64,000 bases of DNA from an uncultured Chloroflexia bacterium (GTDB lineage Bacteria; Chloroflexota; Anaerolineae; Anaerolineales; UBA11858): contig CAWGOD010000001.1 of the NCBI GenBank assembly GCA_963824175.1, positions 56,712-120,711 on the forward strand. Reading direction: 5' to 3'. The notes below the pieces were generated by a model. It saw nothing but the letters and a program-made list of their open reading frames with translations, was not told where the DNA came from and did not search any database. The translations under genes were made by a program, and so were the position numbers. Every line of letters begins with the position of its first letter. Positions within the stretch are counted from its first letter, which is position 1. This document shows, in pieces, positions 1 through 64,000 of the stretch.

Positions 1-494
1 AAGCAGATATATTCCAGCTTGTGATTGACGAGATCTACAAACCTTTGAATATGGGACCGGGTGTGTTTTCATCTGTGAGAACAAAAGATAATAACTGGCA
101 GGGACTGCCGGTCGGAGGTTATGGGATTTGGTGGGTTCCGGATGATCTGGCTAAATTGACAACATTCTTGAATAACGATCAAGGGCAGATCAATGGTAAA
201 CAAATCTTGGATCCTGTCCAGCTTAGGGCAGCGCTTCAGCAAGATCCCCAGGATCGGGGCGTCGTTAGGGATGGAGCTGGTCGCTATAATAATGCCTTCT
301 GGGCAGATCAATATACATCTGCCCGGGATTCATCGTGTAGTTTTTGGGTACCGCATATGTATGGATATAGCGGGATTGTGGTTGCGCTGATCCCGAACGG
401 GACCGCATATTATTACGCCAGTGATAACCAGCAATTCACGACTTCCAAAGTCATCCAGGAATCAGACTTAATCATTCCGGTGTGTAATGATTAG
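1..494 (+). CDS. Serine hydrolase (beta-lactamase-like) C-terminal fragment; 5' end lies outside the window
   Basis: The reading frame is open back to the window edge. The C-terminal HMYGYSGIVVALIPNG region resembles the H/KxG box region of class-C beta-lactamase-like hydrolases. The N-terminal SxxK motif is not visible. Confidence 0.4.
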   Translation, partial: ADIFQLVIDEIYKPLNMGPGVFSSVRTKDNNWQGLPVGGYGIWWVPDDLAKLTTFLNNDQGQINGKQILDPVQLRAALQQDPQDRGVVRDGAGRYNNAFWADQYTSARDSSCSFWVPHMYGYSGIVVALIPNGTAYYYASDNQQFTTSKVIQESDLIIPVCND

Positions 495-539
495 GTCGGT
501 TTTTGTGGGAGGTGAAATTTAGGAATATGTTTTTGGTGG

Positions 540-1898
540 CTACAACCTGGCTGCCAAAAACGGCACCAGCATCTCTTCAGCAGACAGGCCGCCGTGTCGG
601 CCGATCAATGGATTGGGTTTGCTGGCCCACCACCAGTAAGCGTTTCCTTTTGCAGCAACGATCAAGTCGCCCAGGCGGCTGTAGATCTCAGGGTGGATAG
701 GGCCTGCCCCAAATAGTCCGCCGGTCACGGCTTCTTCCGGATCGATGGTGCAAAACTGATCTGGCCAGGTATTTTCGATATAGTCTTTCACTGCCTCAAC
801 TTTCCCAGGCCTGATATGCAAATAGGCTAATCGGTTTTCACCGGTCGGTTTCAAATGCAGCATTCCAGTAAAATCCGGATGGTTCTTCAAGTCATAATGG
901 TCGTCTGTGTTATCAGTTGTGATCTGGCCGTGGTCAGCTGCTAGCATGACCACAGTATCATTTTTAATATCCGGATCAAGCCTATCCAGGAAATAGGTCT
1001 TAAAATTACGGCTGAAGTCCACGAATTCTGCCTTGGCCCTTTCGCTGTCCGGACCATGTAGATGGGAAATTCCATCCAATCGATCCCAATATGCCCAGAT
1101 ATACTTTGAGGTATCCTTCTTCGATTCCAGCAGCTCACGGATGCTGATCCACAAATCTGGGGCTGAACTGATGGCATGCCGGTTTGCATCCTGCATGAAC
1201 ATACGGGATAGCCCTGAATTACTGATCGCATAATGTTGGAAGGCATGGACCTCTACACCATGATCCAGGAAGTGTTTTGAGTTTGATTTTACTGTAAGGT
1301 AATTTTCTGGGTCAAAACCGGCCAGGGTCAGATCACCACCAGGCTGGCGATAGGTGATAGGCTTATGTGAGATCATGTTAGCTGTGATACCGAACTCTTT
1401 CAGCCACATTTCATAGCCCATGACTCCGTGTTCCGCAGCCGAGCTGTCAGTCCAATAGGAGGTAATGGCGGCGCAGGTAGTGCTGGGGCAGATCGAGGTC
1501 GCTGGGGCCAGGAATCCTGATTTCAGCAACTTATTCCAGGGTAGAGTTGCATCTTCTGCCAACCATTTTTCCAAGCGGTGAAAGGCGAGCGCGTCAACCA
1601 AGACCAATATGACATTCTTTACACCATCCCGGATGGGATCTAACAAGGTCTGATCCACAGGATTATGCTTAAAACCTGGTACGTCCATAAGATAGGCTGC
1701 GCTGGCGGGAATGTTAAGTATCGATCGGTCGAGGTATTCGGGAGCGATAAAATCTCCACATTCCAGGACCTGATGGATATGATTTGAGGTAATTGCGGAT
1801 TCAGTTTTCAATTCTTGTGTCCTATATTGAGTTGAATGATCTAGATAATATAAATTATATCCCTTTGGAGTTGGAATGGTATTTGGCTTTGATATCAA
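540..1898 (-). CDS. Alkaline-phosphatase superfamily protein (type I phosphodiesterase / nucleotide pyrophosphatase-like)
   Basis: Intact 452-aa ORF. VILVLVDALAFH and MLAADHGQ motifs are typical of AlkP-superfamily metal sites. Confidence 0.7.
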   Translation of the reverse strand: MISKPNTIPTPKGYNLYYLDHSTQYRTQELKTESAITSNHIHQVLECGDFIAPEYLDRSILNIPASAAYLMDVPGFKHNPVDQTLLDPIRDGVKNVILVLVDALAFHRLEKWLAEDATLPWNKLLKSGFLAPATSICPSTTCAAITSYWTDSSAAEHGVMGYEMWLKEFGITANMISHKPITYRQPGGDLTLAGFDPENYLTVKSNSKHFLDHGVEVHAFQHYAISNSGLSRMFMQDANRHAISSAPDLWISIRELLESKKDTSKYIWAYWDRLDGISHLHGPDSERAKAEFVDFSRNFKTYFLDRLDPDIKNDTVVMLAADHGQITTDNTDDHYDLKNHPDFTGMLHLKPTGENRLAYLHIRPGKVEAVKDYIENTWPDQFCTIDPEEAVTGGLFGAGPIHPEIYSRLGDLIVAAKGNAYWWWASKPNPLIGRHGGLSAEEMLVPFLAARL

Positions 1899-2016
1899 AA
1901 TAGTGCCAAAGATACCATTAATTAGTCTATTTTTTTAAGTTAGAATAATATTTCTGACGTTATAATAAGTTCAAGAAAATCCGGATAATGAACATCAAAT
2001 TTCCTACCAGGAGAAC

Positions 2017-3706
2017 GTGTTGATGAGTTGGCCGGCAGCAGTCAAAGAATGGATCCAGAAAATATTCACACCTCGTAAACTGCGCCAATTTCGAGAGTCG
2101 CTAACGGGGTATTTATTTGTAACCCCGGCATTATTACTGATCTTCACTTTTGGGATTTTCCCGGTAGCTTTCGCTCTCTTTGTCAGCCTGCATAAGTGGC
2201 GCATCGTCCGGACAGAATTTGTGGGTCTGGGTAATTATATCCGTGCCGTTGGCAACCTGGCTTACGTTGCTGGTTTTTTCCTTGGAGCCGGAGCATTAAT
2301 TGGTGTGTACTTCCTTATTAAGAAGCTGATCCAGAATGCTAAGGAATCCCACCAGAAACCTTGGCTTCTGGCACTACCTGGTCTTTTATATGCCTGGGCA
2401 GTTTTTTATTTTCTGCGCTATTTCTGGTACCAGCTGCCGGAGTTCCTGGATATCGCCCGAAAAATATTGGGGGTCGAAAAGACCCGTGAATTATTTACAC
2501 AGTTGATTCGGGACGCCTTCTACGCTCCTGCTGTGTATTATGCCTGGTATTACTTTACGGTAGTGTTGATTGCGGCGGTTGTTGTTGGTGTTTTTGCATT
2601 GATCCTCTATAAAAAACCCCAGGGCTCCGCTTTCATAGGCCAATTCACTTTGATCTGGATCGCTTTTGGATCCGGGTTGGGATTATTATATTTCACCTAT
2701 AAGGAAGTGGTTAAGGCCTACCAGATCGCATTGGAGACAAATACAGATCCTGGAATCTGGCCCCAGGTGATTGTCGTATCCGGGGGCATCATATTATTGG
2801 TCTTGGGCTGGTTAAGTTGGAATTCGGCACCCAAGGCCAGAAAAACCTGGAAATTCTGGCTTCGGATATTGGGGGCTTTCACCTTTATGACAGGTGGTTG
2901 GCTTCTTGTGGGAGAAATTCCAATTTTATTGGCAGGCGGAGATAAAGATATCTGGAATGGGTTAAAGGTGACTGTTTTCTTCTCTGCAGGCACTGTGCCG
3001 CTGCAGCTTTCTTTATCAATGTTTTTAGCCATCCTACTATTTCAAAAGCTGAAGGGTTCCGAATTCTTCCGAATGGTGTTTTTCCTACCTTATGTCACTC
3101 CCTTTATTGCCAGTGCGGCTATCTTCCGTCAGCTCTTTGCTAACAGGGATACATCGCTGATCAACCTAGTGATCCGAGCTTTTGGAGGGGAAGGGCTGGG
3201 ATGGCTGCAGGAATCCAAAGGGGTTAAATCTGCTATTAGGAGAAGCTTTGGGAATTAATCTTCCCTCCTGGATGGCAGGCCCCAGCCTGGCTTTAGTTGT
3301 GGTTATGATTCACTCCATTTGGACTTATGTAGGTTATGACACAGTTATCTATCTGGCGGGGTTGGGAAATATCCCAACAGAATTAAATGATGCGGCAGAA
3401 ATTGATGGGGCTAGCAAGTGGGAAGTGTTCAGATATGTTACTTTCCCGCTTTTATCACCAACTACATATTTTCTCTCACTGATAGCAATAATTGGTACTT
3501 TTAAAGCCTTTGCTACCTTGTGGGTATTCAGGGAAGGTCTGGCTCTGGGTACGACAGATACTTTTAGCGTTGCCATTTTCCTGGAGTTCTTTGAGAAATT
3601 ACGTTACGGCTATGCATCAGCTATGGCTTTCGTTCTTTTCGCTATTATCTTGGGCTTGACGATTATCAATAATCGTTTCCAGGGATCAAAAGTGTTTTAT
3701 TTGTAA
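2017..3706 (+). CDS. Carbohydrate ABC transporter permease (MalF-like); one frame break near 3220
   Basis: ORFs 2017-3258 and 3182-3706 read together as one multi-TM permease. The EAA loop LNDAAEIDGASKWEVFRYVTFPLL lies in the second piece. Confidence 0.8.
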
Positions 3707-3754
3707 GTGGAAGGATTGCGGATATGAATCTTTACACGTTCGCCAATAATAAAG

Positions 3755-4567
3755 GTGCTTGTATATACACTCTTGATCGTTGGGGCTGTTGTTTCTCTGG
3801 TGCCATTTGTGTACATGATCTCAACGTCCTTGAAGACAATCGGCGAAGCCTTAGGAACTCAGTTCTTTCCCAAGATCCCTCAGTGGGGGAACTACCTGGA
3901 AGCCTGGGATCGAGCGGCATTCTCTTTATATTTTTTCAACAGCATAAAGATTACAGCGATTACCCTGATTGGCAGTGTCAGTATCAGTGTATTGGCTGCC
4001 TATGGGTTCTCGCGGATAAATTTCCCTGGAAGGGACCTGATCTTCGGTATTTTACTCAGTACGATGATGGTTCCTGCCATGGTAAATATAATCCCTAACT
4101 TTTTGACAGTGACCTGGTTGGGTCGGATCGGCCCAATTAAATGGATCAACAACTGGCCAGCTCTGACTGTGCCCTTTATGGGTAGCGTATTTAACATTTT
4201 CCTGCTGCGCCAGTTTTTTGCCCAGATCCCGGATGAGCTCTTTGATGCTGCGCGCATTGATGGATCGGGACATTTGCGCTTTTTATTCCAGGTAGTGCTG
4301 CCGCTGTCCAAAGCTCCTATGATGGTCATTCTTGTTTTGACCTTTATAGGCTCCTGGAATTCGCTGGCCTGGCCCTTGCTGGTGACCAACACGCCGGAAT
4401 GGCGGCCAATTTCTGTAGGTATGATGAACTTTGTCACAGAATCCGGAACGGAAATCCACTATATTATGGCAGGCGCATTAATAACCATTATCCCGATCCT
4501 GATCCTGTATTTTTTCACACAGAAACAGTTCACAGAGAGTATTGCTCGCAGTGGGCTTAAAGGATAA
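3755..4567 (+). CDS. Carbohydrate ABC transporter permease (MalG-like)
   Basis: 270-aa ORF with EAA loop DAARIDGSGHLRFLFQVVLPL. It starts at a GTG; an upstream ATG at 3724 is out of frame, so the true start may be masked by an indel. Confidence 0.85.
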   Translation: MLVYTLLIVGAVVSLVPFVYMISTSLKTIGEALGTQFFPKIPQWGNYLEAWDRAAFSLYFFNSIKITAITLIGSVSISVLAAYGFSRINFPGRDLIFGILLSTMMVPAMVNIIPNFLTVTWLGRIGPIKWINNWPALTVPFMGSVFNIFLLRQFFAQIPDELFDAARIDGSGHLRFLFQVVLPLSKAPMMVILVLTFIGSWNSLAWPLLVTNTPEWRPISVGMMNFVTESGTEIHYIMAGALITIIPILILYFFTQKQFTESIARSGLKG

Positions 4568-4663
4568 AGTATTTATATATTTCCTTCTGATTAAAGGAGG
4601 TGGTGTCCCATATCATATTAATTGATTGGCCGTTTTACCAGACAATATCTTTGAGGAGAAAAA

Positions 4664-6073
4664 ATGCCTAAGAAACTGATCACTATTTTATTTGCTTCCT
4701 TGCTGGTGTTATCAATGGTGCTGAGCGCCTGCGCGCCTCCCCCGGCACCGACAGAAGAACCAGTCGTGGAAGAAGTAGAAGAACCCGTTGTTGAAGAAGA
4801 GGAAGAGGCTGAGGTAGAAGAAGAACCGATGCTGGACCTCAGCGGCACCACAGTTGATTTCTGGCACGTTTATGGTGAAGGTGATGATTTGGCTCTGCTT
4901 ATTGAGCCATTGGTAGAAGAATTCAATGCCAGTAATGAATATGGCATTACCGTTACTTCAGTTGATCAGGGTGATTATGACCCCCTGGAAGATGCTATGA
5001 ACGCAGGAATCCAGTCAGGAGACCTGCCCCAGCTCGTCCAGGCCTATACAAGTGCCCTATATAACTGGGATACAGTAGATCTGGTTGTTGATCTTAACCC
5101 GTTTGTGGCCGATGAGACATTTGGTTTAACTGAAGATGAAATCGCCGATATTTATCCCGGAATCTATTCATTTGGTATTACCGGTGATGGACGGCGATTA
5201 TCCTGGCCTATCACTCAATCGACCAATGTGTTGGTTTACAACTTCACCTGGGCGAAAGAATTGGGTTTTGACGCATATCCCACGACCCCGGAAGAATTAA
5301 AAACACAATTGTGCGCAGCAGCAGAAGCCAATGCAAATGACGATAACCCGGATAATGACGGCACAGGAGGTATGGTCTGGTTTCCTAGTGCTTCAAACTT
5401 CCTGACTTTCCTGCATGCTTTTGGTGGGCTTGAACTAAATGCTGATGGCACTGCTTATGACTTCAACACCCCTGCAGCCAAAGCTGCAGCAATGTATATC
5501 AATGAGCTTCGTGACGCAGGCTGCACATATGAAGCTGAGGGCTACCCCAATCCCCAACAAGCCGAGCGCCTGGCTCTGGTGACCTTGAGCTCTACCGCCG
5601 GTCTGAAATACTACGGCTACGCATTTGCAGATGCCGAGAATGAAGACGAATGGGGTTTCATAGCTGCTCCCGGACCTGATGGTGGTCAAGGAACTGATTC
5701 CTATGTCCAGACCTTTGGTATCTTGAAATCCACACCGGAACAAGAACTGGCTACCTGGATTTTCTTGAAGTATCTCACCACAGCGGACGTTCAGGCTGAC
5801 TGGGTCGAGATGAGTGGCTATTTGCCGACAAAATTCTCCACTGAGGGAATGCTGGTTGATTATGTGGCAAGCGTTCCTCAGTACCAATCAAGTTTGGATC
5901 TTGCAGCCATTGGGCAGGGTGAACCAGAAACTTTCCCGGCCTGGAATTCTGTCCGCCGGGCAGTTGGAGATACGGCAGCTCAACTTTATGCAGCAGAATC
6001 GGCAGAAGCAATTGATGCCATTCTGGCCGAGTTGAACATCACCGCTGCTGAGCTGGTAGCGGAACTTGAATAA
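4664..6073 (+). CDS. ABC transporter extracellular solute-binding lipoprotein (sugar type)
   Basis: 469-aa ORF with lipobox LSMVLSAC followed by an acidic E/V/P linker. It sits directly after the two permease genes. Confidence 0.85.
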   Translation: MPKKLITILFASLLVLSMVLSACAPPPAPTEEPVVEEVEEPVVEEEEEAEVEEEPMLDLSGTTVDFWHVYGEGDDLALLIEPLVEEFNASNEYGITVTSVDQGDYDPLEDAMNAGIQSGDLPQLVQAYTSALYNWDTVDLVVDLNPFVADETFGLTEDEIADIYPGIYSFGITGDGRRLSWPITQSTNVLVYNFTWAKELGFDAYPTTPEELKTQLCAAAEANANDDNPDNDGTGGMVWFPSASNFLTFLHAFGGLELNADGTAYDFNTPAAKAAAMYINELRDAGCTYEAEGYPNPQQAERLALVTLSSTAGLKYYGYAFADAENEDEWGFIAAPGPDGGQGTDSYVQTFGILKSTPEQELATWIFLKYLTTADVQADWVEMSGYLPTKFSTEGMLVDYVASVPQYQSSLDLAAIGQGEPETFPAWNSVRRAVGDTAAQLYAAESAEAIDAILAELNITAAELVAELE

Positions 6074-6160
6074 GATAGAACCTTGAGTTACTAAAACACC
6101 TGCTGGGAACTGGAGTGCACCCCAAAAGGTGGACAAATAAATAAAACCTCTCATAACTAA

Positions 6161-6963
6161 TTATACAAACTGACGTCTGAATTCCAAGGGCGTCAGTTTT
6201 GTTTTTAGCTGGATGCGGTCATAGTTGTAGAAATGGATGTAATCATCCACAATCTGAACAGCTTCATAAAAATCTTCAATTTTGATATGACGGAGTAATT
6301 CTTCCTTCAAATGTGAAAAGAAACTTTCGGTTGGCGCATTGTCCAGGCAATTCCCTTTGCGAGACATGGATGGGACAATCCCAAATTGAGAGGTCAGGGA
6401 ACGATAGGCAAATGATTGAAACTGGTAGCCCTGATCGCTTTGGAGAATAACTCCTTCGATTGCCTGAGAGTTAGAAGATGCCAGACGAACAGCCTGCAAA
6501 ACCATTTGAGGAGATAAATTTCTAGATAGTGCATGTCCCAGGATTGTTCCATCAAAAAAGTCCTTGATGACAGCCAGATAGACAAATCCCTTTTTTGTGT
6601 TGATATAGGTAATGTCTGTACCCCATTTCTCGATTGGGGCCATTGGTGCTTAAAGTCTTGTCTCAATAGATTGGGGATAGCGTGGATCAATCTATGGCGC
6701 TCCTGGTAATGTCGGTAAGGATTTCTTTTCCTGGCAATAGAGCGAATATTGAGCTTTCTCATAAGTCTCAGGACCGATTTGTGATTGATTTTGATACCAT
6801 GCTCTTTCTCAATCCAAATCTGGATTCGCCTGTATCCATAGGTTTTTCGAGATTTCTCATAAGCCTCAAGTACCAACTGCATCCTCTCCTGGTCTGGATC
6901 TGGTCGGTCCATCCTGTTCACCCAGGCATAATAGGATGAGCGGGACACATCAAAAACAATCAC
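6161..6963 (-). CDS. IS3 OrfB transposase (DDE/rve domain); frame break near 6640
   Basis: ORFs 6394-6963 and 6161-6643 join at ...FKHQ / PIEKWGTDITYI. GVILQSDQGYQF and NCLDNAPTESFFSHLKEE are typical rve-domain motifs. Confidence 0.85.
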
Positions 6964-6972
6964 AAGCTCTCT

Positions 6973-7324
6973 TTATTCCAAATTTCCCTCTATATCGGTA
7001 TATGGCTCTATATCGAGCCCCTCTGGCAATTCTTCTCCCAGCTCGATAGCCAATGCTTTTAAAAGGGTATTCTCCATTTCCAGCTGCTCAATTCGTGGCT
7101 TCAAGACTGTCACGGTCCTTTTTAGGTCTCCCTCGGCGGGGTTTCTTCAGTCCCCCTATCCCTTCATTTCGGTAGATCCTCATCCAGGTTTTCACTCTGC
7201 CTGGATCACGAATTTCCAGTTTTTCTGTGATTTCCCGATAGAGTAATCCTTCCTCTTCTCTGAGCCGGATTGCTTCAAGTTTGGTTTCAATTGGATAGTC
7301 TTTACTGCCTTTTTTCCTGGCCAT
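6973..7324 (-). CDS. IS3 OrfA (helix-turn-helix plus leucine-zipper part); frame break near 7088
   Basis: The N-terminal piece is MARKKGSKDYPIETKLEAIRLREEEGLLYREITEKL...RGRPKK. The continuation EQLEMENTLLKALAIELGEE... lies in another frame and ends at stop 6973-6975. Confidence 0.75.
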
Positions 7325-7551
7325 ACAAAAACACCTCCTGTATTTATTATTATACGAGAGGTGTTTTTATTTCGTGTCCTGTTTTTGGGGCTCAGTTCAA
7401 ACCAGCAGGTGTTTTTCTTTATATAAGGATTGAAATTCCAAGAGGGGGCTTCCTGTTTCACTGGAAGTCCGAACGTCGGCCCACGCCGACGTCATTCTTC
7501 AAAGCACGGAAATGGTCTGTATTATCTATCTTTCTGGGACAACAGGTTATT

Positions 7552-7575
7552 AAACGTCCTTGAAGAAGGACGTTT
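7552..7575 (-). terminator. Hairpin downstream of the nuclease gene
   Basis: AAACGTCCTT-GAAG-AAGGACGTTT is a perfect 10-bp stem followed on the minus strand by TTTAAT. Confidence 0.45.
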
Positions 7576-7608
7576 GGCTTCGCCTCTCTTTGGACTTAAG
7601 TCCATACC

Positions 7609-10600
7609 TTACGGCACTAAAAACGTTCCTATTACCGGGTCATGATCGGATTTGTGGATAAACCCTTCATCATCTGAGAGGGGCAGGGGGAAATCAGCGT
7701 TGCAGTGCAGCACATAAACCTCTACCAGGTAAGCTTCCAAATTTTCATTTACAAGGATATGATCCAGTACCTGGGAGGATCCCTCATAAATATAACTGTA
7801 GCGTTCTTCTGGTTCCAGCCAATCGAAGAGATTGATCAATCCGGAGTTTTCCAGGGTTTGCAGGGGCAGCGATCTGTAGTAGGAATTCAAATCACCCATC
7901 ACAGCCAGCAGGGCTCCGGGGTGCTCTTCCTGAATTTCCTGTGCGATGTCGGCGTTCCAGGCGGCTTGGGCATTACGCCGTGGTTCTGTGGCCTTTTCAC
8001 CACCACTCATACTCGTGAAGTGATTATTTAGGAAATACACGCTTTCACCTGATCCTGCCAACTCGACTTCGATCATCAGAGGAGGTCGGCTGGTGATATT
8101 GCCGGGAGCAGGATACTGGACAATGCTGATGATCTTAGCTTGATCTCCGCGCACCAAATATCCCACATCAATGCCGCGGCTGTCGGTCCCTTCTATGAGA
8201 GCTGCCTGATAATCATACTCAGCCAAAAGTGGATCGGCAGCGATATCCTCCAGGATCTCTAGGTTCTCAACTTCCTGGAAGCCTATCACAGTGGGCAAAC
8301 CTGCGGCCTGGATGGTCTGGGCCACCCGCGAGATACTCAGCTTATATTCTCTTACCTTTGGCAGCGGAGGACTGCTGGGATGGGGGACTACAAAGTCAAA
8401 CAGGTTTTCCACATTCCATGTCATAACACTGAATTTACCTGTCTCCAGGGAGTCTAAGGGGATGATTTCCGGGAGCTGGTTCTGAACAGCATAGGCTGCA
8501 GTAGGTTCGATCTTGTAATTGCCGAAGGAGATAGGACAAAACGCCCACCAACCCGGAGACTGTATCGCCTACCGCAGTAAATACTTCCTGATTGTCCCTG
8601 TTTTCATATGTTTCGCTGCTGCCATCATCCACAAAGATCAACATGCCTTGATCCTGACCCTGCCAGACGCGGGACACATCATGTTTGGGAAGAACTATTG
8701 CATATTCTCCATAGCGCGTGGTTGGACCCACTACCAGTGCAGAACCAGTTACAGATACAAGGCTGCCTTCCAGGGCTTCAAAATAAGCCTGGCTTTCAAT
8801 GTTATCTACTGGTGGATCCAGGGCCGTTGGGACAGGAATGAAACTGCTTCCGAGAACGACAACATTAGCAGGGGAGGTGATATCCAGCTGGGTTTGCTGG
8901 AACGCTTCCCGAACGCGGCCGGTAACTGAAACCAGATCTCCGGGAGCAATCTCGGGCATATTTGGACCTGTGCTGATGAATAAACCTGGAGATGTATTGG
9001 GATCATTATCTGTTTGAAGTTCCTGGATCCAGAAACCTTCTAGGTCTGGAAAGATTCCGGTGACCACACCTTCCGTTGTGATAGTGGATAGGATATAGGG
9101 AGAGCTGGATTCATTACCCTGGACTGCCCAGATAGGAACGGAGTCTCCTGAGAAGGTGTAGGTTTCAATTCCTCCAGCAGCTTCTTGGTAGGTATCAGAG
9201 ACAACCTGGTAATTACCGAATCTCACAAACTCGGTGCTGCTTTGCAGTTTTGCCTGGAATTCCAGGTTGATCATTTCTCCATTGCCGCTTATTTCCGGGA
9301 TCTCCCAGATCACAGTGTTCCCTTCTAAGTAGCCGTTATTCTGGATATCGGTCACTTCCAGTTGGGAATCAAGAGGTGCCTGGACGACCAGGTTTGTATC
9401 ACGATCATCTCCGCGATTGATCACTGTGTAGATCACATTGAAAGGATCTCCAGGGCTAGCAGTCGTGGGTGGCTGGGCTTGGATATATAAGCCTGGGGGA
9501 TAAATTCTGACCAGGTCACTTTGCAGCCTGGGGTACAATCTCAGATTCCCGTCCAACAACTCCATAATGCCTGTGATCTGATAATATTGGTCGGATTCTA
9601 TCTCTTCAACAGTGATGCCGGTTTCTTTATCGATATAAAGAGACACCAGGTTGCCGGACTCATCAAAGAGATCGACTTCAAAGCTGTAAGTCATCTCTTC
9701 CACACGGGCTATCCGACCCTCGACTTCGACCAACCGCCCCGGGAAATATTCAGGTTCAGTGTTGATCGTATCCAGAGCCGTTTGTTCTGGTGTTTGGAGG
9801 GAATCCTTGTTTCCAGGCTGGATGATTTCAATCAGATCTTCTGAGGAAGGGATGAGTTCGATCGAATCCCGATATAACTCAATTTTTCCACGTACCTGGA
9901 CCCTGGATCCTAGCGGGATCACAAGTGAGTCTCCTGCGCCGGAGACGTAAACTTGGACACCGCCGCTTTCATCCTCAACATAAAATTTGGCTCCGCTGCC
10001 AGCATAAAATCCGCCCACATACATTGTGCTGAATCCTTCAACGACCACTTCTTTGTCAATTAACTCCCTGGCTGTGCTGATAGGGATAGCCCCGCCTCCG
10101 ATCTCACCATGAAATGGAGCTGCAAAGGCAGGCAGAACCCAGTTTCCAGCTTCAAGATAGACATTGCGGAACGTATATCCGCTGAATGTAAACTCGGCCT
10201 GGAGCGGAATGGAGCCAATAAAAGTTTCACCATCCTCAATGGAAGATATTCTGGTTGTGATCAAATTGCCATCTCGCTGGAACCCTTCCCCGTTTTCCTG
10301 GAGGAGGATATGATCCGGGAGGGGGATGGACAGAAGGTTATTATTCAGATCCTTTCCTGTTTGATTATGGATTTGGAATTCAACTGTGAACTCATCTCCA
10401 GGATTGACCTGATAAGGGAAGCTCACATCGAGCTTTAACAGATCTGCTAATTCGTGATTGTTGGAGCTGCCGGTGTTCACCAGAGATGGAGAGCTGTTGA
10501 GAGAAAAATCGATACTGTTGTCATCCGTGTCTCCGCCCCCGCTTGAAAGAGTTTCAGGAGGGCGCTGCAAGGAAAACCCCGGCTCCATTTTTACAGCGGG

Positions 10601-11065
10601 AATGCCTTCGACCATAACTGCAGGACCGGTACCCCAGCTGATCTGGTCAGCAACCTGTCCGTCTTTGCGTAGAGACAATCCGCCCCGATTTGGGACCAAG
10701 GGCTGGGTGATATTTCCATCAGGTTGGATGGGAAAGAGCTGCCCGGACTGGATCAGGGCATAATATCCCAGGGGGGGAACTAAAGTTTCTTCTGTCCATT
10801 GGAAAAGAATGATCTCCTCGCTGGAATCGTTCAACTGGTACCAGAGGATATATCCGTTCAGGTCAGCGATTGTAGTGCCAGCATTATATAGCTCAACAAA
10901 GTCGGCCTGGTTATTACCTTCCACGCCAGTGAACACTTCGCTGATCAGGATTTTTACCGGAACATTTCCCAGCGAAGATTGTGGGTCGCCTATCTCCCCG
11001 GAGCCTTTACAGCTGGTGATCAATAGGAAGATCGTTATCCAAAGCAGGTGTTTACCTTTTTTCAT
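7609..11065 (-). CDS. ExeM/NucH-family extracellular endonuclease lipoprotein (lamin-tail domain plus C-terminal EEP nuclease domain); frame break near 8505
   Basis: Lipobox LLITSC and lamin-tail motif NQADFVELYNAGTTIADLNGYILW. The tail GVLSY/SFGNYKIEPTAAY...KFSVMTWNVENLFD continues into the EEP-domain ORF 7609-8424, which ends in SDHDPV. Confidence 0.75.
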
Positions 11066-11256
11066 GTTTTCCTCACCACTAATCATTTTTTCGATACTTT
11101 ACCTAGCATTGTACATCTCTCCTACTTTATTCGCCATTAATTGATATCATTTCTCTCGTATTTTCTTGAGATTGATATTACATCATTCTAAATGCAAGTG
11201 TGCGAAGGTCATGCTAAAATACTTGAGAAGGTTAAATTTATTTGAGGAGGGTATTT

Positions 11257-12060
11257 GTGCTGGTTCTAATCCGCGGCGGTGGTGATCTGGCTAGTGGAGT
11301 AGCGGTTCGTTTACACCATTCTGGTTTTGATGTTATGCTCACTGAACTGCCCATCCCTCTGGTTGTTCGCCGTACAGTTTCCTTTGCAGAGGCAGTAACT
11401 GATGGGAGCAAGGAAGTTGAAGGCATTACTGCAGTACTGATCCGGACTCCAGGAGAAGTTAAAGAGTCTGTCCGGGCTGGAAATATCCCAGTATTAGTCG
11501 ACCCGGACCTGGCTTGCCTGAAAGAGGTCCGGCCGGATGTTGTGGTGGATGCCCGGATGAGGAAAAAACCACCTGCAGAAGGTAAAGAACTGGCCACGTT
11601 GGTAATAGGATTGGGACCTGGCTTTATTGCTGGAGAGAACTGCCATGCGGTGATCGAAACCAATCGGGGCCACAACCTGGGCCGGGTTATTTGGGCTGGT
11701 CCACCCCAGGAAGATACTGGTATCCCGGGTGTGGTCCAAGGCTTTGCTGCAGAACGTGTCCTGCGGGCTCCTGAAGATGGAAAACTGGTCACCGGAGCAA
11801 AGATCGGTGACAAGGTCAAGAACGGCACTGTGATCGCTTTAGTTGGCAGCCAGGCAGTTCTGGCTCCCTTCGATGGCGTTTTACGGGGATTGATCAAACC
11901 CGGCACCCAGGTAATAAAGGGGATGAAGATCGGAGATGTCGACCCTCGTGATGACCCCACGATCTGCACTCTGGTATCGGATAAATCTCGGGCCGTCGGG
12001 GGAGGTGTGCTGGAAGCTATTCTGGCCTGCCCGGATCTAAGGTCTGGATTATGGATCTAA
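11257..12060 (+). CDS. yqeB: Selenium-dependent molybdenum hydroxylase system protein, YqeB family
   Basis: The N-terminus VLVLIRGGGDLASGVAVRLHHSGFDVMLTELPIPLVVRRTVSFAEAV matches my recollection of the YqeB (TIGR03309-type) signature. A GTG start at 11257 follows a GAGGAGGG RBS. Confidence 0.65.
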   Translation: MLVLIRGGGDLASGVAVRLHHSGFDVMLTELPIPLVVRRTVSFAEAVTDGSKEVEGITAVLIRTPGEVKESVRAGNIPVLVDPDLACLKEVRPDVVVDARMRKKPPAEGKELATLVIGLGPGFIAGENCHAVIETNRGHNLGRVIWAGPPQEDTGIPGVVQGFAAERVLRAPEDGKLVTGAKIGDKVKNGTVIALVGSQAVLAPFDGVLRGLIKPGTQVIKGMKIGDVDPRDDPTICTLVSDKSRAVGGGVLEAILACPDLRSGLWI

Positions 12061-13384
12061 ACCACAGATTTCGATTAGATCAAAACTCAAAAATTGCCCT
12101 GGTAGGGTCGGGCGGAAAAACCACCTTGATGTTCCAGCTGGCCCAGGATTTTGGGACCCGGGTGATCTGTACGACTTCCACTCATATGGCATTGGACCAA
12201 TTAGATGCTGCGGATCATCATTGGGTCTTGAATGACCTTGATGATCTTCCAGATTCGATTGAGGATCTGCCTGGAATGTTATTGCTTTTTACCGGTCCGC
12301 AAGTAGAAGAAAACCGGGTAGGTAGTCCGGCCCCGGAAATTATGGAAGCGCTTGAAGGATTTGGCGGATACCTGGAATTGCCCCATGATCATTGAGGCTG
12401 ATGGTGCCAGGAAACTGCCTATCAAAGCCCCCGCTGAGCATGAACCGGTCATTCCTGAGTTCGTTAATACTGTGATAACTGTGATCGGCCTGTCCGGTCT
12501 GGGAAAACCGCTTACTGAAGAATGGGTCCACAGACCAGGGATTCTATTCTTCTCTTGTAGATCTGCCTTTGGGCGCCAGATTGGAAAGTGAACACCTGGT
12601 CAAAGCACTGACATCCCCGCAGGGTGGTTTGAAGAATATCCCAGCGGATGCCAGGAAGATCTTGCTTATCAACCAGATCGATAGTTTCCCAAATTGGAAA
12701 ACATTTTATCCCCAGCTAGATACTTTGCTGGCCAATTACTCAGCGGTCGCTTTTTCCGTGCTGGAAGACCAGATGCTGTTGGAGGTCCATGAACGGATTG
12801 CCGGGATCGTTCTGGCAGCTGGAGGTTCTTCCCGATTTGGAGAACCAAAGCAACTCCTGGATTGGTTTGGGAAACCCATGGTGAAATTTGTTGCCGAAAA
12901 AGTTATAGCGGCTGGTTGTTCTCCGGTAGTAGTAGTCACCGGAGCGGACCATGATAGCGTTTCCCGGGCACTGGATGGGATCGAGGTTGAAATCGTCTGC
13001 AATACTGGCTGGCAGGTTGGGCAGAGCTCTTCTGTTCGGGCAGCTATCCAGTCTCTCCCGGGAGATATTGGTGCGGCAATCTTTAACTTGGTAGACCAAC
13101 CCCTCATCCCGGTAGAGCTGATTAAAGAGCTGATGAAGAAACATGCCAGAAATCCAGCCCCGATCATCCTGCCAACTATTGATGGAAAACCGGCGAATCC
13201 TGTGCTTTTTGACCAACGTGTGTTCACTGATCTGGAAAAGTTGGAAGGAGATGTTGGCGGTAGGACATTATTTGATAAATATCAACCTGTTACCATTCCA
13301 TGGGATGATCTGGCCAGCCAGGTGGATGTAGATACTCCGGAAGCTTACCAGAAGATCCGTTTTGCGAATGAAGCTGGGGATTGA
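12051..13384 (+). CDS. yqeC: YqeC-like accessory protein fused to a MocA/MobA-like molybdenum cofactor nucleotidyltransferase; two frame breaks (about 12370 and 12580)
   Basis: YqeC-type P-loop IALVGSGGKTTLMFQLA. The C-terminal half has IAGIVLAAGGSSRFGEPKQLLDW, the MobA-like NTP-transferase motif. Three ORF pieces lie in three frames. Confidence 0.65.
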
Positions 13385-13529
13385 TACAAGGGACCCTTTA
13401 CAGAAGTTCCGGATATTACTTTATAGTACAATTTCATCAGGAAGAATATTCGCCCAGGATGACCGTCCATTTTCTGGTGAAAAAATCGAATAAGGAAAAT
13501 ACTTCTCTTCAGAAAAAAAGTGAGAGAAA

Positions 13530-14141
13530 ATGTCTGCTGATGTCATTAGGACTTTTATTGCAGTAGATTTACCAACCAGTGTTCTGGATGCTCTGGGTCA
13601 GATCTCATCTCAGCTCCAGGAAAAAATGCCTGGGACGCCTGTGCGTTGGGTCGATTTTACTAAAATGCATCTGACTCTGAAGTTCCTGGGTGATATTTCC
13701 ACAGAAAACATCGCCATGGTGGAGAAGATCCTCCAATCAGAAGCCTCCAAAAGGCAGGTGATGGAGATCGGTATTGGCGGCATTGGAGCTTTTCCTAAAG
13801 AACGCCATCCCCGAGTGATCTGGATCGGAGTTGAAGCGCCGACGGATTTATTTGATCTCCGGCGTGGGATTGAAGATGGTGTGGCTCGCTTGGGCTATAA
13901 CTATGATAAATACGAGTTTACACCCCATTTGACTTTGGGGAGGATCTCCCGTAAGGCCTCGGCCCGGGATGTCAGAACAGTGGGCACCGTTCTACATGAT
14001 TTCCAGGTGGGATTCATTGGTGTGGCCCGAATCGAAGCAGTGCACTTATATCGAAGTGATCTAAAACCAGATGGGGCGGAATATACCCGGCTCTTCTCTG
14101 CCAAATTAACAGAACAGGATGGGGCAGGTCCCCAGTTATGA
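13530..14141 (+). CDS. thpR: RNA 2',3'-cyclic phosphodiesterase (2H phosphoesterase)
   Basis: Two HxT/S motifs are present: MHLTLKFLG and TPHLTLGRI. Confidence 0.85.
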   Translation: MSADVIRTFIAVDLPTSVLDALGQISSQLQEKMPGTPVRWVDFTKMHLTLKFLGDISTENIAMVEKILQSEASKRQVMEIGIGGIGAFPKERHPRVIWIGVEAPTDLFDLRRGIEDGVARLGYNYDKYEFTPHLTLGRISRKASARDVRTVGTVLHDFQVGFIGVARIEAVHLYRSDLKPDGAEYTRLFSAKLTEQDGAGPQL

Positions 14142-14195
14142 TTAGATACGAGGTGAATTCTGGAAACTAGGAAAGTAGCGGACTTTATTGTCAAG

Positions 14196-14504
14196 GTGTT
14201 AGATGATAAGAAGGGGGAAGATATCCATTTGTTGGATATCCACGAAAACTCAATCTTGGCTGATTATTTTGTTATTTGCTCAGGGACCAGTTCCCGGATG
14301 GTAAAGGGACTGATGTCAGAAATTGAGGATGAGGTCAAAAAGAAGTATGGCCTAAATGCCCGCATAGAAGGTGAATCCAATTCCGGTTGGATGCTGGCAG
14401 ATTACGGATCTGTGATCGTGCATATCTTCTCTCCCAATCAACGGGAGCATTACAGCCTGGAAGAGCTGTGGTCTGAAGCGAAAACAATCCTGCGTTTAGT
14501 GTAG
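14196..14504 (+). CDS. rsfS: Ribosome silencing factor RsfS
   Basis: DKKGEDIHLLDI...ADYFVICSGTSSRMV...GWMLADYGSVIVHIF. Homology seems to extend upstream to about 14160 (LETRKVADFIVK), where there is no canonical start codon. Confidence 0.85.
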   Translation: MLDDKKGEDIHLLDIHENSILADYFVICSGTSSRMVKGLMSEIEDEVKKKYGLNARIEGESNSGWMLADYGSVIVHIFSPNQREHYSLEELWSEAKTILRLV

Positions 14505-14512
14505 GTATAGAT

Positions 14513-14588
14513 TAGTGATCAGTATTCAGTGGTCAGTGATCAGATTAAGAATCAAGATACCTGAACACTGATTACTGTTTACTTTTTC
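14513..14588. terminator. Long hairpin between the convergent rsfS and SDR genes
   Basis: Arms 14513-14529 (TAGTGATCAGTATTCAG) and 14561-14577 (CTGAACACTGATTACTG) pair over 17 bp with one mismatch and two wobble pairs. They are followed by TTTACTTTTTC. Confidence 0.45.
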
Positions 14589-14674
14589 ATTTCTTGAACA
14601 GATCCCCATCTCATCACTCCCTTCCTCGATCTCCGGTCTTGTGCAGCGTCATCCCGTTTCATCCGTCCATACTT

Positions 14675-15470
14675 CTACATCGTCCCCTTAACCATCCCGC
14701 CATCTACAGTTAACATCACCCCTGTGATATAGGAGGATGCGGGTGATAACAGGAACGCAGCTGCCCGGCCGATCTCGTCCGGGGAAGCCATCCGTCCTAG
14801 AGGGCATTCAGCTGTGATCTTGTCCATTTCCTTTTCCACTGTTGAGCCAGCTTTGTTCTGCTCTGAATTCCAACAGTCTCCTGGACTCGTTCGGTTTTTG
14901 TCCAACCGGGTAAGATTGAGTTGAATCGGATCCCATCTGGTCCCAGTTCCAGTGCCAGTGATTTGGTTAAGCCTACGGTGGCTGCCCGAATGCTGTTTGA
15001 AAGGATTAGGTTGGGGATGGGCTGCTTGACGGAATAAGATGTAATGGTCAGCACACTGGCCGAACTGGATTTCTTTAGATAGGGCAGGGCAGCTCTGATC
15101 AAGCGAACGTGGCTTAAGAACGCCAGAGTTAGTGGCATTCTTGCCATACCTCTTCAGAATGAGCTTCAAATTTCCCTGAGGGAGGACCGCCAGTATTGGT
15201 GACCAGTAGATCCAATCCATCCAGTTTCTCTGCTGCTTTATTGATTAAAACCTGGGCGCCGTCAGCGCTGGCTGCATCCCCGACCAGGTAATGGATCTCA
15301 GCTCCGGTTTCACTTTGGAGGAATTTAGCTGATTCTTTGAGGCGTTGTTCGTCCCGTCCATTGATAACAACCCGGCAGCCTTCTTCTGCCAGGATCCTGG
15401 CTGCTGCAAATCCCAATCCCCGGCTGGAACCAGCCAGGAATGCTTTTTTCCCTTTTAATAAAAGATCCAT
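14675..15470 (-). CDS. SDR-family oxidoreductase; two frame breaks
   Basis: Rossmann motif [17 protein letters not shown] at the N-terminus. The middle piece is [32 protein letters not shown] and the C-terminus is [14 protein letters not shown]. The three pieces are in three frames. Confidence 0.75.
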
Positions 15471-15479
15471 AATTTCTCC

Positions 15480-15764
15480 TTAGATCAATTCGATTCGTTC
15501 TTGGATGATTGGTAGGTGGGGATAATGATTTTCTACCCAGGACACAATTTTCTGTAAACTGCGCTGTGTATGGGCACCGCTGTTGCTGAGATAGGTACAC
15601 CCTATCAAGGCTTCCTGCCAGCGGTCCTGGTAGTCTAGCTCTGCCACCGAAACGTTAAATTCTCTCTGCAGTCGAGTGATGAGTGGTTTCAACTGGCTTC
15701 TCTTTTCCTTCAGGGAAGCACAAATGGGAATGCTCAAATGCAGGGTAAGTAAACCAATTGCCAT
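15480..15764 (-). CDS. DUF503-family protein (YlxP-like)
   Basis: 94-aa ORF MAIGLLTLHLSIPICASLKEKRSQLKPLITRLQREFNVSVAE matches the DUF503 pattern. Confidence 0.7.
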   Translation of the reverse strand: MAIGLLTLHLSIPICASLKEKRSQLKPLITRLQREFNVSVAELDYQDRWQEALIGCTYLSNSGAHTQRSLQKIVSWVENHYPHLPIIQERIELI

Positions 15765-15769
15765 TTAAT

Positions 15770-16610
15770 TCACTCTTTTCTTGGAGTGCCTTCGGTCCAG
15801 GCCGGATGTCCGAATTGCTCAGATTCCAGTAGAAGGGCGTGATCCAATTCGTCAGAAGATAATTCCCCTTCTACCAGGTTGAGGTTCAGGACCCTGGAAA
15901 AACTATTAGCCAATATTTCAGCAGCTTGATCCCAGCTGATCTCAATGCCCAGCACATCATAAACGGTTGCCGCCTTCTGAAGGAGTATCTCACCGGCCTG
16001 TTGGCGTTCAGCATTTGTCTGGTAGCGAAGGGCTTTGGTAATTCGAGTCAAATCTCCAATCAAGGGGAGGCTGCCGTGCTGGAGCAGACCGTTTTTTTTA
16101 CGGGCTTGGGCGCTGCCGATGATCTTCTTCCCATTTGCGGTGATCTCAAAATCGGATGGGTTTTCAAAGCAAACTGGCTGGTGATGGGCCTCCGGGTTTT
16201 TCCCCGCATGCACTTCCACAGGCAATCCCATCTGGGACAGGGCTTCGAACAAAGCCCGTGGAGATATGCTGGTAGCTATCCATTAAATTGCCTGCCAGTC
16301 GGGGATCGCTTTTCGGTCCGATCACCGCATAGGTCAGCTCATCGGTATGAAGGATAGCCCGCCCCCCGGTTGGACGGCGAACAAGGTCCCAACCATTGGC
16401 TGAGAGTTGATGTAAATCAACATCAGAATAAGCCTGACTGTATCCCAGAGATAAACAGGGTGGGTCCCAGCTGTACAGGCGCAGGGTGGGGGGAGCTTCT
16501 CCGCGTTCCACCGCGGCCAGGATAGCTGAATCAATAGCCATGTTTCGGGTGCCAGGCATTGGATCGGAGAGGATCAGGCGCCAGGTTGTCAGTGGAAAGG
16601 TCTCAGTCAT
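15770..16610 (-). CDS. Lipoate-protein ligase / octanoyltransferase family protein (BPL_LplA_LipB domain); one frame break near 16250
   Basis: PTLRLYSWDPPCLSLGY, RRPTGGRAILH and NGKKIIGSAQARKKNGLLQHGSL. Confidence 0.75.
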
Positions 16611-16801
16611 AGGGAGAATTATAGCTTATCCCTTCCTGATGGCATTTTTATTCATCAAGGAGGATAAGGAAATTATCAGCATGAGAATGACCTAAAAACA
16701 GGCCAAGTGGGGGATTAAGGCCAAAAATGAGCCAATTATCGTTAAAAAATGCCTTTTTAAGTGGGTTATTCCTTGCAAAAAACAGTACTTTCATATATAC
16801 T

Positions 16802-16837
16802 GTGGGTAAATTGTGGGTGAAAGTGGTAAATAGTGGT
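16802..16837 (+). promoter_or_regulatory. Four direct GTGG(G/T) repeats with 10-11 bp spacing upstream of mraZ (candidate MraZ operator)
   Basis: GTGGG at 16802 and 16813, GTGGT at 16823 and 16833, ending 47 bp upstream of the mraZ ATG. Confidence 0.5.
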
Positions 16838-16883
16838 TCGCCGGGAAACCGGCGATCTGTGTTTAATAAAGGGAACCGAACAT

Positions 16884-18240
<1,357 letters not shown>

Positions 18241-18316
18241 ATTGAGTGGCACAGGGCTTGCAATTAATTAAAGGATACTTAGTAATCGCAGAGAGGAAAG
18301 CAACCAGGCACAAGTT

Positions 18317-18784
18317 ATGACAGAATCCTTGAACCAGGCCTACTCGAATTCGCCACGGCGCCAAAAACTCCAGATCATCGGTAGTGTTTTTATGGCGATT
18401 GTGATCGCTGCGGTTATGTTGATCCTTTACCTGGTGGTTTCAGCCAGAGTGGTTTCCATGGGAAGGCAGCTGCAGCAAGCCAAAGATGAAATTGATCAGC
18501 TGGTTTATCAGGGCGTGAATTATCGCAACCAGATAGCTCAACTGTCACGTTTTGATGTGATGGAATTAAAAGCCGTAGAGATGGGTTTCCGTGCTCCGTA
18601 TCCGGGAGAGGTGTTTTATGTGCCGGTGCCAGGATACAAACAGGGACCCGAGACTCATGTTGAGATCCAGCAAGATACCCGACCGGCTGTGATCAATGTG
18701 AATTTATTGGAATATCACCAAAGTTTGATTGATTGGGTAGGGGAGCAGTTGAATAATATTCTGCGACCCTTTGAGGGTTTATGA
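18317..18784 (+). CDS. FtsL-like bitopic cell-division membrane protein (call based on position)
   Basis: One TM segment (IIGSVFMAIVIAAVMLILYLVV) followed by a coiled-coil-like stretch, located between rsmH and ftsI. Confidence 0.5.
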   Translation: MTESLNQAYSNSPRRQKLQIIGSVFMAIVIAAVMLILYLVVSARVVSMGRQLQQAKDEIDQLVYQGVNYRNQIAQLSRFDVMELKAVEMGFRAPYPGEVFYVPVPGYKQGPETHVEIQQDTRPAVINVNLLEYHQSLIDWVGEQLNNILRPFEGL

Positions 18785-20624
18785 ACGAAAAGATCACCTA
18801 CAACTGGCGTTTCATAACCATCGCGTTGTTGTTTAGCCTGTTTGGGCTGGCTATTATCGCTCAGATGGTGCGCATTCAGTTGACTGTGAATGGCGGTGAT
18901 CTTCCTAGCTCCAGTTTATTAGGACAGTGGGAGACAGCAGCTTCCCGGCGGGGATTGATCTTGGACCGCAACGGACATGTATTGGCTGGAAATCAGACAG
19001 TCTATGCGGTGGATGTCAATTTCAGTGATTTTTATCAGTCAGGTGAGATTGAAGAAGTAAAAATGCTGGCTGATCTGGCAATTGAAGTATTTGGAATAAA
19101 TAATCAGTATTTGCTGGAGTTCCTGCGAGAGGAACCGAGGCCATTAACTAAAAATATCACCGTTGAGCGTTTTGCTTCTCAGGAGGACCTGCTCAATTTT
19201 CTGGCTCTGGTAGAGAACTATTACGCGGGGATTCCGCGGGAGCTGGTTGATGGTGAACCATCTAGAGGGAATTGCCATCTCACTTGAGGAAAGAGTAGAG
19301 GTGATAGATTGTTCTCATTTAATCAGAGTGAGCTGTACACCTCACCTGATCAGGTCCTATCCAGAGAAGAAACTGGCGTCAAATATTATTGGATTTGTAA
19401 TGAGAGATACAAAACAAGGCCAGTTGGGCATAGAAGAAAAATATGATTCTACACTGTTCGGCAATGACCGGACCCTGTGGGCTTTGTGGGATCCTCATAA
19501 AGCTGATCAGGCCCCTGATCCGGACCATGGAGCAAATATCATTTTGACTATTGACAGTGTGCTTCAGGCTGATGTTGAGAACATCCTTGATAAAACCATT
19601 CAGAAAACCGGCGCCCTGGCGGGTACAGTGATCGTGATGGACCCTCAAACCGGGGAGATCCTGGCGATGGCTTCATCCCCCCGGGCGGATATCAATCAGT
19701 ATTGGTCTGATGAGTACCTGGATATTATCAACAACCACGAGAATGTATTCAATTATGCTATTAGATCTTATGAGCCAGGTTCAGTTGTGAAAGTTTTGAC
19801 CATGGCTGCCGCATTGGATGCAGGAGTTGTGGAACCAAATACCGAATTCATCGACGAAGGTGAGATCGAGATCGGCGGCGTGACCATCAAGAACTGGAAC
19901 GAAAAAGCCTGGGGTCCTCAGAATATGACCTCCTGCATGCAGAATTCTCTGAATGTCTGCCTGGCTTGGGTGGCAACTGAACTGGAGTCTGAGCAGTTTT
20001 ATAACTACTTCCAGGATTTTGGTTTTGGCCAGATGACCGGTATAGAACTTTCAGGAGAAGCCCCCGGGTTGGTGAAAAGCTACTGGAGCCCGGATTATAC
20101 TCGTTCCGAACTGGGAACCAACGCTTTTGGACAGGGCATAGAGATCACGCCCATGCAGATGGTGAAGGCAATTTCCGCCATTGCCAATCAACGGTGAAAT
20201 GGTGGCTCCCCGGATCATCCACTCCATTGTGGATGATGGTTACCGTTATACACCTCCAAAAACCGTGGTGGGTCATCCGATTACTGCCGAAACAGCCCAA
20301 ACGTTAACGGATATGCTTCAAGAATCCCTTCAGAATGAATCCTCCCTGGCGCTAGTTCCAGGTTATAGCCTGGCAGGGAAAACAGGTACCGCAGAAATTT
20401 ACGTCCCCGGACAGGGATATAAGAGTACAGCCACAAATACATCATTCGTTGGTTGGGGACCTACTGATGATCCCCAATTCCTGGTTTATGTTTGGATCTC
20501 CAAACCTTCAGCATCCATTTGGGGTTCGGAGATCGCAGCGCCAGTATTTAGAAAAGTGGTTGAGAAACTAGTCATTCATCTGGGCATTCCGCCGGATGCA
20601 GTTAGAGTGGCTTTAGAGGAATAG
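18781..20624 (+). CDS. ftsI: Penicillin-binding protein (FtsI/PBP2-type transpeptidase); two frame breaks (about 19260 and 20190)
   Basis: SxxK motif (EPGSVVK), SxN motif (QNSLN) and KTG motif (AGKTGTA). The three ORF pieces are in three frames. Confidence 0.85.
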
Positions 20625-20628
20625 ATCG

Positions 20629-22051
20629 ATGATTACATTGGGTGTGGTACTTGAAGTACTGACAGGAAAAACGTCCCGCTGGGCAGATCAGATCATTGCC
20701 GATGTGGGTATAGATTCCCGCACCCTGATACCTGGATCCATGTTTGTAGCCATGCAGGGGGAAACAGCTGATGGTCATGATTATGTCAGCGATGCGTTTG
20801 AAAAAGGTGCTTCATTTGCATTGATCGATAGAGCAGTTGATCCTCAGCTCCGGGTCATTGATTGCCGGCCGGGGTCGGATCTTGATCTGGATCAGGAAGT
20901 TGAAGTGCCGTTTTGTCTCCTGGTAGAAGACACTTTGGAAGCGCTTCAGCGAGTGGCTGGAGAATGGCGGAAACGACTGGACCTGCGGGTGATCGCTATA
21001 ACCGGCAGTGTTGGTAAATCCACTACAAAGGAACTTACCACAACAGTGTTAAAACAACGCTACCGCACATTGAAGAATTCGGGCAATTTGAATAATGAGA
21101 TCGGTTTACCAATGACCCTCTGGCGTTTGAGTTCGGGGCATCAACGGGCAGTACTCGAGATGGGCTTTTATGTGCCCGGAGAGATTGAGTTTCTGTGCGA
21201 ATTGGCCCAACCCGTGGTGGGTGTATTGACCACAATCGGCACTGTTCATGCCGAACGAGCAGGTTCTCAGGATGAAATTGCCCGCGGAAAATCAGAATTA
21301 GTCCAGGCTTTACCGGCTGGGCCAGAAGGTGTGGCTATCCTCAATTATGATGATGAACGAGTCCGTGCGATGGCGGATCTAACTCAGGCAAGGATCTTTT
21401 ATTATGGGTTAAGTCCGAATGCCGATCTTTGGGCAGATGAAGTAGAAGGATTGGGGTTGGAAGGTATCAAGTTCAGACTAAATTACCAGGGAGAAAGCAT
21501 TTATCTGAAAGTTCCCCTGATTGGCAGGCACTCTGTCCATACTGTTCTGCGTGCAGCGGCCGTAGGCTTGGTTGAAGGATATGACCTGGGAGGAGATTGG
21601 GCGTGGATTGAGATCAGAACATACCCAGCTGCGCCTTGTTGCGGTCCGGTCATCTAGTGGAGCCTTGATCCTGGATGATACCTATAACGCATCTCCAAAA
21701 TCGATGCTGGCAGACCTGAACTTGCTAGAAGAGATGGATGGCCGCAAGATAGCTGTTCTGGGAGATATGCTGGAATTGGGCCGTTATGAACACCAGGGGC
21801 ATATGAAGGTTGGGATCCGGGCAGCCGAAGTGGCAGATGTTCTGGTAACAGTAGGTGAGAGAGCAAATATCATTGCCAGGGCAGCAGCTGAAAATAGGCT
21901 GAAACAGGAAAGAATTCACTCATTTGCAGAGAGCACTGCTGTGATTCCTTTTTTGAATGAATTTTTACAGGAAGATGATGTCGTTTTAGTAAAAGGATCA
22001 AGAGGCATGAGGATGGACAAAATAGTAGCAGCCCTGGAGGTAGGATCATGA
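20629..22051 (+). CDS. murF: UDP-N-acetylmuramoyl-tripeptide--D-alanyl-D-alanine ligase; frame break near 21600
   Basis: ITGSVGKSTTKE and the MurF-typical NLNNEIGLPMTL motif. Confidence 0.85.
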
Positions 22052-23043
22052 ATAATACCTCGATGGCATTGGCACTTTCAGCCTTTTCGTTCTTATTAAC
22101 TTTGATCTGGGGCCAGCCCCTGCTCAGAGTATTGAGGATGCTAAAGATTGGTGAGCATATCCGGGTTGACGGACCCAAAAGTCATCTATCGAAATTAGGC
22201 ACTCCCACAATGGGTGGCGTTTTAATCATGTTCCCATTGGCCTTATTGACCATCCTGTTCAATGCTGTAAAAGTATTTGGTGTATCGATTTTCGGCAACT
22301 CAACTTTGGTGCCGTTGGTCGTATTTGGAGCCTTTGCCTTGATCGGCTCTATTGACGATTGGTTCAGTTTGAGAGAAATTCGGGATGGAGATGGGCTTAT
22401 CTGCCCTGGCCAAACTCATTCTGCAGTTAGCGATATCTATCGCCACTGTTTTGGTGCTGCGGTATGGTGTTGGATGTTCCTGAGCTGTATCTTCCAGGGA
22501 TTGATTTCGAGATTAAATTAGGTATTCTGGTACTTCCCAATTGCAGTGATTGCGATTGCGGGTTTTTCAAATGCTGTCAATTTTACAGACGGTTTAGATG
22601 GGCTGGCGGGGTTGATCTCCGCCACAGCTTTTGCGGCCTACGGGGCGATTGCCCTTATCCAGGGGCAGATCTACCTGGCCCGCTTCTGTTTTATCTTGGT
22701 CGGAGCAATTTTCGGATTCCTGTGGTTCAACGTGCACCCGGCGGAGCTTTTTATGGGAGATACTGGTTCTCTTGCCCTGGGCGCGACTTTGGCCGTAGTG
22801 GCGTTGATGACCGGGCAATGGGCTGTTCTGCCGATCATCGGCATAATCCCACTCAGCGAATTGTTAAGTGTAGTTATCCAGGTAGTATTTTTCAAACTTA
22901 CTAAAGGCCGGCGTGTCTTTAAAATGACGCCACTGCATCATCATTTTGAATTACTAGGTTGGAGTGAGACCCAGATCGTTCAGCGGTTCTGGTTAATTGG
23001 ATTGGTAGCAGGTTTAGTGGGCATAGCGCTGTCATTAGTGTGA
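22048..23043 (+). CDS. mraY: Phospho-N-acetylmuramoyl-pentapeptide transferase; about three frame breaks between 22380 and 22550
   Basis: [24 protein letters not shown] and [13 protein letters not shown]. Confidence 0.9.
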
Positions 23044-24427
23044 TGAATAAAGATTATCAAGGCAAACACCTGGTGATCCTGGGAGCCGCCCGTCAGGGAT
23101 TGGCTCTGGCAAAATATCTTAGTGCTCACGGGGCAACAGTAACAGTTACAGATCATAAGGATGCAAAAGTGCTTCAAGACGTAATCAGCGATTTTCAGGA
23201 AGGCGAGATCAATTGGGTCCTAGGTGGACACCCGATTGAGCTATTGGACGAGGCAGATTATCTGTCATTGTCCGGTGGCGTTCCCTTAACGATCCCGCTG
23301 GTTCAGGAAGCGCTATTACGAGGTATTCCGCTCACGAATGACTCCCAGATCTTCCTGGAAATGGTTCCCTGTCCGGTGATAGGTATCACAGGGTCAGCTG
23401 GAAAAACAACTACCACTTTATTGGTCGGAAAAATGGCAGAGTTGCCCTTGAAGAATCTCGAACTTGGATCGGTGGGAATATTGGAAACCCCCTGATCAGT
23501 GATTTGGATCAGATGGAGCAGGATCATATTGCTGTCATGGAATTGTCCAGTTTCCAATTGGAACAAATGAGCACTTCGCCAACAATTGCTTGTATTCTAA
23601 ACATCACACCCAATCACCTGGATCGGCACGGTACTATGCAGGCTTATACCCGTGCAAAGGCCCGGATCCTGGAAGCTCAATTGGAATCTGATATTGCTGT
23701 CCTGAATCGAGAAGACCCGGGATCATGGGCGCTGCAAAATGAGGTCCGGGGACAGCTGATCAGTTTTGGCCGCCAGAAACCAGAAAATGGACAGGTTGGG
23801 ACATATTTGGAAGAGGATTGGATTTGTTATTGGGATGGGGAAGAATCCCATCAATTGATCTCCAATAAAAGCATCAAATTGAGGGGTGCTCATAATCAGA
23901 TGAATGTGTTGGCTGCCTGTGCCATCGCTACCGCTGCAGAATTTCCGGTAGAGGCAATGCTAAAAGGTGTGGAAGCCTTGGAAGGTGTTCCGCATAGGTT
24001 AGAGCTTGTCCGGAAGTGGGGTGGGGTGGATTGGGTGAATGATTCCAAAGCGACTACTCCAAAGGGCTCGATTGCTGCGTTGAATTCATTCCAGGAACCG
24101 TTGGTTTTACTGGCAGGCGGACGGGATAAAAACTTGCCCTGGCAGGATTTTTCGCAGTTGGTATTAGAACGGGTCAGGTATTTGATCCTCTTCGGCGAAG
24201 CTGCTGATCTGATCGAAAAATCCCTGATCGCTGAGCTGAGTCCGGGACAGGAAATGATTTCTTACCATAAATGTTCTGGATTAGAGGAAGCCATCAAGGC
24301 CGCAGCGGAGATTTGTGAAAAAGGAGATGTGGTTTTGCTCTCACCAGGCGGGACCAGTTTTGATGAATTTATTGATTTTGAAGAAAGAGGAGAGAAGTTC
24401 AGATTATGGGTAAACGAACTGAACTGA
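23040..24427 (+). CDS. murD: UDP-N-acetylmuramoylalanine--D-glutamate ligase; frame break near 23440
   Basis: [24 protein letters not shown] (in the shifted frame), [10 protein letters not shown] and NDSKATTP. Confidence 0.9.
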
Positions 24428-25633
24428 AACCCGATCCAGCTGGACTGGATCTGGCAATTGATATTCCGTTTTTGAGCATTGTAGCAGCATTGCTTGTTTT
24501 TGGGCTGCTGATGCTCTATTCCGCTTCCTGGGATGTATCCTGGCGGGTTTCAAACGATGTCAATTCCTTTTTCCTGCGCCAGTTACTGTGGTTGGTCCTG
24601 GGGCTAGGAGTTGCGGTAGTCCTTTATTTTATGGATTACCACCGCTGGGCGAAAAATCGACTGGCCATTCTGGCAATTGTAGGAACGATTGGTTTGCTGG
24701 TGTTGGTTTTATTTATTGGCGACCGGTCCATTTTCGGCGGAAAGTCAGTTCAGCCATCTGAGCTGGCAAAACTGACCATTGTAATTTACCTGGCTGTATG
24801 GCTCGAAGCCAAAGGTGACATGATCAAAAAATTCCACTTTGGTTTGATTCCCCTGGCAGTGATCCTGGGGTTAGTGGGAGGCTTAATTGCCATCCAAACA
24901 GATGTTAGCGCTGCAGTGACAGTTTTTGCACTGGGTTTGCTGCTTTTTTATATGGCTGGTGGATCTCTTATGCAGATCTTGTTATTGCTGGTGATATCAA
25001 TGAGTCTGGGCTCAGCATTGGTGGCCTTGAAAAAACCAGAAGTCTATCAACGGATAACAGACTTTTGGGTGGGTATCAGAGATATTAATACCATTGGTTC
25101 TGAGCAGATAGCCAAATCGTTTACCGCCTTTATAGATGGCGGCTGGTTTGGTGTAGGACTTGGTAGAGGCGTAGCCAAGCTGGTCCTGCTTCCTGTTCCT
25201 CATACGGATAGTATCTTTGCTGTTGTAGGCGAAGAGTTGGGGTTTGTGGGTTCAGCAATATTGGTTATCTTATATGCCTTGCTGCTTTGGCGGGGCATGG
25301 TGATTGCTAAAAAAGCCTCTGGATGGCCTGGGATCGCTCCTGGTGGCCGGGCTTGTATTCTGGATCGTATTTGAAGCATATGTGAATATCGCAGTCATCA
25401 TCGGGCTGCTTCCGGTAGCAGGCAACCCGCTCCCATTTATGAGCCAGGGAGGTTCTAATCTTGTGGTTACCTTATCGGCAGTTGGAATCATTCTGGGTGT
25501 TGCCAGGATGGCAGAAATGGAACGCAGAAAACAAGAACGGAGGTCATTAGGTGCGGTTGTTGATTTGCGCGGGCGGGACAGGCGGGGGAGTGTACCCGGC
25601 TTTAGCCGTCCTCCAGGCACTAAACGATCTTAA
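24406..25633 (+). CDS. ftsW: FtsW/RodA/SpoVE-family peptidoglycan polymerase; frame break near 25330; 3' end uncertain
   Basis: Multi-TM protein with QPSELAKL, TDSIFAVVGEELGF and PFMSQGGSNL. A possible true stop TAG at 25548-25550 sits just before the murG GTG. Confidence 0.85.
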
Positions 25634-26655
25634 CCAATCCCGAGAGATGGCTGACGCTGTGCTCTGGGTAGGTGGAGAAAACGGTATGGAAGGAGAGATT
25701 ATCTCCAGACTTAATATCGAATATAAAACTATTCCCGCCGCGGGATTACACGGTGTGGGAGTGAAAAACCTGCCTGGAAATCTGGCTAAGTTATTCCAGG
25801 GATATCTCAAAGCGGGTAGGATTATTCGGGAATTTAGGCCGGATGTGCTGTTCTACACAGGTGGATATCTGGCAGTACCAGCTGCTTTTGCTGGTCGGGC
25901 AAAACCCAGCTTGGTATTTATCCCAGATATTGAACCCGGACTGGCGATCAGAACCATATCAAACCTGGTGTCTAGAATTGCTTTATCTGTTGAGGGAAGT
26001 CGACAATTCACTCCGGCAGGGAAAGAGGTCATAGTTAGTGGATATCCGGTTCGTTCCAAAATGTTGTCCTGGACCCGTGACCAGGCTCTCGAGAGCCTAA
26101 ATCTATCACCTGATTTACCAATACTTCTAGTATTTGGCGGCAGCAAAGGAGCTCGTTCCATTAATCAGGCACTGGAAGCCATCCTGCCAGAGCTGTTGAA
26201 AGAGATACAGGTAGTGCATATTACAGGGACGCTGGATTGGGATGGGATTAAAACAAATCGGGATAGATTACCTGCAGAGCTGGCAAAATAATTACCGGGC
26301 TTACCCATTCCTTCATGAGGAAATGGGCGCTGCTTTGAGAAGTGCTGATCTGGTAGTCTCCCGCAGTGGGGCTTCCATTTTAGGTGAATATCCAATATTT
26401 GAACTGCCGGCGATTCTGGTTCCTTATCCACATGCCTGGCAGTATCAAAAAACAAATGCAAAATACCTGGTTGATCGTGATGCTGCAATGATGATCCGGG
26501 ATGAAGAATTAAAGGAAAGATTGCTTACCCGAAGTGTTATCACTGATCAGGGATCAGGAGAGATTAGATCGAATGAAATCTGCCCTGAAGGAGATGGCGA
26601 AACCCGGGGCGGCAAAGACGATTGCCCAAGAGCTGATCTCTTTGGCCCGAAGTAA
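25551..26655 (+). CDS. murG: UDP-N-acetylglucosamine--LPS-independent lipid II transferase MurG; frame break near 26270
   Basis: LLICAGGTGGGVYPALAV, VFGGSKGARSIN and VVSRSGASILGE. Confidence 0.9.
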
Positions 26656-26676
26656 AGAAGAAGGAGGGGATCAGAA

Positions 26677-27279
26677 ATGATTTCCATCCTGTCAGCATTC
26701 TGGATGTTTGTGATCCTTTTTGGCCTGATTGGAGCCATGCGTGGCTGGGCCAAGGAATTGCTGGTGGTTTTCAGTGTGGTTTTGGCGCTTTTCCTGATCT
26801 ATGTGCTGGAAACGTATACACAGTATATGGTCCCATTCGGGGAAGTTTTGGCAAGAGTAGAAAATATGCCGGCCGGTGCCACTTTTGAGTCAATGCCCCT
26901 GGCAATTCAAGAAGAGCTGAGGACCCAATTCTGGTCCCGGGCGACAATTGTTTTCATTCTATCCTTCTTTGGATATCAAACACCCCGACTGGCAGTGATC
27001 CGGGATAAGGCACGCAGGGAACGAATTCAGGATATTTTATTGGGTGCGGTGATGGGTTTGATGAGTGGATTTTTCATTATGGGCACCCTCTGGTGGTATA
27101 TGGCAGCAGCACATTATCCGTTTGGACCAGAAATCTTGGCACCCCAACCGGGTACTCCGTTAGGAGAAGCTGCAATTAACATTTTGAATTATTTTCCGCC
27201 TGTATTTGCCAGCAATCAGATCGGTCTGTTCTTTGCTGTAGTTGTGGCTTTTATGTTTGTATTGGTGGTGTTCATTTGA
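26677..27279 (+). CDS. Integral membrane protein (possibly CvpA-like)
   Basis: 200-aa ORF with several hydrophobic segments. The N-terminal FGLIGAMRGWAKELLVVFSVV resembles CvpA. It is inserted between murG and murC. Confidence 0.4.
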   Translation: MISILSAFWMFVILFGLIGAMRGWAKELLVVFSVVLALFLIYVLETYTQYMVPFGEVLARVENMPAGATFESMPLAIQEELRTQFWSRATIVFILSFFGYQTPRLAVIRDKARRERIQDILLGAVMGLMSGFFIMGTLWWYMAAAHYPFGPEILAPQPGTPLGEAAINILNYFPPVFASNQIGLFFAVVVAFMFVLVVFI

Positions 27280-28665
27280 TGGAGCATATTCACTTTATCG
27301 GAATCGGAGGAACTGGTTTGTCCGCAATTGCCACGGTTTTACTGGAACAAGGATACACAGTCAGCGGGTCGGATCTTACTGAATCCAACCTCTTTGAGGC
27401 TGTGCAGAAAGCCGGTGGAACAGTTACCTTGGGCCATTTGGCAGAGAATATATCTGGTGCAGACCTGGTTGTCAGATCTTCAGCAATTCCAGAGAATAAT
27501 GTGGAAGTGCAGGCAGCCCTCGAAGCGGAGATCCCAGTGTTGAAACGTTCTGAATTTCTGGGCCGGATGCTGGTTGATAAAGAGGTTCTTGCTGTGGCTG
27601 GCAGTCATGGAAAAACCACCACAACGTCCATGCTAGTCTGGATTCTCTCTAGCCTGGGAATGGATCCTTCCTTTATTGTCGGCGGTGTTGTGAGAAACCT
27701 TGGCACAAACGCCCGATCAGGTCAAGGGAAATCAGTTTGTGATCGAAGCAGATGAATATGACTATATGTTCTGGGGATTGAACCCGGATCGGGCTGTTAT
27801 TACCAATGTGGAACATGACCATCCTGATATCTTCCCCACTTCCCAATCCTTTGATGAAGCGTTTGAGGGATTTGTGAAGAATTTGAAGCCGGATGGCAGT
27901 CTGGTTCTGTGTGGTGATGACCCTGGCGCGCTGCGATTAAAGAAATTGCTTTCTGCTGATCAGAAGTTAGTCATTTATGGTTCTTCGGGAAATGAACTGG
28001 ATTACTCCGCTGAAAATTTGAAAGTTAATCACAACGCTGGAACCGATTTTGAGATTCGGATTAAGGCGAACGGGCAGGAGAGTACTCTGCCAGTATCACT
28101 CCAGGTCCCTGGAGAACATAACGTCCTGAATGCTCTGGCCGCATTTGTAGTTGCTGATGGACTGGGCCTGGATCGACAGGAGATTGCCAGGCTTTTAGGT
28201 GAATTCCAGGGAAGTGAGCGGAGATTTGATATCCGGGGAGAATACCAGGGTGTATTGATCGTAGATGATTATGCCCACCACCCGACTGAAATTATGAAAA
28301 CCTTGCAGGCCGCTCGGGATGCCTATCCCACCAGAAGGATCTGGGCTGTTTGGCAGCCGCATACTTATTCCCGAACAATAACATTATTTGATAAGTTTTG
28401 TGGAGTCTTTGAAAAGGCGGATCGAGTAGTGGTGCTGGATGTTTTTCCGGCCAGAGAAAGTAAACCGGAAGGCTTCCGAATTTCAGACCTGGTTTCGTCC
28501 ATTCAGCATGACCGGGTACAGCACATTCCGGGGATTGAACAGGCGGTTGAACTATTAAAAGCTGAATTGCAGCCCGCAGATTTGCTGCTGGTATTTACAG
28601 CGGGTGACGCAATTGAAATTAACCAACAGATCGAGAAACACTTGTCTGCCCAGGCAGGATTCTAG
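27276..28665 (+). CDS. murC: UDP-N-acetylmuramate--L-alanine ligase; frame break near 27720
   Basis: IHFIGIGGTGLSAIA, VAGSHGKTTTTSM and DDYAHHPTEI. Confidence 0.9.
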
Positions 28666-28679
28666 AGAGGAGATAAACT

Positions 28680-28871
28680 ATGACCGCAAGAATTCTTCCA
28701 GATGAATTAGATCACGCAGTTGATGTTATTTTTGAAACAAAAAAACGCCTCGAATGGGTTGTGAGGGAAGATCCCAAACTGCAGGCGGAACTGAATAAAC
28801 TGCCTAATAATGGTGAGGAATTGTCCTCAAAAGTTGTTAACAAAGTATTGGCCAGGATCAAGGACCTTTAA
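28680..28871 (+). CDS. Small hypothetical protein (63 aa)
   Basis: ORF with a plausible RBS (GAGAGGAG) between murC and murB; I recognise no family. Confidence 0.35.
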   Translation: MTARILPDELDHAVDVIFETKKRLEWVVREDPKLQAELNKLPNNGEELSSKVVNKVLARIKDL

Positions 28872-28881
28872 GGTTTACTAG

Positions 28882-29829
28882 ATGAAAAAACCAGTTTTTA
28901 CTTCTTCCCAAATACATTCGCTGCAATCCTTCTTTGGCAGTAAGTTAAAGAAGGATGAATTGCTGAGCCGTTATTCAGTGATGAATGTGGGCGGACCGGC
29001 AGATTACCTGGTAACTGCAGAGAATGCGCAGGACCTTGAAGCATATGTGTGCTTCTTATGGGAAGAAAAAATCCCGTTCATGCTGCTGGGTGGAGGAGCG
29101 AACACTTTAATAAGTGATGCGGGAATCCGAGAATTGGTCTTGATCAATGAAGCTAAGGAGATCAAATTTCTAGATAAAGATAGTGATTATCCTCTTTTGT
29201 GGGCAGAATCCGGAGCGAGATTTGGCAGTTTAGCCCGCCGGGCAGGATCCAAAGGTTGGAGCGGTCTGGAATGGGCTTCCGGGATTCCAGGCACTGTGGG
29301 TGGGGCTGTGGTCAATAATGCGGGAGCTTTTGGTTCAAATGTGGCTGAAAAACTGGAAATGGCAGATATCTTGCACCCTTCAGGGGACAATATTCAGCGA
29401 TCGGAGTGGTCGGTGGATCAATTTGCATATGACTACCGGTCAAGTGTCATCAAAACAGGTGAAAAACAGGCGGTTGTCCTGAGTGCGACCTTTAAGATGG
29501 AAATAAGCACTCCTGCTGTTGTAAAAGGGAAGATCTCGGCTATAGCGGAAAAACGCCAATCCTCCCAACCCTCAGGCGCAAGCTTGGGGAGTATGTTTAA
29601 GAATCCGCCTGGAGATTTTGCTGGCCGATTAATTGAAGAAACAGGACTGAAGGGAACACGGGTAGGTGATGTGGAGATTAGCTCTTTACATGGAAATTTC
29701 TTCCTCAATAAAGGGAAGGCCACCGCTACTGATATCGCTTCAATGATTGCCCAGGTTCGGGACCAGGTTTATGAGAAATTTGGTGTTGAGCTGGAATTGG
29801 AAATCCAGTTTATTGGAGATTGGAATTAA
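28882..29829 (+). CDS. murB: UDP-N-acetylenolpyruvoylglucosamine reductase
   Basis: MNVGGPADY, GGGANTLISD and GASLGSMFKNP. Confidence 0.9.
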   Translation: MKKPVFTSSQIHSLQSFFGSKLKKDELLSRYSVMNVGGPADYLVTAENAQDLEAYVCFLWEEKIPFMLLGGGANTLISDAGIRELVLINEAKEIKFLDKDSDYPLLWAESGARFGSLARRAGSKGWSGLEWASGIPGTVGGAVVNNAGAFGSNVAEKLEMADILHPSGDNIQRSEWSVDQFAYDYRSSVIKTGEKQAVVLSATFKMEISTPAVVKGKISAIAEKRQSSQPSGASLGSMFKNPPGDFAGRLIEETGLKGTRVGDVEISSLHGNFFLNKGKATATDIASMIAQVRDQVYEKFGVELELEIQFIGDWN

Positions 29830-29837
29830 GGATTAGT

Positions 29838-30953
29838 ATGGCAAAACCAATTCGGTTAGGAGTTTTATTTGGAGGACGATCCGGGGAACATGAAGTTTCC
29901 CTGAGTTCGGCCAACTCTGTTCTAAATACGCTGGATCCTGATAAATACCTGGTAACCCAGATCGGGATCACATTGGAAGGAGATTGGCTGGTAGGTGAGG
30001 ACGTGCTAACTGCTTTGATGAACCGCACTGAAGAAAACCTGATTTCCGCGGTAATGCTCCCAACACCGTCCCGATCACAGGTTTATTCAGTGGAGACAGT
30101 GCAAGGGAATGAGATCCTGAAGGTCTTTGCGGATCTTGATGTTATTTTCCCGGTGCTGCACGGATCCTATGGGGAAGACGGCACAATGCAGGGGTTGTTT
30201 GAACTCAATAATCTGGCCTATGTTGGCGCTGGGGTTCTGGGTTCCTCTGTAGGGATGGATAAAGCCCTCTTCAAGGATGTGATGATTGCCAATCATATCC
30301 CGGTTGCGCCATCTATCCTGGTTCATCAATCAGAATTGACATCAATGGATCGGGTTCTCGAGCGAGTGGAAAAATTTGGCAATTATCCATTATTTGTAAA
30401 ACCGGCCAATATGGGCTCCTCTGTTGGAATTACAAAATGCCGGGATATTGAAGAAACTGCTGCCGGCATCCAGGAAGCAGCCCGTTTTGATCGCCGGGTA
30501 TTAATTGAAAAAGGAATTAATGCACGGGAAATCGAATTGAGTGTGCTGGGCAACCAGATTCCTCGAGTTTCAATCCCGGGAGAAATCAGGCCAACGGCGG
30601 AATTCTATTCTTATGAGGCCAAGTACCATGATGACAGCTCGGAATTACTGATTCCCGCTCCCATCAGCCAGGAACAGGCTGAATTATTGCAGGATTATGC
30701 TCTGAGGGCGTATCAGGCAATAGACTGTGAAGGAATGGCCCGGGTGGACTTTTTGATGGATAAGGAAACGGATGAGATATTCCTCAATGAGGTCAACACC
30801 ATTCCTGGTTTTACTCCCATCAGTATGTATCCCAAACTGTGGGAAGCCAGCGGGTTGACATATGCGGAATTGATCGATGAATTGATCCGGTTGGCTTTGG
30901 AAAGGAAAGAGGAAAAGGATCAGTTGGTTAGAAAATATGAGTTTGAGGGTTAA
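29838..30953 (+). CDS. ddl: D-alanine--D-alanine ligase
   Basis: LGVLFGGRSGEHEVSLSSA, HGSYGEDGTMQGLFE and LNEVNTIPGFT. Confidence 0.95.
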   Translation: MAKPIRLGVLFGGRSGEHEVSLSSANSVLNTLDPDKYLVTQIGITLEGDWLVGEDVLTALMNRTEENLISAVMLPTPSRSQVYSVETVQGNEILKVFADLDVIFPVLHGSYGEDGTMQGLFELNNLAYVGAGVLGSSVGMDKALFKDVMIANHIPVAPSILVHQSELTSMDRVLERVEKFGNYPLFVKPANMGSSVGITKCRDIEETAAGIQEAARFDRRVLIEKGINAREIELSVLGNQIPRVSIPGEIRPTAEFYSYEAKYHDDSSELLIPAPISQEQAELLQDYALRAYQAIDCEGMARVDFLMDKETDEIFLNEVNTIPGFTPISMYPKLWEASGLTYAELIDELIRLALERKEEKDQLVRKYEFEG

Positions 30954-30961
30954 GACAGGAT

Positions 30962-31886
30962 ATGGCTAAACAAATCAACACCAGAACAGAGAGAAGAGGG
31001 CAGTCCAGGAATTCCCGAGTAGATCGGCAGGGATCCTCCGCTGTAACTTCGCGCAGGACACCTCCAGTTCTTTCTCGCAGTGAGATCGGTGTTAATACTG
31101 CTGCAGTTGATAACAGGCCAATACCCCGTCGTCGAGTGGATGTTGCTATCGCCTCCGGAGCGGAAATCCGCCTTCCTGCTGTGCCTTCTGTTCATAATAA
31201 ATGGCGGGTGCTTTCGGGTGTGATAACGATCAGTTTATTAATGGGTTTGATCCTGTTTACTCAATCAGGGCTTTTCACAGTAACAAATATCGAAATGCAG
31301 GGATTGGAACGTTTTACAGAAGGAGAGATCGCCCAGGCCATTAATATTACTGGCTCATCGATCTTCTTCATCAACCCCGACCGAGTAAAGAGGGATTTGC
31401 AGATTACGTATCCCGCTCTATCTGATATTGACATCCAGGTTGGCTGGCCGGCTTCTGTCTCAATTTCTCTTGTGGAGCGTTATCCTGTCCTGGCCTGGAA
31501 CTGGGATGGTCATGTCCGATGGGTAGATAAAAATGGGGTTGCTTTTGAACCCCTGGATGAGGGATTGGATGTCGTTCAAGTGAACTCAGCCATGCTGCCA
31601 CCAACAATAAAGGATCGTTTTGTGGATCCCCGCTTAGTTGACAGTGTAGCAGCCCTGGCAGGGTACATCCCAGAGAATGTGGACTTGATCTATGATACGG
31701 ATCACGGCCTGGGATGGAAAGATGACCCGGGGATGGATCGTATATTTTGGATTTAATGATGATGATGCAGAGAAAAAGATGAATGTATATCTATCGTTGG
31801 TGGAATACCTGGAGGGTAAAAGGATCACTCCCGGGATGATTAATGTTGAGTTTATCGATTCGCCTTATTTCAGGATGGAACAATGA
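30962..31886 (+). CDS. ftsQ: Cell-division protein FtsQ (POTRA domain); frame break near 31720
   Basis: One TM segment (VLSGVITISLLMGLILF) followed by a POTRA-like segment. It sits between ddl and ftsA. Confidence 0.75.
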
Positions 31887-33127
31887 GTACGCAGGACGCA
31901 CCGATCATCGTTGGTATTGACGTAGGCACAACAAAAATCTGCACCTTGGTAGCCCGGGTAGAAGCGGAGAATAAATTCCGCATTTTGGGTGTTGGTATTG
32001 AGCCTTCCCGAGGTTTACGGAAGGGAGTTGTGGTTGATATTGCCTCTACTTGCAAAGCTATCAAACGATCTATTGATAAGGCAGAGAGAACTTCGGGACT
32101 GGAAATCACTTCTGCCCAGGTAAGTCTGGCAGGTTCGCATGTTTCATCAATCAATAGCCATGGAGCCAGTGGAGTCACCGGGGGAGTGATCGATCAACAT
32201 GATGTCTTCCGGGCTCTGGATGCAGCCAAAGCTGTTTCAATCCCTCATAACAGAGATATTGTCCATGTCATTCAGCGAGGTTTCAGCGTGGATGGGCAGG
32301 ACGGCATCCATAAACCGATCGGGATGCATGGTTATAGGTTGGAAGTGGAAGCGCATATTATCACTGCGGCCTCAACCTCGCTTGATAACCTGGAGCAGTG
32401 TGTCAACACAGCTGGCGCAGAGGTAGAAGCTTTTGTGCTGAATCCCCTTGCATCCGCTGAAGCTGTATTGACTGAAACGGAAAGAGAAATGGGTGTAGTG
32501 GTCTGTGATATTGGTGGTGGAACGACTGATATTGCCATATATATCAATGGTGATGTCTGGCATACCATGGTGATGGGCATTGGCGGTAACCTGATCACTT
32601 CTGATATTACCCACGGGTTGAGTCTGTCCATGGAACAGGCAGAAAAAGTCAAAATTGAGTATGGGCATGCCATCCGGTCAGAGATCAGTGAGGATGATGT
32701 TTTCCAAATACGTCCCTTTGGGGATGAAACCTTGAAAGAATATAGCCGACGAGATTTGGCTTTGATCATTGAAGCCAGGGTGGAGGAGTTATTCAGTTAT
32801 GTGATCCAGGAGATCAAACGCTCCGGTTATGATGGATTATTACCTGCGGGTATGGTGTTGACAGGGGGGTCAAGTTCCTTACCTGGAATCAGTCAGTTTG
32901 CCAGAAAGATGTTCAATCTGCCGGTCCGAGTCGCCCAGCCTGAGAATTTATTGGGTATGACCGATCAGCTTTATGATCCAGCGTTCGCTACGAGCGTTGG
33001 TTTATTAGAATGGACGGTGTTAATGAATACGATATCTTATGAAAAGGACAGCTACCGTAAACAAATTCACCAGGATAATATCAGCTGGAGTAAAGTTTCA
33101 AATTTCCTAAGGCGCTTACTGCCTTAA
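31883..33127 (+). CDS. ftsA: Cell-division protein FtsA
   Basis: IVGIDVGTTKICTLV and VCDIGGGTTDIAIY (actin-fold phosphate motifs). Confidence 0.95.
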   Translation: MSTQDAPIIVGIDVGTTKICTLVARVEAENKFRILGVGIEPSRGLRKGVVVDIASTCKAIKRSIDKAERTSGLEITSAQVSLAGSHVSSINSHGASGVTGGVIDQHDVFRALDAAKAVSIPHNRDIVHVIQRGFSVDGQDGIHKPIGMHGYRLEVEAHIITAASTSLDNLEQCVNTAGAEVEAFVLNPLASAEAVLTETEREMGVVVCDIGGGTTDIAIYINGDVWHTMVMGIGGNLITSDITHGLSLSMEQAEKVKIEYGHAIRSEISEDDVFQIRPFGDETLKEYSRRDLALIIEARVEELFSYVIQEIKRSGYDGLLPAGMVLTGGSSSLPGISQFARKMFNLPVRVAQPENLLGMTDQLYDPAFATSVGLLEWTVLMNTISYEKDSYRKQIHQDNISWSKVSNFLRRLLP

Positions 33128-33172
33128 CAATGACCTTGCAACAGGAAGAATTTTAGTACAGAGGAGAATACT

Positions 33173-34291
33173 ATGGACCCGATCAAAGAAACAGAATCAT
33201 TTGCACGAATAAAAGTAGTTGGAGTTGGCGGAGGTGGATGCAACGCCGTGGACCGGATGATCGATGCCGGTTTGACCGGGGTTGAATTCATTGCTGTCAA
33301 TACCGACGCGCAGGCGTTATTGCGTTCAAAAGCACCAATTCAGGTCCGGGTAGGGGATAAACTGACCCGCGGACTGGGTTCGGGCGGCAATCCTGAAATC
33401 GGACGTGGATCAGCTGAGGAATCTGCTGATGATATCTACAGCGTCCTGAAGGGTGCCGATATGGTCTTCATCACTGCCGGTATCGGTGGTGGAACTGGAA
33501 CTGGAGCTTCCCCGATCGTAGCCCAGGCGGCCCGAGAAATTGGCGCGCTGACCATCGGTGTGGTCACCCGGCCGTTTACGTTTGAAGGAAACACCCGGGT
33601 ATCAACTGCGGATCAAGGTATCTCCCTCCTGAAGGAACAGGTGGATACACTGATCGTGATCCCCAACGACCGCCTGCTTCAGATCGCAGATAAACGAGCC
33701 AGTTTGCAGGAAGCCTTTATGATGGCCGATGATGTTCTGCGACAGGGTATCCAGGGCATTTCCGAGCTGATCACCGTACCTGGTTTGATCAACCTGGACT
33801 TCGCGGATGTCCGCTCGATCATGTCTGAGGGTGGTGCGGCCCTGATGGCTGTTGGTGAAGCCTCCGGGGAAGACCGCGCTGTCAAAGCTGCCGAGCAGGC
33901 AATGTCCAGCGATCTGCTGGATATCACTATTGATGGCGCCCGTGGCATCCTCTTTAATGTCACTGGCGGCACTGATCTGTCCTTATTCGAGGTCAATGAA
34001 GCTGCAGCCATCATCAAGGAAACAGCCCACCCCGAAGTGAACTTGATCTTCGGTGCCGTGATCGATCCTTCCATGCAGGATAAATTCCGCATGACAGTGA
34101 TTGCTACTGGTTTTGAAACAACTGGCATGCCCACAAATATCATGCAGATGGCGGGACGTCGCTCCCGAGTGGAAACCCCTGTTGGAAATGAAAAAGAAGA
34201 TGAGCGGGAATTGGAATTTGTGCCGCGTTCCTTAAATACCGAGAACCTGGATATTCCGACTTTCTTAAGGAATCGAAATCGCAATCGGTAA
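33173..34291 (+). CDS. ftsZ: Cell-division GTPase FtsZ
   Basis: [14 protein letters not shown], the tubulin signature [10 protein letters not shown], and NLDFADV. Confidence 0.98.
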
Positions 34292-34418
34292 ATGAGTTGG
34301 GTGACTTGAAAAATGAAATTAGTTGGATTGGGTCCAAGAATTCTCTTGGGTTTGTATTTACGGGGATATCCACCCTGAACTGGCCTCCTCCTGGTAGGGT
34401 TGGATGTTGTCTGGTCAT

Positions 34419-34454
34419 GTTCTCCTGCTGAATTTTCAGCAGGAGAACGGTTTT
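34419..34454 (+). terminator. Rho-independent terminator after ftsZ
   Basis: GTTCTCCTGCTGAA-TT-TTCAGCAGGAGAAC is a perfect 14-bp stem followed by GGTTTT. Confidence 0.7.
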
Positions 34455-34552
34455 AAAAGAGTCGATGATATTGGATGGTTTTCCCTAGTGAGGGATGCTG
34501 ATGTATGCTAAAATCACATTGATTGCCATCCAGACAGATCAGGATAATACAA

Positions 34553-35002
34553 ATGAAATGTCCTTATTGTAAAGATGATGATTCCAAAGTGCTTGATACT
34601 TCCCATGATAAACGTGGTGGGACTCGCCGCCGCAGATTATGTCTCAACTGTGAGCAACGGTTCAGTACTTATGAAAGGGCCATCCTGGATACACCCTTGA
34701 TTGTGAAACAAGACGGTACCCGAGAGGAATTTAATCGAGCAAAACTAAGTAGGGGAATCCAGATCAGCTGTGATAAACGTCCGGTTTCTGCCGCTGATAT
34801 TGAGCGCCTGGTTGGTGATGTGGAATCTGACCTGCAGGCGATGGGTGAAATAGAAGTTACTTCCAGAGTTGTGGGGGATATGGTGATCGATGGGTTGAAG
34901 GAAATGGACCTGGTGGCCTATGTCCGGTATGCGATCGTATACCTGGGGTTGGAAGATCTCAATGCCATCAGGGGAGAAATTGACGCCTTGCTGGAAGGAT
35001 AG
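34553..35002 (+). CDS. nrdR: Transcriptional repressor NrdR
   Basis: MKCPYCKDDDSKVLDT...CLNCEQRFSTYE zinc ribbon plus an ATP-cone. Confidence 0.95.
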   Translation: MKCPYCKDDDSKVLDTSHDKRGGTRRRRLCLNCEQRFSTYERAILDTPLIVKQDGTREEFNRAKLSRGIQISCDKRPVSAADIERLVGDVESDLQAMGEIEVTSRVVGDMVIDGLKEMDLVAYVRYAIVYLGLEDLNAIRGEIDALLEG

Positions 35003-35021
35003 GAATATTGTCATTAAAAGT

Positions 35022-35050
35022 AAAGCCCTCTCATATTTGGAGGGCTTTTT
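35022..35050 (+). terminator. Rho-independent terminator after nrdR
   Basis: AAAGCCCTC-TCATATTTG-GAGGGCTTTTT. Confidence 0.75.
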
Positions 35051-35060
35051 GTTTTATTTA

Positions 35061-35092
35061 GGGACTGAGTCCTGCTAGCAGGACTCAGTCCC
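35061..35092. repeat. Palindromic element GGGACTGAGTCCTGC-TA-GCAGGACTCAGTCCC (copy 1 of 2); probable terminator of the minus-strand operon
   Basis: Perfect 15-bp arms. A near-identical element is at 47511-47543, and both copies are followed by CCTTAT. Confidence 0.7.
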
Positions 35093-35109
35093 TTATTCAA
35101 TGTCCTTTT

Positions 35110-36346
35110 TTATCCGCAGCCGCCACCAACAGGTGCTCGTTTTAGATCTAGTTCGATTTTCTTTTCATATTCAAAATGATATTCATCATGATCGGGATAG
35201 GCAGCCGGGCAATTCGATCCCAACGCGGCGTCGAATTCATAATGCAATTCTTCTACGCCGGCTTCAGTAGTATCTCCGCATATACCTTCTTCATAGGGTG
35301 TCGAAAAGGTATCCAACCAATTGTTGATCCCGCCGCTGAGGATATACACATTCGGGACCGCCTGGGCGGTCAATGTTTTCCAGACCTCAGTAGAGGTCAC
35401 TTCGTCATTGCTCATCACCACAAACACTGTATTGGCCGGCATGGCAATAAAACTCATCTATTGAATCTGGAATTTCTTCAGGTGTGATATTCTCGGCGTC
35501 AAGCAGGTGGAACAGATTATAGTCGGCTTCGCTTCTGACATCGATCATAACCAGGTTGAGTTTGTGGTCATGAAAAGTATCCAGCAGCTCGCCGGGATGG
35601 ATGTATACTTCTCTGTTTTTTAGGTCATCGCCACGGACTGATTCCAGTTTATTCCAGCGATCTGCAGTGGTGGGTTGGCCGATTATCGCGATTGCGATTG
35701 CTACGATCACCAGCACACCTGCGCCATAGTAGCGGGCTTTGGGGGCTTTTTTGGGATCCTTTTTTCCGTAGATCTTTTCCAGCTGTTCTCCACCCCAGAG
35801 CATGAATACTGCCATCAAAGTTACCAGGATGACAACGATCCCGGTCCGAAGGTTGAAGACATCCATCAAGGTTAATCTGCCGTAGTAGCTGCCGTTGAAG
35901 AAAAACTTGTATAAATCGACAGTCTCACCAAAGATGAAAACACCAACCAGGCCGCCCAAGACAAAGAAGATGCCATCGATCTTTAACGTTGCCAGCGCGA
36001 CCAGAGAAGTGCCGGGACAGAAACCTCCCAGGATGAAACCAACACCCATGATCAATCCGCCAACAATGCCGGACCAAAGATATGTGGGGTTAACCCAGAT
36101 CAGATTGTAGTCCAACAACCCAACTGCAGAACTTAGGAATAGCAGCAGCATACCCACAACGATTGCTGTGAAGAATACTTTGAACACACGCAGATCTTTG
36201 AAGTAGAACTGGGATGCCAGGCTGGGGGAGTGATTAAAACCAGAGATCTCCAGAACATATCCGAATAGGAATCCGATCAATAAAAAGACCAGATATGTTA
36301 GAGGTTTACTAAGTAAGGATTCTAGATGAAGGGGAAAGGGTATCAT
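35110..36346 (-). CDS. YeeE/YedE-family (sulfur-transport domain) membrane protein fused to a rhodanese-homology domain; frame break near 35440
   Basis: GFILGGFCPGTS motif in the TM half. The rhodanese-like LVMIDVRSEADYNLFHLLDAENI ... VFVVMSNDEVTS ... ILSGGINNW has no Cys in the active-site loop. The C-terminus is APVGGGCG. Confidence 0.7.
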
Positions 36347-36358
36347 TATTTTCTCCTA

Positions 36359-36929
36359 TTAATTCCACAGCCTGCGAACAAAATAGGCCAGAGCGTAGGC
36401 ACCACCGAAGATGGAAAACATTACCACCCAGCTGCCGGCGGAAAGTGTGGCTCCACCGGAAAGAGCTTGTCCGGAGGTGCATCCACGAGCCAGGCGAGCG
36501 CCGTAAGTGAAACAGATCCCGCCCAAGAAAGCGAATAACCAGCGGGTCTGATTGGATATATTGGGACCTTTATGAGTTTCAAATTTGGTCCGACCGTGGA
36601 TCACACCGGAAGTGAATCCGCCGATCAATACACCGGCGGTCACGATCACGATCCAGCTGTCCAGAGGATTCAGTTGACCACCAGCCATATTGATCAGATA
36701 GGGGACCTGGTCGATATGTCCGGGAGCGATTAGATCCTCGATGAAGGCAGCAATGCGGCTGAGTACCGCCGGAAGCACCCAATCCATTACCGGTGATGAA
36801 ATAAGAGGCAAATAGAACCATGCCCAATAAAACACCACCAAGATAAGGATTCGCATAAGGCTTAGAAGGCCTGTTGAACAGATCCTTCAAACGAAATTTC
36901 TGTTTTTCTGGTTTTTGATTTTCTGTCAT
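36359..36929 (-). CDS. YeeE/YedE-family membrane protein (half-size partner); frame break near 36780
   Basis: N-terminus PYLGGVLLGMVLFASYFITGNGLGASGG and C-terminal half ARGCTSGQALSGGATLSAGSW. Confidence 0.7.
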
Positions 36930-37003
36930 TTCTAGTCTCTCTTTTCTAGGCGGAGTTTATAATCTGCCATTTTTTTACTTGGAAAATACAATTCGATTGA
37001 GAT

Positions 37004-37603
37004 TAACTCTCAATGTCCTCCCAACCGGTGATCATAGCTTCAATGCTGGAAACAGCAGTATGACCGGTTGTAGTCAGGTAGATATGCAGGATCAGGAAAG
37101 CTGCAAACAGCCAGGCAATGATGGTATGGAAGGGAGCCAGGATGGGCAATCCTCCCAGGCCTTTCAGCCAGACCAGGCCAGCGCTGTAAACCCCACATCA
37201 GGGCGCCAGTGATGCCCTGAAGAGGTAAGAGCACATTCAGCAGCCCGAAATAGGTGATCTGCTGGAGAGGATTCAACTTCTTGTCAGTTGTTTTTTCAAA
37301 GGGGTGATGTTCACCTTTGAAGATACCCAGCAGGTAGTATTTGATCTGTACAAAAGTGCGGTCAAAGAAACCACGCGGTCGAGGAATATACTGCTGGATC
37401 TCTCCTGTAGCTAGATGGAAGAACAAGGACAGGAAAGCATTGACAGCAAGAATTGCTGCGATGATGTTGTGGACCAGGACCATATTCCTGAAGTTCATAA
37501 AAGCGAACGAGTCGGGCCTGTGGATTATGAATCCGGTCAGCAGCAGGATCACAATCGCCGCTGTTTGCAACCAGTGCCACAATCGCTCATAAGCCCCGTA
37601 CAT
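37004..37603 (-). CDS. Cytochrome b (Ni/Fe-hydrogenase / PhsC-type, PF01292-like) membrane subunit; frame break near 37150
   Basis: YERLWHWLQTAAIVILLLTGFIIH. The C-terminal piece PFHTIIAWLFAAFLILHIYLTTTGH...ITGWEDIES is in another frame, ending at stop 37004-37006. Confidence 0.7.
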
Positions 37604-39740
37604 ATAAATTTTCTTTGTTGGTTTTTGATGAGGCAGGATTGCGGGAAGAAAAATAGATTCTTAATCCGCCATGGGTCATCACACCCAGGAAAACAACAGC
37701 ACACAAACCTAAACCGATCCAATCCAGCCAGGCAAGGCGATTGTGGCCAAAGACATACAGCGAATCGGCCGCTGCTGCTGGATAATAGAAAATCTCTCCA
37801 TCATCATTAAATTTGATCTCACCTTCTAGATTTCTCTCGGTGCCCGATACAAAAGCTGGCAAGTTACCTCCAGGGGAGGCGGCAGCTAGTTTGATCGGTT
37901 GTGTGATCCGGGAATCATCACCATGGCAAGCAGTGCAGTCATCCAGGGCCCAATCTGCGCTGGCAACATCATGATTAATGCTGTAAGGCTGAATCTCTCC
38001 CGTGATCCGGGGATTGGAAAGCCCCAGTAGAGCCAATCTGTCTCGTACAAAATCTTCTTTGGCCTGGGAATCGATCACCATTTCATCGACGGTCAAATCT
38101 CCATCTTTATTTTCATCAAATCTCAGGATAATTCCTGGGTGATAACCGCCATTTTCGTAATAGGCGGCCTGCAGATCGGCCAGGATCACAGGACGGGGAG
38201 GATCACCGTAGACCCAGAACCAGGTTGTGATCAGGTTATGGGGCGCTAATCTCATGTTGCCGTCAATATCTGGGCTGGGGATTAATACTGGTTCAAAACC
38301 AACCAGTAAGGAACCCATTGTGTTTACATCACCTTCGGCTCCACGGCATTCTCGCCGGGGAAGGTCTCCGGGCAGCAGTACTGTCCAGTCATGGACCTGG
38401 TTGCCTGATGAATACATTTGAGGAATGTGGCAGGACTCACAGCTCAGAACGTCCAGATGGCTTTCGAGATACGGCAGCCAGTCATGGGTGCTGTCTGACT
38501 GTATGGCAGGACTCACAGGTCCTCATGGTGTCATTGAGTTCAGGAGCTACGATACTCTGGGCGCTGTTTCCCCGAGCAAATTGGTGGAGAGGTTTTTCCA
38601 GGTATTCACCGATCTCGACCCGGCGAGGATCGAACAGCAGGTGATCTGGCCTGGTTGTCTCTGATTCCTGGTAATAGAGTGGGTTGTTAATCGAATAATG
38701 GCAATCCACACAGTTCAATAAACGTTCTGCGTGTACATCCCAGGATCGATTTAGAGTTTCTTTATTGGCCAGGTTCATCCCTGAATCGGACATCTTTTGG
38801 GGTGAGATGATCTGTCCAGTCGTGATCGTACTCCAGCGTTCAGGGGCGCAGCCCAGTGTAACCAGGGGATCCTCAACATTATCATGCACAAGACCATGAC
38901 ATGCTCCGCAGTTGTTATTGGTTGGATCCTGGATCTGGATCGCTTCTGGAAGGATTTCCATGTCTTCGTCAAATAAGCTTTCATTCCAGATGTAGGAATC
39001 CCCGCTCATAGATAACAATACCTGAGCCGATCAGAGTGGAGGTGTTGACCCATTTGAAATTCCCACTTTGCAGGGCGTCTGCCCGAGCATTATTGTCTGG
39101 ACTCGGGATATGGCACAGGAAGCAGTTCATTTCAACTGAGCCAGATTTATCCCAATCCCAACGTTCCAACTTACCAGTATCCGGGTTGACGATATTGGTT
39201 TCCAAGCTGGTGCTGCTGTAAGGTAGATCAGCCAGAAGTTCTCCGTTTTTGGCATATATGAGCAGGACCGCCTCCGATATGGCGTAATCCATAGATCTGG
39301 ATCCATGCTGGAGTGGTCAGGTCTATCCTGTCATCACCCTGGGGTGAGAGGTAGCGATACTCAATTGAGTTCCAGGAACCAAACACTCCTGGGGAGGTAT
39401 CCCAGGGTCTTTCTGTAACTGTTTCACCTGGTTGGGAGATATCATTTAACCCAACGCTGACATGGTAACTGTGGTCAGCAATGAATGCTGTGTCATGACA
39501 TGCCCCACAGGTATTCATTGTGGAAATTGGATTGCCTGTTTCCAAGACATTATCCCCTGCCTCATCGAGGAAAGGGAAAGAGGGGTGCAGGGGAGAGGCT
39601 TGTTCGGTTTTTTCCTGTCCCGGGCTCGCCCAGACAACTCCCTGGGTTAGAAGGACAGCACCCAGGATGATCAGGAAAGAAATTGCTGTTATGAGGAGCA
39701 ATTTATTATATTTATTGAGTCGTGTTATTTGATTGCCCAT
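37587..39740 (-). CDS. Multiheme c-type cytochrome (at least seven CxxCH) with an N-terminal signal/anchor and a C-terminal TM segment; three frame breaks
   Basis: CxxCH motifs seen in order: CGACH, CFLCH, CGACH, CVDCH, CESCH, CESCH, CTACH. Four ORF pieces (39228-39740, 38981-39292, 38482-39018, 37587-38516) tile the region. Its 3' end overlaps the cytochrome b start by 17 nt. Confidence 0.75.
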
Positions 39741-39757
39741 ATCAACTGCATCCTTTA

Positions 39758-41210
39758 TTAGGGTCGATAACTATTGGACTGGAAACGGCCGCCCCAATCG
39801 ATCGGATCACCGTAATATCCCAGTGATTCCCAATCCATCCTGCCTTCAGGACCGTGGCATTGATCACAAGTCAGAGCTTCCGTAGCTGCTCTGACCATGT
39901 GCGTGGTTGGCCAATACATATCCGTTTCAGTGAAATCCATATTGGCCGCTGTAATCCAGGCCGGTGATATCTGCACCGAGCTGAAGGGCTAAATCCCAAT
40001 CGAATTCGGTCCAGAAACCTCCCTCGCCAAAAGTTTTTGGCTGGAGAAGGATATTATTTACAGTGTCATAAGGTTGTTTGGCAGTATGAACTTTGAAGGG
40101 AAAAACTTGGAAGATTGATCATGTGATATCACCTGCTGGCAGGTTTATGTGCACCAGCTGATCCGGATCGATCATATCTCCCAGGATATAACGTTCGGCT
40201 ACGCCGCCGTTGTACCACATGTAAACCGGAGTGAAATTGCCTTCGTATACAAAACTGCCTTTGATCTTCAAATAAGTATGAACGCTTTCCTCAATCTCAT
40301 CGCTGCCCGCTGTTGACCAATCCCAGTACATCTTGGTTGCATCCCTGGTTGCCGCATTTGGAATGTGGCAGGTCTGGCAAGCAACTGACTCAATATGGGC
40401 ATTGATGCGGTCATCCTCGTGCAAGCCTTCGTCATGGCAATCAATGCAGTAGGTCTGGTTTTCATTATCCAGGCTGACGGAGATCGATCGTCCCATAATG
40501 TTGTGGCTTTCTGTCTGGTGGCAATCAGTGCACATAAAGTCATGTTCACCCATATGGATATCCACATTGGAAGGCGGGAAGTAGAGGGTTTCATCCAGAT
40601 CACCATGTTTAACCGCATTACCTCCGCCGCCATTAAAGTGGCAGCTGCCGCAGTTTTCACGGGTTGGAGCGGCGACGCTCTGGGCGACTTCCAGCAGGTC
40701 TACACCTTCAACCGGTATGCCGGCCAGGCCTTTCACGTATGTGCCGGTATTATCATGGCATGCCAGGCAATCGACAAATTCTTCCTGATTGAAGTCAAAA
40801 TTAGCATCTTCCCATCCATAACCTGCATGACAGGAGGTGCAGCTGGGCCAGTTGCCCTGAATTCCGATACAGAAATTGTTAATCGAGTTCTTTTTCCCGA
40901 CTGTGACAGTGTTATCTCTACCTTCTATCTGATAGGGTTTGCTTTCCCAGGTCCAATGTGCTGTTGCCATGATTTCCTGAGCTGAATCTTCGTGGCATTC
41001 CAGGCAGGCCCTGGTGACTTCTTGACCGGTTTCAAAAGGGCCCTCAATGATCGCTGTGTGATCGGTGTGGGGGACTTTTAAAGGCACATTATCCCAGGGA
41101 TCCGAACTGATCGGCTTTTCTCCCCGGGGGAAGAAGATCACGATTGGGATCACAATTATAAAAAGGACAAAAACGGCACCAAATATCCAGTTGAATTTGG
41201 ATGGTTTCAT
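39758..41210 (-). CDS. Tetrathionate-reductase-family octaheme c-type cytochrome (OTR family); two frame breaks (about 40120 and 39960)
   Basis: Eight CxxCH motifs: CLECH, CTSCH, CLACH, CGSCH, CTDCH, CIDCH, CQTCH, CDQCH. Strings such as ATAHWTWES, NNFCIGIQGNWPSCTSCH, NCGSCHFNGGGGNAVKHGD and VHTAKQPYD match my recollection of the OTR family. There is an N-terminal TM anchor. Confidence 0.75.
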
Positions 41211-41213
41211 AGA

Positions 41214-41568
41214 CTACCTCTCATTGGATTGGTTATGTTTAATTAGATCAGCTTGCTGTGATAACTGGTCCAGCATAACCTCGCGGAGTATGTCCAGAGC
41301 TTGAATAAAACGTTTATCAGCCAGAGAATAGATCACCTGGGCCCCATCGCGCTGTGCCTGGATCAATCCCCTCTCGCGGAGGACTTTTAAGTGGCGTGAA
41401 GCCGCAGATTGACTGATACCCACGATCTCTGCCAGATTGTTCACATTTTGGGGTGTTTCAGCGACAGCATATAATTAATAATATCCGATTAGGTTCTGAA
41501 ATTGCGGAGCAGATCCTGGCATGCAGCTGATTGATTTCTTGGGCAAGGGGATTATTGTTCATAGACAT
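41214..41568 (-). CDS. ArsR/SmtB-family transcriptional regulator; frame break near 41450
   Basis: LHARICSAISEPNRILLI followed by NVNNLAEIVGISQSAASRHLKVLRERGLIQAQRDGAQVIYSL. Confidence 0.75.
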
Positions 41569-41791
41569 ATGTACATATAGGAATATATAGGCTTGTGAAG
41601 ATTATAACAACTTGGAAATAAAGAGATAGTGACAAATGTAACATGTCTAGCCCAGGGGGTTGTGACAGTTTGTGTGACATATGTGAAATAAAAAGTCCAG
41701 ATTTCAGTATGGGAGTGGGAAAACGAGGGGAGGATTGTTGGAATAGACGATCGGTTTATTAGTTTTTGCCCATCTTTAAAACAAAGATATC

Positions 41792-42688
41792 TTAACCTTC
41801 GAGGGCGGTGGTTATGAAATCCCAGAAGGCATCTCTTGCTGCAGTGGTCAATTGAGTTTTGTCCCTGGCAATATATAAACCCTGTTTGATATTGATATCT
41901 TTAATTGGAACAGCCACAGTTTCGCTGATCGCGGATGAAATTGTGGTGGAGCTAAAACTAAGACCCAAACCTTTGTTTACAGAGAGGGCAATAGCTTCGG
42001 CATTGTCCAGGGTCAGGAAAGAATCCAGCTGAAGGAGGGACAGGTTTTTGGATGCCAGAGCCTCATTTACTTTCATATAGGTTTTTGTATTCGCTGCGGG
42101 AAGAATAAATTTTTCTCCTAGCAGTTCCTCAACTTCGATGAATTCGCGTTTTGCCCAGGGATGATCTTTGGGTGTGATCAGCATAATTTCATCCGTCAGC
42201 AGATGTTGAGACTTGGAAGCAGGGCTCGACTATATTTTCAAGATTTGTGAATAAGAAGTGAATATCTCCACTACGAAGGGTATTCAAGAGGAAAATTACA
42301 GGTATCAGTCTGGCAGGCGATTGTCACTTCCGGGATACAAATCGTGGAATTGAGAAAAGAATTCCGGTAGTTTATATCTTCCAGTGAGAGCGTTGCATCT
42401 GATGCTTATCCTGCCTTTGATATGCCCCTTTAGGGATGACATGGCTTCATTGATCCTGGTGCTTTGTTTAACGAACTGCTGGGCCATTGGGATCAATACC
42501 CGACCGGCATCCGAAAGGATCAAAGATCTTCCCTGTCTGATAAAAAGCACCTCTTCAAAGTGTTTTTCCAGGGACCGAATATGCTGACTGACACTTGGTT
42601 GACTCATATGCAGCCGTTCAGCAGCCTGGGTGAAATTCAAAGTATCTGCGGCGACCAGAAATATGTTAAGTTGGTGGGCATCTAACAT
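41792..42688 (-). pseudogene. LysR-family transcriptional regulator with at least three frame breaks between 42185 and 42330
   Basis: N-terminal HTH LNIFLVAADTLNFTQAAERLHMSQPSVSQHIRSLEKHF (ORF 42305-42742) and C-terminal effector domain (ORF 41792-42184). The linking segment is readable only by switching frames. Confidence 0.65.
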
Positions 42689-42837
42689 GGGATTCTCTAG
42701 GAGGATACTTGATAATTTATTAGTAATCATTATTATATCCAAAAGAAATTATTATGGGTAATCGATTCTGACCCTCTAATTTCAATTTCTAAAACTAGAA
42801 TAAACAGTCCTGTTTGAAAAATCATCCTTTCTGATAA

Positions 42838-42871
42838 AAATAAACGCTTCAATATATTTTGAAGCGTTTAT
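42838..42871 (-). terminator. Rho-independent terminator after the NrfD gene
   Basis: AATAAACGCTTCAA-AATATA-TTGAAGCGTTTATT followed by TTTTTATC on the minus strand. Confidence 0.7.
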
Positions 42872-42901
42872 TGATTTCCTATGACTCAATGCGAGACCAG
42901 G

Positions 42902-44134
42902 TTAATGTGCTGCCTCTTCGTCTTTGGGGTAGATTGGCAGGTACTTTATGCCAAAACTGAAAGCAAGCAAAGCGTAAGCGATGATACCGATGGAAACTAT
43001 GATCTCATTCCAGGTAGGCAGGTAGGAAACTGTGATCAAATTGCCAAGTACACCCGGGGACCACTGTGGCGGGGCGACCAATCCAGAGAGGGTTACATTC
43101 CAGCGATTTACTGTTACTCCTGCGATGATTGCTCCCAGCGCCAGCATCGTATAGCGATCATTTTTCCTGAAGTTTGCATTTAGCAGGATGATGGCCGGTA
43201 CGAATGCCGCCCAACACGATCTCAATCCACCAGAAGGTTCGGGTATAAGGAGTGGTTGATTGCAGTAATGCCAGAGCCTCGGTTGTACCGGGAGAAGTGC
43301 TGTAATAGGAAGTAGCCGCCCAATCCCAGATCTTTAGATAAAGGTAGGCCAGAAGGGCATATCCAGCGAAGCGGGAGATATCATACTGCAGTTCCCGGCT
43401 GATAATTTGCCGTCTGTTCAGTTTGCCGACGAAAATGGTTAACAACAGGGTCATGGATATCCCTCCGGCAATAGCGGAGAGAATGAACATCACCGGCAGG
43501 GAAGGTTTGTACCAGATAGCTCTTCCTGACAACACGCCGTATGTCGCTCCCAGGGAGGATTGATGGAGCAGGGATAATCCCAATCCGATAGCGGCAAAAA
43601 CAGGTGATGCCTTGTGGATCAGATCACCATACTTACGAAGATTAGGCCAGCGGTCAAAATATTTACCCTCGAGCAGGATCGGTAAGAATTCCAGCACAAG
43701 CACGATGGAATAAAGGATCACACACCAGGTGATTTCCCATAAAACAGAGTGAACATTCCAGTAAACCAGGGGATGCCAGAACCTGTCTGGCCGGCCGATA
43801 TCCATGGCCAGGGCAAGCATGGCGGATGTATACCCAAGGAATCCCACAAAAACAGCGGCACGGGCGATGGGTTGGTATTTTTTGATCCTGAACAGGTAAA
43901 CAATTGCCGAGAATGTGAACGCACCGGCTCCTGTTGCGATAGAACTCAGGTCCTGGGTGATCCACAAGACCCCAGGGGACCTGGTCAGACAAACCAGTCA
44001 CATGCAAACCTTTGACAAAAACCCGGATGGCGCCGAATACTACCAACGGCGAGCATCAAACCAAGAACACCGATCCAGATCCACCAGGCACGCTCTCGGC
44101 CTTCTTTAGGAATGGAAAGATCAAATTTAAACAT
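42902..44134 (-). CDS. NrfD/PsrC-family polytopic membrane quinone-interacting subunit; about three frame breaks
   Basis: MFKFDLSIPKEGRERAWWIWIGVLGLML..., GLSDQVPWGL, and MDIGRPDRFWHPLVYWNVHSVLWEITWCV. The ATG at 44134 directly abuts the upstream stop (TAGATG). Confidence 0.75.
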
Positions 44135-44978
44135 CTATACTTCCTCCTTTTCAGGGCGGACATAATGAACATTGGGTTTTGTCCCAAAATCCTCCCTCAG
44201 GCGGAAGGTTTCATTATCTTTAACAAAAATAGAAACCGGACTTTCTGGATCATTATGATCACCAAAAACACGGGCGTTCACAGGACAGATATTCACACAT
44301 GCTGGTGTGGCTTCCCGGTCAACTCCCGGCGTTAATCCCTGGGCCAGCCCGCGATCGATTCTGTGACTGCAGAAGGTACATTTTTCCACCACGCCCCGGG
44401 ACCGGCGCTCAATTTCCGGCGATCCCCAGGTGGGTTGATAGGGATTTTCTTTTTTGGATAACTTCCCAGTTAAACCGCCTGACATCATAAGGGCAGGCAA
44501 CTTCGCAGTAGCGGCAGCCAATGCAGCGTTTGTAGTCCATGGTGACGATGCCATCTTTGCGCTTCCAGGTCGCACCGACTGGACAGACTTTCACGCAGGG
44601 AGCTTCTTCGCAATGCAGACAAGGGTCTGGTCATAAAAAACTCTGTTCCGCTTTCAGTACGCTCGGGATGTCCCACATTCCAGCGCATGTCATCATCAGG
44701 AACATCATTGGTTGCCTGGCAAGCCCAGAGGCAGTACTGGCAGCCGATGCATTTGCTGAGGTCGATAGCCATACACCAGGAATGTTCGGATTTCCCTTCT
44801 TCGCCATGGGTTTTTTCGCCAATACCTTGGATCGCATCTGGGGACAGGGGTCCCGATGTGATCAGCTGAGTGACCAGCGCTGCTGCACCTGTCGACCCGG
44901 CGATCTGTAAAAATTCCTTTCGTGATACCAGGGATTTCTTATTAGTAGATTTTCCAGAGATCCCTTTTTAGAGATCAT
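44135..44978 (-). CDS. Periplasmic four-cluster [4Fe-4S] protein (PsrB/NrfC/HybA type) with a Tat-like signal; about three frame breaks
   Basis: [17 protein letters not shown]; [11 protein letters not shown]; [14 protein letters not shown]; [12 protein letters not shown]; CTFCSHR...[18 protein letters not shown] precedes the ATG at 44978. Confidence 0.75.
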
Positions 44979-46001
44979 TTTCCTCTTCCTCCTCATCTGT
45001 CCGACTGCGAAGATTCTGGCCCACGAACCAGGCGGTGCTTCCGCCCAGGACTAGGCCGATCACAGCACCCTGGAATAAATTGCTTACCGGCTGCTGGCCA
45101 GGGCAGTCTCCAGGGCCTGGATCTGCTGGTTGGGATATCTGTCGATTGTTTACCGAATGGTTTCTGATCAGCGGCTGGGCGCCTTCGTCCTTTCTTGCCC
45201 TTCATCTGTGTCCTGCGCATGGAATGTTGCATCAGCAGCCCCATTTTCATAACCGGGGAGAGTAAAACCTGCATGTAATGCGTCTGTATGGCAGGCAACA
45301 CAAGTTTGAGGTGAAATCGTGAAACGCATGCCCAGTCGGTACAATGCCATCTTCAGGGCTAACATCAGGTGGAATTACTAGGGCATGGCAATCCACGCAT
45401 CCGATATTTTGCTGAACGTGAAGGTCGTTCAGATAATCGCCCATTCCTTCCCGGTGGCAGTTGATGCATAAATCATCGGGATTATCAAATAAGTGGTTTC
45501 TGGCTGTGGGGATCATGGCAGTCCATGCAGTCTACATCTCCAGAGGCGTGGCCTGTACTGCGCCATTCACTCAAAGTTGTTGTATGGCAGGAACCGCAGT
45601 AATAAGTATCAACGATGGTTGGTACCACCTTGATCGGGGTGATTAGTTGTGACAGTACCGTGACAAGATTGGCAAGAAACACCCTCATGTTTCATATTCT
45701 CCAGTGGATGAAATGTAATTCGTGGTATGGCAGGCCAGGCAGGTATCCGGAGTGCCCAAACCAACCCACTGCTCCTGGAAAACAGGATCATCATAGGCAT
45801 GGGCATGGGGGCTTGGAGACCAAACTCCCTGCCACATCTCCGATGACATTTTACACAATCATTGTCAGTGAGAATTTCTTCAGGGGGATCATCACCTTGA
45901 GAATTGGGTGCTGCCGAGACAATTCCAGTGAACAGGAACATGGCAAGTAATCCAATAATTAGGCCGGATACAAGGGCAGGGGAATACTTTCTTTTAGTCA
46001 T
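44968..46001 (-). CDS. Octaheme c-type cytochrome with signal peptide and C-terminal TM helix; at least six frame breaks
   Basis: CxxCH motifs found by frame-hopping: CVKCH, CLACH, CQSCH, CGSCH, CMDCH, CINCH, CVDCH, CVACH. The tail GAVIGLVLGGSTAWFVG...EEEEENDL has a stop that overlaps the next gene's start by 11 nt. Confidence 0.65.
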
Positions 46002-46266
46002 TTAGATGAACCTCTCTTTAGCAGATGGAATCATATGTTCTACATTGTGAATGTTAGCACATAATCATTAGAGAAAGTAATCTAAACCATTAAATATGAT
46101 AGCATTAGATTATAGGTATGATAAGGAAAGATAATAATGAAATGTAATTCTAAACATACATACACATGATATTTGCTTATATAAAGAGAGCAATTTTTTA
46201 TTATTTGTGGTGGATATTCTTTTTCAAATTTTATCTGCGATTAAGGAGTATATTTTAGGCTTCTAG

Positions 46267-46398
46267 GAATCCCCGTTGTATCTTTTGGGAGCCTTTATAT
46301 TGATTGACATCCTTTATCTCAATGAGCTGGAAGATAGCGGTGGGTTTGGCGGCTGGGTAGATGCAGGTTACCCGGTGGTTGAATACGCTATGCCCTAG
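46267..46398 (+). pseudogene. Remnant of a rhodanese-domain gene (C-terminal approx. 30-40 codons only)
   Basis: The open frame with no start codon reads ...LYLNELEDSGGFGGWVDAGYPVVEYAMP*, which resembles the C-terminal GG..W..AGxP box of rhodaneses. It is followed by its own terminator. Confidence 0.35.
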
Positions 46399-46417
46399 TT
46401 TTACCTGAGAATATCTC

Positions 46418-46451
46418 AAAACAGGCTTACAGGTTTCCGTAAGCCTGTTTT
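46418..46451 (+). terminator. Rho-independent terminator after the rhodanese remnant
   Basis: AAAACAGGCTTAC-AGGTTTCC-GTAAGCCTGTTTT. Confidence 0.65.
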
Positions 46452-46533
46452 GTCTTAACAGGACATATTGCAGAATGATGCTGTAATTTTGCTATGGTAA
46501 ACTAAACTAAGGATTATCTAGGAAGATGTATTT

Positions 46534-47487
46534 ATGGTAGATTTGCTGCGTATCGAAACCTTTTTGCATGCAGCCGAGACCTTGAATTTCTCGGAAGCTG
46601 CCAGGAACCTCCATTTATCCCAGCCTACTATCAGCCATCATATTAAAGCTCTCGAGAATGACCTGGGAGTGATTCTGTTTGAACGCCAGGGCTCTTCCAT
46701 CAAACTTACCGATGCAGGCAAATTACTGGTTCCCTGGGCGAGGAGAGTGATGCGAGATTCCATAGAAATGCAAGAGATGATGGAATCGTTAAAGGAAGGC
46801 ATGGCTGGGAATCTCCAAATTGCTTGCAGCACAACGGCTGGAAAGTACGTTCTTCCCCATCTGGCAGCTAGGTTTTCTATCAGGCACCCTAATGTTCGAA
46901 CTAAATTGCTGCGCTGCACTCCAGCCTCGGTTGCTATCAACTTATTGGAAGGAGAAGCTAATCTGGGTGTGGTCAGTTATGAGATTCCCGGAAAGGAAAT
47001 CGAATTGCAGGAATTCTTCCATGATTTGATCGCAGTTATCGTACCAAGAAACCACGCATTTGTGGCCAGGGATAAGATCCTCCCCGAAGATTTATTAGGA
47101 GAATCGATCATCATGCGGGAAGATACATCCGGCACAAGGAAAATCGTTCTGTCTGAACTTGCCAAACATGATATCAGCCTGGATGATTTGGACAACTTTA
47201 TGGAGGTTGGCAATGCTGAGGCCATCGTCCGTACAGTAGCAGCTGGTTATGGGATTTCCTTTGTATCCAAACTGGCGGCTGCATGTGCTATTGAACGCGG
47301 TAATGTAATTGCCATCCCGGTAGATGGGATAAACCTGGTACGTACTATCTATATGGTTCGGAAACGGCTTAAAGAGTCTCATCGACCGGCGGATGCGTTC
47401 TGGGGATTCATCCATGATCCAACCAATAAGGATCTGATTGAATTGGCCAGCAGGGGAGATTTGTCCTATACTATTCGAGATCTATAG
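46534..47487 (+). CDS. LysR-family transcriptional regulator (intact), divergent from the octaheme-FeS-NrfD operon
   Basis: 317-aa ORF with IETFLHAAETLNFSEAARNLHLSQPTISHHIKALENDLG plus an effector domain. Confidence 0.9.
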   Translation: MVDLLRIETFLHAAETLNFSEAARNLHLSQPTISHHIKALENDLGVILFERQGSSIKLTDAGKLLVPWARRVMRDSIEMQEMMESLKEGMAGNLQIACSTTAGKYVLPHLAARFSIRHPNVRTKLLRCTPASVAINLLEGEANLGVVSYEIPGKEIELQEFFHDLIAVIVPRNHAFVARDKILPEDLLGESIIMREDTSGTRKIVLSELAKHDISLDDLDNFMEVGNAEAIVRTVAAGYGISFVSKLAAACAIERGNVIAIPVDGINLVRTIYMVRKRLKESHRPADAFWGFIHDPTNKDLIELASRGDLSYTIRDL

Positions 47488-47510
47488 GGAAATTGGAGCT
47501 AAAAGAAAAT

Positions 47511-47543
47511 AGGGACTGAGTCCTTCAAAAGGACCCAGTCCCT
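47511..47543. repeat. Palindromic element AGGGACTGAGTCCTT-CAAAA-GGACCCAGTCCCT (copy 2 of 2); probable terminator
   Basis: It shares the GGGACTGAGTCC arm and the CCTTAT flank with 35061-35092. It lies between the convergent LysR and DsrE-like genes. Confidence 0.65.
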
Positions 47544-47578
47544 TATCTATTTAATATCTGCAGCTTGATCCCAAGAAT

Positions 47579-47938
47579 TTAGAAACTAAAGGTAATAGTG
47601 GCGTCTTCGATTTCCATCAAGAAGGGTGGGGCTTTGGTGATCTTGATCCTGTCATCGCGCAGATCTTTGGGATCGATACCTTTGTTTTCAAGTGCCAGTT
47701 CGCACAGGATCATTTCAGCGCCAAGATCCATGATCGTATCAAATAACTCAACAGGATTGGGTAGACCCTTGGGGGTGCCCAGTGTTTCCAGCTCGCCTTT
47801 CAACATCCAGCGGGCGCCGGCGGGACAAATAAACACCACAACTTCATTATCAAGTGCCAGGCCTGAAGACGACATGATCAGGGTGGGCATGATGTTGGCA
47901 GGTCCATCGCCATTGCAGGTAATTGCCATTTTAGCCAT
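47579..47938 (-). CDS. DsrE/DsrF-like (COG2210-type) small sulfur-relay protein
   Basis: 119-aa ORF. VVVFICPAGARWMLKG and MILCELALENKGI are paralogous to the ORF at 49343-49717. Confidence 0.65.
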   Translation of the reverse strand: MAKMAITCNGDGPANIMPTLIMSSSGLALDNEVVVFICPAGARWMLKGELETLGTPKGLPNPVELFDTIMDLGAEMILCELALENKGIDPKDLRDDRIKITKAPPFLMEIEDATITFSF

Positions 47939-48007
47939 TTAGTTAGCTCCTTTTGTTATAGTACAAAGAGTCCGGGAATTTTCATCCCGGACTCTATTCA
48001 TTAATTC

Positions 48008-49015
48008 TTAGTTATCTTTTTTCTGGGGCAGAACAAACATCACATAGGATGCCGCCCACGCGCCCAGGAAGATCGATACACCAGCTAAGATGGATCCCAG
48101 GGAAAGCTGGGGAATACCACTCAGCAGATGGCCGATATTGCAGCCACCAGAGGTTACTGCGCCAAATCCCATCAAAAGACCGCCTGCGAAGGTTTGAAGC
48201 AGGACAAGAGGTTTGGGCATACGGAATTTGAATTCCTTGGAGATCAGAGCGGCAACAAAGCCTCCGACAACAATACCGATGATTAGCATTCCGATCCAAT
48301 TAAAGGTTGCACCTGTGAATATAACCTGGACGATGTTGATCCAACCTGCGGTGATGCCAAGTGGATAGTTACGGCCAGCAGCGGCGGACAGCGGGAAGGC
48401 CAGAATGCCAACCAGGCCGACCAAGATACCTGTGTTCAGCCAGCCCCAACCCGGGTCAGCTTCACATTCTTCATTCTTGGATTTGGCAACAAAGTACCAA
48501 ACCACAACAGCGATCAAAGCAAGGATGATCGCCAGGGTGGTGTAGTCCATACCCAGGATTCCATGCAAGGTCAAAGCTTTGTCATCTGCTCCGGAGATTG
48601 TTGTGGCAGCTTGCAGGTTGGCTTTGAAGGGTTTCAGGAACCCAGAAGCGGTGATATAACCAGCTGTGGCCAGGCCGAGAACTGCAGTCATTGAACCAAC
48701 CATACCTTCACCAGTACGGTAAGTGATGCCGCTGGCACATCCGCCAGCCAGAACCATACCGATACCAAATATAAAGCTACCCAGCAGGTTTGCTCCCCAC
48801 CAGAAAGGTTTGGGGTTGATGGCAATGGCGCCAACTGCATCCATAAGCGCAAATCCGACCAATTCAACCAACAGTGCGGCGAATACAGTTTTCAGGAGGA
48901 CGTTGTCCTGCAGCAGGATAGCGTCTCTGAAGGCTGAGTTCATGCAGAAACGTCCCCTCTGCAGAACAAAACCAAACAAAACACCTACAAATAATCCAGT
49001 TAATACAGCTTCCAT
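48008..49015 (-). CDS. yeeE: YeeE/YedE-family thiosulfate-type transporter (full length)
   Basis: 335-aa multi-TM ORF with three Cys contexts: RGRFCMNSAF, AGGCASGITYRTGEG and SGGCNIGHLLSG. Confidence 0.8.
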   Translation of the reverse strand: MEAVLTGLFVGVLFGFVLQRGRFCMNSAFRDAILLQDNVLLKTVFAALLVELVGFALMDAVGAIAINPKPFWWGANLLGSFIFGIGMVLAGGCASGITYRTGEGMVGSMTAVLGLATAGYITASGFLKPFKANLQAATTISGADDKALTLHGILGMDYTTLAIILALIAVVVWYFVAKSKNEECEADPGWGWLNTGILVGLVGILAFPLSAAAGRNYPLGITAGWINIVQVIFTGATFNWIGMLIIGIVVGGFVAALISKEFKFRMPKPLVLLQTFAGGLLMGFGAVTSGGCNIGHLLSGIPQLSLGSILAGVSIFLGAWAASYVMFVLPQKKDN

Positions 49016-49045
49016 CTCTCTCTCCTTGACTAATTTTTATTGATA

Positions 49046-49294
49046 CTATTTCAATCCATGTGCTTCGATCAGCATACGGTGGTTGGGTCCATCCAATTGT
49101 TCAACTTCGATCAGTTTATGGCCTTGTTTTTTGAGGTTGCGCGGAATCCTTTCCACTGAAAGTGGATAATCCAGCAGCACTTCCAGGACTTCACCCTTTT
49201 CCATTTTTTTCAGTGTGGTCATGGTGTTCATGTCAGGGTAAGGGCAGATCTTTCCACAGACATCCAGGGTTTTAGTGGGGGATACTTCGCTCAT
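49046..49294 (-). CDS. TusA/YeeD-family sulfur carrier protein
   Basis: 82-aa ORF with LDVCGKICPYP (the CPxP motif of TusA/SirA-like proteins). It lies immediately upstream of yeeE. Confidence 0.8.
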   Translation of the reverse strand: MSEVSPTKTLDVCGKICPYPDMNTMTTLKKMEKGEVLEVLLDYPLSVERIPRNLKKQGHKLIEVEQLDGPNHRMLIEAHGLK

Positions 49295-49342
49295 TCGACT
49301 AACTCTCCTTTTTTAATGGATGATGAATTTGAATCCCAATCA

Positions 49343-49717
49343 TTAATAACTAAAGGACATTTTGGCGCCTTCCGCTTCAAAGAGGAATGTTGAGGCCATC
49401 ATGACTTCCACACCTTCAACCAGATCTTCCTCTTTCATGTCCCAGATCGGCAAACCGAGTTCACAGAGGATCACCCGACCGTCCAGGACCTGGATGGCAT
49501 CAAAAAGATCTACAGGATCTGGTTGGCCCTTGAGGTTTTGGTACTTTTCCAGGGCGCCTTTCTTGAGGATCTTTGCGCCGCCTGGCTGGATGAATAACAG
49601 TACTTCATCACCTGTGGCAGCTACAGCTGCGCTCATAACCAGAGCAGCCATGACACTTTGTTCGTTATCGTTGTTCAGTACAACTACAATCTTCTCGGTC
49701 TGGAATTCTTCAGTCAT
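49343..49717 (-). CDS. DsrE/DsrF-like (COG2210-type) small sulfur-relay protein
   Basis: 124-aa ORF with VLLFIQPGGAKILKKG and VILCELGLPIWDM. Confidence 0.65.
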   Translation of the reverse strand: MTEEFQTEKIVVVLNNDNEQSVMAALVMSAAVAATGDEVLLFIQPGGAKILKKGALEKYQNLKGQPDPVDLFDAIQVLDGRVILCELGLPIWDMKEEDLVEGVEVMMASTFLFEAEGAKMSFSY

Positions 49718-49775
49718 CTATATATCCTTTTTTGTAATACTATTTCGTAAATGCAGTTCGTGTTATCTCTAATTC

Positions 49776-50951
49776 CTATTGACTTGCAGGAACTAATTCC
49801 TCTTTAGGCCGTTCACTGATCTCAACCGCTTTCAGCCTGACTTGCTGGAAATAGATCGCCAGAGGTCGGTAATATAGGTGGGCCCATTTTCCAAAGGGTA
49901 CTTCCAGAACCAACATTGGGAAGGCTGCGGCCAGGTGGATCACATAGGTATAGTAGGTTGCCAGAGGCAAACCCAGATACCGGAAGGTATGCTGGAAAAT
50001 ACCTGTCAGGGTCACCGTGATCAAAAGAACGGGGAAGATCCAGTCACTGGGGTGGGAGAATTTATGAAGCGGCCTTGACTGTTTAATCCGTCCTATGATC
50101 ACAGATCCCGCACCGTATAGCAAAACAGCGGTAGCATAGTATCCCAACCAGCGTTGAGGATTGGTGATGGGATAAATTTCATCGGTTTGTAACCAGGGAA
50201 GGAAGAACATTACCAGGACCAGCATCAGACCATAACCACTGGCCATCAGCATATGGTTGATCCAGGGCAATCGTTTGTAGTTCTTTTCCTTTTCATCATC
50301 CTCATCCTCGGCACATTCACTCCATCTCATCTGAGTCAGGAGGTGGAGAACTCCATGCCAGGCTTCAGTGATGTAAACTGAGATCGGAACTTTGACAGCT
50401 GTTCCTTTGCTGATGACCATGTGGTGCATGCGCAGGACATTGGTTCCGATAAAGAAAACCAGGCCGGCAGCCATTATCCAGTCCGCAGTGTGCATCAATT
50501 CCACAGGAGCGAAGGTATTCAGCTCAACGGAGCTGGTTACGATCGGTCCATGAAGAATGACAGCCAGAATAACGATAAAGATAGCTGTAATGATCATGGC
50601 ACCGAACTCCCATAGTTTGGAGGTATAAAACTTGCCAGCCAAGCCGGTCCAGTCATATTGCGCGGTTAACCAGCGCCTGACAGCCATCATGGTCTCACCA
50701 GGTTCGGCTTGCTTTGGGCATGTTAGGGAGCAATCTCCGCAGTAGTAGCACAACCATGGGTCAATGCTTTCCTTGAGGTTATCTTTCAATCCCAGCTGAA
50801 CCATGCGGATCATATCCCTTGGGAAGGGATGATCTGTACTTGTCAGGGGGCAGATCGCGGTGCAGTTGCCGCAGTTGAAACATTTTTCGATATCTACGGC
50901 CCCAAATTCCTTGAGGTCATGCATTAAAGTAGGGTCCACTCGTGTGGCCAT
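49776..50951 (-). CDS. QmoC-like membrane protein: N-terminal HdrC-like two-[4Fe-4S] domain fused to an HdrE/NarI-like multi-TM cytochrome b domain
   Basis: CFNCGNCTAICP and CYYCGDCSLTCP are followed by about six hydrophobic segments carrying His residues. The likely start is MATRVDP at 50951, after a GGAGGAG RBS. Confidence 0.7.
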   Translation of the reverse strand: MATRVDPTLMHDLKEFGAVDIEKCFNCGNCTAICPLTSTDHPFPRDMIRMVQLGLKDNLKESIDPWLCYYCGDCSLTCPKQAEPGETMMAVRRWLTAQYDWTGLAGKFYTSKLWEFGAMIITAIFIVILAVILHGPIVTSSVELNTFAPVELMHTADWIMAAGLVFFIGTNVLRMHHMVISKGTAVKVPISVYITEAWHGVLHLLTQMRWSECAEDEDDEKEKNYKRLPWINHMLMASGYGLMLVLVMFFLPWLQTDEIYPITNPQRWLGYYATAVLLYGAGSVIIGRIKQSRPLHKFSHPSDWIFPVLLITVTLTGIFQHTFRYLGLPLATYYTYVIHLAAAFPMLVLEVPFGKWAHLYYRPLAIYFQQVRLKAVEISERPKEELVPASQ

Positions 50952-50955
50952 ATTG

Positions 50956-51249
50956 TTACTCCTCCATCCGCCTGTAAAGGACATATTCGCCATCCATACC
51001 GTCTTCCCGCACCAGGTCGTATTTCTTTAAAGCTGTCAGGAACCATAAAACACGATGGGTTGGCAGTTCGATCTGGGAGGCAATTGTGGGCACAGTCATC
51101 GATTCATCCTTGATCAGTTTCAAGATCCCTCGCTCGACTTTGCCCTGCTCCTTTAATAGTGCCTGGGTCCGATCTACAGTTTCTTGGTGTTTAGTGCGCA
51201 ACTCCTTGAGGTTCTGAGTTCGCTTTTTTGCTGCTTCTTTATCGCTCAT
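50956..51249 (-). CDS. Small (97 aa) coiled-coil plus winged-helix-like protein, translationally coupled inside the operon
   Basis: Its ATG overlaps the upstream stop (ATGA at 51246-51249), and its stop is 4 nt before the QmoC-like start. The segment MTVPTIASQIELPTHRVLWFLTALKKYDLV looks like an HTH/wHTH. Confidence 0.6.
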   Translation of the reverse strand: MSDKEAAKKRTQNLKELRTKHQETVDRTQALLKEQGKVERGILKLIKDESMTVPTIASQIELPTHRVLWFLTALKKYDLVREDGMDGEYVLYRRMEE

Positions 51250-53284
51250 TGTGCAACCTCCATCATTTCATCGATATCAAGAGCAATTGCATCAAGCATG
51301 GCATCGTACTGTGGGATGGTCCAACCCTGGACCTCTACGGCCTGGTTGGGGCAGGCGCTAACGCAGCAGCCGCAGCCAGTGCAGTTTGCAGGAGAGACAA
51401 CTGCTCGTTTCACCATCTTTCCATTCAGTTCAACATCTTTGACCGCGATGGCATCTTCATAATTACAGACAGTGACACATTCACCTGTGCCTGTGCATTT
51501 TTCGAGGGTCGACCTCGGCCACAAAAGGTTCCAGTTCTACCTTGCCCAGACTGAGCAGGGTAGATACTTTTGCTGCAGCTGCAGAGGCCGCCGCGCAGCT
51601 TTCCTGACACGTCATCGGTCCCTGGGCGGTACCTGCCAGGATCACCCCTGGTACAGCGGTTTCAACAGGTCGGAGTTTGGGGTGGACCTCTGCCAGGAAG
51701 CGGTCATTCCCGCGGGAGATTTTGAGCATTTTCACCAGGTCATCAATATCCCGGGGTTTAATGCCAACTGCCAGTACGACCAGGTCTACTGCAATTTCCA
51801 GTTCTTCTCCCCGGGTGAGATGATCACGCATCTCAACCAGGACGGGGTGAGTATCGCCCGCTTCAGCTTTCTTAACGGTCGGTCGGTCATCACCATGGAA
51901 CCGCAGGAAACGGACCATCTGCTCAAGGGCGTCAATATAATATTGCTCGTGGCCGCGTCCATAGGTTCGGATATCTTCGTACAGGTCGTAGATATTCAGT
52001 CCCGGGAAACGTTCTTTGAGTGTATTAGCCATGTGGAGATTTGCTGTGCAGCAAACCCGGGAACAGTAATCGTTCACATTCCCGTCTTCCTGGGGTTCAT
52101 GGACACCATCTATCTCACGGCTTCCAACACAATGCACCATGGCGATATCACGGACAGGGTGGCCATTCCAAGATAATTTTTCGCCATCTTTCATCAGACT
52201 TAGATAGCGGATCAGGGCCGGCAGGGTGACAACTTCTGGGATTTCACCAAAACCAAATTCTCCCTGACGTGGTTGGTAAGGATCGAATCCTGTTGCAACA
52301 ACAATCGCGCCAGCATGGAGGGGGATGGAGACGGGTTCATTCTTTAGAACAATATCTTTGCCATCCACCTGGATCGGAGAGCCATCATAGTTTTCCCAAT
52401 CAACTGCGGGAGTGTGCGGATAGCAGCCGGGATAGGCTTTGTAAACCACTTTTCGGTCAGTTAAACCATAGTTGAATTCGTCTGGGACTGTTTGCTTGCA
52501 GGCCGCCATGACTTTTTCACCATTGGTATCATCCACACCGCGCGATTCCTGCTGGATCTGTACCTGGTAGTCGCCTACGTATCCAGTTACATTCTTGATC
52601 TGGGCCTGCGTATAGATCACGATATTGGGATGGGTGGTTACTTTATTGATCAGGTCATGAAGGGTATCTTTAGCATCTTCATTGGTTGGGAAAAGGGTAT
52701 CTAACTGGGCAATCCTGCCACCCAGGAAGGGAGATTTTTCTACCAACGTAACTCGGAGTCCCCGGCGGGCGATATCATAGGCAGATTTCAGTCCAGCAAT
52801 ACCTCCACCGATGACCAAGGCATGCTTTTCAGCGGTTAACTGGATCGGGGCCAGGGGATCAAGCAACCTGGCTTTAGCTAAACCGGCTGACATCAAGCGA
52901 ATTGCTTTGGAGGTTGCGCCTTCACAGTCACTTCTATGCACCCAGCTGTCCTGTTCTCGAATACCAACATGGTGGTACAGATAAGGGTTCAATCCTGCTC
53001 TGGTAACAGCTGCCCGGAAGGTCTGTTCATGAAGAGATGGGGCACAAGCGCCAATCACAACTCGATTAACGCCTTTTTCCTTGATATCCTCTTCGATCAT
53101 TGACTGTCCCAGCGTCGGAGCACATGGCCATATTGGTTCGTGAGACAACTACATTGGGGAGATCAGCTAATTTCTCTCTGACAAATTCACAATTAACAAC
53201 ATCACTGATATTTCCCCCGCAATAGCAGGTGTATACGCCAATCTTGATCTCTTCATTTTCTTTGTTAGGCATAGACATCCTCAC
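51246..53284 (-). CDS. HdrA-family flavoprotein (QmoB-like position): N-terminal Cys domain, FAD domain, C-terminal two-[4Fe-4S] ferredoxin domain; two frame breaks (about 53130 and 51500)
   Basis: IGVYTCYCGGNISDVV..MCSD..GACAPSLHE; VIGGGIAGLKSAYD; VHCVGSRE...YCSRVCC; C-terminal CTGTGECVTVC and CTGCGCCVSACP. Confidence 0.75.
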
Positions 53285-54590
53285 TTTCTTTATTCACACT
53301 CGGGGATTCTTTTAGGGATTCAATATAAGCAGCCGCTTCCGCTGCTGCAGAACCGGACATGACGATGCTGTCTACAATATCCATCGGTCCAGCTGATGTG
53401 CCGGCCGACGAATATTCCATCCCTTTCAGTCAGGCAGGGATATGAGTTGGTTTGGGGAATATTGATGAATCCATCGTCCCCCAGGGAAACATTGAACATC
53501 GCTTCCGGATCGTATTGAGGAAGCAAACCCACTGAAAGGACAGCAAGATCGTGAGTATTCTCAACTACTTGGGATCCTTCATCTATCAATTCCACACGCA
53601 GAACAGGGTTCTGGTTTTCATCCTGTTTGATGGAAGCAACTTTGCCTTTGATGAATTGAATGCCCATGGCTTTGGCGGTTTGGATAGAATTGTTCGTATC
53701 CTTTGCCAAAGGTTCGGATATCCATGTAATAGATAGTGATATCCGCCATGGGGAGAGATCCAGCCAGCAGCATAGCCTGTTTGATGGCATACATGCAGCA
53801 AACCCGGGAGCAGTACTCCACACCCAAGGTGGCGTCTCTAGATCCGGCGCACTGGATATAGGCGATCGAATCTGGTTCTTTTCCGTCGCCGGGGCGGATC
53901 ACACGGCCGTAAGGACCGGTGGGAGCCAGAAGGCGTTCCATGAACATGGCATTGATGACATTACGATTTTCTGCTGCGCCATACTCTTTTTTGGCCAGGC
54001 GTGAAGTAGTTTCAAATCCTGTGGCCAGGACGATAGCGTTAGCTGCAATTTCGATCGTCTCGGGCTGCTGAGTGAAATCAATACAATTCACAGGACAGGC
54101 TTTTTCACATTTGCCACATAGGATGCAGTTCTCAATATCCAGGACTGCATATTGAGGGATGGCAGTGGAAAATGGCACCCGGACGGCTTTGGTTGCGCCG
54201 TAATCTAGGTCAAAGGGATTCGGTAAATTGATCGGGCAGGCATATTCACACTGCCTGCAGCCTGTACAATCCTCTTCGTTGATATAGCGGGGTTTTTTCA
54301 ATACTTCAGCTGTGTAAACCTTCCCCGGTTTTCGTGAGGTTCTGAACCTCATGATAAGTAAGTAATTGGATATTGGCATGATGGGCTACGGCAGACATCT
54401 TAGGTGTTGTGATGCAGCTGCAGCAATCCAGAGTTGGGAAAACTTTACTGAGGGCAATCATCTTGCCGCCAATACTGGCTTCCTTTTCCACCAATGCGAC
54501 CTGGTATCCCTGATCTGCAAGATCAAGGGCAGTTTGCATACCGGCAATGCCGCCGCCAACAACAAGAGCATCCACTTGAATTTTTCTCAA
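53265..54590 (-). CDS. HdrA-family flavoprotein (QmoA-like position) with an inserted two-[4Fe-4S] ferredoxin domain; three frame breaks
   Basis: VVGGGIAGMQTALDLA; FPTLDCCSCI; CTGCRQCEYACP; CILCGKCEKACP; IQCAGSRD..YCSRVCCMYA. The tail AGTSAGPMDIVDSIVMSGSAAAEAAAYI lies in a fourth frame. Confidence 0.75.
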
Positions 54591-54656
54591 GGTTGTATCT
54601 CCTCTTTTGTGTGCGACTGTGTCAGAAAAAATCTTATAATCATGGATAAGGGACCT

Positions 54657-55110
54657 TCAGGCAGCAACCTTTTCACCACTAGAAAAAGCTGCCATTTCGT
54701 CTTTAACGAACCCGATTTCATATAGAAGTAGGTTCATCGCATTGACTTCCTTCAGGAAGGGTTTGGTGCAGACTGTACAAATTGCGGCCAATTTTAAGCG
54801 GCGGGTGTCTATTCCGAGTTCTTTCATCTTCGGGTAGGTTTTGTTGACCAACTGAGCTGCTCGTTCAGCGCCACCTTTATAGGGACTGTCTGTGCCGCTG
54901 TACATAACGATCACGCCGTCAATACCTCGTTTGAAGATCCTGAGGTAAAACTCCTCGTTAAACATGCTGGGGCATAGCACTGGCAGGATATAGGTGTTGT
55001 TGGGATAGTCTGTATGTAACTGTCCCACCGCATCTGCTCCCGCATATCCTCCCGAGGTGGTTGCAAGGATGAGAATTTTTGGTGTGTTGCAATCTGACCT
55101 GATTTTCCAT
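54657..55110 (-). CDS. MvhD-like (methyl-viologen-reducing hydrogenase delta subunit family) protein with most canonical Cys positions substituted; frame break near 55075
   Basis: KILILATTSGGYAGADAVGQLHTDYPNNTYILPVLCPSMFNEEFYLRIFKRGIDGVIVMYSGTDSPYKGG aligns by eye to the MvhD pattern (CCNWC.YAGAD...YP.NV.I..V.CSG.....F..GADGV.V.GC..GDCHY). Confidence 0.55.
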
Positions 55111-55185
55111 AATAATTTCCTCTATGCAGGCATAGAAGTATCCCGCAAAATGACAATAACTGCGGGATACTTGGAATGGTACGTT

Positions 55186-55438
55186 TTATTTCTTGCGGCG
55201 AATAAAAGTCTTTCGTATCCGTCGGCTTGTATTCGCCCAGATACTCGTGTCCAACCTTGGCACACCAGCGGGGCATATCATTTTTGGTATTGGGATCACC
55301 GGCCCAAAGTTCGAGTATTTCGTCAATTTTTACTTTTCCGATGCTTTTTTTGGCTTCCAGCAATGGTCCGGGGCAGGCCATTGCCCGGGCATCAACTACT
55401 TCTGCAGCGACAATTTTTTCTAGTTCTTCTGGGGACAT
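55186..55438 (-). CDS. TusA-family sulfurtransferase; probable 1-nt frame break near 55205
   Basis: DARAMACPGPLLEAKKSIGKVKIDEILELWAGDPNTKNDMPRWCAKVGHEYL. With a single-base correction the C-terminus reads ...DFYIRRKK*. Confidence 0.75.
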
Positions 55439-55473
55439 TTCTTTCTCCTTATCGATTGATAATAAATATTTAA

Positions 55474-55759
55474 TTAACTGTTCTTTGAGATGATTGGACA
55501 GATCTGATTGAATTTTGTATCTGCAAGCCTGTAGTAAATTTCCCTTCCATCTCTACGAGAATGCAAAACACCTTTGTTTTTCATCAGCCGTAAATGCTGT
55601 GATGTGTTCTGCATTGATGCATCAATCTCCTCAGAGATCTCGCTTACAGTTAATTCCCGGTTTCCTAAGAGCCCAAACGATCATGATCCTGTGGGCGTTT
55701 CCCAATATGGCGCAAAATTCTGCCTGTTCCTGAGCTTCAGTGATCTCAATTGGGTTCAT
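55474..55759 (-). CDS. ArsR/SmtB-family regulator with two Cys placed as in persulfide-sensing members (SqrR/BigR/sHdrR type); frame break near 55672
   Basis: MNPIEITEAQEQAEFCAILGNAHRIMIVWAL / GNRELTVSEISEEIDASMQNTSQHLRLMKNKGVLHSRRDGREIYYRLADTKFNQICPIISKNS. Confidence 0.7.
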
Positions 55760-56069
55760 AAGAAACTCTCAATCAATTAAACGATTACTTAACTACATGA
55801 CTATTGAGAGTATAGGATTGAGGTAGGATTTGAATAAGTGCAATTAATCACAAGCCCTATCAACCTTATGAATAAGAGGTCATAGATGAAATTTATAGCG
55901 GTTTTTTTGATGAATTTTCCGCTGCCAAGTATGTCTTTACGGATGTTTTGGACAACTCTGTGTAATTAGTGTTTTTAAAGGCTTGAAGCAGTTCAAAATA
56001 AAATAAAGATTTCTGGTAATTTGGAATACACCTTGTTAGAATACAGGTAATCAGTCTTAGGAGAGGTTT

Positions 56070-56861
56070 ATGAATGAGGACTTTTTTCGCGGTAAGACAG
56101 CCCTGATCACTGGGTCTGGCAGGGGGATTGGAAAGGCGATTGCACTGCATTTTGCTTCTCTGGGCGCTGATATCGTTGTGAATTACTTCCGCAACCGGGA
56201 GCCGGCTGAAGAAACTGCCCATCAAATATCGAAGTTCGGAGTTAGGTCTGAGATTGTCAAAGCCAACGTGGGGGATATGGATGATCTGGAGAACCTGATT
56301 TCTGAAACAGGTCGGATTTTTGGCGGTCTGGATATTCTGATCAGTAATGCTGGATCGGGATATAACCGGCCTATTATGGAACAGCGTCCCAAAGGTTGGG
56401 ACTGGACTATGGATATCAATGCCAGGGCATACTTATTCCTGGCTCAAAAATCAGTTCCACTAATGGAAAAACGGGGTGGGGGCTGGATCGTCAGCATATC
56501 TTCTCCCGGATCCATTCGGGTCCTGCCGGAATACGCTGTTGTAGGCGCCAGTAAAGCTGCAATAGAAGCTCTAACCCGTTACATGGCAGTAGAATTTGCG
56601 TCAAGGAATATTTCAGTGAACGCAGTTTCTCCCGGGATTGTCAATACAGAGGCATTACAGCACTTTAATACCATGCAAGATGAAGACCTGTTAGAAGAGA
56701 TAGCTGAACAAACACCCGCGGGGCGAATTGTCATACCTGAAGATGTGGCAGCAGTCGTAGCGTTTTTGTGTTCTCCACAAGCGTCCATGATCCGGGGACA
56801 AACTATCCTGGTAGATGGTGGTTTTACTCTTCCGGCAAGTGGTTTGCAGCGGCCGTCCTGA
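56070..56861 (+). CDS. fabL: Enoyl-[acyl-carrier-protein] reductase, FabL type (SDR)
   Basis: ALITGSGRGIGKAIAL and WDWTMDINARAYLFLAQKSVPLMEKRGGGWIVSISSPGSIRVLPEYAVVGASKAAIEALTRYMAVEF closely resemble my recollection of B. subtilis FabL. Confidence 0.7.
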   Translation: MNEDFFRGKTALITGSGRGIGKAIALHFASLGADIVVNYFRNREPAEETAHQISKFGVRSEIVKANVGDMDDLENLISETGRIFGGLDILISNAGSGYNRPIMEQRPKGWDWTMDINARAYLFLAQKSVPLMEKRGGGWIVSISSPGSIRVLPEYAVVGASKAAIEALTRYMAVEFASRNISVNAVSPGIVNTEALQHFNTMQDEDLLEEIAEQTPAGRIVIPEDVAAVVAFLCSPQASMIRGQTILVDGGFTLPASGLQRPS

Positions 56862-57346
56862 ATGATTTTTATTCCCCACTAATCATAGAAAGCAGGAAAA
56901 CGGAAGCATCCCAACTCCAGAATTAAGCCATTATGTTATAAGTAAATCTTTTCGATTGAAAAGACAATCAAGTCCTTGATATATATTCGAATTATGTTAT
57001 ACTCCACTTCCAAGTGATAATTTTCCCATTATCACATTCCCAGAATAAAATTAAATGCCTTTTATCTCTAATTAATTAGATTATTTGTACCTTTGAATCG
57101 TATATAAAATAACCGGGTAAAACCCTATCAGATGAAAGGGAAATCCCGATCGTACGAGCAGCAGGTAGGTAGATCTTTTTCGAGTAGCCGTTTTTTCACA
57201 GCTGTCGAAGATCAGAATTGTCTATTATTTTGACTTGTACAGGATTTTTTTCTTCATTAAATTTGGAAGGAGGTGAATTGGAAATAAAAAAAATACCCGT
57301 AATATATATTAAGTAATTATGAAATTTTCCTAAGGAGGAAAACAGT

Positions 57347-58547
57347 ATGTCTAAGAGATATTATACTATTTAGTATCGTGATCGCCGCCAGTCTAATCCT
57401 GGCAGCTTGCGGTGGCGCAGCGAAAGCTCCTGATGTCTGTGCCGAAAACCCCGATGAATCTGTATGCGCCGTGATCGAAGAAGGCAGCACAATTAAAATT
57501 GGTTATGCCGGACCGATGGCTGGTGACTACTCAGCCTTTGGTACTGATATCTCCAATGCCGGTTTGCTGGCAATCGATGATGCTGGTGAATTCAACGGAT
57601 TTACCTTTGAGTTGCTGGTAGAGGATACTCAGGGAAGTGGTGAAGGTGGCGCCTCTGTTGCGAACCTTTACGTTTCTGATCCTGATGTGGTGGCAATTGC
57701 TGGCCACACTTTCTCTGGTTCCACAGCAGCTGCAATCCCCATCTACAATGAAGCCCGACTGCCGATGCTTTCCCCTTCCGCAACCCGTGCCGACCTGACA
57801 GAAGGTGACCAGGATGTCTTCAACCGCATCCCCTTCACCGATGACCTGCAGGGACAGTTCGCCGCAGAGTACCTCTACAATGTTCTCGGTGTGACCAAAC
57901 TGGCTGTCATGCACGATGGTGATGCATATGGAAAGGGTGTTGCTGAGAAGGTTCAGGAAGTGTTTATGAGTCTTGGCGGTGAAGTTGTTGCCGTTGAAGC
58001 TATCACTCCTGGTGAGACGGACTACAGTGCTGTTTTGACTGATATTGGCGCCTCTGATCCCGAAGCAATCTACTTTGGTGGATATTATCCTGAATGTGCA
58101 GTGATTGCCCAGGGTATGCCCGTTGCTGGTATGGAGGACATCATCCTCTTCAGTGATGACGGCAGTTATGGTGCAGCATTTATCGAATTGGCTGGTGCTC
58201 AGGCAGAAGGTGTTTACGCTGCCACAGGCGCACCGCTAGAAAGCGCTGCTAAAGCTGAGTTCGATGCCTATTTTGAGAGCGTCTATGGTGATCCTCCTGG
58301 CGCGATCTCAACCTTCACCTGGCACGGTTATGACATTGTTGATGCACTGATCCAGGCCATTAAATCTGTTGCCATCCTCGGCGATGACGGAAGTCTATAT
58401 ATTCCTCGAGAAGCTCTGGTTGATGCAGTTAATGGCTTGGCTGGTTATGAGGGTTTGACTGGTGTTCTGACCTGCAACGGCGGTGAGTGCAATGCTTCTG
58501 GCCCGTCCTTCCAGGTAGTACAAGATGGCGCCTGGGTTATTCCCTAG
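57347..58547 (+). CDS. Branched-chain amino-acid ABC transporter substrate-binding lipoprotein (LivJ/K-like); frame break near 57365
   Basis: The ATG at 57347 follows AAGGAGGAA. Lipobox LILAACGG and type-I periplasmic binding-fold pattern (IKIGYAGPMAGDYSAFG, GHTFSGS). Confidence 0.8.
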
Positions 58548-58582
58548 CCATTAAGTCTAGTAGTAAATCGCAGTAAAAATAT

Positions 58583-58611
58583 GCGAGGCAAGCTAGATCA
58601 GCTTGCCTCGC
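58583..58611 (+). terminator. Intra-operon hairpin after the binding-protein gene (no T-tract)
   Basis: GCGAGGCAAGC-TAGATCA-GCTTGCCTCGC, a perfect 11-bp stem. Confidence 0.4.
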
Positions 58612-58669
58612 TAAACTCTGTAATAATAAGTTTGTCTGATTTAGGATCTATGAAAAAGAAGGACATATT

Positions 58670-59765
58670 ATGAGTGATCCCAAACCGAAAAAAACAACCT
58701 CGCGAATAAATACCTTCAAGGTAACTCAAGTCATTATCTCAATTTTATTCCTGGCATTTCTTGGCTGGCGGTTGTATACAGTAATAGATTCAGGCGTTTA
58801 TGGACCAGATACCTGGGTGAGGTTTGCCCTGAGTGGATTGATCATCGGCAGCGTTTATGCTGTGATCGCCATCGGGTATACGCTGGTCTATGGAATCCTT
58901 TTTATGATCAATTTCGCTCATGGCGAAATCATGATGATTGGTGCGTTTTCAGGGTACTTTGTCTTTGAAGCCCTCAAATCCATCCCAGTAGCTGCTACTG
59001 GAATGAGCTTTTTGGATTCCTACCAGATCATCTCTGTTGTGCTGGCATTTATTGTTGGTATGTTTATGGCAGCTCTTTCTGGCTATTTTCTTGGAGAAGA
59101 TCGCATACCGACCCCTTCGTGGGGCACCCAGACTAATTCCGTTGATCAGCGCCATTGGTGCTTCAATCTTCCTGCAAAACGCTGCCCAGGTTATGTTCGG
59201 ACCAAAACGAAGAACGTATTATAATCCTATGTCATTGGCACGGAGTCAGGGTTGGCGCATCCCGATCGGTGGAGAGGAAGTAATTCTTACCTATACGGGT
59301 GCACTGACATTTGTGTTGTCTTTGCTGCTCCTGATCGGCCTCTATACCCTGGTGATGAGGACAAGATATGGTAGATCCATGAGGGCTGTAGCGGAAGATA
59401 AACAAACGGCTGCTTTGATGGGAATTAATGTGGATCAAATTATCAGCAATACGTTTATCATCAGCGGTGCTCTCGGTGGTGCAGCGGGTGTGATGTGGGG
59501 CATACATAATGGGATCATTTACCACTATGTTGGTTTTATTCCTGGATTAAAGGCTTTTACCGCTGCTGTGCTGGGAGGAATTGGGAACATTCCTGGTGCT
59601 ATGGTTGGAGGTCTATTACTGGGTATTGTTGAGTCTGTTGGACCAGCAGCTCTGGGATTGGATTTCCAGCTTAAGGATGTGATCGCCTTTTCCATCCTGG
59701 TCCTGATATTGATTTTCCGACCCTCAGGCATTGTAGGTGAAGTATTATCGGAGGAGAAAGTCTGA
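58670..59765 (+). CDS. livH: Branched-chain amino-acid ABC permease LivH; frame break near 59100
   Basis: LVYGILFMINFAHGEIMMIGAF and GFIPGLKAFTAAVLGGIGNIPGAMVGG. Confidence 0.85.
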
Positions 59766-61333
59766 TGAAGGATCTAATTAAACAAGGTTTGCGGTTAGGT
59801 TCAGTATTTGCGATAGTGATCATCATTCTTGATCTTATTTGGTCTGACATCAACCTTATCTGATATCTTAGGGGAATTTGTAAATCTCGAATCTAGAACC
59901 CGCACAGGGAATACTGGCGGCTTGATGATTTTATTTGCAATATTGAGCCTGTGGGCAGGATCCAAGGCAACAGCATCTGATAGGTCCAACTGGAAACCAG
60001 CCCTGGTTTCTGGCTTGTCGGTGAGTTTGATCATTGGCTCTACTCGTTTCCGGGTTTATCCTTCTGGTGGGTTTCTTGGACAGTTTAGATATTGCAATGA
60101 GAGATTACCTAGCCCAACTAGATCACCTGTCCATCCAATTTTTACTCTACGGAAGAGATCTCACTACAGGTATTTTATTTACTTTTGGCATATTCTTCTT
60201 ATTCGGAATCCTGGGAGCGTTATTGGCTTATTGGTATGAAGCTAAACAAGTCGGAGAATTCATCCAGAAGCAAGTTCTGGTATTAAAGGGAAGACACTGG
60301 ATTCCAAATTGGCAAAGCAATATAAAGAAAATCCCAGATCCAAATGGATCGGGTATGGCCTTTTAGGACTTGTGGTATTTATTACGCCCCAGTTCTTGGG
60401 GAAGTATTGGAATTATGCCATGGGAACTGTCGGTATTTATGTCCTGATGGGATTAGGGTTGAATATCGTGGTTGGTCTGGCTGGATTGCTTGACTTGGGT
60501 TATGTGGCATTTTTTGCTATTGGTGCCTACACAGCTGGTTTGTTAACAGCTCCAGCCCCGATTGCTCTTCAAATCGGATTTTGGCCAGTTCTGATCCTTA
60601 GCGTGGTATTTGCCGCTTTCGCAGGAATTCTTCTTGGTATACCTGTGCTTCGCATGAGAGGAGATTACCTGGCGATCGTAACTCTTGGATTTGGAGAGAT
60701 CATCCGGGTTTTGATCCGAAGTGACATGATGGCTCCCTACCTTGGAGGTCCTCAAGGAATCAGGGATATTGCAGGTCCAAGTCTTGTTTGGACTATCCTT
60801 GAACAGTGAAAAGTCTTATTTATATTTGATTATCCTTGGCATTCTGTTGACAATCCTTTTTACAAATTACCTTCAGAATTCTCGGGTTGGTCGAGCTTGG
60901 ATGGCAATGAGAGAAGATGAAACAGTTGCTCAGGCTATGGGTATCAATACCCTGTATTATAAATTGATGGCTTTTGCAACCGGTGCTGCGTTTGCCGGAT
61001 TGGGAGGAGCTTTATTCGCTGCCAGGAATCAGTATACGGGTCCTGCTGATCATATTTGATGGTTTCATCAATGTACTATGCTTGTTATCGTAGGAGGTAT
61101 GGGTAGTATACCTGGTGTGATTATTGGAGCTTTTGTACTTAAAGGGCTTGCCAGAGATTCTCAGGGAACTGGAACTATTACAGGTTACTGGTATTTGGTG
61201 GTTTGTTAGTGATCATGATGATCATACGTCCGGAGGGTATTTGGCCAGCGCCGAGGAGAAAGATGGAACTTCATGAAGATGAAGGGGGTGGAATTGCCAC
61301 CGGAAGATAGGTTTAGTAGGAGAAGAGGGTTAG
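59765..61333 (+). pseudogene. livM: Branched-chain amino-acid ABC permease LivM, heavily frame-broken (at least eight breaks); its 3' 520 bp is copy 1 of a tandem duplication
   Basis: Pieces 59765-, 59829-60239, 60034-60366, 60309-60809 and 60742-61059, plus further broken segments up to the stop at 61331-61333. LivM motifs present: GLLDLGYVAFFAIGAYTAG and GRAWMAMREDE. Confidence 0.7.
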
Positions 61334-61877
61334 ATATGAGTATCTTATATTTATATCTGATAATCGTTTAGCCATTCTGTTGATAATTCTTATTTACGAA
61401 TTATCTTCAGGATTCACGGTGTTGGTCGAGCCTGGATGGCAATGCGTGAGGACGAAACCGTTGCCCAGGCCATGGGTATCAACACCCTGTATTATAAATT
61501 GATGGCTTTTGCCACCGGTGCTGCTTTTGCCGGATTGGGAGGAGCTTTATTCGCTGCCAGGAATCAGTACACGGGTCCTGCAGATCATACCTTAATGGTG
61601 TCTATCAATGTTCTATCGCTGTTAATTGTAGGCGGCATGGGTAGTATACCTGGTGTGATCATAGGAGCTTTTGTCCTTAAAGGACTTCCTGAAATTCTAA
61701 GGGAGCTGGAACTATACAGACTATTGGTATTTGGCGGTTTGTTAGTATACATGATGATCATACGTCCGGAAGGTATCTGGCCTGCACCGAGGAGAATGAT
61801 GGAACTCCACGAAGATGAAGGGGGCGGAATTCCGCCGGAAGAAGGTTTAGTTGGAGAAGAGGGTTAGATATGAGTAT
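60814..61877 (+). repeat. Tandem duplication of about 530 bp (copy 1 60814-61343, copy 2 61344-61877), covering the livM 3' end, the stop codon and the first 8 nt of livG
   Basis: Both copies end ...GGAGAAGAGGGTTAGATATGAGTAT. The copies differ by many synonymous changes, and copy 1 carries extra indels. Confidence 0.85.
61344..61867 (+). CDS. livM: LivM C-terminal segment (duplication copy 2); reading frame intact from 61436
   Basis: The ORF at 61436-61867 reads MAMREDETVAQAMGINTLYYKLMAFATGAAFAGLGGALFAARNQYTGPADHTLMVSINVLSLLIVGGMGSIPGV... Confidence 0.7.
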
Positions 61878-63384
61878 TTTAGAAACCCGTGGAGTTACTA
61901 AAAGATTTGGGGGATTATCAGCTGTAGATAATGTCACCATTCAGGTTCCTGAGGGATCGATTTATGCCATTATTGGACCCAACGGTGCCGGAAAAACAAC
62001 CCTGTATAACTGCATCACTGGATTTTATCCCTCTGATGAAGGAGATATGTTATTCCAGGGAAAATCCCTGGTCGGTTTATCACCCGATCGCATTACTAAA
62101 AAAGGGATTTCCAGAACATACCAGAATATCCGTTTATTCCCGGCGATGACCGCTCTCGAGAACATTCTTGTTGGAGCACATCCCCGGCTAAAATCCAATT
62201 TGTTTGATGCGTTCCTTCATACTCCCAGACAAAGGGCTGAAGAAAAAGAGGCTCTTGAGAAAGCACAGGATCTACTGAATTTTGTGGGGTTAAAAGGGGA
62301 AGGCGATTTGTTGGCCCGGAATTTGCCCTATGGTGCACAGCGCCGATTAGAAATGGCCCGGGCACTGGCAAATGATCCAAAGATCATTCTGTTAGATGAG
62401 CCGACTGCGGGTATGAATCCCAATGAATCAGTGATTATGATGCGGTTTATTCAAAATCTAAGAGACGAACTTGGAATTACCATCCTACTTATCGAACATG
62501 ATATGAAAGTAGTTATGGGCATTAGCGAGTTCATTTATGTTTTGGACTTTGGTCAGTTAATTGCCAAGGGAACCCCGGGAGAGATTCAAAAGAATCCCCA
62601 GGTAATTGAATCCTATTTAGGCCGGGGAGCTGCGGATCAGCATAAACAGCTCTCAAAGAGAATTTATATTATGGCTATGCTTGAAGTAAAGAACATACAT
62701 ACTTATTATGGAAATATTCATGCCCTGAAAGGTGTCTCAATTACCGTTGAAGAAAAGGAAATTGTGACTCTGATCGGGGGGAATGGCGCCGGAAAAACCA
62801 CCACTTTGCGTTCTATCAGCGGATTGGTTCCACCCCGCGTGGGAGAGATCTTTTTTGAAGGTGAGAATATTACAAAAACTCCAGCTCATGAACTGGTATA
62901 TAAAGGAATTACGATGGTCCCGGAAGGGCGGGGGATATTTGCCAGGCTTTCAGTTTTTGAAAATCTGGACATGGGGGCTTATTCCCAACCGGATCGGTCT
63001 ACATTTGATGATGATCTGGACAGGGTGTATCAGTTATTCCCTCGTTTGAAAGAACGGGAAAAACAGGTCTCGGGAACATTGTCTGGTGGGGAACAGCAAA
63101 TGCTTGCCACAGCCCGGGCCTTAATGGCTAACCCCAGGCTGTTGTTAATGGACGAGCCGTCCATGGGTTTGGCACCTATTCTGGTAGAAAGTGTTTTTGA
63201 GACAATCCAGGCCATCAATAAGACCGGCACTACTATTTTATTGGTAGAACAGAATGCTACTGTGGCCCTGGCTGTCGCTGACCGTGGGTATGTTCTACAG
63301 ACAGGAGAAATTGTCCTTAAGGACACTGCCGAGAACCTGCGTAAGGATGAAATGGTCCAGAAGGCCTATCTCGGGATCGATTAA
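61870..63384 (+). CDS. Single 504-aa ORF encoding both ABC ATPases of the branched-chain amino-acid system (LivG-like then LivF-like)
   Basis: Two Walker A motifs (GPNGAGKTT, GGNGAGKTT) and two signature motifs (LPYGAQRRLEMA, LSGGEQQML). The halves are joined by ...SYLGRGAADQHKQLSKRIYIMAMLEVKN. Confidence 0.85.
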   Translation: MSILETRGVTKRFGGLSAVDNVTIQVPEGSIYAIIGPNGAGKTTLYNCITGFYPSDEGDMLFQGKSLVGLSPDRITKKGISRTYQNIRLFPAMTALENILVGAHPRLKSNLFDAFLHTPRQRAEEKEALEKAQDLLNFVGLKGEGDLLARNLPYGAQRRLEMARALANDPKIILLDEPTAGMNPNESVIMMRFIQNLRDELGITILLIEHDMKVVMGISEFIYVLDFGQLIAKGTPGEIQKNPQVIESYLGRGAADQHKQLSKRIYIMAMLEVKNIHTYYGNIHALKGVSITVEEKEIVTLIGGNGAGKTTTLRSISGLVPPRVGEIFFEGENITKTPAHELVYKGITMVPEGRGIFARLSVFENLDMGAYSQPDRSTFDDDLDRVYQLFPRLKEREKQVSGTLSGGEQQMLATARALMANPRLLLMDEPSMGLAPILVESVFETIQAINKTGTTILLVEQNATVALAVADRGYVLQTGEIVLKDTAENLRKDEMVQKAYLGID

Positions 63385-63408
63385 GACAGGAATATTTTTA
63401 CTTTACAG

Positions 63409-63443
63409 TCCTGTGGTGTTAAAATACACCACAGGATTTTTTT
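63409..63443 (+). terminator. Rho-independent terminator after the ATPase gene
   Basis: TCCTGTGGTGT-TAAAAT-ACACCACAGGA followed by TTTTTTT. Confidence 0.8.
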
Positions 63444-63461
63444 ATTTCTGGAGACTAAAAT

Positions 63462-64000
63462 ATGCCAAGTGCAGAAATCATAGCCATTGGAACTGAATTG
63501 TTGTTGGGGGAGATAGCCGATACCAATACCCAGGAGATCGCTCTTGCTTTGCGGAAGATTGGCGTAGACGTATACCGGACAGGCATGATTGGAGATAATC
63601 CTGATCGAATTGCCGGAATGCTCCTGGAAAGTGTACAGAGAGCAGATATTGTGATCCTGACCGGAGGACTCGGACCGACTGTTGACGATCCAACCCGCCA
63701 TGCTATTGCCCAGGCTTTTGATCTCGATTTGGAATTTCATACAGATTTATGGGATGAGATCGTTCGTCGATTCGAAAAATACGGCATTCAACCGCCAGAA
63801 AATAACAAGCAACAGGCGTATTTACCATCCGGGGCAGATAGCCTTCCAAATCCCAGAGGGACAGCTCCAGGCATTGGATTGGAGATCCAGGATACCCTGA
63901 TCTTTGCTATGCCAGGTGTGCCAAAAGAGATGGAAGGGATGGTCAAAGAACAAGTTGTACCCAGGATCACCAAACACTATGGCTTGACCGGTGTGATCCT
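63462..64000 (+). CDS. cinA: CinA-family competence/damage-inducible protein (MoCF-binding N-terminal domain); 3' end lies outside the window
   Basis: MPSAEIIAIGTELLLGEIADTNTQEIALALRKIGVDVY...VILTGGLGPTVDDPTR...FAMPGVPKEM. The frame is open to the window end. Confidence 0.8.
   Translation, partial: MPSAEIIAIGTELLLGEIADTNTQEIALALRKIGVDVYRTGMIGDNPDRIAGMLLESVQRADIVILTGGLGPTVDDPTRHAIAQAFDLDLEFHTDLWDEIVRRFEKYGIQPPENNKQQAYLPSGADSLPNPRGTAPGIGLEIQDTLIFAMPGVPKEMEGMVKEQVVPRITKHYGLTGVI

Follow-up and report, generated by a model that had tools for sequence, protein, structure and literature searches.

Two sulfur operons and an accessory cytochrome module, probably a conserved chromosomal neighbourhood of an uncultured Anaerolineales clade

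The known reaction of the octahaem tetrathionate reductase (OTR) family, represented by the Shewanella oneidensis protein (PDB 1SP3; TIGR04315), is the conversion of tetrathionate to thiosulfate. An association of otr with soxY has been described in lucinid symbionts (PMC11237559). As for YeeE-type sulfur channels, PmpA and PmpB correspond to the halves of YeeE (PMC11582611), and YeeD is located at the cytoplasmic C-terminus of YeeE (PMC11073785). In Desulfolithobacter, proteins of the YTD cluster of sulfur disproportionators (YedE-TusA-DsrE-Chp-Chp) are up in thiosulfate disproportionation, alongside a tetrathionate-reductase-type enzyme (PMC9751629). Together with SoxY, QmoABC of sulfate reducers and the Qrc, DsrJOP and Hmc-Nhc complexes, these are the closest known systems for a 20-kb locus found in the window, i.e. 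the whole stretch of 64,000 nucleotides analysed here. The features of this locus and its boundaries, in window positions, are:

34523-35002, plus strand: nrdR, left boundary gene (ORF and translation)
35022-35048: hairpin 3' of nrdR, its own terminator (terminator scan)
35060-35093: perfect palindrome AGGGACTGAGTCCTGC-TA-GCAGGACTCAGTCCCT, 3' end of module 1
35110-36346, minus strand: half-YeeE fused to a rhodanese-like domain (Pfam Sulf_transp plus Rhodanese); +1 insertion near 35453
36362-36929, minus strand: half-YeeE, C-half, PmpA-like, 189 aa; +1 insertion near 36764
37006-39740, minus strand: heptahaem cytochrome c with a C-terminal dihaem cytochrome b, one gene, 910 aa; five +1 insertions (about 39260, 39013, 38497, 37628 and 37166)
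39761-41210, minus strand: OTR homologue, 483 aa (TIGR04315, 1SP3); indels near 40123 (+1), 40105 (-1) and 39935 (+1)
41217-41568, minus strand: ArsR/SmtB-family regulator of module 1, 117 aa; +1 insertion near 41474
41792-42742, minus strand: LysR2; three +1 insertions (about 42335, 42282 and 42214)
42905-44134, minus strand: NrfD-family membrane subunit, 409 aa, QrcD/HmcC-like; three +1 insertions
44138-45010, minus strand: periplasmic-type protein with four [4Fe-4S] clusters, DsrO/QrcC/NrfC-like; two +1 insertions, 5' end approximate
44971-46001, minus strand: octahaem cytochrome c of module 2, 341 aa in relatives; at least eight single-base indels
46315-46395, plus strand: remnant, the final 27 codons of a four-rhodanese lipoprotein gene (tblastn, 67% identity, E = 3e-5)
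46429-46448: hairpin 3' of the lipoprotein remnant (terminator scan)
46534-47487, plus strand: LysR1, intact, convergent with module 3
47511-47543: palindrome with the same arms as at 35060-35093, then a minus-strand T-run
47579-47938, minus strand: dsrE, intact
48008-49015, minus strand: full-length yeeE, three conserved Cys, intact
49046-49294, minus strand: tusA, CPYP motif, intact
49343-49717, minus strand: dsrE, intact
49776-50993, minus strand: QmoC-like membrane FeS/haem-b subunit, intact
50956-51249, minus strand: conserved 97-aa winged-helix-like protein, intact
51249-53284, minus strand: QmoB-like HdrA-type flavoprotein, 678 aa; two insertions
53268-54590, minus strand: QmoA-like HdrA-type flavoprotein, 440 aa; three insertions
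about 54660-55109, minus strand: mvhD-like gene; single-base indels, boundaries approximate
about 55190-55438, minus strand: tusA, CPGP motif; single-base indels, boundaries approximate
55477-55762, minus strand: ArsR-family regulator of module 3; single-base indels, inner boundary approximate
56070-56861, plus strand: SDR gene (initially called fabL), right boundary, intact (translation, relatives)

Within these boundaries all genes lie on the minus strand except LysR1 and the 81-nt remnant, which agrees with the layout given in a preliminary description of this DNA. The gene families named there were assigned again from Pfam and NCBIfam, and the theme of sulfur and extracytoplasmic electron transfer is upheld. 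Its count of at least 23 CxxCH haem motifs was also recovered by a frame-independent count at the DNA level (8 + 7 + 8 in the three cytochrome genes), with two further motifs on the minus strand in the remainder of the locus and four outside it, on both strands. As a whole, its observations are partly confirmed and its interpretation is partly supported. Concerning the boundaries, nrdR adjoins module 1 in the related locus L081 and a module-1 scar in L009, while the SDR gene adjoins the module-3 ArsR gene in L001, L002, L004, L005, L006, L008 and L036.

In module 1 (operon A, 35110-41568), the OTR homologue resembles the Shewanella oneidensis enzyme by its eight CxxCH motifs, its score of 572.7 bits against TIGR04315 (cut-off 375) and its match to 1SP3 (E = 4e-149 over 421 residues), including an invariant lysine in a GKKNS motif, which we take to be the unusual haem ligand Lys56. 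It differs by an N-terminal membrane anchor and by its operon, which also encodes a heptahaem-cytochrome b fusion and the split YeeE channel; no example of this context was found in the literature searched. In L040 and L042, moreover, OTR is itself fused to a second multihaem domain. The cytochrome b domain of the 910-aa protein is of the Ni_hydr_CYTB type and PhsC-like (Pfam, NCBIfam). Multihaem cytochrome and cytochrome b had been listed as two genes, but they form a single ORF in relatives (910 aa in L002, 950 aa in L038), and the repaired window gene encodes 910 aa with zero stops and seven CxxCH.

The two YeeE genes of this operon align to the C-half and the N-half of YeeE, with conserved Cys in each, as do PmpA and PmpB. 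They are therefore halves of one transporter, and the locus holds two YeeE-family transport units rather than the three independent ones first proposed. Unlike PmpA/PmpB, they are longer (189 aa, and a membrane domain of about 225 aa), and the PmpB-like protein, aligned to full-length YeeE, comprises the N-half, helix H7 and an H8-like helix. Its fusion to a Rhodanese-family domain, reported earlier, is present, but this domain lacks the catalytic Cys. The tail ends in KRAPVGGGCG, and the terminal Gly-Gly-Cys-Gly is invariant in close relatives and near-universal in diverse full-length homologues. From homology and the positive-inside rule, the GGCG arm is predicted to be extracytoplasmic, so that the Cys-less rhodanese-like domain and its tail would lie outside, in contrast to the cytoplasmic pairing of YeeE with YeeD. 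It recalls the C-terminal GGCGG arm of SoxY; however, no SoxY domain was detected in the protein, the arm extends here from a rhodanese-like domain that is itself part of a membrane-channel protein, and SoxZ, SoxXA and SoxB do not accompany it.

Module 3 (operon B, 47579-55762) resembles YeeE/TsuA-YeeD/TsuB by its full-length YeeE, which has the three conserved Cys and is directly preceded by a TusA-family gene; the dsrE-tusA-yeeE-dsrE genes (47579-49717) were assigned by Pfam, translations and synteny. Its other half is QmoABC-like, with two HdrA-like flavoproteins, an MvhD-type module and a membrane subunit combining an HdrC-like FeS domain with transmembrane helices, which matches the qmoC model (NF038018) end to end, although at 199 bits it stays below the equivalog cut-off of 300. 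The QmoB-like and QmoA-like proteins score 547 and 474 bits against the HdrA2 model, both under its 1100-bit cut-off. In contrast to QmoABC, MvhD is a separate gene and the 97-aa winged-helix-like gene, whose product has no relative found in the PDB, is inserted; neither aprBA, sat nor an HdrB/C-type catalytic subunit occurs with the Qmo-like set in the region, the partners being TusA, DsrE and YeeE. Neighbouring YedE/YeeE, TusA and DsrE genes are shared with the YTD cluster, except that dsrE-tusA-yeeE-dsrE is here joined to the Qmo-like complex, no Chp1 or Chp2 was identified, and the analogue of the tetrathionate reductase, OTR, is a haem enzyme instead of a molybdoenzyme. LysR1, described earlier as intact and divergent from module 2, is both, and judging from conservation it appears to travel with module 3; haem-rich ORFs lie beyond LysR1 in only 9 of 30 LysR1 loci.

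Module 2 (42905-46001, together with LysR2) follows the plan of Qrc, DsrJOP and Hmc-Nhc: it combines a multihaem cytochrome with an FeS protein of the Tat type and four clusters (with an SRKEFL Tat-like leader in the L005 orthologue) and an NrfD-family subunit. It stays below the equivalog cut-offs, the FeS protein reaching 196.8 bits against the DsrO model (cut-off 200) and the NrfD-family subunit 295 bits against QrcD, and it has neither a molybdopterin-like QrcB nor DsrMK. A further difference is that, in distant relatives, a cytochrome of the module-2 type is fused to OTR.

We consider it likely that the region is a conserved chromosomal neighbourhood of one uncultured Anaerolineales clade, extending from nrdR to the SDR gene and neither mobile nor decaying. 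It would not be mobile, since its composition is native and no tRNAs, flanking direct repeats or other mobility marks were found in or around the 20-kb stretch: the comparison of 35-56 kb with its flanks, suggested earlier, revealed no contrast in GC content or tetranucleotide usage. This neighbourhood probably brings together two sulfur operons, each of them autonomous, and an accessory cytochrome module, adjoining each other.

In operon A, the cytochrome b domain would most likely draw electrons from menaquinol and pass them via the heptahaem domain of the same protein to OTR, which is anchored to the membrane at the outer face and would there reduce an oxidised sulfur compound. The split YeeE channel may then import the product, with the GGCG arm possibly binding the sulfur species covalently at the mouth of the channel, by analogy with SoxY. 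In operon B, the full-length YeeE and the neighbouring TusA would import thiosulfate or sulfane sulfur, the two DsrE proteins and the second TusA could serve as carriers of the imported sulfur, and the Qmo-like complex (MvhD, two HdrA-like proteins, QmoC-like subunit) may link the carrier-bound sulfur to the quinone pool by electron exchange. As for module 2, it would be a quinone module of the Qrc/DsrJOP type (octahaem cytochrome, FeS protein, NrfD), with no catalytic subunit of its own, and would give quinol and the extracytoplasmic cytochromes a second connection.

That the three modules are instead one co-inherited island, working as a single chain of extracellular reduction, import and quinone-coupled cytoplasmic processing, seems unlikely. 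They are colinear in L001, L003, L005 and L083, yet this three-module adjacency is confined to the window's clade. Module 1 (OTR, multihaem-cytochrome b fusion, the two YeeE genes) was found in constant order in 30 metagenome contigs with GC contents from 0.51 to 0.65 and unrelated flanks, and all 30 complete copies of this OTR-centred scan are without module 2 or 3 genes. The complete core of module 3, made up of the Qmo-like, TusA, DsrE and YeeE genes with LysR1, occurs in 40 loci; 20 of the 29 whose flank beyond YeeE is 8 kb or longer have neither OTR nor the NrfD cytochrome module. Close relatives also lack individual modules: module 2 is missing in L002, L081 and L082, and module 1 in L009, where a remnant of the YeeE-rhodanese gene is left as a 3' scar. 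Within the window's clade, modules have thus been lost one at a time, leaving scars. By synteny, then, the modules occur largely independently in related genomes, against the single unit initially proposed, while the coupling of an OTR-type reductase outside the cell to YeeE import stands as a conserved four-gene operon in the 30 contigs.

A link of OTR to the other modules has some support. OTR modules lie beside module 3 in three arrangements, i.e. in the window's clade and, among distant relatives, in L038 (module 3, then an extra OTR and cytochrome b pair, then module 1) and in L040 and L042, where an OTR-multihaem fusion (757-761 aa, 15 CxxCH) including a module-2-type cytochrome is followed by FeS, NrfD and ArsR genes and adjoins module 3; this fusion ties OTR to a module-2-type complex. 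Nevertheless, operons A and B each come with an importer and a regulator, so that neither needs the other, and the native composition and absence of tRNAs and flanking repeats also speak against a single island. Since operons A and B mostly occur apart, flux between them would not be required, and since all three modules adjoin only in the window's clade, the pathway of the preliminary description is plausible but unproven.

The single-chain proposal also draws on the terminator palindrome common to modules 1 and 3. The same element was reported at the ends of both modules, and it was indeed retrieved at 35060-35093 and 47511-47543, AGGGACTGAGTCCT...AGGACTCAGTCCCT being found solely at these two places. 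Five arm matches at up to two mismatches were counted vs. 0.44 expected, four of the five being the arms of the two hairpins. The copy at 47511-47543 is a terminator of module 3, because the T-run on the minus strand comes after the palindrome. At the orthologous site of 35060-35093, L081 has AGGGATTGAGTCC...GGACTCAATCCCT, with both arms altered and stem pairing kept; the hairpin at the site orthologous to 47511-47543 is nearly identical in L004 and diverged in L001 and L003.

Quite unlikely is an oxidative direction, in which thiosulfate or sulfane sulfur would be oxidised, with QmoC feeding the quinone pool, OTR acting as thiosulfate dehydrogenase, and TusA and DsrE supplying the Hdr-like complex by analogy with sHdr sulfur oxidisers. 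In such organisms TusA/DsrE cascades bring sulfur to an Hdr-like complex (PMC11094781, PMC4175335), and sulfur to be oxidised enters through the YeeE-like SoxT proteins (PMC11582611). HdrA models are, in addition, the best match of the flavoproteins. However, Pfam scans of operon B gave no CCG-domain HdrB/HdrD-type subunit, and no lipoate-binding protein is present, each gene of the locus being assigned to another family. Oxidation into the menaquinone pool would also be uphill, since the potential of the tetrathionate/thiosulfate couple lies far above that of menaquinone, and cultured Anaerolineae are known as anaerobic fermenters.

Very unlikely is that the cytochrome modules serve nitrogen-oxide (nitrite, hydroxylamine) detoxification or respiration, or extracellular metal reduction, the sulfur carriers being incidental. 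The multihaem domains give weak matches to MtrC/MtrF-type and DmsE-type models, and in vitro, nitrite and hydroxylamine are substrates of OTR as well (Atkinson et al. 2007, as cited in PMC11237559), so that homology does not fix what it reduces. But of the 42 OTR loci that span 8 kb or more, 25 have a YeeE sulfur channel after OTR, in constant order, Pfam scans of the region found no nitrogen-cycle gene, and module 2 has an extracytoplasmic four-rhodanese lipoprotein beside it in relatives; the gene of this lipoprotein, reduced to a remnant in the window, is intact in L006 (as part of an intact gene pair), L008 and L036.

Finally, the 20 kb contain about 33-37 single-base indels that break reading frames, most of them +1 insertions away from homopolymers, and almost all of the long genes are interrupted. 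They affect the ArsR, OTR, multihaem/cytochrome b and both half-YeeE genes of module 1, LysR2, the NrfD, FeS and octahaem genes of module 2, and the QmoA, QmoB, MvhD, TusA1 and second ArsR genes of module 3. We favour single-base sequence errors over decay as their source, because relatives have uninterrupted ORFs where the window switches frame, the +1 non-homopolymer pattern prevails, removal of the inserted bases restores full length in eight of the ten genes tried, and the essential cell-wall genes murF, mraY, murD and ftsI (18-25 kb of the window) are split likewise. LysR2, one of the eight, had been read as a decayed LysR (41792-42688), an artefact: its indels are of the same type as those of its neighbours, without them it is a continuous LysR of 316 aa, and its orthologues are intact in L001, L005 and L009. 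A truly decaying locus made mostly of pseudogenes is highly improbable: the number of indels, their uneven spread (zero in 46.3-51.2 kb and 55.9-59 kb), not expected from uniform random error, and the real deletion scars of the clade (46315-46395 and L009) would suit it, but the same type of breaks reaches the essential genes, including ftsW of the dcw region, which is without its C-terminal end, the breaks are almost solely +1 insertions among otherwise well-conserved codons, and no accumulated stops or larger intragenic deletions are seen. Identity to L002 is 88-98% for the module-1 fragments; the other fragments mostly share 80-95% with their closest relative.

The region between nrdR and an SDR gene (called fabL in the preliminary description) is coded on the minus strand, as had been noted, except for the LysR1 gene (46534–47487) and an 81-nt remnant. 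Its parts all come from known families, and the family names proposed earlier were agreed by Pfam and NCBIfam; the proposed theme of sulfur and electron transfer holds. The layout is the following:

34523–35002, plus strand: nrdR, left border
35110–41568, minus strand: module 1, with ArsR, a homologue of octaheme tetrathionate reductase (OTR), a multihaem cytochrome, a cytochrome b and a pair of YeeE-type genes, of which the second also codes for a rhodanese-like domain
42905–46001, minus strand: module 2, with an octahaem cytochrome, a four-cluster FeS protein and an NrfD subunit; a LysR gene (LysR2) adjoins it
47579–55762, minus strand: module 3, with ArsR, TusA, MvhD, two HdrA-like flavoproteins, a small winged-helix-like protein, a QmoC-like protein, DsrE, TusA, YeeE and DsrE
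56070–56861, plus strand: SDR gene, right border

The haem motifs, previously put at 23 or more, were recovered by a frame-independent count of CxxCH codon patterns: the three cytochrome genes have 8 + 7 + 8 = 23, and there are almost none elsewhere. The multihaem cytochrome and the cytochrome b of module 1, described as two genes, are actually one (MHC::cyt b), a heptahaem c domain and a PhsC-like dihaem b domain being carried by a single ORF of 910 aa in L002 and 950 aa in L038, two loci of relatives, and of 910 aa in the window once repaired. As for LysR1, it adjoins the module-3 end in most loci and therefore belongs with module 3, not with module 2. The 97-aa winged-helix-like protein of module 3 had no PDB relative and no significant family match. 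Subject to the corrections reported here and below (the fusion, two transporters, sequence errors and a Cys-less rhodanese), the preliminary observation is largely right.

Nearly all the long genes of the region are interrupted in the window sequence. The same genes are intact in L001–L011, loci of uncultured Anaerolineales found by scanning species-representative genomes with the module-3 YeeE (74–92% amino-acid identity for YeeE and ~82% nucleotide identity for the region), and the frame switches of the window fall inside them. According to the nucleotide alignment with these relatives, the breaks are almost all +1 insertions outside homopolymers, with ~33–37 such indels between 35.1 and 55.8 kb. 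Removal of the inserted bases gave full-length proteins in 8 of the 10 genes tried, namely the 910-aa cytochrome, the 440-aa and 678-aa flavoproteins, the 409-aa NrfD, the half-YeeE, both ArsR and LysR2. The latter had been described as decayed, but its breaks are three insertions within 120 nt, the repair of which gives 316 aa. The two genes not restored were OTR (one stop left, with an uncorrected +1/−1 pair) and the FeS gene (a wrong start coordinate was used).

Homopolymer-type long-read error was the expected origin of such breaks, but the insertions are not in homopolymers. Decay of the island was rejected on the repair test together with a control on dcw genes: murF, mraY, murD and ftsI/PBP2 (18317–25374, plus strand) come as successive fragments along their family profiles, with frame offsets between the fragments mostly consistent with +1 shifts, and ftsW, in the same stretch and on the same strand, lacks the end of its profile. 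Because these essential cell-wall and division genes are broken likewise, the frame breaks are read as errors of the sequence and not as biology. A caveat to this reading is that the breaks are patchy (none in 46.3–51.2 kb or 55.9–59 kb). The whole window carries patchy single-base errors, mostly +1 insertions outside homopolymers. In such windows, apparent pseudogenes need an essential-gene check before decay is called.

The membership of OTR in its family is indicated by the score of the L002 orthologue (572.7 bits vs. a cut-off of 375 for TIGR04315) and by the match to the Shewanella structure 1SP3 (E = 4e-149). Its gene has 8 CxxCH in the window, and its GKKNS motif aligns to 1SP3 residues 55–59, with the active-site lysine (Lys56 of 1SP3) conserved; G105, K106 and K107 are invariant among 6 homologues. 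An OTR-centred metagenome scan yielded 30 contigs with OTR, MHC::cyt b, the YeeE C-half and the YeeE N-half-rhodanese, always in constant order, with GC contents of 0.51–0.65 and unrelated flanks; none of these 30 contigs carries module 2 or 3 genes. The split YeeE pair is present in 25 of the 42 OTR loci that span 8 kb or more. Judging from this conserved OTR-YeeE operon, the coupling of OTR to import suggested in the preliminary description holds. On contig L150 (9740–14979; GC 0.70), OTR is followed by the split YeeE pair (tail ...AAGVCS) and then by a 9-haem cytochrome, a variant order in which OTR and YeeE stay linked although the cytochrome partner has moved. An association of otr with soxY has been reported independently (PMC11237559).

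The two YeeE-type genes of module 1 are halves of one transporter. YeeEc, the N-half fused to the rhodanese-like domain, aligns over residues 18–228 with residues 4–211 of the module-3 YeeE (GGFCPGTS), and YeeEn, the C-half, over residues 25–182 with residues 185–324 (ARGCTSG), each half keeping one conserved pore cysteine; the pair has the PmpB/PmpA arrangement of PmpAB-type split YeeE, by the criteria of PMC11582611. The module-3 YeeE is a full-length Sulf_transp domain (PF04143, 263.5 bits, profile positions 1–310) with three conserved cysteines (RFCMN, GGCASG and GGCNIG), and a TusA gene (49046–49294) lies directly upstream. This three-Cys YeeE with its adjacent TusA-family partner resembles the YeeE/TsuA thiosulfate transporter and matches the YeeE-YeeD uptake pair (PMC11073785). 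The region therefore holds two transport units (the split transporter and the module-3 YeeE), and not the three formerly counted. Concerning the rhodanese of module 1, the domain named earlier is present (PF00581), but its catalytic Cys is absent in 19 out of 19 homologues, the active-site loop being (M/I/V)(S/G)N(D/G)(E/D) in 18 of them and VSDDE in L150.

The half-YeeE-rhodanese protein (35110–36346, minus strand, in the window; 5633–6868 in the relative L081; family members P0001–P0270) has the tail ...KRAPVGGGCG. The GGCG terminus was found in all 120 close homologues and, among 150 representatives at ≤50% identity, nearly all the full-length ones end in GGCG, GGC, EGC or GGCS after a Lys/Arg-rich stretch. 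The family forms 265 clusters (50% identity, E ≤ 1e-30) bearing generic names only, and no Pfam family covers the last ~65 residues of the protein. YeeE has nine transmembrane helices and a cytoplasmic C-terminus (PMC11073785, PMC11582611). Aligned to full-length YeeE, the half protein holds the N-half, helix H7 and an H8-like helix, and Lys/Arg counts for 87 members of the family (4.8 in the loop preceding the final helix) fit an extracellular domain. By analogy with YeeD, a cytoplasmic rhodanese-GGCG domain had been considered, an orientation which this alignment and these counts reversed. The rhodanese-like domain and the GGC(G) arm are thus placed, as a prediction, outside the cytoplasm, on the same side as OTR. 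Such an arm would resemble the SoxY carrier arm, although its tail is GGCG vs. the C-terminal GGCGG of SoxY and no SoxY domain was detected.

In the mechanism that these genes may encode, the cytochrome b domain would oxidise menaquinol, the electrons would then pass via the fused haem c domain to OTR at the outer face, OTR would reduce tetrathionate to thiosulfate, and the split YeeE would take up the product. Tentatively, and as a joint reading that we consider possible rather than probable, otr, multihaem::cyt b and the split YeeE (its N-half with the Cys-less rhodanese-like domain and the GGC(G) arm) could form an undescribed and widespread respiratory device, combining an outer-face haem reductase with a covalent cysteine swinging arm at the mouth of the YeeE channel, which would reduce tetrathionate or a related polythionate and pass the thiosulfate moiety straight into the cell; in some Anaerolineales, the imported sulfur would then be processed by the Qmo-like/TusA/DsrE set, acting in the cytoplasm as a quinone-linked reductase of sulfur bound to carriers.

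To our knowledge, the natural substrate of OTR has been unclear ever since its structure was solved; were the device reading true, OTR would gain a long-missing physiological context, and the conserved OTR-YeeE operon provides it with a testable physiological role. Half-YeeE proteins with the GGC(G) tail are candidates for a new kind of sulfur carrier tethered to the membrane. Anaerolineales, which abound in sediments, soils and digesters, are mostly seen as plain fermenters; OTR with its sulfur channel, and the Qmo-like operon with TusA/DsrE, would give them a role in cycling intermediate sulfur compounds, among them tetrathionate, thiosulfate and polysulfide. No description of the two operon architectures or of the GGC(G)-tailed half-YeeE family was found in the literature searched, and none of these genes appears in a paper on how a cultured Chloroflexota strain from the deep sea uses sulfur.

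Module 3 shares with QmoABC two HdrA-like flavoprotein subunits (474 and 547 bits with the HdrA2 model, with FAD-binding Pfam domains), but differs from it by a QmoC-like protein scoring below the equivalog cut-off (NF038018, 199.4 vs. 300 bits, for an end-to-end match), by an MvhD encoded in a separate gene and by the lack of Apr. This Qmo-like set is not a Qmo equivalog. Neither aprBA nor sat was found among the genes from nrdR to the SDR gene, all of which are assigned, or among the ORFs scanned at 0.5–14 kb. Unlike the sHdr sulfur-oxidising system, module 3 is devoid of CCG-domain HdrB/HdrC subunits, no such family being found in Pfam scans of the operon, and of a lipoate-binding protein, every gene of the region being assigned to another family. 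As in the YTD gene cluster, YedE/YeeE, TusA and DsrE are adjacent. That cluster also includes two conserved hypothetical proteins, Chp1 and Chp2; in module 3, the flanking positions hold the second DsrE and the QmoC-like gene. DsrE and TusA are known carriers which form thiosulfonates with tetrathionate (PMC4175335), and the Qmo-like complex would connect carrier-bound sulfur with the quinone pool.

As for the ArsR proteins, a BigR/SqrR-type identity was rejected, since their Cys positions do not fit Cys42/Cys108 of BigR: the Cys of the BigR 'vCtl' aligns to a Trp in the module-3 ArsR, which has its own pair (Cys16 and Cys88), and the module-1 ArsR has one Cys. All of the attached ArsRs (41217–41568 and 55477–55762 in the window; 15505–15906 in L038, 14799–15128 in L040 and 2672–3004 in L042, three loci of relatives) have a common Cys seven residues upstream of a conserved Arg that belongs to the first helix pair (…ICSAISEPNR, …FCAILGNAHR, …LCLAMGNSVR). 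Its position differs from that of the BigR/SqrR sensor Cys, and the second Cys of the module-3 ArsR is near the C-terminus.

The region is a native chromosomal neighbourhood. A horizontally acquired island of foreign origin would be expected to be atypical in composition, but the GC content is 0.42–0.51 inside vs. 0.43–0.50 outside, and the tetranucleotide correlation with the rest of the window is 0.82–0.91 for the region vs. 0.85–0.95 for flanking chunks; tRNAs were not found, nor were flanking direct repeats, and the same borders (SDR gene and nrdR) are kept in relatives. The idea of a single island did not stand the synteny comparison either, the three modules being together only in a small clade: all three are present in L001, L003, L005 and L083, module 2 is absent from L002, L081 and L082, and module 1 from L009. 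A YeeE-centred genome scan found the complete module-3 core in 40 loci; 20 of the 29 complete loci with at least 8 kb beyond YeeE have neither OTR nor the FeS/NrfD module, and haem-rich ORFs lie beyond LysR1 in only 9 of the 30 LysR1 loci. Since module-3 loci are mostly without cytochrome modules and module 1 stands alone on the 30 OTR contigs, modules 1 and 3 are autonomous operons.

OTR-type modules adjoin the Qmo-like operon in no fewer than three layouts, those of the window's clade, of L040/L042 and of L038. In L040 (17433–19706) and L042 (14353–16638), the OTR gene is fused with sequence for a second multihaem domain (757–761 aa, 15 CxxCH) and heads an operon with a Tat-type FeS protein, NrfD and ArsR, located beside module 3; the order in L038 is module 3, an extra OTR and cytochrome b pair, and then module 1. 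By the fusion, OTR is tied to a quinone complex of the module-2 type. The layouts and the fusion are suggestive, not conclusive, of a functional link between the modules. Overall, the preliminary interpretation is partly supported. Another OTR-Hdr/Qmo-type adjacency is seen on the distant contig L157 (9917–16121), where OTR is followed by HdrC-like, HdrB-like, HdrA-like and MvhD-like genes, without YeeE.

Module 2 is a possible quinone module of the Qrc/DsrJOP type, the equivalog scores of its FeS and NrfD subunits lying at or under the cut-offs (DsrO 196.8 vs. 200, QrcD 295 vs. 570 and QrcC 168 vs. 400). Beside it, and divergent from it, the relatives L006, L008 and L036 have an extra and intact pair of genes, coding for an 11-haem (11-CxxCH) cytochrome and a four-rhodanese lipoprotein (12609–15923 in L006). 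Partial versions occur in L003, L005 and L009; of the lipoprotein gene, nothing but the final 27 codons is left in the window (46315–46395, plus strand). In L009, a 71-codon ORF adjoining nrdR (12768–12983) equals the C-terminus of the YeeE-rhodanese protein together with its GGGCG tail. This ORF, corresponding to the last ~210 nt of the final module-1 gene, is a deletion scar, indicating that module 1 was once present in L009.

The shared palindrome reported for the ends of modules 1 and 3 (AGGGACTGAGTCCT...AGGACTCAGTCCCT; named for the two operons as AGGGACTGAGTCC) was indeed found in the window only at the 3' ends of these two modules. Its arms gave five matches at ≤2 mismatches vs. 0.44 expected, four of which are the arms of the two hairpins. 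Both palindromes lie between convergent genes, and a T-run comes after the hairpin at 47511–47543 on the strand of module 3. At the orthologous sites, a near-identical hairpin is present in L004, diverged ones in L001 and L003, and changes on both arms with pairing kept in L081. The two palindromes behave like terminator hairpins.

The identity to relatives is uneven along the region. The QmoC-like gene (49776–50993) is 94% identical to that of L001 and only 57% to that of L002, its neighbours being ~84–95% identical to both, and module 1 has 90% nucleotide identity to L002 vs. ~82% for the rest of the region; both differences suggest that close relatives have recombined or exchanged alleles. 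Close YeeE-TusA pairs (YeeE identity of 43–52%) were also found on contigs assigned to Asgard, Bathyarchaeia and other archaea (loci L071, from Promethearchaeota, L063 and L055–L080). L071 additionally has TusA, MvhD, two HdrA-like genes and a QmoC-like gene nearby, which indicates that part of module 3 crosses domains.

Follow-up and report, generated by a model that had tools for sequence, protein, structure and literature searches.

A conserved five-gene cassette of Anaerolineae encodes an OTR-family octahaem cytochrome, a heptahaem c/cytochrome b fusion and a split YeeE transporter with a rhodanese-like domain

The stretch of DNA analysed here (64,000 nt from an uncultured Chloroflexia bacterium; hereafter the window) contains a cassette of five genes, encoded on one strand in the order ArsR–OTR–c/b fusion–YeeE–YeeE/rhodanese. 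A preliminary description of the same DNA had placed an ArsR gene, an octahaem cytochrome, a multihaem/cytochrome b pair and two YeeE-family genes at 35110–41568. All of these components are present there as open reading frames with profile matches, but every gene is interrupted by indels in the window sequence. The features of the locus, in window coordinates, are:

35110–41568, minus strand: the five-gene cassette
41629–41643, minus strand: TGTKA-N6-TCAC site (CRP/FNR-type consensus), conserved in 11 aligned upstream regions
41601–41609, minus strand: extended -10 promoter element TGTTATAAT, conserved in relatives, the single match in the window
41567–41578, no strand assigned: perfect 12-bp palindrome ATATGTACATAT, just 5′ of the ArsR start codon
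41214–41562, minus strand: ArsR/SmtB-family regulator, ~115 aa (77 bits on NF033788, cutoff 55)
39758–41210, minus strand: OTR-family octahaem cytochrome c, 483 aa, with a predicted uncleaved N-terminal membrane anchor (TIGR04315, 1SP3, CxxCH count)
37737–39740, minus strand: N-terminal part of the fusion, with a signal peptide (VWA|SP) ahead of a ~640-aa heptahaem c domain, extracytoplasmic by predicted topology (seven CxxCH)
37003–37736, minus strand: C-terminal part of the fusion, a dihaem cytochrome b domain with five helices that resembles PhsC (PF01292, NF011582, Foldseek)
36359–36929, minus strand: YeeE C-terminal half (H8–H13 equivalent), 189 aa (PF04143, 78.5 bits, profile 167–309 of 310)
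35681–36346, minus strand: YeeE N-terminal half (H1–H7 equivalent) plus an extra transmembrane helix, aa 204–222 (PF04143, 61.3 bits, profile 11–190 of 310)
35110–35680, minus strand: rhodanese-like domain, predicted extracytoplasmic, in the same gene as the YeeE N-terminal half (PF00581, 48 bits)
35053–35100, no strand assigned: 24-nt inverted repeat between the cassette and the convergent nrdR
35022–35048, plus strand: second hairpin with a T-tail

Around 11 single-base indels occur in 6.4 kb of the cassette (nine 1-nt insertions and one insertion/deletion pair), affecting each gene. Insertions lie at ~41475 in the ArsR gene, at ~39260, ~39013 and ~38499 in the c domain and ~37628 and ~37165 in the b domain of the fusion, at ~36764 in the YeeE C-terminal half and at ~35452 in the gene of the rhodanese-like domain. 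The OTR gene has an extra base at ~39935 and carries the insertion/deletion pair, in which an extra T at ~40121 creates an in-frame TGA (40119–40121) and a base is missing ~25 nt downstream. A selenocysteine reading of this TGA was ruled out, the codon being an artefact of the pair. These breaks are denser than those in the adjacent murC–nrdR region (3 in 7.2 kb), as might be expected if the cassette were a pseudogene cluster decaying in the source organism with all of its genes frameshifted. We regard such decay as highly improbable. Essential division and cell-wall genes of the window (ftsI, murF, mraY, murD, ftsW, murG and murC) are split likewise, as is an NrfD/Fe-S module, which argues that the indels in the cassette are sequence errors. 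Moreover, the breaks are single-base indels with no further in-frame stop codon, the proteins are, indels aside, 92–97% identical to intact orthologues, and the long-read assembly of a relative (L005) has similar breaks in other genes.

The first gene of the cassette encodes the ArsR-type regulator, which has a single invariant cysteine (Cys18, in 59 sequences) and is closest to the sulfur-/metal-sensing models TsoR and BigR. The palindrome ATATGTACATAT is unique in the window (0 expected) and its core is conserved in relatives; we propose it as a candidate ArsR operator. Further upstream, TGTTATAAT overlaps the only promoter-like site 5′ of ArsR in a promoter scan. The window has a single copy of the TGTKA-N6-TCAC site, where 0.04 would be expected; placed relative to the -10 element, its centre would lie at about -41.5 with respect to the predicted start of transcription. 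The gaps between the cassette genes measure 3–75 nt and the one conserved promoter region lies 5′ of ArsR, a layout that points to a single conserved transcription unit whose genes would be co-transcribed. The inverted repeat at 35053–35100 possibly marks the end of this transcript.

The second gene was proposed to encode a membrane-anchored OTR-family cytochrome with eight haems, an assignment that the corrected protein bears out: it matches the whole TIGR04315 profile with 567.9 bits (cutoff 375; the N-terminal fragment by itself scores 418.6 bits), aligns with the Shewanella oneidensis OTR structure 1SP3 over residues 50–471 (E=3e-148) and contains eight CxxCH motifs. The equivalents of Lys56 (the haem-2 ligand) and the active-site Cys64 are invariant in 71 OTR sequences. 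The Shewanella enzyme had been described as soluble and periplasmic with a debated substrate, in agreement with published work, in which it is fed by CymA via STC (PMC4484225). In contrast, the cassette OTR is predicted to keep an uncleaved N-terminal helix, in which W8, G11 and P22 are invariant, and it is always encoded beside a c+b quinol module of its own, together with a split YeeE and a domain with a cysteine arm. Family membership leaves the substrate unfixed, since Shewanella OTR is efficient on nitrite and hydroxylamine too (Atkinson 2007, as cited in PMC4484225 and PMC7887784).

Downstream of OTR, the predicted multihaem/cytochrome b pair is present with both of its parts, but as one protein of ~910 aa (37003–39740) rather than as two genes. 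A single c+b protein of this size is found in 120 of 120 homologues among the matches listed, as well as in all 80 genome loci examined. The 17-nt overlap that had been reported between the two genes exists literally in the raw sequence (37587–37603), but is an artefact of the extra base at ~37628 within one reading frame. The c domain contains seven CxxCH motifs, consistent with the earlier count of at least seven haems. By profile comparison it is a distant relative of OTR: hhalign aligns it with OTR haems 4–7 (probability 95.9%, E=5.6e-9), and it has weak matches to TIGR04314 and TIGR04315. In its haem-rich region, the AlphaFold2 model of the fusion is of low quality (pLDDT <50 for residues 304–442). 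The b domain scores 88.3 bits on PF01292, the family originally named for it, and over residues 670–905 (within the C-terminal 240 aa of the fusion) matches the PhsC model NF011582 at nearly full length, although with 131 bits it remains below the equivalog cutoff of 204. The four histidines that serve as its haem ligands show no variation across 59 sequences and align with Escherichia coli HyaC, and its predicted fold resembles those of FdnI and HyaC, with matches to 1kqf_C (TM-score 0.59) and 6g94_A (TM-score 0.61). Together with its constant position next to OTR, this PhsC/HyaC/FdnI-type dihaem domain suggests a dedicated quinol-oxidising module, as the preliminary description had put forward. 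Unlike the b subunits of that group, it is fused to a multihaem c domain instead of serving a molybdo- or NiFe-enzyme.

The resemblance to CbcL of Geobacter sulfurreducens, also pointed out before, holds as an analogy of architecture as described, presumably not as orthology. Both are single polypeptides with an extracytoplasmic multihaem c part and a membrane dihaem b part of the HydC/FdnI type, and both are presumed quinol oxidases, but the c domain of CbcL measures ~29 kDa and binds nine haems (PMC9129911), compared with seven in ~640 aa here. Furthermore, the c domain of the fusion contains beta-rich inserts and is distantly related to OTR and MmcA, and whereas CbcL feeds extracellular electron transfer via PpcA, the fusion is paired with a terminal reductase.

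The last two genes belong to the YeeE family, as had been claimed (PF04143 matches at 36359–36929 and 35110–36346), but the description of the second had missed an extra helix, a rhodanese-like domain and a C-terminal cysteine. Jointly, the two halves span the whole of the PF04143 profile, and both essential cysteines are retained: Cys151 of the C-terminal half, invariant in 75 sequences, equals StYeeE Cys293, and the invariant Cys110 of the N-terminal half matches StYeeE Cys91 (topology and essential cysteines after PMC7449682). One essential cysteine in each half is also the arrangement of PmpB/PmpA (PMC11582611). Set against the YeeE/TsuA–YeeD thiosulfate uptake system, PmpAB and SoxT1A/SoxT1B, the N-terminal-half gene keeps H7 and adds an eighth helix and a predicted outward-facing rhodanese-like domain, and the C22 equivalent is missing; there is no YeeD/TusA partner in the cassette, a separate YeeE–TusA pair lying 6 kb off. 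The rhodanese-like domain lacks the catalytic cysteine (MSNDE loop; 62 sequences), but ends in a GGCG tail in 62 of 62 sequences (codons 35113–35124), extended to GGCGG in one of them and in a stand-alone homologue with an N-terminal anchor in the relative L087. Hydropathy, StYeeE homology and this stand-alone homologue predict that the domain lies outside the cytoplasm, with a weak positive-inside signal around the last helix (4.5 vs 3.5 K+R). The sulfur carrier SoxY likewise carries a GGCGG swinging arm at its C-terminus, on an immunoglobulin-like fold. As in SoxY, an invariant cysteine sits in a glycine-rich extreme C-terminus, and the domain that bears it has a predicted extracytoplasmic location next to a haem enzyme of thiosulfate-type chemistry. 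The scaffold here is rhodanese-like, however, and SoxZ, SoxB and SoxXA are not found in the cassette; the likeness is confined to the motif.

The YeeE halves score about equally weakly on the TsuA and YedE models and far under the TsuA cutoffs, with YeeE1 slightly better on selenium YedE/FdhT than on TsuA (32.9 vs 30.7 bits). One could imagine that OTR acts on a different chalcogen oxyanion, be it selenite, tellurite or sulfite, and that YeeE/YedE imports what the reduction yields, such as selenium destined for selenoproteins. Weak matches to the ExtN/ExtO cytochromes of selenite/tellurite operons and to the TsoR/TsoB selenoprotein-operon models point the same way, and the OTR family includes proteins with a selenoprotein annotation (PMC13188914). 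We nevertheless consider this very unlikely, as the YedE/FdhT, ExtN/ExtO and TsoR/TsoB matches all fall far under their cutoffs and no selenium-utilisation genes were seen adjoining the cassette.

The fusion protein is encoded by 325 species genomes, nearly all of them Anaerolineae. In the 80 species-level genome loci that we examined, gene order and strand are identical wherever the contig extends far enough, with OTR adjoining the fusion gene in 76 and upstream DNA lacking in the other four. The reverse test used metagenome contigs with the YeeE–rhodanese gene as anchor instead of the fusion protein; contigs with enough flank contained YeeE1 (60/60), the fusion (32/32), OTR (29/29) and ArsR (20/24). 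OTR thus co-occurs with cytochrome b and YeeE in both data sets, and this arrangement is far beyond chance. The genomic neighbourhoods around the cassette differ. Relatives at 33–45% identity have the same gene set, fused or separate, and distant relatives, one of them a member of the Latescibacterota, encode the same parts as separate genes. These alternating versions provide Rosetta-stone evidence for the c/b and YeeE/rhodanese partnerships.

A sulfur link had been suspected from the YeeE genes. It is strengthened by the split YeeE and rhodanese-like domain being obligate neighbours in both test directions, and by a DsrE–TusA–YeeE–DsrE cluster at 47.5–49.7 kb of the window, 6 kb from the cassette; in another relative (L006), DsrC and DsrE adjoin the cassette. 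The same electron chain could instead serve nitrogen chemistry, whether ammonification or detoxification. The anchored OTR would then reduce nitrite or hydroxylamine, and YeeE/rhodanese would be functionally unrelated passengers or handlers of side reactions. Metagenomic studies list otr under tetrathionate and nitrite reduction alike (PMC8359478), and in L087 NrfA-like and NrfH-like cytochromes follow 3′ of the cassette. We think this unlikely: whichever gene serves as anchor, YeeE and the rhodanese-like domain are constant neighbours at the loci tested, even at identities as low as 33%, which makes the passenger-gene idea hard to uphold, the neighbouring genes have to do with sulfur relay, and the regulator is of the ArsR type, nearest to TsoR/BigR and not to a nitrogen-oxide sensor.

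On balance, we favour a membrane respiratory module that passes electrons from menaquinol via OTR to an external sulfur compound and is coupled to a sulfur-handling device, with an electron path drawn from homology and predicted topology. The dihaem b domain of the fusion, of PhsC/HyaC type, would oxidise menaquinol and send the electrons over its two b haems and on through the seven c haems in the extracytoplasmic domain. They would then enter the eight-haem OTR, which a conserved N-terminal helix of its own would tether to the membrane on the outer side, perhaps within a physical complex, and there reduce a soluble sulfur compound at the lysine-ligated haem 2; the likeliest reaction is probably tetrathionate to thiosulfate. 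The two YeeE halves would form a PmpAB/TsuA-like channel. Outside, the invariant C-terminal cysteine in its Gly-rich tail, the sole reactive residue of the rhodanese-like domain, may bind the product or tetrathionate and pass sulfur or thiosulfate to the channel, for capture, import or signalling. Cytoplasmic sulfur could enter assimilation or a relay (such as the nearby DsrE/TusA cluster) and could lift repression by the single-Cys ArsR-type regulator. A similar pairing is known from SoxT1B–SoxR, where signalling through the ArsR-type repressor SoxR requires a YeeE-like protein (PMC11582611). The cassette in this way gives the long-debated OTR enzyme a testable physiological context. Counting against this reading, one relative (L003) has ArsR–OTR only, with the rest of the cassette missing.

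With E0′ at ~+198 mV for tetrathionate/thiosulfate and ~-74 mV for menaquinone, tetrathionate reduction by menaquinol is exergonic. PhsC-type b domains, however, have their quinol site near the cytoplasmic side and would spend proton-motive force instead of generating it, which places the energetic benefit of the favoured reading in doubt. Electrons might also flow in the oxidative direction, from a reduced sulfur species (possibly held on the Cys arm as on SoxY) oxidised at OTR, over the c and b haems to the quinone pool. FdnI/HyaC-type b subunits do normally pass electrons to quinone, but the thiosulfate/tetrathionate couple, at ~+198 mV, is unable to reduce menaquinone, the expected quinone of Anaerolineae. 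Likewise, the GGCG(G) tail recalls the SoxY carrier arm of oxidative sulfur metabolism, and YeeE-like SoxT and ArsR-type repressors occur in sulfur-oxidation regulons (PMC11582611), but the cassette holds no SoxB, SoxZ or SoxXA, and the nearest b-domain model, PhsC, is part of a reductase. We give the oxidative direction little credence.

The favoured reductive module has parallels in other systems. In Wolinella succinogenes, the sulfite reductase system MccACD combines an octahaem enzyme with a dedicated membrane quinol dehydrogenase. It shares with the cassette a sulfur-oxyanion-type octahaem reductase encoded with its own quinol module, but the enzyme families differ (MccA vs OTR), as do the quinol modules (Fe-S plus NrfD-type MccC/D vs the c+b fusion), and Mcc is not known to include a transporter or carrier-arm part. 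A description of the cassette was not found in the literature searched. A related published arrangement is an Otr–cytochrome b561 cluster in the Ignavibacteriae MAG Ch128a, for which quinol was proposed as the electron source of OTR (PMC7509429). As in the cassette, OTR lies beside a PF01292 cytochrome b there, but the report comprises one sentence on one MAG, which leaves conservation aside and mentions neither a multihaem linker nor YeeE, a rhodanese or a regulator.

The minus-strand stretch 35110-41568 encodes five genes: an ArsR/SmtB regulator, an octahaem cytochrome c of the tetrathionate-reductase family (OTR), a multihaem cytochrome c leading into a PF01292 cytochrome b, and two PF04143 (YeeE/YedE) proteins. 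PF01292, PF04143 and PF00581 were already detected in scans of the uncorrected fragments. Proteins were then rebuilt by frameshift-aware alignment, guided by the intact orthologues of L001 (GCA_045888315.1), a syntenic Anaerolineales MAG. Together, fragment scans and rebuilt proteins establish that the gene set and families named in the preliminary description are real, with corrections that mostly concern the reading frames. Every gene of this cassette carries single-base indels, comprising nine 1-nt insertions and one insertion/deletion pair. The latter produces an in-frame TGA at 40119-40121 in the OTR gene. In nine relatives, the extra T is absent and one more base is present ~25 nt downstream, so this codon is neither a true stop nor a selenocysteine codon. 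Selenocysteine is further ruled out by the repaired reading DITDQSSKFFPFK, which agrees with DITDNSSKLFPFK of these relatives.

Decay of the cassette into pseudogenes was ruled out as well, because essential dcw genes in the window are broken in the same way. The genes rsmH, ftsI, murF, mraY, murD, ftsW, murG and murC (17562-28665, plus strand) are each frameshift-split into overlapping ORFs, and the NrfD/Fe-S genes upstream of the cassette are split too. As a cell would not survive with all of these essential genes broken, the indels are assembly errors. The region at 28.7-35 kb (murB, ddl, ftsA, ftsZ, nrdR) is almost free of frameshifts, which means that error density varies strongly along the contig of 417,703 bp; there are 3 events in 7.2 kb from murC to nrdR versus about 11 in the 6.4 kb of the cassette. 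Indels aside, DNA identity of the window to GCA_029940435.1 is 93.4% over 13.6 kb, and at the protein level the cassette matches intact orthologues with 92-97% identity. A related long-read MAG (MFD09964.bin.2.149, contig_7910; loci L005/L012) has split NrfD and MurB genes as well, so frameshift noise is common in this set of assemblies. Annotation of the window therefore calls for caution, as its genes resemble pseudogenes only through single-base assembly errors.

The corrected product of 39758-41210 is a member of the OTR family, scoring 567.9 bits against TIGR04315 (cutoff 375) over profile positions 2-440 of 440. Its 363-aa N-terminal fragment alone passes the same cutoff with 418.6 bits, and the protein matches Shewanella OTR (structure 1SP3) with E=3e-148. 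The eight haems counted in the preliminary description are retained after frameshift correction, with CxxCH motifs at residues 69, 124, 148, 187, 227, 255, 278 and 449; among 71 sequences, 15 of the 16 motif cysteines are conserved at 100% and one at 99%. The segment GKKNSINNFC aligns to 1SP3 residues 55-64, and its invariant K105 and C114 are the equivalents of Lys56 (the haem-2 ligand) and Cys64. By this family criterion, K105 is the predicted lysine ligand of the catalytic haem 2. The N-terminal hydrophobic helix has no AXA cleavage site and contains invariant W8, G11 and P22, which argues for a retained membrane anchor formed by this uncleaved helix. In contrast, Shewanella OTR is soluble and supplied via CymA/STC (PMC4484225).

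The multihaem c and cytochrome b parts had been described as two genes overlapping by 17 nt (37587-37603). This overlap is present in the raw sequence, but it is an artefact of one additional base at about 37628. The two parts form a single protein of ~910 aa in L001 and in each of the 120 homologues listed, and the ORF is continuous in all relatives of this clade, for which two overlapping genes are thus ruled out. In NCBI the fusion is named no more than 'cytochrome b/b6 domain-containing protein', and its JGI name is 'thiosulfate reductase cytochrome b subunit'. A variable N-terminus and an AXA-like site (VWA↓SP) open the protein; in the predicted topology they precede ~640 extracytoplasmic residues, then one transmembrane helix and a b domain of four helices. 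Seven CxxCH motifs were counted in the corrected c domain, in line with the earlier estimate of at least seven haems. The b domain scores 88.3 bits against PF01292 (gathering threshold 30.1). Its H721, H756, H870 and H884 (in WHW, VHN, FHT and LHI) are invariant in 59 sequences and align with histidines of E. coli HyaC, which by family criterion makes them the predicted ligands of two b haems. The last 240 residues match positions 19-245 of the 248 in the PhsC model NF011582 with 131.2 bits, short of the equivalog cutoff of 204 bits, and we classify the domain from its sequence as PhsC-like, not PhsC.

The AF2 model of the fusion (mean pLDDT 68) is usable for the b domain and beta-rich parts only. 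Its best structural matches are FdnI (1kqf_C, TM-score 0.59) and HyaC (6g94_A, 0.61), while pLDDT drops below 50 at residues 304-442 and Foldseek matches 1SP3 only weakly (probability 0.35). The central four-haem stretch of the c domain and OTR haems 4-7 are homologous (probability 95.9% in hhalign), there are weak matches to the MmcA model, and a PDB profile search with the fusion alignment returned nothing at E<=0.01. The preliminary description had likened the arrangement to CbcL (GSU0274), a nine-haem c+b fusion with a role in extracellular electron transfer (PMC9129911). The architecture holds, in one protein rather than a pair: extracytoplasmic multihaem c and membrane dihaem b form a single polypeptide in both cases, and being genuinely fused brings our protein closer to CbcL than had been supposed. 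However, it has seven haems in a ~640-aa domain, whereas CbcL has nine in a domain of 28.9 kDa (PMC9129911). The compact periplasmic domain with nine c-type haems that characterizes CbcL is thus not found, and the fusion appears to be an architectural analogue of CbcL only.

The two YeeE genes encode the halves of one transporter fold. An N-terminal half (encoded within 35110-36346) and a C-terminal half (YeeE1, 36359-36929) score 61.3 and 78.5 bits, respectively, against PF04143 (threshold 27) and jointly span the profile (11-190 and 167-309). Their invariant Cys110 and Cys151 are the equivalents of C91 and C293 in loops LB and LD, which are essential in StYeeE (PMC7449682), and PmpB/PmpA show the same type of split (Li et al., PMC11582611). 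Both halves remain at 25-31 bits against the TsuA equivalogs NF052577/NF041049 (cutoffs 400/645 bits). Once a frameshift at about 35452 is corrected, the second YeeE gene is seen to continue into a rhodanese-like domain at residues 253-344 (PF00581, 48 bits with a threshold of 22.2), hence YeeE-rhodanese. The catalytic Cys is absent from the rhodanese loop, which reads (V/L/I)MSNDE in the 62 sequences. Outside the membrane part, the sole invariant Cys is that of a C-terminal GGCG, which is terminal in 62/62 sequences and appears as GGCG or GGCGG in homologues at 33-45% identity.

This tail probably faces outwards. In StYeeE, the N-terminus lies outside and the C-terminus inside (PMC7449682); by homology, the N-terminal half ends inside after H7, where the loop has a mean of 4.5 K+R, and one more hydrophobic helix (aa 204-222) then places the rhodanese-like domain on the outside. 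The domain is accordingly predicted, by homology, to be extracytoplasmic. A stand-alone rhodanese-like protein at L087, a metagenomic locus with unfused genes, would have the same orientation through a single N-terminal anchor and ends in GGCGG. A query with the rhodanese and tail domain retrieved only 145 proteins, mostly contig-end pieces of the same fusion, and no new architectures. We take the GGCG tail to resemble the carrier arm of SoxY. The likeness is functional only and lies in the shared GGCG/GGCGG motif, as the cassette domain is rhodanese-like and not of the SoxY fold, and no SoxZ is encoded. The external Cys arm is possibly a new element of the cassette.

A scan with the fusion alignment, covering one genome per species, matched 325 genomes, and the best 80 loci of these 325 were examined. 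These 80 are almost all from Anaerolineae (Anaerolineales, Ardenticatenaceae, Promineifilaceae, Ca. Amarolinea and Ca. Desulfolinea); the two labels that look out of place, Nitrosomonadaceae and Zixiibacteriota, may reflect errors in binning. OTR lies directly upstream of the fusion in 76 of the 80, and the other four contigs begin within the fusion gene. YeeE1 follows the fusion in 77/80 loci and YeeE-rhodanese in 72/80, and ArsR precedes OTR in 65/80. Nearly all absences of YeeE1 or YeeE-rhodanese are at contig ends; four loci (L025, L040, L042, L085) have no complete YeeE-rhodanese ORF despite 140-340 nt of DNA past the YeeE1 match. In the reverse test, a metagenome scan anchored on YeeE-rhodanese, the flanks that extended far enough contained YeeE1 in 60/60 cases, the fusion in 32/32, OTR in 29/29 and ArsR in 20/24. 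The recurrence of these neighbours in both directions bears out the co-occurrence of OTR with cytochrome b and YeeE. The cassette stands beside nrdR-ftsZ only in the closest relatives and at other sites elsewhere (e.g. L006), so it travels as a unit. At the same nrdR-ftsZ site, L003 (GCA_964481465.1, 9645-12225) contains ArsR-OTR without fusion or YeeE genes, a natural 'OTR-only' variant.

When the C-terminal half of the haem domain was compared with 1.84 billion representative proteins, 398 clusters were found (178 at E<1e-30), with lengths that point to fused and unfused forms. Inspection of six contigs from five of these clusters showed OTR upstream in every contig reaching that far. At L087 (JGI 3300033149, 865-9586), OTR, a 699-aa multihaem protein, a 204-aa cytochrome b, the YeeE halves and a 218-aa rhodanese-like protein are separate genes. 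The multihaem protein is also unfused at L090, annotated as Ca. Latescibacterota, while L091 is on a 1.3-Mb contig with an LptD-like gene and has no ArsR. Across a broad evolutionary span the same parts are found both joined and separate, which counts as Rosetta-stone evidence for a partnership of c with b and of YeeE with the rhodanese-like domain. The L087 locus also has genes for NrfA-like and NrfH-like cytochromes after the cassette, and a CGGC-domain protein replaces ArsR upstream.

The genes are closely spaced, with gaps of 3, 17, about 75 and 12 nt, and a scan for minus-strand terminators inside the cassette gave no convincing candidate, only weak matches near shuffle expectation. The first gene encodes an ArsR/SmtB regulator (NF033788, 77 bits against a cutoff of 55) with a single invariant Cys at position 18; it does not reach the BigR and TsoR equivalog cutoffs. 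The following elements flank the cassette, the first three being conserved in relatives:

41629-41643, upstream of ArsR: CRP/FNR-like element TGTGA-N6-TCAC (consensus TGTKA-N6-TCAC)
41601-41609, upstream of ArsR: extended -10 element TGTTATAAT
41567-41578, at the ArsR start: perfect 12-bp palindrome ATATGTACATAT
35053-35100, between the convergent YeeE-rhodanese and nrdR genes: 24-nt inverted repeat, no loop
35022-35048, plus strand: GC-rich hairpin with a T-tail, adjoining the 35053-35100 repeat (hairpin pair 35013-35100)

Assuming a transcription start ~7 nt past the -10 element, the TGTGA-N6-TCAC site is centred at about -41.5. Such spacing would fit a class II promoter of the CRP/FNR type that has a repressor site downstream of it. 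In L001, a gene for a cNMP-binding protein (CRP family) is found ~9.5 kb upstream of the cassette.

The interpretation put forward in the preliminary description finds support at the level of conserved genomic linkage and of domain logic, while substrate, direction and complex formation are inferred. Menaquinol would be oxidised at the b domain of the fusion, and electrons would move along the two b haems and then the seven c haems to reach the anchored OTR, where an external sulfur compound would be reduced. The same chain might instead serve nitrite or hydroxylamine reduction, as in vitro reduction by OTR, whose structure dates from 2004, extends to nitrite and hydroxylamine as well as tetrathionate. 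Other rival readings are an electron chain in the oxidative direction and selenium or tellurium chemistry. Family membership, the sulfur-specific partners and thermodynamics (potentials of about +198 mV versus about -74 mV) favour tetrathionate, which is the best substrate candidate on these grounds. A PhsC-type b domain may render the step electrogenic in the dissipative direction, which would be affordable with an exergonic acceptor. The outward Cys arm and the YeeE channel would then capture or import thiosulfate or sulfane sulfur. This sulfur may supply a DsrE-TusA-YeeE-DsrE relay encoded 6 kb away or, alternatively, may pass a signal to the ArsR repressor, in the manner of SoxT1B with SoxR. 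Tentatively, and we consider this rather doubtful, the GGCG Cys might act as a SoxY-like arm at the mouth of YeeE, presenting Cys-bound sulfur (e.g. Cys-S-thiosulfonate from tetrathionate) to OTR for reductive release or to the YeeE cysteine relay. The cassette would then be a hitherto undescribed, carrier-based and quinol-driven sulfur reductase/importer, and the substrate of this OTR clade would be carrier-bound rather than a free ion.

The cassette combines known kinds of components: an OTR enzyme, a CbcL-like quinol module and a split YeeE. To our knowledge, Shewanella OTR has no dedicated partners. For an enzyme of long-unclear physiological role, the cassette supplies fixed ones, namely a c+b cytochrome of its own for quinol oxidation, the split YeeE, a Cys-arm domain on the outside and an ArsR with a single Cys. 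The set is conserved in Anaerolineae, a class plentiful in sediments, sludge and hydrothermal systems, with at least 325 species-level genomes, and is also found beyond that class. The OTR question thereby becomes experimentally tractable in terms of substrate, carrier adducts and quinol coupling, and we suggest that 'otr' counts in Chloroflexota metagenomes mark a complete membrane-bound pathway for sulfur intermediates. Among quinol-to-periplasm electron modules, the cassette would be a new architecture. A pair of Otr and cytochrome b561 has been mentioned once, for an Ignavibacteriae MAG (PMC7509429), and otr has been listed without context in MAGs of Anaerolineae and Ca. Desulfolinea (PMC7887784, PMC8359478). 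Our literature search found only such otr listings and this one remark, and no description of the five-gene cassette, the YeeE link or the GGCG-tailed rhodanese-like domain.

Further upstream, the window encodes a second quinone-interacting module at 42902-46001 (minus strand), consisting of a multihaem cytochrome c, a 4Fe-4S protein and an NrfD-type subunit. It is heavily frameshifted, immediately precedes the LysR and ArsR genes and is found only in the closest cassette relatives (L010-L018, L032). The LysR gene between this module and the cassette (41792-42742, minus strand) consists of two ORFs (42305-42742 and 41792-42184), probably split by another indel; a second LysR gene (46534-47487) is intact. 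In relatives, a 596-aa exported multi-rhodanese-repeat protein and a 377-aa multihaem cytochrome are encoded between the NrfD module and LysR (L001, 1716-4692). Only a ~33-aa remnant of the rhodanese protein is left in the window (46297-46395), so both genes have been lost here. Beyond it, a canonical cytoplasmic sulfur-relay/uptake cluster (47579-49717, minus strand) encodes DsrE-like, TusA-like, YeeE and second DsrE-like proteins. Individual genes of this cluster and those after it are:

49046-49294, minus strand: TusA-like protein with a CPxP motif
48008-49015, minus strand: full-length YeeE (PF04143, 263 bits)
49776-50993: Fe-S protein, after the DsrE-TusA-YeeE-DsrE cluster
51481-53148: FAD-dependent oxidoreductase, after the Fe-S protein

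Follow-up and report, generated by a model that had tools for sequence, protein, structure and literature searches.

How would a membrane protein act that joins a YeeE-type channel domain to a rhodanese fold in which the catalytic cysteine is replaced, and that ends in a glycine-flanked cysteine? This question is raised by a gene found in a 64,000-nucleotide stretch of DNA (the window) from an uncultured Chloroflexia bacterium. The reading favored here, to which a probability of roughly 0.55 is given, is that the protein serves as an external covalent sulfur-carrier arm for both an octahaem cytochrome of the tetrathionate reductase (Otr) family and the channel, acting in the manner of SoxY without being SoxY. 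The gene and its parts are as follows.

35110..36346, minus strand: target gene, divided between two ORFs in the assembly; reading through the break yields 411 aa
35449..35452, minus strand: TTTT run with one extra T, the site of the frameshift; absent from relatives and from short-read contigs
36017..36019, minus strand: Cys110 in G-G-F-C-P-G-T-S, the channel cysteine corresponding to Cys91 of StYeeE, from conservation and profile alignment
35681..35737, minus strand: sixth transmembrane (TM) helix, residues 204-222, from model helices, K+R counts and StYeeE superposition
35314..35590, minus strand: rhodanese-fold domain, residues 253-344, from PF00581, the GlpE fold match and the loop alignment
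35113..35130, minus strand: disordered tail V-G-G-G-C-G, with the Cys410 codon at 35116-35118, from pLDDT values below 50 at residues 406-411 and conservation

Reading frame and assembly

The original prediction described 35110-36346 as one fusion gene. Its motifs lie where they were placed, but the span measures 1237 nt (3 x 412 + 1) and is not a single ORF, a +1 frameshift having been read across unremarked. The ORF list of the window shows one ORF of 313 aa at 35405-36346 and another of 115 aa at 35110-35457, which overlap in different frames. When one base at GAG-TTTT-ATT (35449-35455) is skipped, the translation is a 411-aa protein that aligns over its full length with more than 100 intact 411-aa homologues. 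The extra T is absent from all five alignable same-genus loci, as is an extra A at about 36763-36764 in the upstream gene. Short-read contigs from two marine-sediment runs, which represent close relatives (the best runs share 0.27 of words) and not the source sample, bridge both sites without the extra base, and none was found to carry it. Across 25-45.6 kb, about 28 isolated one-base insertions are seen against all four relatives compared; single-base insertions occur at a density of about 1.3 per kb in the window and affect every gene of the operon as well as its neighbors.

Because the extra base is missing from relatives and short-read contigs and such insertions are frequent, an assembly artefact is much likelier than a real pseudogene. 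In the organism, the gene is most likely intact and the frameshift a product of misassembly. A genuine frameshift, with the protein not being made, would agree with the presence of the extra T in the assembly as given. It is nevertheless very unlikely, considering the number of isolated insertions within these 20 kb, a reading frame that is fully conserved except for the single base, and a genome that lies in 18 contigs yet reaches a marker completeness of only 73.5%.

Half-channel, rhodanese fold and cysteine tail

The 411-aa protein consists of a PmpB-type YeeE/TsuA half-channel, two further TM helices, a rhodanese fold lacking the catalytic cysteine and a disordered tail. Membership of the YeeE family, as originally predicted, is borne out by the fold and by PF04143 (62.1 bits for the piece in the window and 61.3 bits for an intact orthologue, against a gathering cut-off of 27; profile positions 10-190 of 310). 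The protein is not, however, a whole YeeE: its N-terminal 190 residues form a PmpB-type half with a single cysteine, paired with a PmpA-type half encoded upstream. Its identification as a full-length TsuA/YeeE thiosulfate importer was thus rejected, just the N-terminal half and the equivalents of helices H7 and H8 being present; the models of full-length importers, NF052577 and NF041049, reach only 16-27 bits against cut-offs of 400-645. PmpB-type halves have been described as homologues of the N-half of YeeE that carry one cysteine and stand beside PmpA-type C-halves (PMC11582611).

The AF2 model of the protein has a pLDDT of 91.3, with values below 50 only at residues 406-411. Chain residues 1-222 superpose on StYeeE (8J4C_B) with Z 9.2 and rmsd 2.9 over 171 aligned residues, a Z that is modest for a helical protein and is backed by a profile match to 8J4C/6LEO at E 4e-6 to 2e-4; the superposition on 6LEP gives Z 8.8. 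The profile alignment to 6LEO/8J4C stops at chain residue 92. Cys110 is found in all of 45 orthologues and shows at least 90% conservation among 98 sequences, and its StYeeE counterpart, Cys91, is an essential channel cysteine located in a re-entrant loop (PMC7449682).

A Lys/Arg-rich loop precedes the sixth TM helix, which returns the chain to the outside. Among 92 homologues the mean K+R content per loop is 0.2, 2.7, 0.4, 1.3 and 5.3, an alternation that fits an N-out protein with six TM helices; StYeeE is N-out, and its H7-H8 loop is cytoplasmic (PMC7449682). Charge bias and superposition on the StYeeE structure thus place the rhodanese domain and the tail most likely outside the cell. The joint gain or loss of Cys356 and Cys379 in 44 of 45 orthologues suggests a disulfide between them. 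The original prediction had left the topology to be checked and had imagined a hand-off of imported sulfur to cytoplasmic TusA or DsrE proteins. With the tail predicted on the outer side, such a hand-off is unlikely, since a domain and tail outside the membrane would exclude it, and feeding of the channel from outside is likelier. No TusA-like (YeeD/TsuB) gene is found in the operon.

The rhodanese fold itself is well supported: intact orthologues match PF00581, whose cut-off is 22.2, with 46.8-50.5 bits, and the model matches rhodanese folds with Z 11.3-11.8, including GlpE (1GN0; Z 11.3, rmsd 2.6, 105 aligned residues). In the loop, V-V-M-S-N-D-E-V-T-S, Ser312 (35410-35412) takes the catalytic position and aligns with the cysteine of 6MXV, and a threonine stands where the arginine is expected. 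Ser or Gly occupies the cysteine position in 90 of 92 family representatives and Cys in only two, and the loop, which also lacks the arginine, is acidic (S-N-D-E-x-x-A/S). On these grounds an active rhodanese or sulfurtransferase, whose cysteine opens a C-X5-R loop, was rejected, and the inactivity suggested from this one loop appears, judging from the alignment, to extend to the whole family. Database labels for the family read only "YeeE/YedE family" or "rhodanese-related sulfurtransferase", and the latter is misleading for a domain without a catalytic cysteine.

The minus strand reads GGT GGC GGC TGC GGA TAA from 35127 to 35110, which confirms the GGGCG ending originally reported. Each of 45 orthologues carries G409 and C410, and among 98 sequences that share 27-90% identity, conservation of the two residues is still at least 90%. 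Of 142 loci, 141 encode a terminal cysteine, either last or penultimate (79 of 80 from genomes and 62 of 62 from metagenomes, the latter belonging to a subfamily only 30-35% identical), with tails ending in GGCG, GGC or GGCS; the exact SoxY motif GGCGG appears in only a few. By these alignments, the combination of a terminal-cysteine tail and a loop devoid of cysteine is conserved far beyond chance, and the glycine-flanked cysteine is a hallmark of the family; the lack of conservation that would have refuted the original prediction is not seen. The tail had been likened to a swinging arm, and its predicted disorder is what would be expected of one.

The sole exception (locus L043) reads GGG-TGA-GGC-TAA where orthologues have TGY-GGN-stop. 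A hairpin lies 13 nt downstream, and the genome encodes selB (327 bits, above the cut-off); an Rfam scan downstream of the TGA returned nothing beyond chance matches, with no SECIS family among them, although its coverage of bacterial SECIS elements is poor. A TGA at the cysteine codon argues for a reactive residue, and selenocysteine (Sec) may possibly replace cysteine at the arm tip in some lineages, as judged from this single locus.

Such conservation, with its possible Sec variant, is also what a relocated catalytic residue would show. The tail could fold back into the rhodanese cradle and supply its cysteine in cis, giving an active extracytoplasmic sulfurtransferase that makes thiosulfate, for example, or handles polysulfide as Sud does. 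The rhodanese fold is well kept (Z 11-12), and periplasmic rhodaneses that carry polysulfide exist, 1QXN being among the matches. Nevertheless, the loop has lost its arginine too and is acidic, the tail is predicted to be disordered and not docked, and the two representatives with a loop cysteine still keep the tail cysteine, which together make this option improbable.

Operon partners and the proposed carrier arm

The genes that accompany the target gene are the following.

36359..36929, minus strand: PmpA-type half-channel (C-terminal YeeE half, R-G-C-T-S-G), matching PF04143 profile positions 166-309; broken by an extra base at about 36763
36997..39760 (start approximate), minus strand: multihaem cytochrome c fused to a cytochrome b561/PhsC-like membrane domain; about seven inserted bases
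39758..41210, minus strand: membrane-anchored octahaem cytochrome of the tetrathionate reductase (Otr) family, from 1SP3 and TIGR04315
41214..41568, minus strand: ArsR/SmtB-family regulator at the head of the operon, from profile matches

The structure of Otr has been available since 2004, and its natural role is debated among tetrathionate, nitrite and hydroxylamine reduction. The neighbor in this operon matches 1SP3 at E 2e-145 and TIGR04315 with 570 bits (cut-off 375), and has eight CxxCH motifs that, like K106 and C114, are invariant in 45 sequences; K106 and C114 correspond to Lys56, which Mowat et al. reportedly found in 2004 to ligate the active-site haem of Otr, and to Cys64. It carries an N-terminal signal anchor and, being a c-type cytochrome, must sit outside. 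The cytochrome b most closely resembles PhsC, a subunit of thiosulfate reductase (132 bits). Directly upstream of the target gene and on its strand, genes for Otr, cytochrome b and PmpA are found in 55 of 55 loci and in 26 of 26 loci of the distant subfamily, in several phyla, counting only loci whose flank reaches at least 5.2 kb. Anaerolineae and Caldilineae commonly carry the module, as do other sediment bacteria, and the operon is present in Caldilinea aerophila, a cultured species. An ArsR-type regulator heads the operon in 40 of the 55 loci and in one of the 26; it could not be assigned to the persulfide-sensing BigR/SqrR type, as the BigR score of 48 bits falls far short of the cut-off of 155 and the matches in the PDB are generic.

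Docking of Otr residues 40-483 with the rhodanese-tail segment 226-411 gave an ipSAE of 0.38, while the best of three controls gave 0.00; at least 70% of contacts recur between the runs, and the pLDDT of the partners is at least 81. The docking mark is reached by 58 of 80 solved complexes and by 2 of 110 mismatched pairs, but at ipSAE values of 0.60 or less by only 7 of the 80 solved complexes, and yet by both of the passing mismatches. The docking thus lends weak, model-based support to a partnership between Otr and the arm. Findings on related systems can be set beside it: lucinid symbionts have a divergent soxY/soxZ pair adjacent to otr (PMC11237559), otr expression in marine-sediment Acidobacteriota rose with tetrathionate (PMC8528874), and the YeeE-like SoxT has been proposed to import sulfur released from SoxYZ (PMC11582611).

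In the proposed mechanism, the two half-channels would form a heterodimeric YeeE/TsuA-like channel, the PmpB-type half giving the inner cysteine and the PmpA-type half the outer one. After the half-channel, two membrane passes, equivalent to H7 and H8 of StYeeE, would bring the chain out of the cell, and the rhodanese fold, without its catalytic cysteine and arginine, would be a scaffold or docking module and not an enzyme. The target protein, the membrane-anchored extracytoplasmic Otr, the quinol-linked cytochrome b (which carries added haems in Chloroflexota) and the PmpA half would be four obligate partners. The thiolate of the tail would react with an oxidised sulfur species to form a covalent adduct, which could be an S-thiosulfonate where tetrathionate is the partner and a persulfide where other sulfur species are. 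Electrons would flow from menaquinol through cytochrome b to Otr, where the adduct or its substrate would be reduced at the Lys-ligated haem, and the thiosulfate or sulfane sulfur released would be delivered for import at the mouth of the tethered channel. The tail thus probably holds sulfur between Otr and the channel, and the arm would do the job of SoxY while being fused to the importer.

Some observations count against the carrier arm. The stretch before the cysteine is rich in Lys and Arg and the outer vestibule of StYeeE is positive (PMC7449682), which disfavors insertion of the tail into the mouth of the channel. Thiosulfate is thought to pass StYeeE by hydrogen bonding to cysteines and not by covalent relay. 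The loop is acidic (N-D-E) and would therefore be a poor anion site, and the docking score counts as weak when judged by the calibration of the tool. Moreover, Otr reduces nitrite and hydroxylamine in vitro, according to work cited second-hand in PMC11237559, and so sulfur may not be its substrate.

That last observation is shared with the proposal that the system does not serve sulfur at all, the arm binding instead another chalcogen (selenite or tellurite) or the species on which Otr would act as a nitrite or hydroxylamine reductase. YedE relatives are linked to selenium transport, through weak NCBIfam matches, and the regulator has sub-threshold matches to metalloregulators including TsoR. 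Both sets of matches are far below their cut-offs, and the relation of the cytochrome b to PhsC, the response of otr to tetrathionate in sediment and the presence of soxY beside otr elsewhere all speak for sulfur, so that this proposal is held to be highly improbable.

Another possibility is that the terminal cysteine reversibly bridges the outer PmpA cysteine, by a disulfide or persulfide, as a gate that opens and closes the channel or as a switch that reports external redox or sulfur status, Otr being merely co-expressed. The tail is a short one, anchored directly over the channel, the outer channel cysteine in R-G-C-T-S-G is conserved, an ArsR-type regulator is frequent at the operon head (40 of 55 loci), and the YeeE-like SoxT1B acts in signaling (PMC11582611). 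On the other hand, gating would leave unexplained both the linkage to Otr and cytochrome b in 81 of 81 loci and the docking signal, weak as it is, and the distant subfamily keeps the tail although its loci have the regulator in only 1 of 26; a gate or switch is thus unlikely.

The carrier-arm reading can be carried one step further. The substrate of the Otr family may be an S-thiosulfonate or persulfide on the tip of a Cys/Sec arm and not a free ion, with Otr, cytochrome b, PmpA and PmpB joined in one supercomplex, an extension that is tentative and rather doubtful at present. If true, the complex would be a minimal equivalent of the Sox carrier system, fused to an importer. In sediment bacteria belonging to several phyla, it would couple the oxidation of quinol to the reductive processing of sulfur-cycle intermediates and to their direct uptake. 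The constant linkage of Otr to a Cys/Sec-armed sulfur channel (81 of 81 loci) in any case points to sulfur chemistry and to a concrete partner for this cytochrome. The work on SoxT only proposes a hand-off from SoxYZ as the route of external sulfur to YeeE-type importers, and an importer-fused carrier arm would directly answer how this sulfur reaches them. As the module is common in sediment bacteria, it may also matter for cryptic tetrathionate/thiosulfate cycling. In open-access papers and bioRxiv, no paper describing a channel-rhodanese-cysteine tail architecture was found, nor an operon description in the literature on the Shewanella otr neighbors (SO_4143/SO_4144) and on Otr with YeeE/YedE.

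Comparison with known systems

The proposed module shares parts with several known systems. Its channel resembles the PmpA/PmpB pair and StYeeE (PDB 6LEO/8J4C) in having a PmpB-type N-half with the Cys91 equivalent, an adjacent partner half and a fold that superposes over residues 1-222; PmpB, however, has about 130 aa and four helices, whereas the target protein adds the H7 and H8 equivalents, an external domain and the cysteine tail. Full-length TsuA/YeeE, one chain of about 330-350 aa, has nine TM helices, three conserved cysteines and a YeeD/TsuB partner, while the target operon encodes no cytoplasmic partner of the YeeD/TusA kind. Otr of Shewanella oneidensis (PDB 1SP3; TIGR04315) has the same eight CxxCH motifs and the counterparts of Lys106 and Cys114, but the neighbor described here is anchored by an N-terminal helix and always encoded with a split channel and a cytochrome b.

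Inactive rhodanese homology domains, such as those of MKP/DUSP and USP8, also have the catalytic cysteine replaced and use the fold as a scaffold; the target protein differs from them by keeping a reactive cysteine, shifted to its C-terminal tail. The Sud polysulfide-sulfur transferase is also a rhodanese, which in the periplasm offers sulfur to a respiratory reductase, but it is soluble and uses its loop cysteine, whereas the target protein is membrane-fused and has its cysteine in the tail.

With regard to the tail, the mobile C-terminal arms of DsrC and thioredoxin reductase move between an active site and a partner, carrying sulfur or electrons. Both have a penultimate Cys or Sec on such an arm (G-C-U-G at the end of thioredoxin reductase), with Cys/Sec interchange; the arm of the target protein differs in bearing a single cysteine and not a redox pair, in being extracytoplasmic and in belonging to an unrelated fold. 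A Gly-Gly thiocarboxylate tail of the ThiS/MoaD kind was rejected, the domain being outside the cell without ATP and the cysteine, not a terminal Gly-Gly, being conserved.

A parallel in the probable mode of action is SoxY (PF13501), which has, as the target protein does, a glycine-flanked cysteine at its extreme C-terminus, on a flexible tail after a basic/hydrophobic strand (K-V-x-I/L-G-G-C-G), and which is extracytoplasmic and works beside c-type cytochromes. Membership of the SoxY family was rejected, given that PF13501 is unmatched in the target protein at E values up to 1 and that the fold is that of rhodanese and not Ig-like; a SoxZ partner was not seen either. The description of the tail as SoxY-like therefore stands for the motif and for the probable mode of action, and falls for sequence family and fold: SoxY is an Ig-like sandwich, free in the periplasm and ending in GGCGG, whereas the target protein presents its GGCG or GGC ending from a rhodanese fold fused to a channel.

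Architecture and reading frame of the PmpB-rhodanese gene

The minus-strand gene at 35110-36346 encodes a YeeE/YedE-family protein of the PmpB half type that carries additional parts; PmpB is the N-terminal half of YeeE and PmpA the C-terminal half (PMC11582611), and a PmpA-type half is encoded by the gene upstream (36359-36929). No NCBIfam model matched the target protein at or above its own cut-off. An AF2 model built from a 98-sequence alignment (mean pLDDT 91.3, below 50 for residues 406-411 only) contains the following parts.

Parts of the target protein in the AF2 model
Residues 15-151: PmpB-type YeeE half, with Cys110 in G-G-F-C-P-G-T-S
Residues 168-193 and 204-222: two additional helices
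Between the second additional helix and the rhodanese fold: linker helix
Residues 251-347: rhodanese fold
C-terminus: structured extension, then disordered tail V-G-G-G-C-G

In structure searches the model matched rhodaneses at Z 11-12 (GlpE 1GN0: Z 11.3, rmsd 2.6, 105 aligned) and 8J4C, a YeeE-YeeD structure, at Z 9.2 (rmsd 2.9, 171 aligned); as the latter match covers chain residues 1-222, the membrane part corresponds to H1-H8 of StYeeE, the structurally solved full-length YeeE.

The original prediction treated 35110-36346 as a single gene span and overlooked a frameshift: the span measures 1237 nt, which is not divisible by three, and is divided between two overlapping ORFs. The first (35405-36346, 313 aa) carries the Sulf_transp half and the start of the rhodanese domain in Pfam and ends in out-of-frame residues and a stop, and the second (35110-35457, 115 aa) is the remainder, with the end portion of that domain. 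Skipping one base at GAG-TTTT-ATT (35449-35455) yields a 411-aa protein that aligns without gaps over the junction, at 69-97% identity, to over 100 intact homologues of 411 aa whose annotations assign them to Anaerolineales MAGs. When the DNA of the two channel genes is aligned with five same-genus loci, the only two indels are one-base insertions found in the window alone (T at ~35452, A at ~36764), and marine-sediment short-read contigs (92-97% identity) bridge both sites, the extra base occurring in none. Compared with all four same-genus relatives, the window holds, between 25 and 45.6 kb (to 45700), about 28 single-base insertions that are isolated and uncompensated (~1.3/kb), and every gene of the operon exceeds its counterpart from the intact relative by at least one base. 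The frameshift is thus most likely an assembly artefact, and a genuine frameshift, which would make the target a real pseudogene in the organism, is very improbable. A systematic insertion error seems to affect the assembly and probably also lowers the completeness estimate of the source MAG (only 73.5% by markers, despite only 18 contigs). Many genes of the window are broken by its one-base insertions, including those for the octahaem tetrathionate reductase (Otr), the cytochrome fusion, NrfD and the Fe-S subunit.

Dead rhodanese loop and conserved terminal cysteine

The rhodanese fold is present but its defining catalytic cysteine is absent: in a profile alignment to rhodanese 6MXV, Ser312 occupies the catalytic Cys position and Thr the Arg position, and a loop-position Cys occurs in just 2 of 92 full-length cluster representatives (27-55% identity), so the loop is dead throughout the family. 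The terminal Cys is kept in 119/119 close homologues, in almost every full-length representative (as GGCG, GGC, EGC or GGCS), in 79 of the 80 loci from species genomes and in all 62 loci of a subfamily at only 30-35% identity; G409 and C410 are invariant among 45 orthologues. Both sequence features named in the original prediction, the Cys-less loop (90/92 representatives) and the glycine-flanked terminal cysteine (79/80 and 62/62 loci), are real and strongly conserved.

The sole exception, a locus from a Chloroflexi MAG (L043; 8249-8290), reads GGG-TGA-GGC-TAA versus GGN-TGY-GGN-stop elsewhere. A GC-rich hairpin (stem AGCCGC/GCGGCU, loop AGGCU) begins 13 nt past this TGA, and the genome has selB above cut-off; since an Rfam scan downstream of the TGA matched no model, selenocysteine is rated only probable here. 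The representatives P0209 (GGGWG end) and P0162 (GGG end) may be further such cases, as rendered by gene callers. According to a recent review of selenoproteins, Sec occurs in the G-U-x-S-G motif of YeeE and also in Otr-family proteins, and the terminal-Sec rhodanese form is absent from its list (PMC13188914).

Obligate linkage to an octahaem tetrathionate reductase

In the intact relative, the operon order is an ArsR-family regulator, a 483-aa cytochrome, a 978-aa cytochrome fusion, PmpA and the target. Of these, the 483-aa cytochrome is an Otr (1SP3, E 2e-145; TIGR04315, 570 bits, cut-off 375) with a signal-anchor helix at its N-terminus; its orthologues keep all eight CxxCH motifs, as well as K106 and C114, the equivalents of Lys56 and Cys64 of 1SP3. 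The 978-aa protein combines a multihaem cytochrome with a cytochrome b561 domain, and its best NCBIfam match, thiosulfate reductase subunit PhsC (132 bits), lies under cut-off. Where a genome locus offers 5.2 kb or more of upstream sequence, the target is accompanied in 55 of 55 cases by Otr, the cytochrome and PmpA in identical order and strand, and in 40 by ArsR; these loci represent Anaerolineales, Caldilineales and Promineifilaceae as well as MAGs of Lysobacterales, Acidobacteriota, Gemmatimonadota and Acidimicrobiia. The distant GGC-type subfamily (metagenome loci L111-L178) has Otr (~45% identity), cytochrome b and PmpA in 26/26 loci, with ArsR in 1/26 and a cytochrome b free of the multihaem part found in Chloroflexota. 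The linkage of the target to Otr, cytochrome b and PmpA is thus obligate, the four forming a core module, with haem wire and regulator as lineage-specific additions.

Two further groups of sulfur genes lie in the window.

Neighbouring sulfur genes
42902-45014 (counterparts at orthologous locus L015:17473-19581): genes for the NrfD/PsrC-like membrane subunit and the 4Fe-4S subunit of a polysulfide/thiosulfate reductase-like oxidoreductase of the molybdopterin type, just upstream of the Otr operon and after a LysR regulator
46534-47487: LysR regulator accompanying the YTD-like cluster
47579-47938 and 49343-49717: DsrE-like genes flanking YeeE
48008-49015: full-length YeeE (PF04143, 263 bits)
49776-50993: Fe-S protein, also flanking YeeE

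The first may be a second sulfur-respiration module; the genes at 47579-50993, ~12 kb away from the Otr module, make up a cytoplasmic cluster for sulfur trafficking of YTD-like type.

Membrane side and role of the arm

In StYeeE the N-terminus lies outside and the H7-H8 loop is cytoplasmic (PMC7449682).

Mean K+R per segment over 92 homologues of the target
N-terminus: 0.2
LA-H2 loop: 2.7
H3-H4 loop: 0.4
H6-H7 loop: 1.3
Loop preceding the sixth helix: 5.3

This alternation fits the positive-inside rule and, with the N-terminus outside and six helices, places the C-terminus outside. The Otr partner agrees with an external domain and tail, as c-type cytochromes mature only outside the cytoplasm. 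With the charge pattern and the StYeeE topology as two independent arguments, the rhodanese domain and tail are very probably extracytoplasmic. Cys356 (35278-35280) and Cys379 (35209-35211), located in the structured extension C-terminal to the rhodanese fold, are specific to the target's genus-level clade and gained or lost as a pair (both in 6/45 orthologues, both missing in 38/45), a sequence pattern that suggests a clade-specific disulfide, consistent with such a site. The original reading of a carrier arm was right in kind but not in the location and the partner it assumed: the K+R pattern and the StYeeE topology contradict delivery to TusA or DsrE in the cytoplasm.

The arm cysteine would instead covalently ferry oxidised sulfur species between Otr and the channel mouth. 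Tetrathionate readily converts thiols to S-thiosulfonates, the adduct borne by SoxY. Electrons would pass from menaquinol through cytochrome b and Otr to a tetrathionate-derived adduct or to tetrathionate. This reductive direction seems the more plausible for three reasons: the potential of the tetrathionate/thiosulfate couple lies far above that of menaquinone, the module is carried largely by MAGs from sediments or from other habitats poor in oxygen, and expression of otr in sediment Acidobacteriota increased with tetrathionate (PMC8528874). Docking of Otr with the rhodanese-tail part gives weak support (ipSAE 0.38, best control 0.00; this value is passed by 58/80 solved complexes and 2/110 mismatches, of which only 7 of the 80 and both mismatches score 0.60 or less). 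The arm cysteine could make contact with Otr at C114, a non-haem Cys located eight residues past the haem-ligand Lys and invariant in an alignment of 45 orthologues (A3; gene at L015:14338-15789).

The operon or arm is described in none of the open-access and bioRxiv papers found, and the long-unexplained Otr family gains a specific, testable partner. The arm would act like SoxY, yet the protein has no PF13501 match and a different fold, that of a rhodanese. DsrC and thioredoxin reductase, the latter with its G-C-U-G end, offer further parallels for a penultimate Cys or Sec borne by a mobile C-terminus. In lucinid symbionts a divergent soxY/soxZ pair adjoins otr (PMC11237559), which provides independent comparative support, Otr being paired there with a classical cysteine-arm carrier.

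Follow-up and report, generated by a model that had tools for sequence, protein, structure and literature searches.

The operon described here combines HdrA-type flavoproteins and a QmoC-like membrane subunit with sulfur carriers and a transporter, and it raises the question of which redox partner such a complex would serve. A sequence-only reading of the window (the whole 64-kb stretch of DNA that was analyzed) had described 11 minus-strand genes. All 11 were located using ORFs and Pfam and NCBIfam profile searches, together with every motif quoted in that reading (ACPGP, CGKICPYP, CFNCGNCTAICP, CYYCGDCSLTCP, CTGCRQCEYACP and CILCGKCEKACP), the three Cys contexts of YeeE and the two Cys residues of ArsR. 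The features are listed below in the order of transcription, with corrected coordinates for QmoC (start at 50951) and ArsR.

47511-55759, minus strand: operon of 11 genes plus hairpin (ORFs, Pfam/NCBIfam profiles, hairpin at the end)
55474..55759, minus strand: ArsR/SmtB-family regulator, 94 aa, Cys16 and Cys87 (Pfam HTH_20/HTH_5; frameshift near 55663)
55186..55438, minus strand: TusA1 sulfur carrier, 84 aa, ACPGP active-site Cys (Pfam TusA, 68 bits)
54657..55110, minus strand: MvhD-like subunit, about 150 aa (Pfam FlpD, 67 bits; frameshift near 55101)
53265..54590, minus strand: HdrA1 ('QmoA' in type II), about 441 aa (NCBIfam HdrA2 model, 468 bits)
51246..53272, minus strand: HdrA2 ('QmoB' in type II), about 676 aa (NCBIfam HdrA2 model, 559 bits)
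50956..51249, minus strand: 97-aa protein, long N-terminal helix plus winged helix (AlphaFold pLDDT 93)
49776..50951, minus strand: QmoC-like subunit, 391 aa (NCBIfam qmoC, full-length match, 202 bits, cutoff 300)
49343..49717, minus strand: DsrE-like sulfur carrier a, 124 aa (Pfam DrsE_2/DsrE; Cys85 invariant)
49046..49294, minus strand: TusA2, YeeD/YedF-like, 82 aa, CGKICPYP (Pfam TusA, 75 bits)
48008..49015, minus strand: YeeE/TsuA-type sulfur-compound transporter, 335 aa, three conserved Cys (Pfam Sulf_transp, 263 bits)
47579..47938, minus strand: DsrE-like sulfur carrier b, 119 aa, conserved Cys79 (Pfam DrsE_2/DsrE)
47511..47543, minus strand: terminator-like hairpin closing the operon, 15-bp stem (8 G-C pairs) and T-rich tail

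Three tight junctions claimed earlier were borne out at their sites: the hdrA2 stop and the start of the 97-aa gene share an ATGA overlap (51246-51249), the latter gene is joined to qmoC through TAA, CAAT and ATG with a 4-nt gap (50952-50955), and the hdrA1 stop (53265-53267) overlaps hdrA2 at its ATG (53270-53272). The first two arrangements suggest translational coupling. We consider that the genes from ArsR to DsrEb are best explained as one operon encoding a membrane-bound HdrA-based redox complex and its sulfur supply line, a reading held with moderate confidence jointly with the mechanism proposed below. Among the annotated ORFs of the window, none encoded apr, sat, dsrAB, dsrC, hdrB/C or lbpA, in agreement with what had been reported earlier for AprAB, Sat, Dsr, HdrBC and LbpA.

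Both flavoproteins had been called HdrA-like, and profile scores against the HdrA2 model and alignments with methanogen HdrA (PDB 5ODC_A) identified them as true HdrA homologues (E = 5e-113 over residues 145-564 for HdrA1; E = 6e-138 over the full length for HdrA2). In HdrA1, the FAD-binding thioredoxin-reductase domain includes DCCSC (Cys197 equivalent), the inserted 2x[4Fe-4S] ferredoxin domain is intact and the cluster motif CxGSRDx12CSRVCC is present; the N-terminal and C-terminal domains are both missing. HdrA2 carries an N-terminal 4-Cys domain and a C-terminal two-cluster ferredoxin domain; its FAD domain lacks the Cys197 equivalent, and its inserted ferredoxin domain has lost the cluster-binding Cys residues with CxGSR...CSRVCC kept. 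From these complementary losses of domains and Cys residues in the two sequences, we predict an asymmetric heterodimer with one complete bifurcation unit; the losses match the heterodimer rule and electron paths of Chadwick et al. 2022 (PMC9012536). In the HdrA1 variants of Bacteroidales and Limnocylindrales, an NfnB/GltD-like NAD(P)H module replaces the inserted ferredoxin domain.

The proposed QmoC identity of the membrane subunit is supported by its architecture, an HdrC-like 2x[4Fe-4S] domain fused to a multi-TM cytochrome-b-type domain, and by the profile match, which is full-length and below the cutoff. Residues 5-88 match HdrC chains of solved Hdr complexes, and all groups share eight Fe-S Cys residues, Cys213, His233, His300, His358 and Met175.

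The MvhD-like subunit has changed its Cys set. When aligned with MvhD chains from the PDB, CCxxC, GC and DC were replaced, such that the canonical [2Fe-2S] Cys set is lost, and an invariant C-T-V-C lies directly after β-strand 4. The predicted fold (AlphaFold, moderate confidence, pLDDT 70) nevertheless had the MvhD chains 5odc_D, 8rvu_F and 7bkb_F as its top Foldseek matches. This CxxC occurred without exception in the TusA-linked MvhD-like proteins examined, as well as in all 14 full-length representatives without the canonical CCxxC; canonical MvhD lacks it. In most of the CxxC subfamily, two further Cys residues accompany it, and this four-Cys set is as compatible with a ligand-permuted Fe-S cluster, acting as a plain electron wire, as with a redox-active dithiol, a point that counts against the mechanism proposed below.

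Of the sulfur-relay genes, TusA and one DsrE belong to the conserved core; the TusA2-YeeE-DsrE tail is accessory, as roughly one in two Anaerolineales loci has it and few others do. Cys22 of TusA1 was invariant in the 50 of 50 orthologues (three phyla) meeting the coverage filter, and among type-I loci of sufficient extent, tusA1 immediately precedes the MvhD-like gene in almost all. In NCBIfam, TusA2 scored 72.8 bits against YedF (cutoff 79) and 29.9 bits against YeeD, and YeeE scored 329 bits against TsuA (Spirochaeta type; cutoff 400). The two DsrE proteins share 39% identity, and DsrEb is the copy kept directly after qmoC in loci without YeeE. Together, YeeE, TusA2 and the two DsrE proteins would import and then relay thiosulfate- or polysulfide-type sulfur.

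For the ArsR regulator, the NCBIfam HTH_metalloreg model gave 79 bits and the BigR model 56 bits, under its cutoff; the top PDB match was BigR (3PQJ), and SqrR was also among the matches. Its Cys16 and Cys87 differ in position from Cys42 of BigR, and Elusimicrobia ArsR orthologues have a Cys at the BigR-equivalent column. The appearance of sulfane sulfur probably causes this two-Cys regulator to release its repression of the operon. The 97-aa protein gave weak sequence matches only, and Foldseek related it to ArsR/SmtB/MarR winged helices (E about 1e-3). Its gene occupies the same position in Anaerolineales, Elusimicrobia, some Bacteroidales, Vulcanisaeta and one hydrogenase-linked hybrid locus (L046).

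We surveyed roughly 85 fetched loci, including flanks of as much as 10 kb in both directions. The module was paired with TusA and DsrE in about 65 of them, from Chloroflexota, Bacteroidota, Elusimicrobiota, Chlorobiota, Acidobacteriota and Vulcanisaeta, and this conserved synteny across six phyla backs the earlier view that the flavoprotein-membrane module is wired to sulfur-carrier proteins. The order TusA-MvhD-like-HdrA-HdrA-(wHTH)-QmoC with DsrE was found in approximately 40 Anaerolineales, 13 Elusimicrobia and 11 Bacteroidales/Chlorobiota loci, one Limnocylindrales-like locus and one Vulcanisaeta locus; one Acidobacteria-like locus had a reduced version, in which there is only one HdrA and the cytochrome b has no Fe-S domain. 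The conserved core is (regulator)-TusA-MvhD-like-HdrA1-HdrA2-(wHTH)-QmoC plus one DsrE, and at one locus (L053) it is preceded by TusA-YeeE and three rhodanese genes. A Thermoanaerobacterales locus (L084) encodes MvhD-like-HdrA-HdrA-small protein-QmoC without TusA or DsrE, a related module that counts against the mechanism proposed below. Sister clusters at 13 Bacteroidota loci have MvhD-MvhG-MvhA-HycI (Mvh [NiFe] hydrogenase) instead of the sulfur carriers, and their MvhD retains all canonical Cys residues; for Ca. Methanoglobus, this Mvh-linked arrangement is proposed to bifurcate electrons from H2, with menaquinone and ferredoxin as the acceptors (bioRxiv 10.1101/2023.09.08.556235). Genes for apr, sat, dsrAB or HdrB-type proteins were absent among the conserved neighbors of the fetched loci. 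The recurrence of the TusA/DsrE pairing across six phyla may indicate that carrier-bound sulfur, not APS reductase, is the redox partner.

The complex could well be, by analogy with Mvh-Hdr, a flavin-based bifurcating/confurcating complex joining carrier-bound sulfane sulfur, menaquinone and ferredoxin. In the high-potential branch, electrons would pass from FAD through the cluster of the thioredoxin-reductase domain to the clusters and haems b of QmoC and on to menaquinone; in the low-potential branch, the N-terminal cluster and the inserted ferredoxin domain of HdrA1 would lead to ferredoxin, with the NAD(P)H module presumably standing in for the inserted domain in Bacteroidales and Limnocylindrales. 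The third port would consist of the HdrA2 C-terminal ferredoxin domain and the MvhD-like subunit, where the Mvh hydrogenase probably enters in the sister clusters, and conserved gene linkage suggests that TusA and DsrE act there in its stead. With the hydrogenase so replaced, the redox substrate would be carrier-bound sulfane sulfur (R-S-SH + 2e- + 2H+ <-> R-SH + H2S), with the invariant CxxC of the MvhD-like subunit as a candidate thiol/disulfide or cluster site. The S0/HS- couple, at about -270 mV, would be at the midpoint between menaquinone and ferredoxin. In one direction, sulfide or persulfide would be oxidized and the electrons bifurcated to menaquinone and ferredoxin; in the other, electrons from menaquinol and reduced ferredoxin would be confurcated to reduce sulfane sulfur to H2S. 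Thiosulfate decomposition by YeeD requires an external reductant or acceptor (PMC11073785), which we count in favor of this model, as we do the closeness of the ArsR regulator to BigR and SqrR. Against it, no S-S-reducing catalytic site was recognized in the operon proteins, in which the HdrB/HdrD CCG domain is absent, and the TusA/DsrE linkage may stem from regulation, or from supplying sulfur to a different enzyme, instead of from substrate delivery.

The sulfate-reducing archaeon Vulcanisaeta moutnovskia also bears on this model, as its orthologous cluster has the same DsrE-TusA-MvhD-HdrA-HdrA-wHTH-QmoC order, and Sat-AprAB-DsrKM-DsrAB-DsrC is encoded at a locus apart from it. An Apr-linked role is thus possible, which counts against the model; the absence of apr and dsr from 64 kb proves little, and a distant catalytic partner is possible. 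A genuine Qmo, moving electrons between menaquinol and an AprAB encoded elsewhere, with the TusA/DsrE neighbors serving a downstream Dsr pathway, would agree with that genome, in which the cluster is listed as QmoC/QmoB/QmoA and the AprAB link is assumed, with the shared QmoC architecture, and with the view that canonical Qmo likewise requires a third partner and confurcation (PMC3333476). However, we consider this rather unlikely, given the lack of such genes among the conserved neighbors in the survey, flavoproteins that are much nearer to methanogen HdrA than expected of canonical Qmo and differ from canonical QmoA/QmoB in domain layout, and a TusA that adjoins the MvhD-like gene in nearly every locus, tighter than expected of an unrelated neighbor.

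It is similarly doubtful that the complex is a ferredoxin (or NAD(P)H):menaquinone oxidoreductase with no sulfur substrate, TusA and DsrE being only sensors, redox switches or cofactor-sulfur donors. All cofactor modules for ferredoxin-to-quinone transfer are present, the Thermoanaerobacterales locus dispenses with both carriers, and the mostly four-Cys MvhD-like subfamily is compatible with an ordinary Fe-S relay; however, such a two-partner reaction leaves unexplained the whole third port, which is the hydrogenase port in the sister clusters, as well as the importers and rhodaneses added in several lineages and the BigR/SqrR-like two-Cys regulator.

Compared with two 85%-identical relatives, the operon contains nine single-base indels that break five genes: one each in ArsR and MvhD, two in TusA1 (1-nt deletions at 55232 and 55207), three in HdrA1 (54311, 53684 and 53407) and two in HdrA2 (53112 and 51504). 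If real, they would mean that the system is decaying and non-functional in this organism, and their distribution, nine uncompensated indels within 4.5 kb (ArsR to HdrA2) and zero in the next 5 kb, as well as a second frameshift cluster in multihaem cytochrome/NrfC/NrfD genes, could be read in that way. The indels are best read as assembly errors, because the essential dcw genes (rsmH, ftsI, mraY, murD, ftsW, murG and murC) and an ABC permease show equally patchy frameshifts and all 11 operon genes are intact in an 85%-identical relative (L001/L004). Moreover, premature stops occur only where frameshifts cause them, the proteins are, indels aside, 88-99% identical to those of relatives, and the relatives derive from a long-read metagenome series, all of which makes decay quite unlikely. 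Cytoplasmic sulfur oxidation of the sHdr type, from TusA-bound sulfane sulfur to sulfite, is highly improbable: TusA, DsrE, a YeeE/SoxT-like importer and an ArsR-type two-Cys regulator are shared with shdr loci (PMC11094781, PMC11582611, PMC12423496), but CCG-domain HdrB/HdrC and LbpA were not found in the operon, the annotated window ORFs or the conserved neighbors, sHdrA (6TJR) matched at E = 1e-27 to 1e-36 versus 1e-113 to 1e-138 for methanogen HdrA, and sHdr has no quinone-linked QmoC.

The sequence-only reading knew of no characterized system of this composition, a statement that needs amending, as the module has already been catalogued, though uncharacterized, as "type II QmoABC" by Neukirchen et al. 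2023 (PMC10504309), who cite Chernyh et al. 2020 for it. We found no published report of the TusA/DsrE pairing without apr, sat, dsrAB or HdrB neighbors, of the Cys loss and CxxC gain in the MvhD-like subunit, or of the Mvh-hydrogenase sister clusters. Relative to the methanogen complex, the QmoC-like subunit takes the place held by HdrBC, and this Anaerolineales operon brings type II Qmo, sulfur carriers and a thiosulfate-type importer together, the first two in a pairing that recurs in six phyla.

In a frameshift-rich assembly from an Anaerolineales (Chloroflexota) genome, we examined an operon of 11 minus-strand genes at positions 47579–55759, and its ORFs bear out the gene order that had been read from the sequence, from ArsR through to the last DsrE. 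Profile HMM searches with corrected proteins confirmed each of the 11 genes (ArsR, TusA, MvhD/FlpD, two HdrA, a 97-aa protein, a QmoC-like protein, DsrE, a YedF/YeeD-like TusA2, YeeE/TsuA and DsrE). The quoted junctions were also exact: an ATGA overlap lies at 51246–51249, a 4-nt gap at 50952–50955, and the hdrA1 stop codon (53265–53267) lies within the beginning of hdrA2 (ATG at 53270–53272). The unit ends at a hairpin at 47511–47543 with a 15-bp stem and a T tail, and a promoter scan returned nothing exceeding the shuffled expectation. The stretch that separates yeeE from dsrEb (47950–47990, minus strand) contains a perfect inverted repeat of 10 bp, GAGTCCGGGA...TCCCGGACTC, with TTTGT after it; this may serve as an internal attenuator or as a site of RNA processing.

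Both flavoproteins proved to be members of the HdrA family, as the sequence-only reading had proposed. HdrA2 (~676 aa) aligned end to end with the methanogen HdrA of the solved Mvh-Hdr complex (5ODC_A, E = 6e-138), HdrA1 (~441 aa) aligned to residues 145–564 of the same chain (E = 5e-113), and the top NCBIfam models for both were HdrA2 and HdrA. The sHdrA structure 6TJR_A matched each of them only partially (E = 2e-27 and 2e-36), far more weakly than the methanogen HdrA; the placement of the two proteins within HdrA/Qmo comes from these HMM and PDB comparisons and not from a tree with labelled QmoA, QmoB and sHdrA. According to the alignments and a cysteine-conservation survey of ~80 loci, both terminal domains (the four-Cys domain at the N-terminus and the two-cluster ferredoxin domain at the C-terminus) are retained in HdrA2, which no longer has the FPTxDCxxC cysteines or those that bind clusters in the inserted ferredoxin domain. 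HdrA1 has neither terminal domain and retains the DCxxC cysteines together with an intact inserted ferredoxin domain. The FAD-binding GxGxxG and the four-Cys motif CxGSR...CSxVCC are kept in both paralogues, and these cysteines are invariant in all groups; HdrA1 has a 12-residue spacer in the latter motif, and HdrA2 one of 21 (the MvhADG-HdrABC motif being CxGxRDx(6-8)CSxVCC). The Mvh-Hdr structure shows Cys197 of one HdrA protomer as a ligand of its partner's N-terminal cluster, and Chadwick et al. (2022) interpreted tandem HdrA genes with exactly such complementarity as obligate heterodimers (PMC9012536). Taken with this heterodimer rule, the complementary losses of domains and cysteines indicate that HdrA1 and HdrA2 most likely form one asymmetric bifurcation unit. 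In three of the loci fetched for comparison (L053 4927–7704, L066 3613–6414 and L086 8444–11152), the TusA-linked HdrA1 is 900–930 aa long and carries an NfnB/GltD-like Fer4_20 and Pyr_redox_2 NAD(P)H module, which suggests that NAD(P)H may take the place of ferredoxin in some lineages.

The MvhD-like protein is encoded by a separate gene upstream of hdrA1, and HdrA2 ends in its ferredoxin domain. Its top four Foldseek matches were MvhD chains, although the pLDDT of the AlphaFold model was only 70. The canonical CCxxC (after β-strand 1), GC and DC (after β-strand 3) are replaced by ATTSG, YS and DS, respectively, and an invariant C-(S/T)-V-C has been gained directly after β-strand 4, at the same sheet edge as the canonical cluster loops. 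This CxxC occurs in all TusA-linked clusters of three phyla; in hydrogenase-linked MvhD it is absent and every canonical cysteine is kept. Among 1.8 billion representatives searched, we found 251 relatives of the MvhD-like protein, many of which were fragments. For the full-length relatives, the CxxC was carried by 14/14 without the canonical CCxxC and lacking in 6/6 with it. Most CxxC members retain one cysteine after β-strand 2 and one after β-strand 3, and the Anaerolineales protein keeps just three cysteines. The CxxC site could accommodate a ligand-permuted Fe-S cluster or act as a redox-active dithiol; its value as proof of the dithiol is weakened by the four cysteines of most subfamily members, which are compatible with a ligand-permuted cluster.

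The QmoC-like subunit matched the NCBIfam qmoC model end to end (positions 5–360 of 360) with 202 bits, below the equivalog cutoff of 300, and its N-terminus matched HdrC chains of solved Hdr complexes. Eight Fe-S cysteines, three histidines, one methionine and Cys213 are conserved in all groups. Cys213 (gene at 49776–50951) belongs to the membrane-domain loop RWSECAEDE, and every QmoC-like protein examined has it, those linked to hydrogenase among them. The 97-aa protein encoded between hdrA2 and qmoC is predicted to consist of a long helix and a winged helix of the ArsR/MarR type (AlphaFold pLDDT 93, with Foldseek matches). Its winged-helix fold would fit a repressor, and the conserved placement of its overlapping gene between hdrA2 and qmoC would fit a subunit equally well.

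We then compared gene neighborhoods. A QmoC scan of species-representative genomes yielded 79 loci, an outward search with the CxxC-type MvhD added four contexts (L083, L084, L085 and L086), and ~85 related loci were compared in all. Locus type I, (ArsR or Crp)-[DsrE]-TusA-MvhD(CxxC)-HdrA1-HdrA2-(wHTH)-QmoC-[DsrE], was present in ~40 Anaerolineales, 13 Elusimicrobia and 11 Bacteroidales/Chlorobiota loci, where wHTH denotes the 97-aa winged-helix protein. Roughly half of the Anaerolineales type I loci carry the DsrE-TusA2-YeeE tail; in L053, TusA-YeeE and three rhodanese genes precede the core instead. Locus type II, HdrA-QmoC-HdrA-MvhD-MvhG-MvhA-HycI with a [NiFe] hydrogenase, was found in 13 Bacteroidota loci; for example, this order occupies positions 8178–16349 of L033, with HdrA proteins of 600 and 585 aa, and recurs in L041, L044, L055, L056 and L065. 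In the hybrid loci L042 and L046, MvhG-MvhA adjoins the HdrA genes and QmoC, and the wHTH gene was detected in the hydrogenase-linked L046 and was not clearly resolved in L042. MvhAG is confined to type II and hybrid loci and is absent from the operon studied here.

Linkage of the module to TusA/DsrE is conserved across phyla and domains, and linkage to hydrogenase is mutually exclusive with it in sister clusters. Vulcanisaeta (L083) has DsrE-TusA-MvhD-HdrA-HdrA-wHTH-QmoC, with 35–55% identity to the proteins of the window and an MvhD-like protein identical to WP_048057085.1 of V. moutnovskia; an Acidobacteria-like locus (L085) has TusA-MvhD-HdrA-cytochrome b-DsrE, and a Limnocylindrales-like locus (L086) has regulator-DsrE-DsrE-TusA-MvhD-HdrA-HdrA-small protein-QmoC. 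The one exception is the Thermoanaerobacterales locus L084, an intermediate form that contains the core without TusA or DsrE. At positions 7395–15139 of this locus, genes for Fe_hyd_SSU-like, NrfC-like and NrfD-like proteins lie directly upstream of MvhD (with the CxxC plus canonical cysteines)-HdrA-HdrA-96 aa-QmoC. Two further families recur near these clusters: a CGGC-domain protein encoded between qmoC and a DrsE_2-type dsrE in an Elusimicrobia locus (L074 11080–11427) has members in 7 loci, and a 471-aa VKOR-family protein encoded just past the LysR gene on the downstream side of the cluster (L019 13144–14559) has members in seven fetched loci. The VKOR family comprises quinone-linked thiol oxidoreductases.

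On the upstream side of the operon (35.1–47.5 kb), a second sulfur/respiratory block, in which many genes are frameshifted, occupies positions 35113–46001 and contains the following features:

35.1–36.9 kb, rhodanese and a split YeeE-like pair
37.0–37.7 kb, cytochrome b561
37.6–41.2 kb, multihaem cytochromes c
41.2–42.7 kb, ArsR2 and LysR2
42.9–46.0 kb, NrfD-NrfC-multihaem cytochrome

Two LysR regulators are encoded within 35.1–47.5 kb, and the MHC-NrfC-NrfD block is kept in the relatives L001, L005, L006 and L032. Only the last 27 codons of a rhodanese gene are detectable at 46315–46395; in L001 and L005, LysR1 and the multihaem cytochrome are separated by a gene for a 179-aa rhodanese. Outside these regions, the window contains the dcw cluster, transporters and one LplA/B-type lipoate ligase, a frameshifted lipoyl-protein ligase gene at 15773–16625 on the minus strand, beside mraZ and 30 kb from the operon. 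This ligase is probably a housekeeping enzyme, because no LbpA-like ORF was found among the annotated ORFs of the window. Putative IS3-family transposase ORFs (an HTH OrfA and an integrase-like OrfB in overlapping frames) were also read at 6164–7366 on the minus strand. Apr, Sat, Dsr, HdrB/C and LbpA were found neither in the operon, nor in the 35.1–47.5 kb block, nor elsewhere among the annotated ORFs, which agrees with the local absence noted in the sequence-only reading; this concerns 64 kb only, and therefore absence of Apr and Dsr from the genome is not demonstrated. Likewise, no apr, sat, dsrAB or HdrB-type gene was found among the conserved neighbors in the ~85 related loci, and HdrC1/C2 subunits of the sHdr kind did not turn up among conserved neighbors either.

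These results uphold, through cross-phylum synteny, the part of the earlier interpretation in which an HdrA/QmoC module is linked to TusA/DsrE. The composition, of which the earlier reading knew no characterized example, is not without precedent: by sequence comparison the cluster belongs to type II Qmo, a family that is already catalogued (PMC10504309), although itself uncharacterized. The value of the result lies in the cross-phylum and cross-domain linkage to TusA-DsrE, the alternation of hydrogenase and sulfur carriers at one port, and the matching cysteine swap in MvhD. Taken together, these three points bring the nature of the third partner within reach of a direct test.

We consider the chances about even that the operon encodes a sulfur-carrier-linked bifurcating or confurcating complex. 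By analogy with Mvh-Hdr (PMC9012536), its input port would consist of MvhD and the HdrA2 C-terminal ferredoxin domain. The same analogy predicts a high-potential exit from the cluster of the thioredoxin-reductase domain through the QmoC clusters and haems b to menaquinone, and a low-potential exit that starts at the N-terminal cluster of HdrA2, to which HdrA1 would contribute a cysteine, and passes through the inserted ferredoxin domain of HdrA1 to ferredoxin (NAD(P) in certain lineages). As the gene linkage suggests, sulfane sulfur bound to TusA or DsrE would replace H2 at the input port. The S0/HS- couple (~-270 mV) lies midway between menaquinone (~-75 mV) and ferredoxin (~-450 mV), and therefore both bifurcating oxidation and confurcating reduction are energetically reasonable. 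Sulfur of the thiosulfate or polysulfide type would enter through YeeE and TusA2; proteins of the YeeD type form adducts (persulfide and thiosulfonate) and depend on a reductant or acceptor (PMC11073785). The ArsR protein is nearest to BigR/SqrR, with its cysteines placed elsewhere: the best PDB match is BigR, whose Cys42 aligns to Trp29, and Cys16 and Cys87 are present instead of Cys42/Cys108, while the Elusimicrobia orthologues have a cysteine at column 29 and a C-terminal cysteine. Sulfane-sulfur sensing by this regulator is plausible.

A more specific version can be offered only tentatively and is, on balance, doubtful. The complex would be an unrecognized flavin-based bifurcating enzyme whose third substrate is a protein-bound persulfide; sulfide or the sulfane sulfur of TusA/DsrE (~-270 mV) would be oxidized at the CxxC of the repurposed MvhD, with electrons split between menaquinone and ferredoxin (NAD(P)+ in some lineages), or the enzyme would work the other way, reducing sulfur by confurcation. 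On this view, 'type II Qmo', in sulfate-reducing archaea as in many anaerobic bacteria, would serve as a sulfur-carrier oxidoreductase instead of partnering APS reductase.

Among the alternatives, a true Apr-linked Qmo role could appeal to the QmoC-like subunit and to V. moutnovskia, for which a supplementary table lists QmoC/QmoB/QmoA at a locus separate from Sat-AprAB-DsrKM-DsrAB-DsrC (PMC10504309); given the neighborhoods surveyed, we regard this role as unlikely. A sulfur-independent ferredoxin:quinone oxidoreductase, which would suit the Thermoanaerobacterales locus, appears unlikely to a similar degree. Real gene decay of the operon in this strain would be a further explanation, as nine single-base indels relative to both closest public relatives break ArsR, TusA1, MvhD, HdrA1 and HdrA2. 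These relatives (L004 and L005) are long-read soil/sediment MAGs with ~85% DNA identity that are colinear across the whole cluster. Since the same patchy indels affect the essential dcw (cell-division) genes and one ABC permease, and since all 11 genes are intact in L001/L004, we attribute the nine indels to assembly errors, and the protein analyses used indel-corrected sequences. Pseudogenization was largely rejected in view of the dcw genes, and decay is quite improbable. The frameshifts are patchy across the window: nine fall in ArsR-HdrA2 (51504–55663), about seven in MHC/NrfC/NrfD and about ten in the dcw genes (17–28.7 kb); the 5-kb segment that runs from wHTH to LysR1 and the stretch at 28.9–34.3 kb are free of them; most are insertions outside long homopolymers. 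Finally, an sHdr-like oxidation route, to which the TusA/DsrE relay might point, was rejected as very improbable because no HdrB/C or LbpA was found in the operon or among the annotated ORFs and the sHdrA match is weak.

The sulfur-carrier-linked reading is of wider interest, because HdrA/Qmo complexes are central to anaerobic energy conservation and the binder of their third port is a long-standing question; the function of QmoB was called "enigmatic" by Ramos et al. (2012) (PMC3333476). Across bacteria and archaea, the gene neighbor of this port is either Mvh hydrogenase or TusA with DsrE, which gives a concrete candidate partner for an uncharacterized family that metagenomes contain in thousands of sequences. 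Laboratory cultures exist for one of the carriers, Vulcanisaeta moutnovskia. If the reading is true, cytoplasmic sulfur trafficking would gain from this family a step coupled to quinone and ferredoxin, and Qmo-like genes used as markers of sulfate reduction would have to be reread in metagenomes of Anaerolineales, Bacteroidales, Elusimicrobia and Acidobacteriota.

Of the known systems, type II QmoABC is the closest. Neukirchen et al. (2023), citing Chernyh et al. (2020), distinguished it, named Ca. Vulcanisaeta moutnovskia and Ammonifex degensii as hosts, and stated that its role needs further experiments (PMC10504309); the V. moutnovskia Qmo locus in that work is our L083. The operon shares with it the order DsrE-TusA-MvhD-like-HdrA-HdrA-wHTH-QmoC, a position not beside aprAB, and identities of 55% for HdrA1, 44% for HdrA2, 44% for QmoC, 51% for TusA and 35% for the MvhD-like protein. 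In both, the flavoproteins are nearer to HdrA than to canonical Qmo, by HMM and PDB comparison and not by a direct tree. Unlike the Vulcanisaeta cluster, the operon adds ArsR and a DsrE-TusA2-YeeE-DsrE import/relay tail. The accessible type II literature names QmoA, B and C only and leaves the function open (PMC10504309); in the full texts searched, which did not include Chernyh et al. (2020), we found no discussion of TusA, DsrE, the MvhD-like protein and wHTH as parts of the module, or of the MvhD cysteine swap.

Canonical QmoABC of sulfate reducers and Chlorobi combines two HdrA-related flavoproteins with QmoC, an HdrC-like Fe-S domain fused to an HdrE-like dihaem cytochrome b, and is quinone-linked, a set that the HdrA pair and QmoC-like subunit of the operon resemble; a third partner and electron confurcation have been suspected for it (PMC3333476, citing Pires et al. 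2003). However, it clusters with sat-aprBA and its QmoB has a fused MvhD-like domain (PMC3333476), whereas the operon has no such linkage, a separate Cys-swapped MvhD, and a domain layout with an N-terminal domain and a C-terminal ferredoxin domain. Canonical QmoABC was rejected on these grounds, together with the sub-threshold qmoC score. In the Ca. Methanoglobus (Archaeoglobi) cluster, MvhAGD with two HdrA and QmoC has been proposed to bifurcate electrons from H2 to menaquinone and ferredoxin (bioRxiv 10.1101/2023.09.08.556235). The operon shares with this cluster and with L033, L041 and L055 the HdrA pair, QmoC, an MvhD-family subunit and a proposed three-port logic (donor, menaquinone and ferredoxin); their donor is a [NiFe] hydrogenase and their MvhD has the canonical cluster cysteines, whereas here TusA and DsrE take the place of the hydrogenase in the cluster and MvhD is the CxxC variant. 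MvhADG-HdrABC (PDB 5ODC and others) resembles the operon in its HdrA fold and cofactor motifs, MvhD-fold subunit and HdrC-like domain. The predicted complex differs in lacking the hydrogenase and HdrB, and hence a non-cubane cluster site for disulfide reduction, and would be membrane-anchored with a heterodimer in place of the HdrA homodimer.

The sHdr-LbpA system has a TusA/DsrE3/rhodanese relay and sHdrR/SoxR regulators. The operon is similar in its TusA/DsrE relay, YeeE/SoxT-type importer, ArsR-type two-Cys regulator and HdrA-family flavoprotein; unlike sHdr, it has no HdrB1/B2, HdrC1/C2 or LbpA, its HdrA is of the methanogen type, and a QmoC quinone link is present. YeeE/YeeD (TsuA/TsuB) and the YTD cluster resemble it in a three-Cys YeeE beside TusA-family and DsrE-family proteins. 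YeeE scored 263 bits with Sulf_transp, and 329 and 193 bits with the TsuA models, below their cutoffs of 400 and 645; TusA2 scored best with YedF (72.8 bits, cutoff 79), and 29.9 bits with YeeD. In contrast to YTD (yedE-tusA-dsrEFH type II), the genes run DsrE-TusA-YeeE-DsrE, both DsrE proteins are single-Cys paralogues, and the two DsrF/H-like hypothetical genes are absent; unlike both of these systems, the set sits within a respiratory-type operon.
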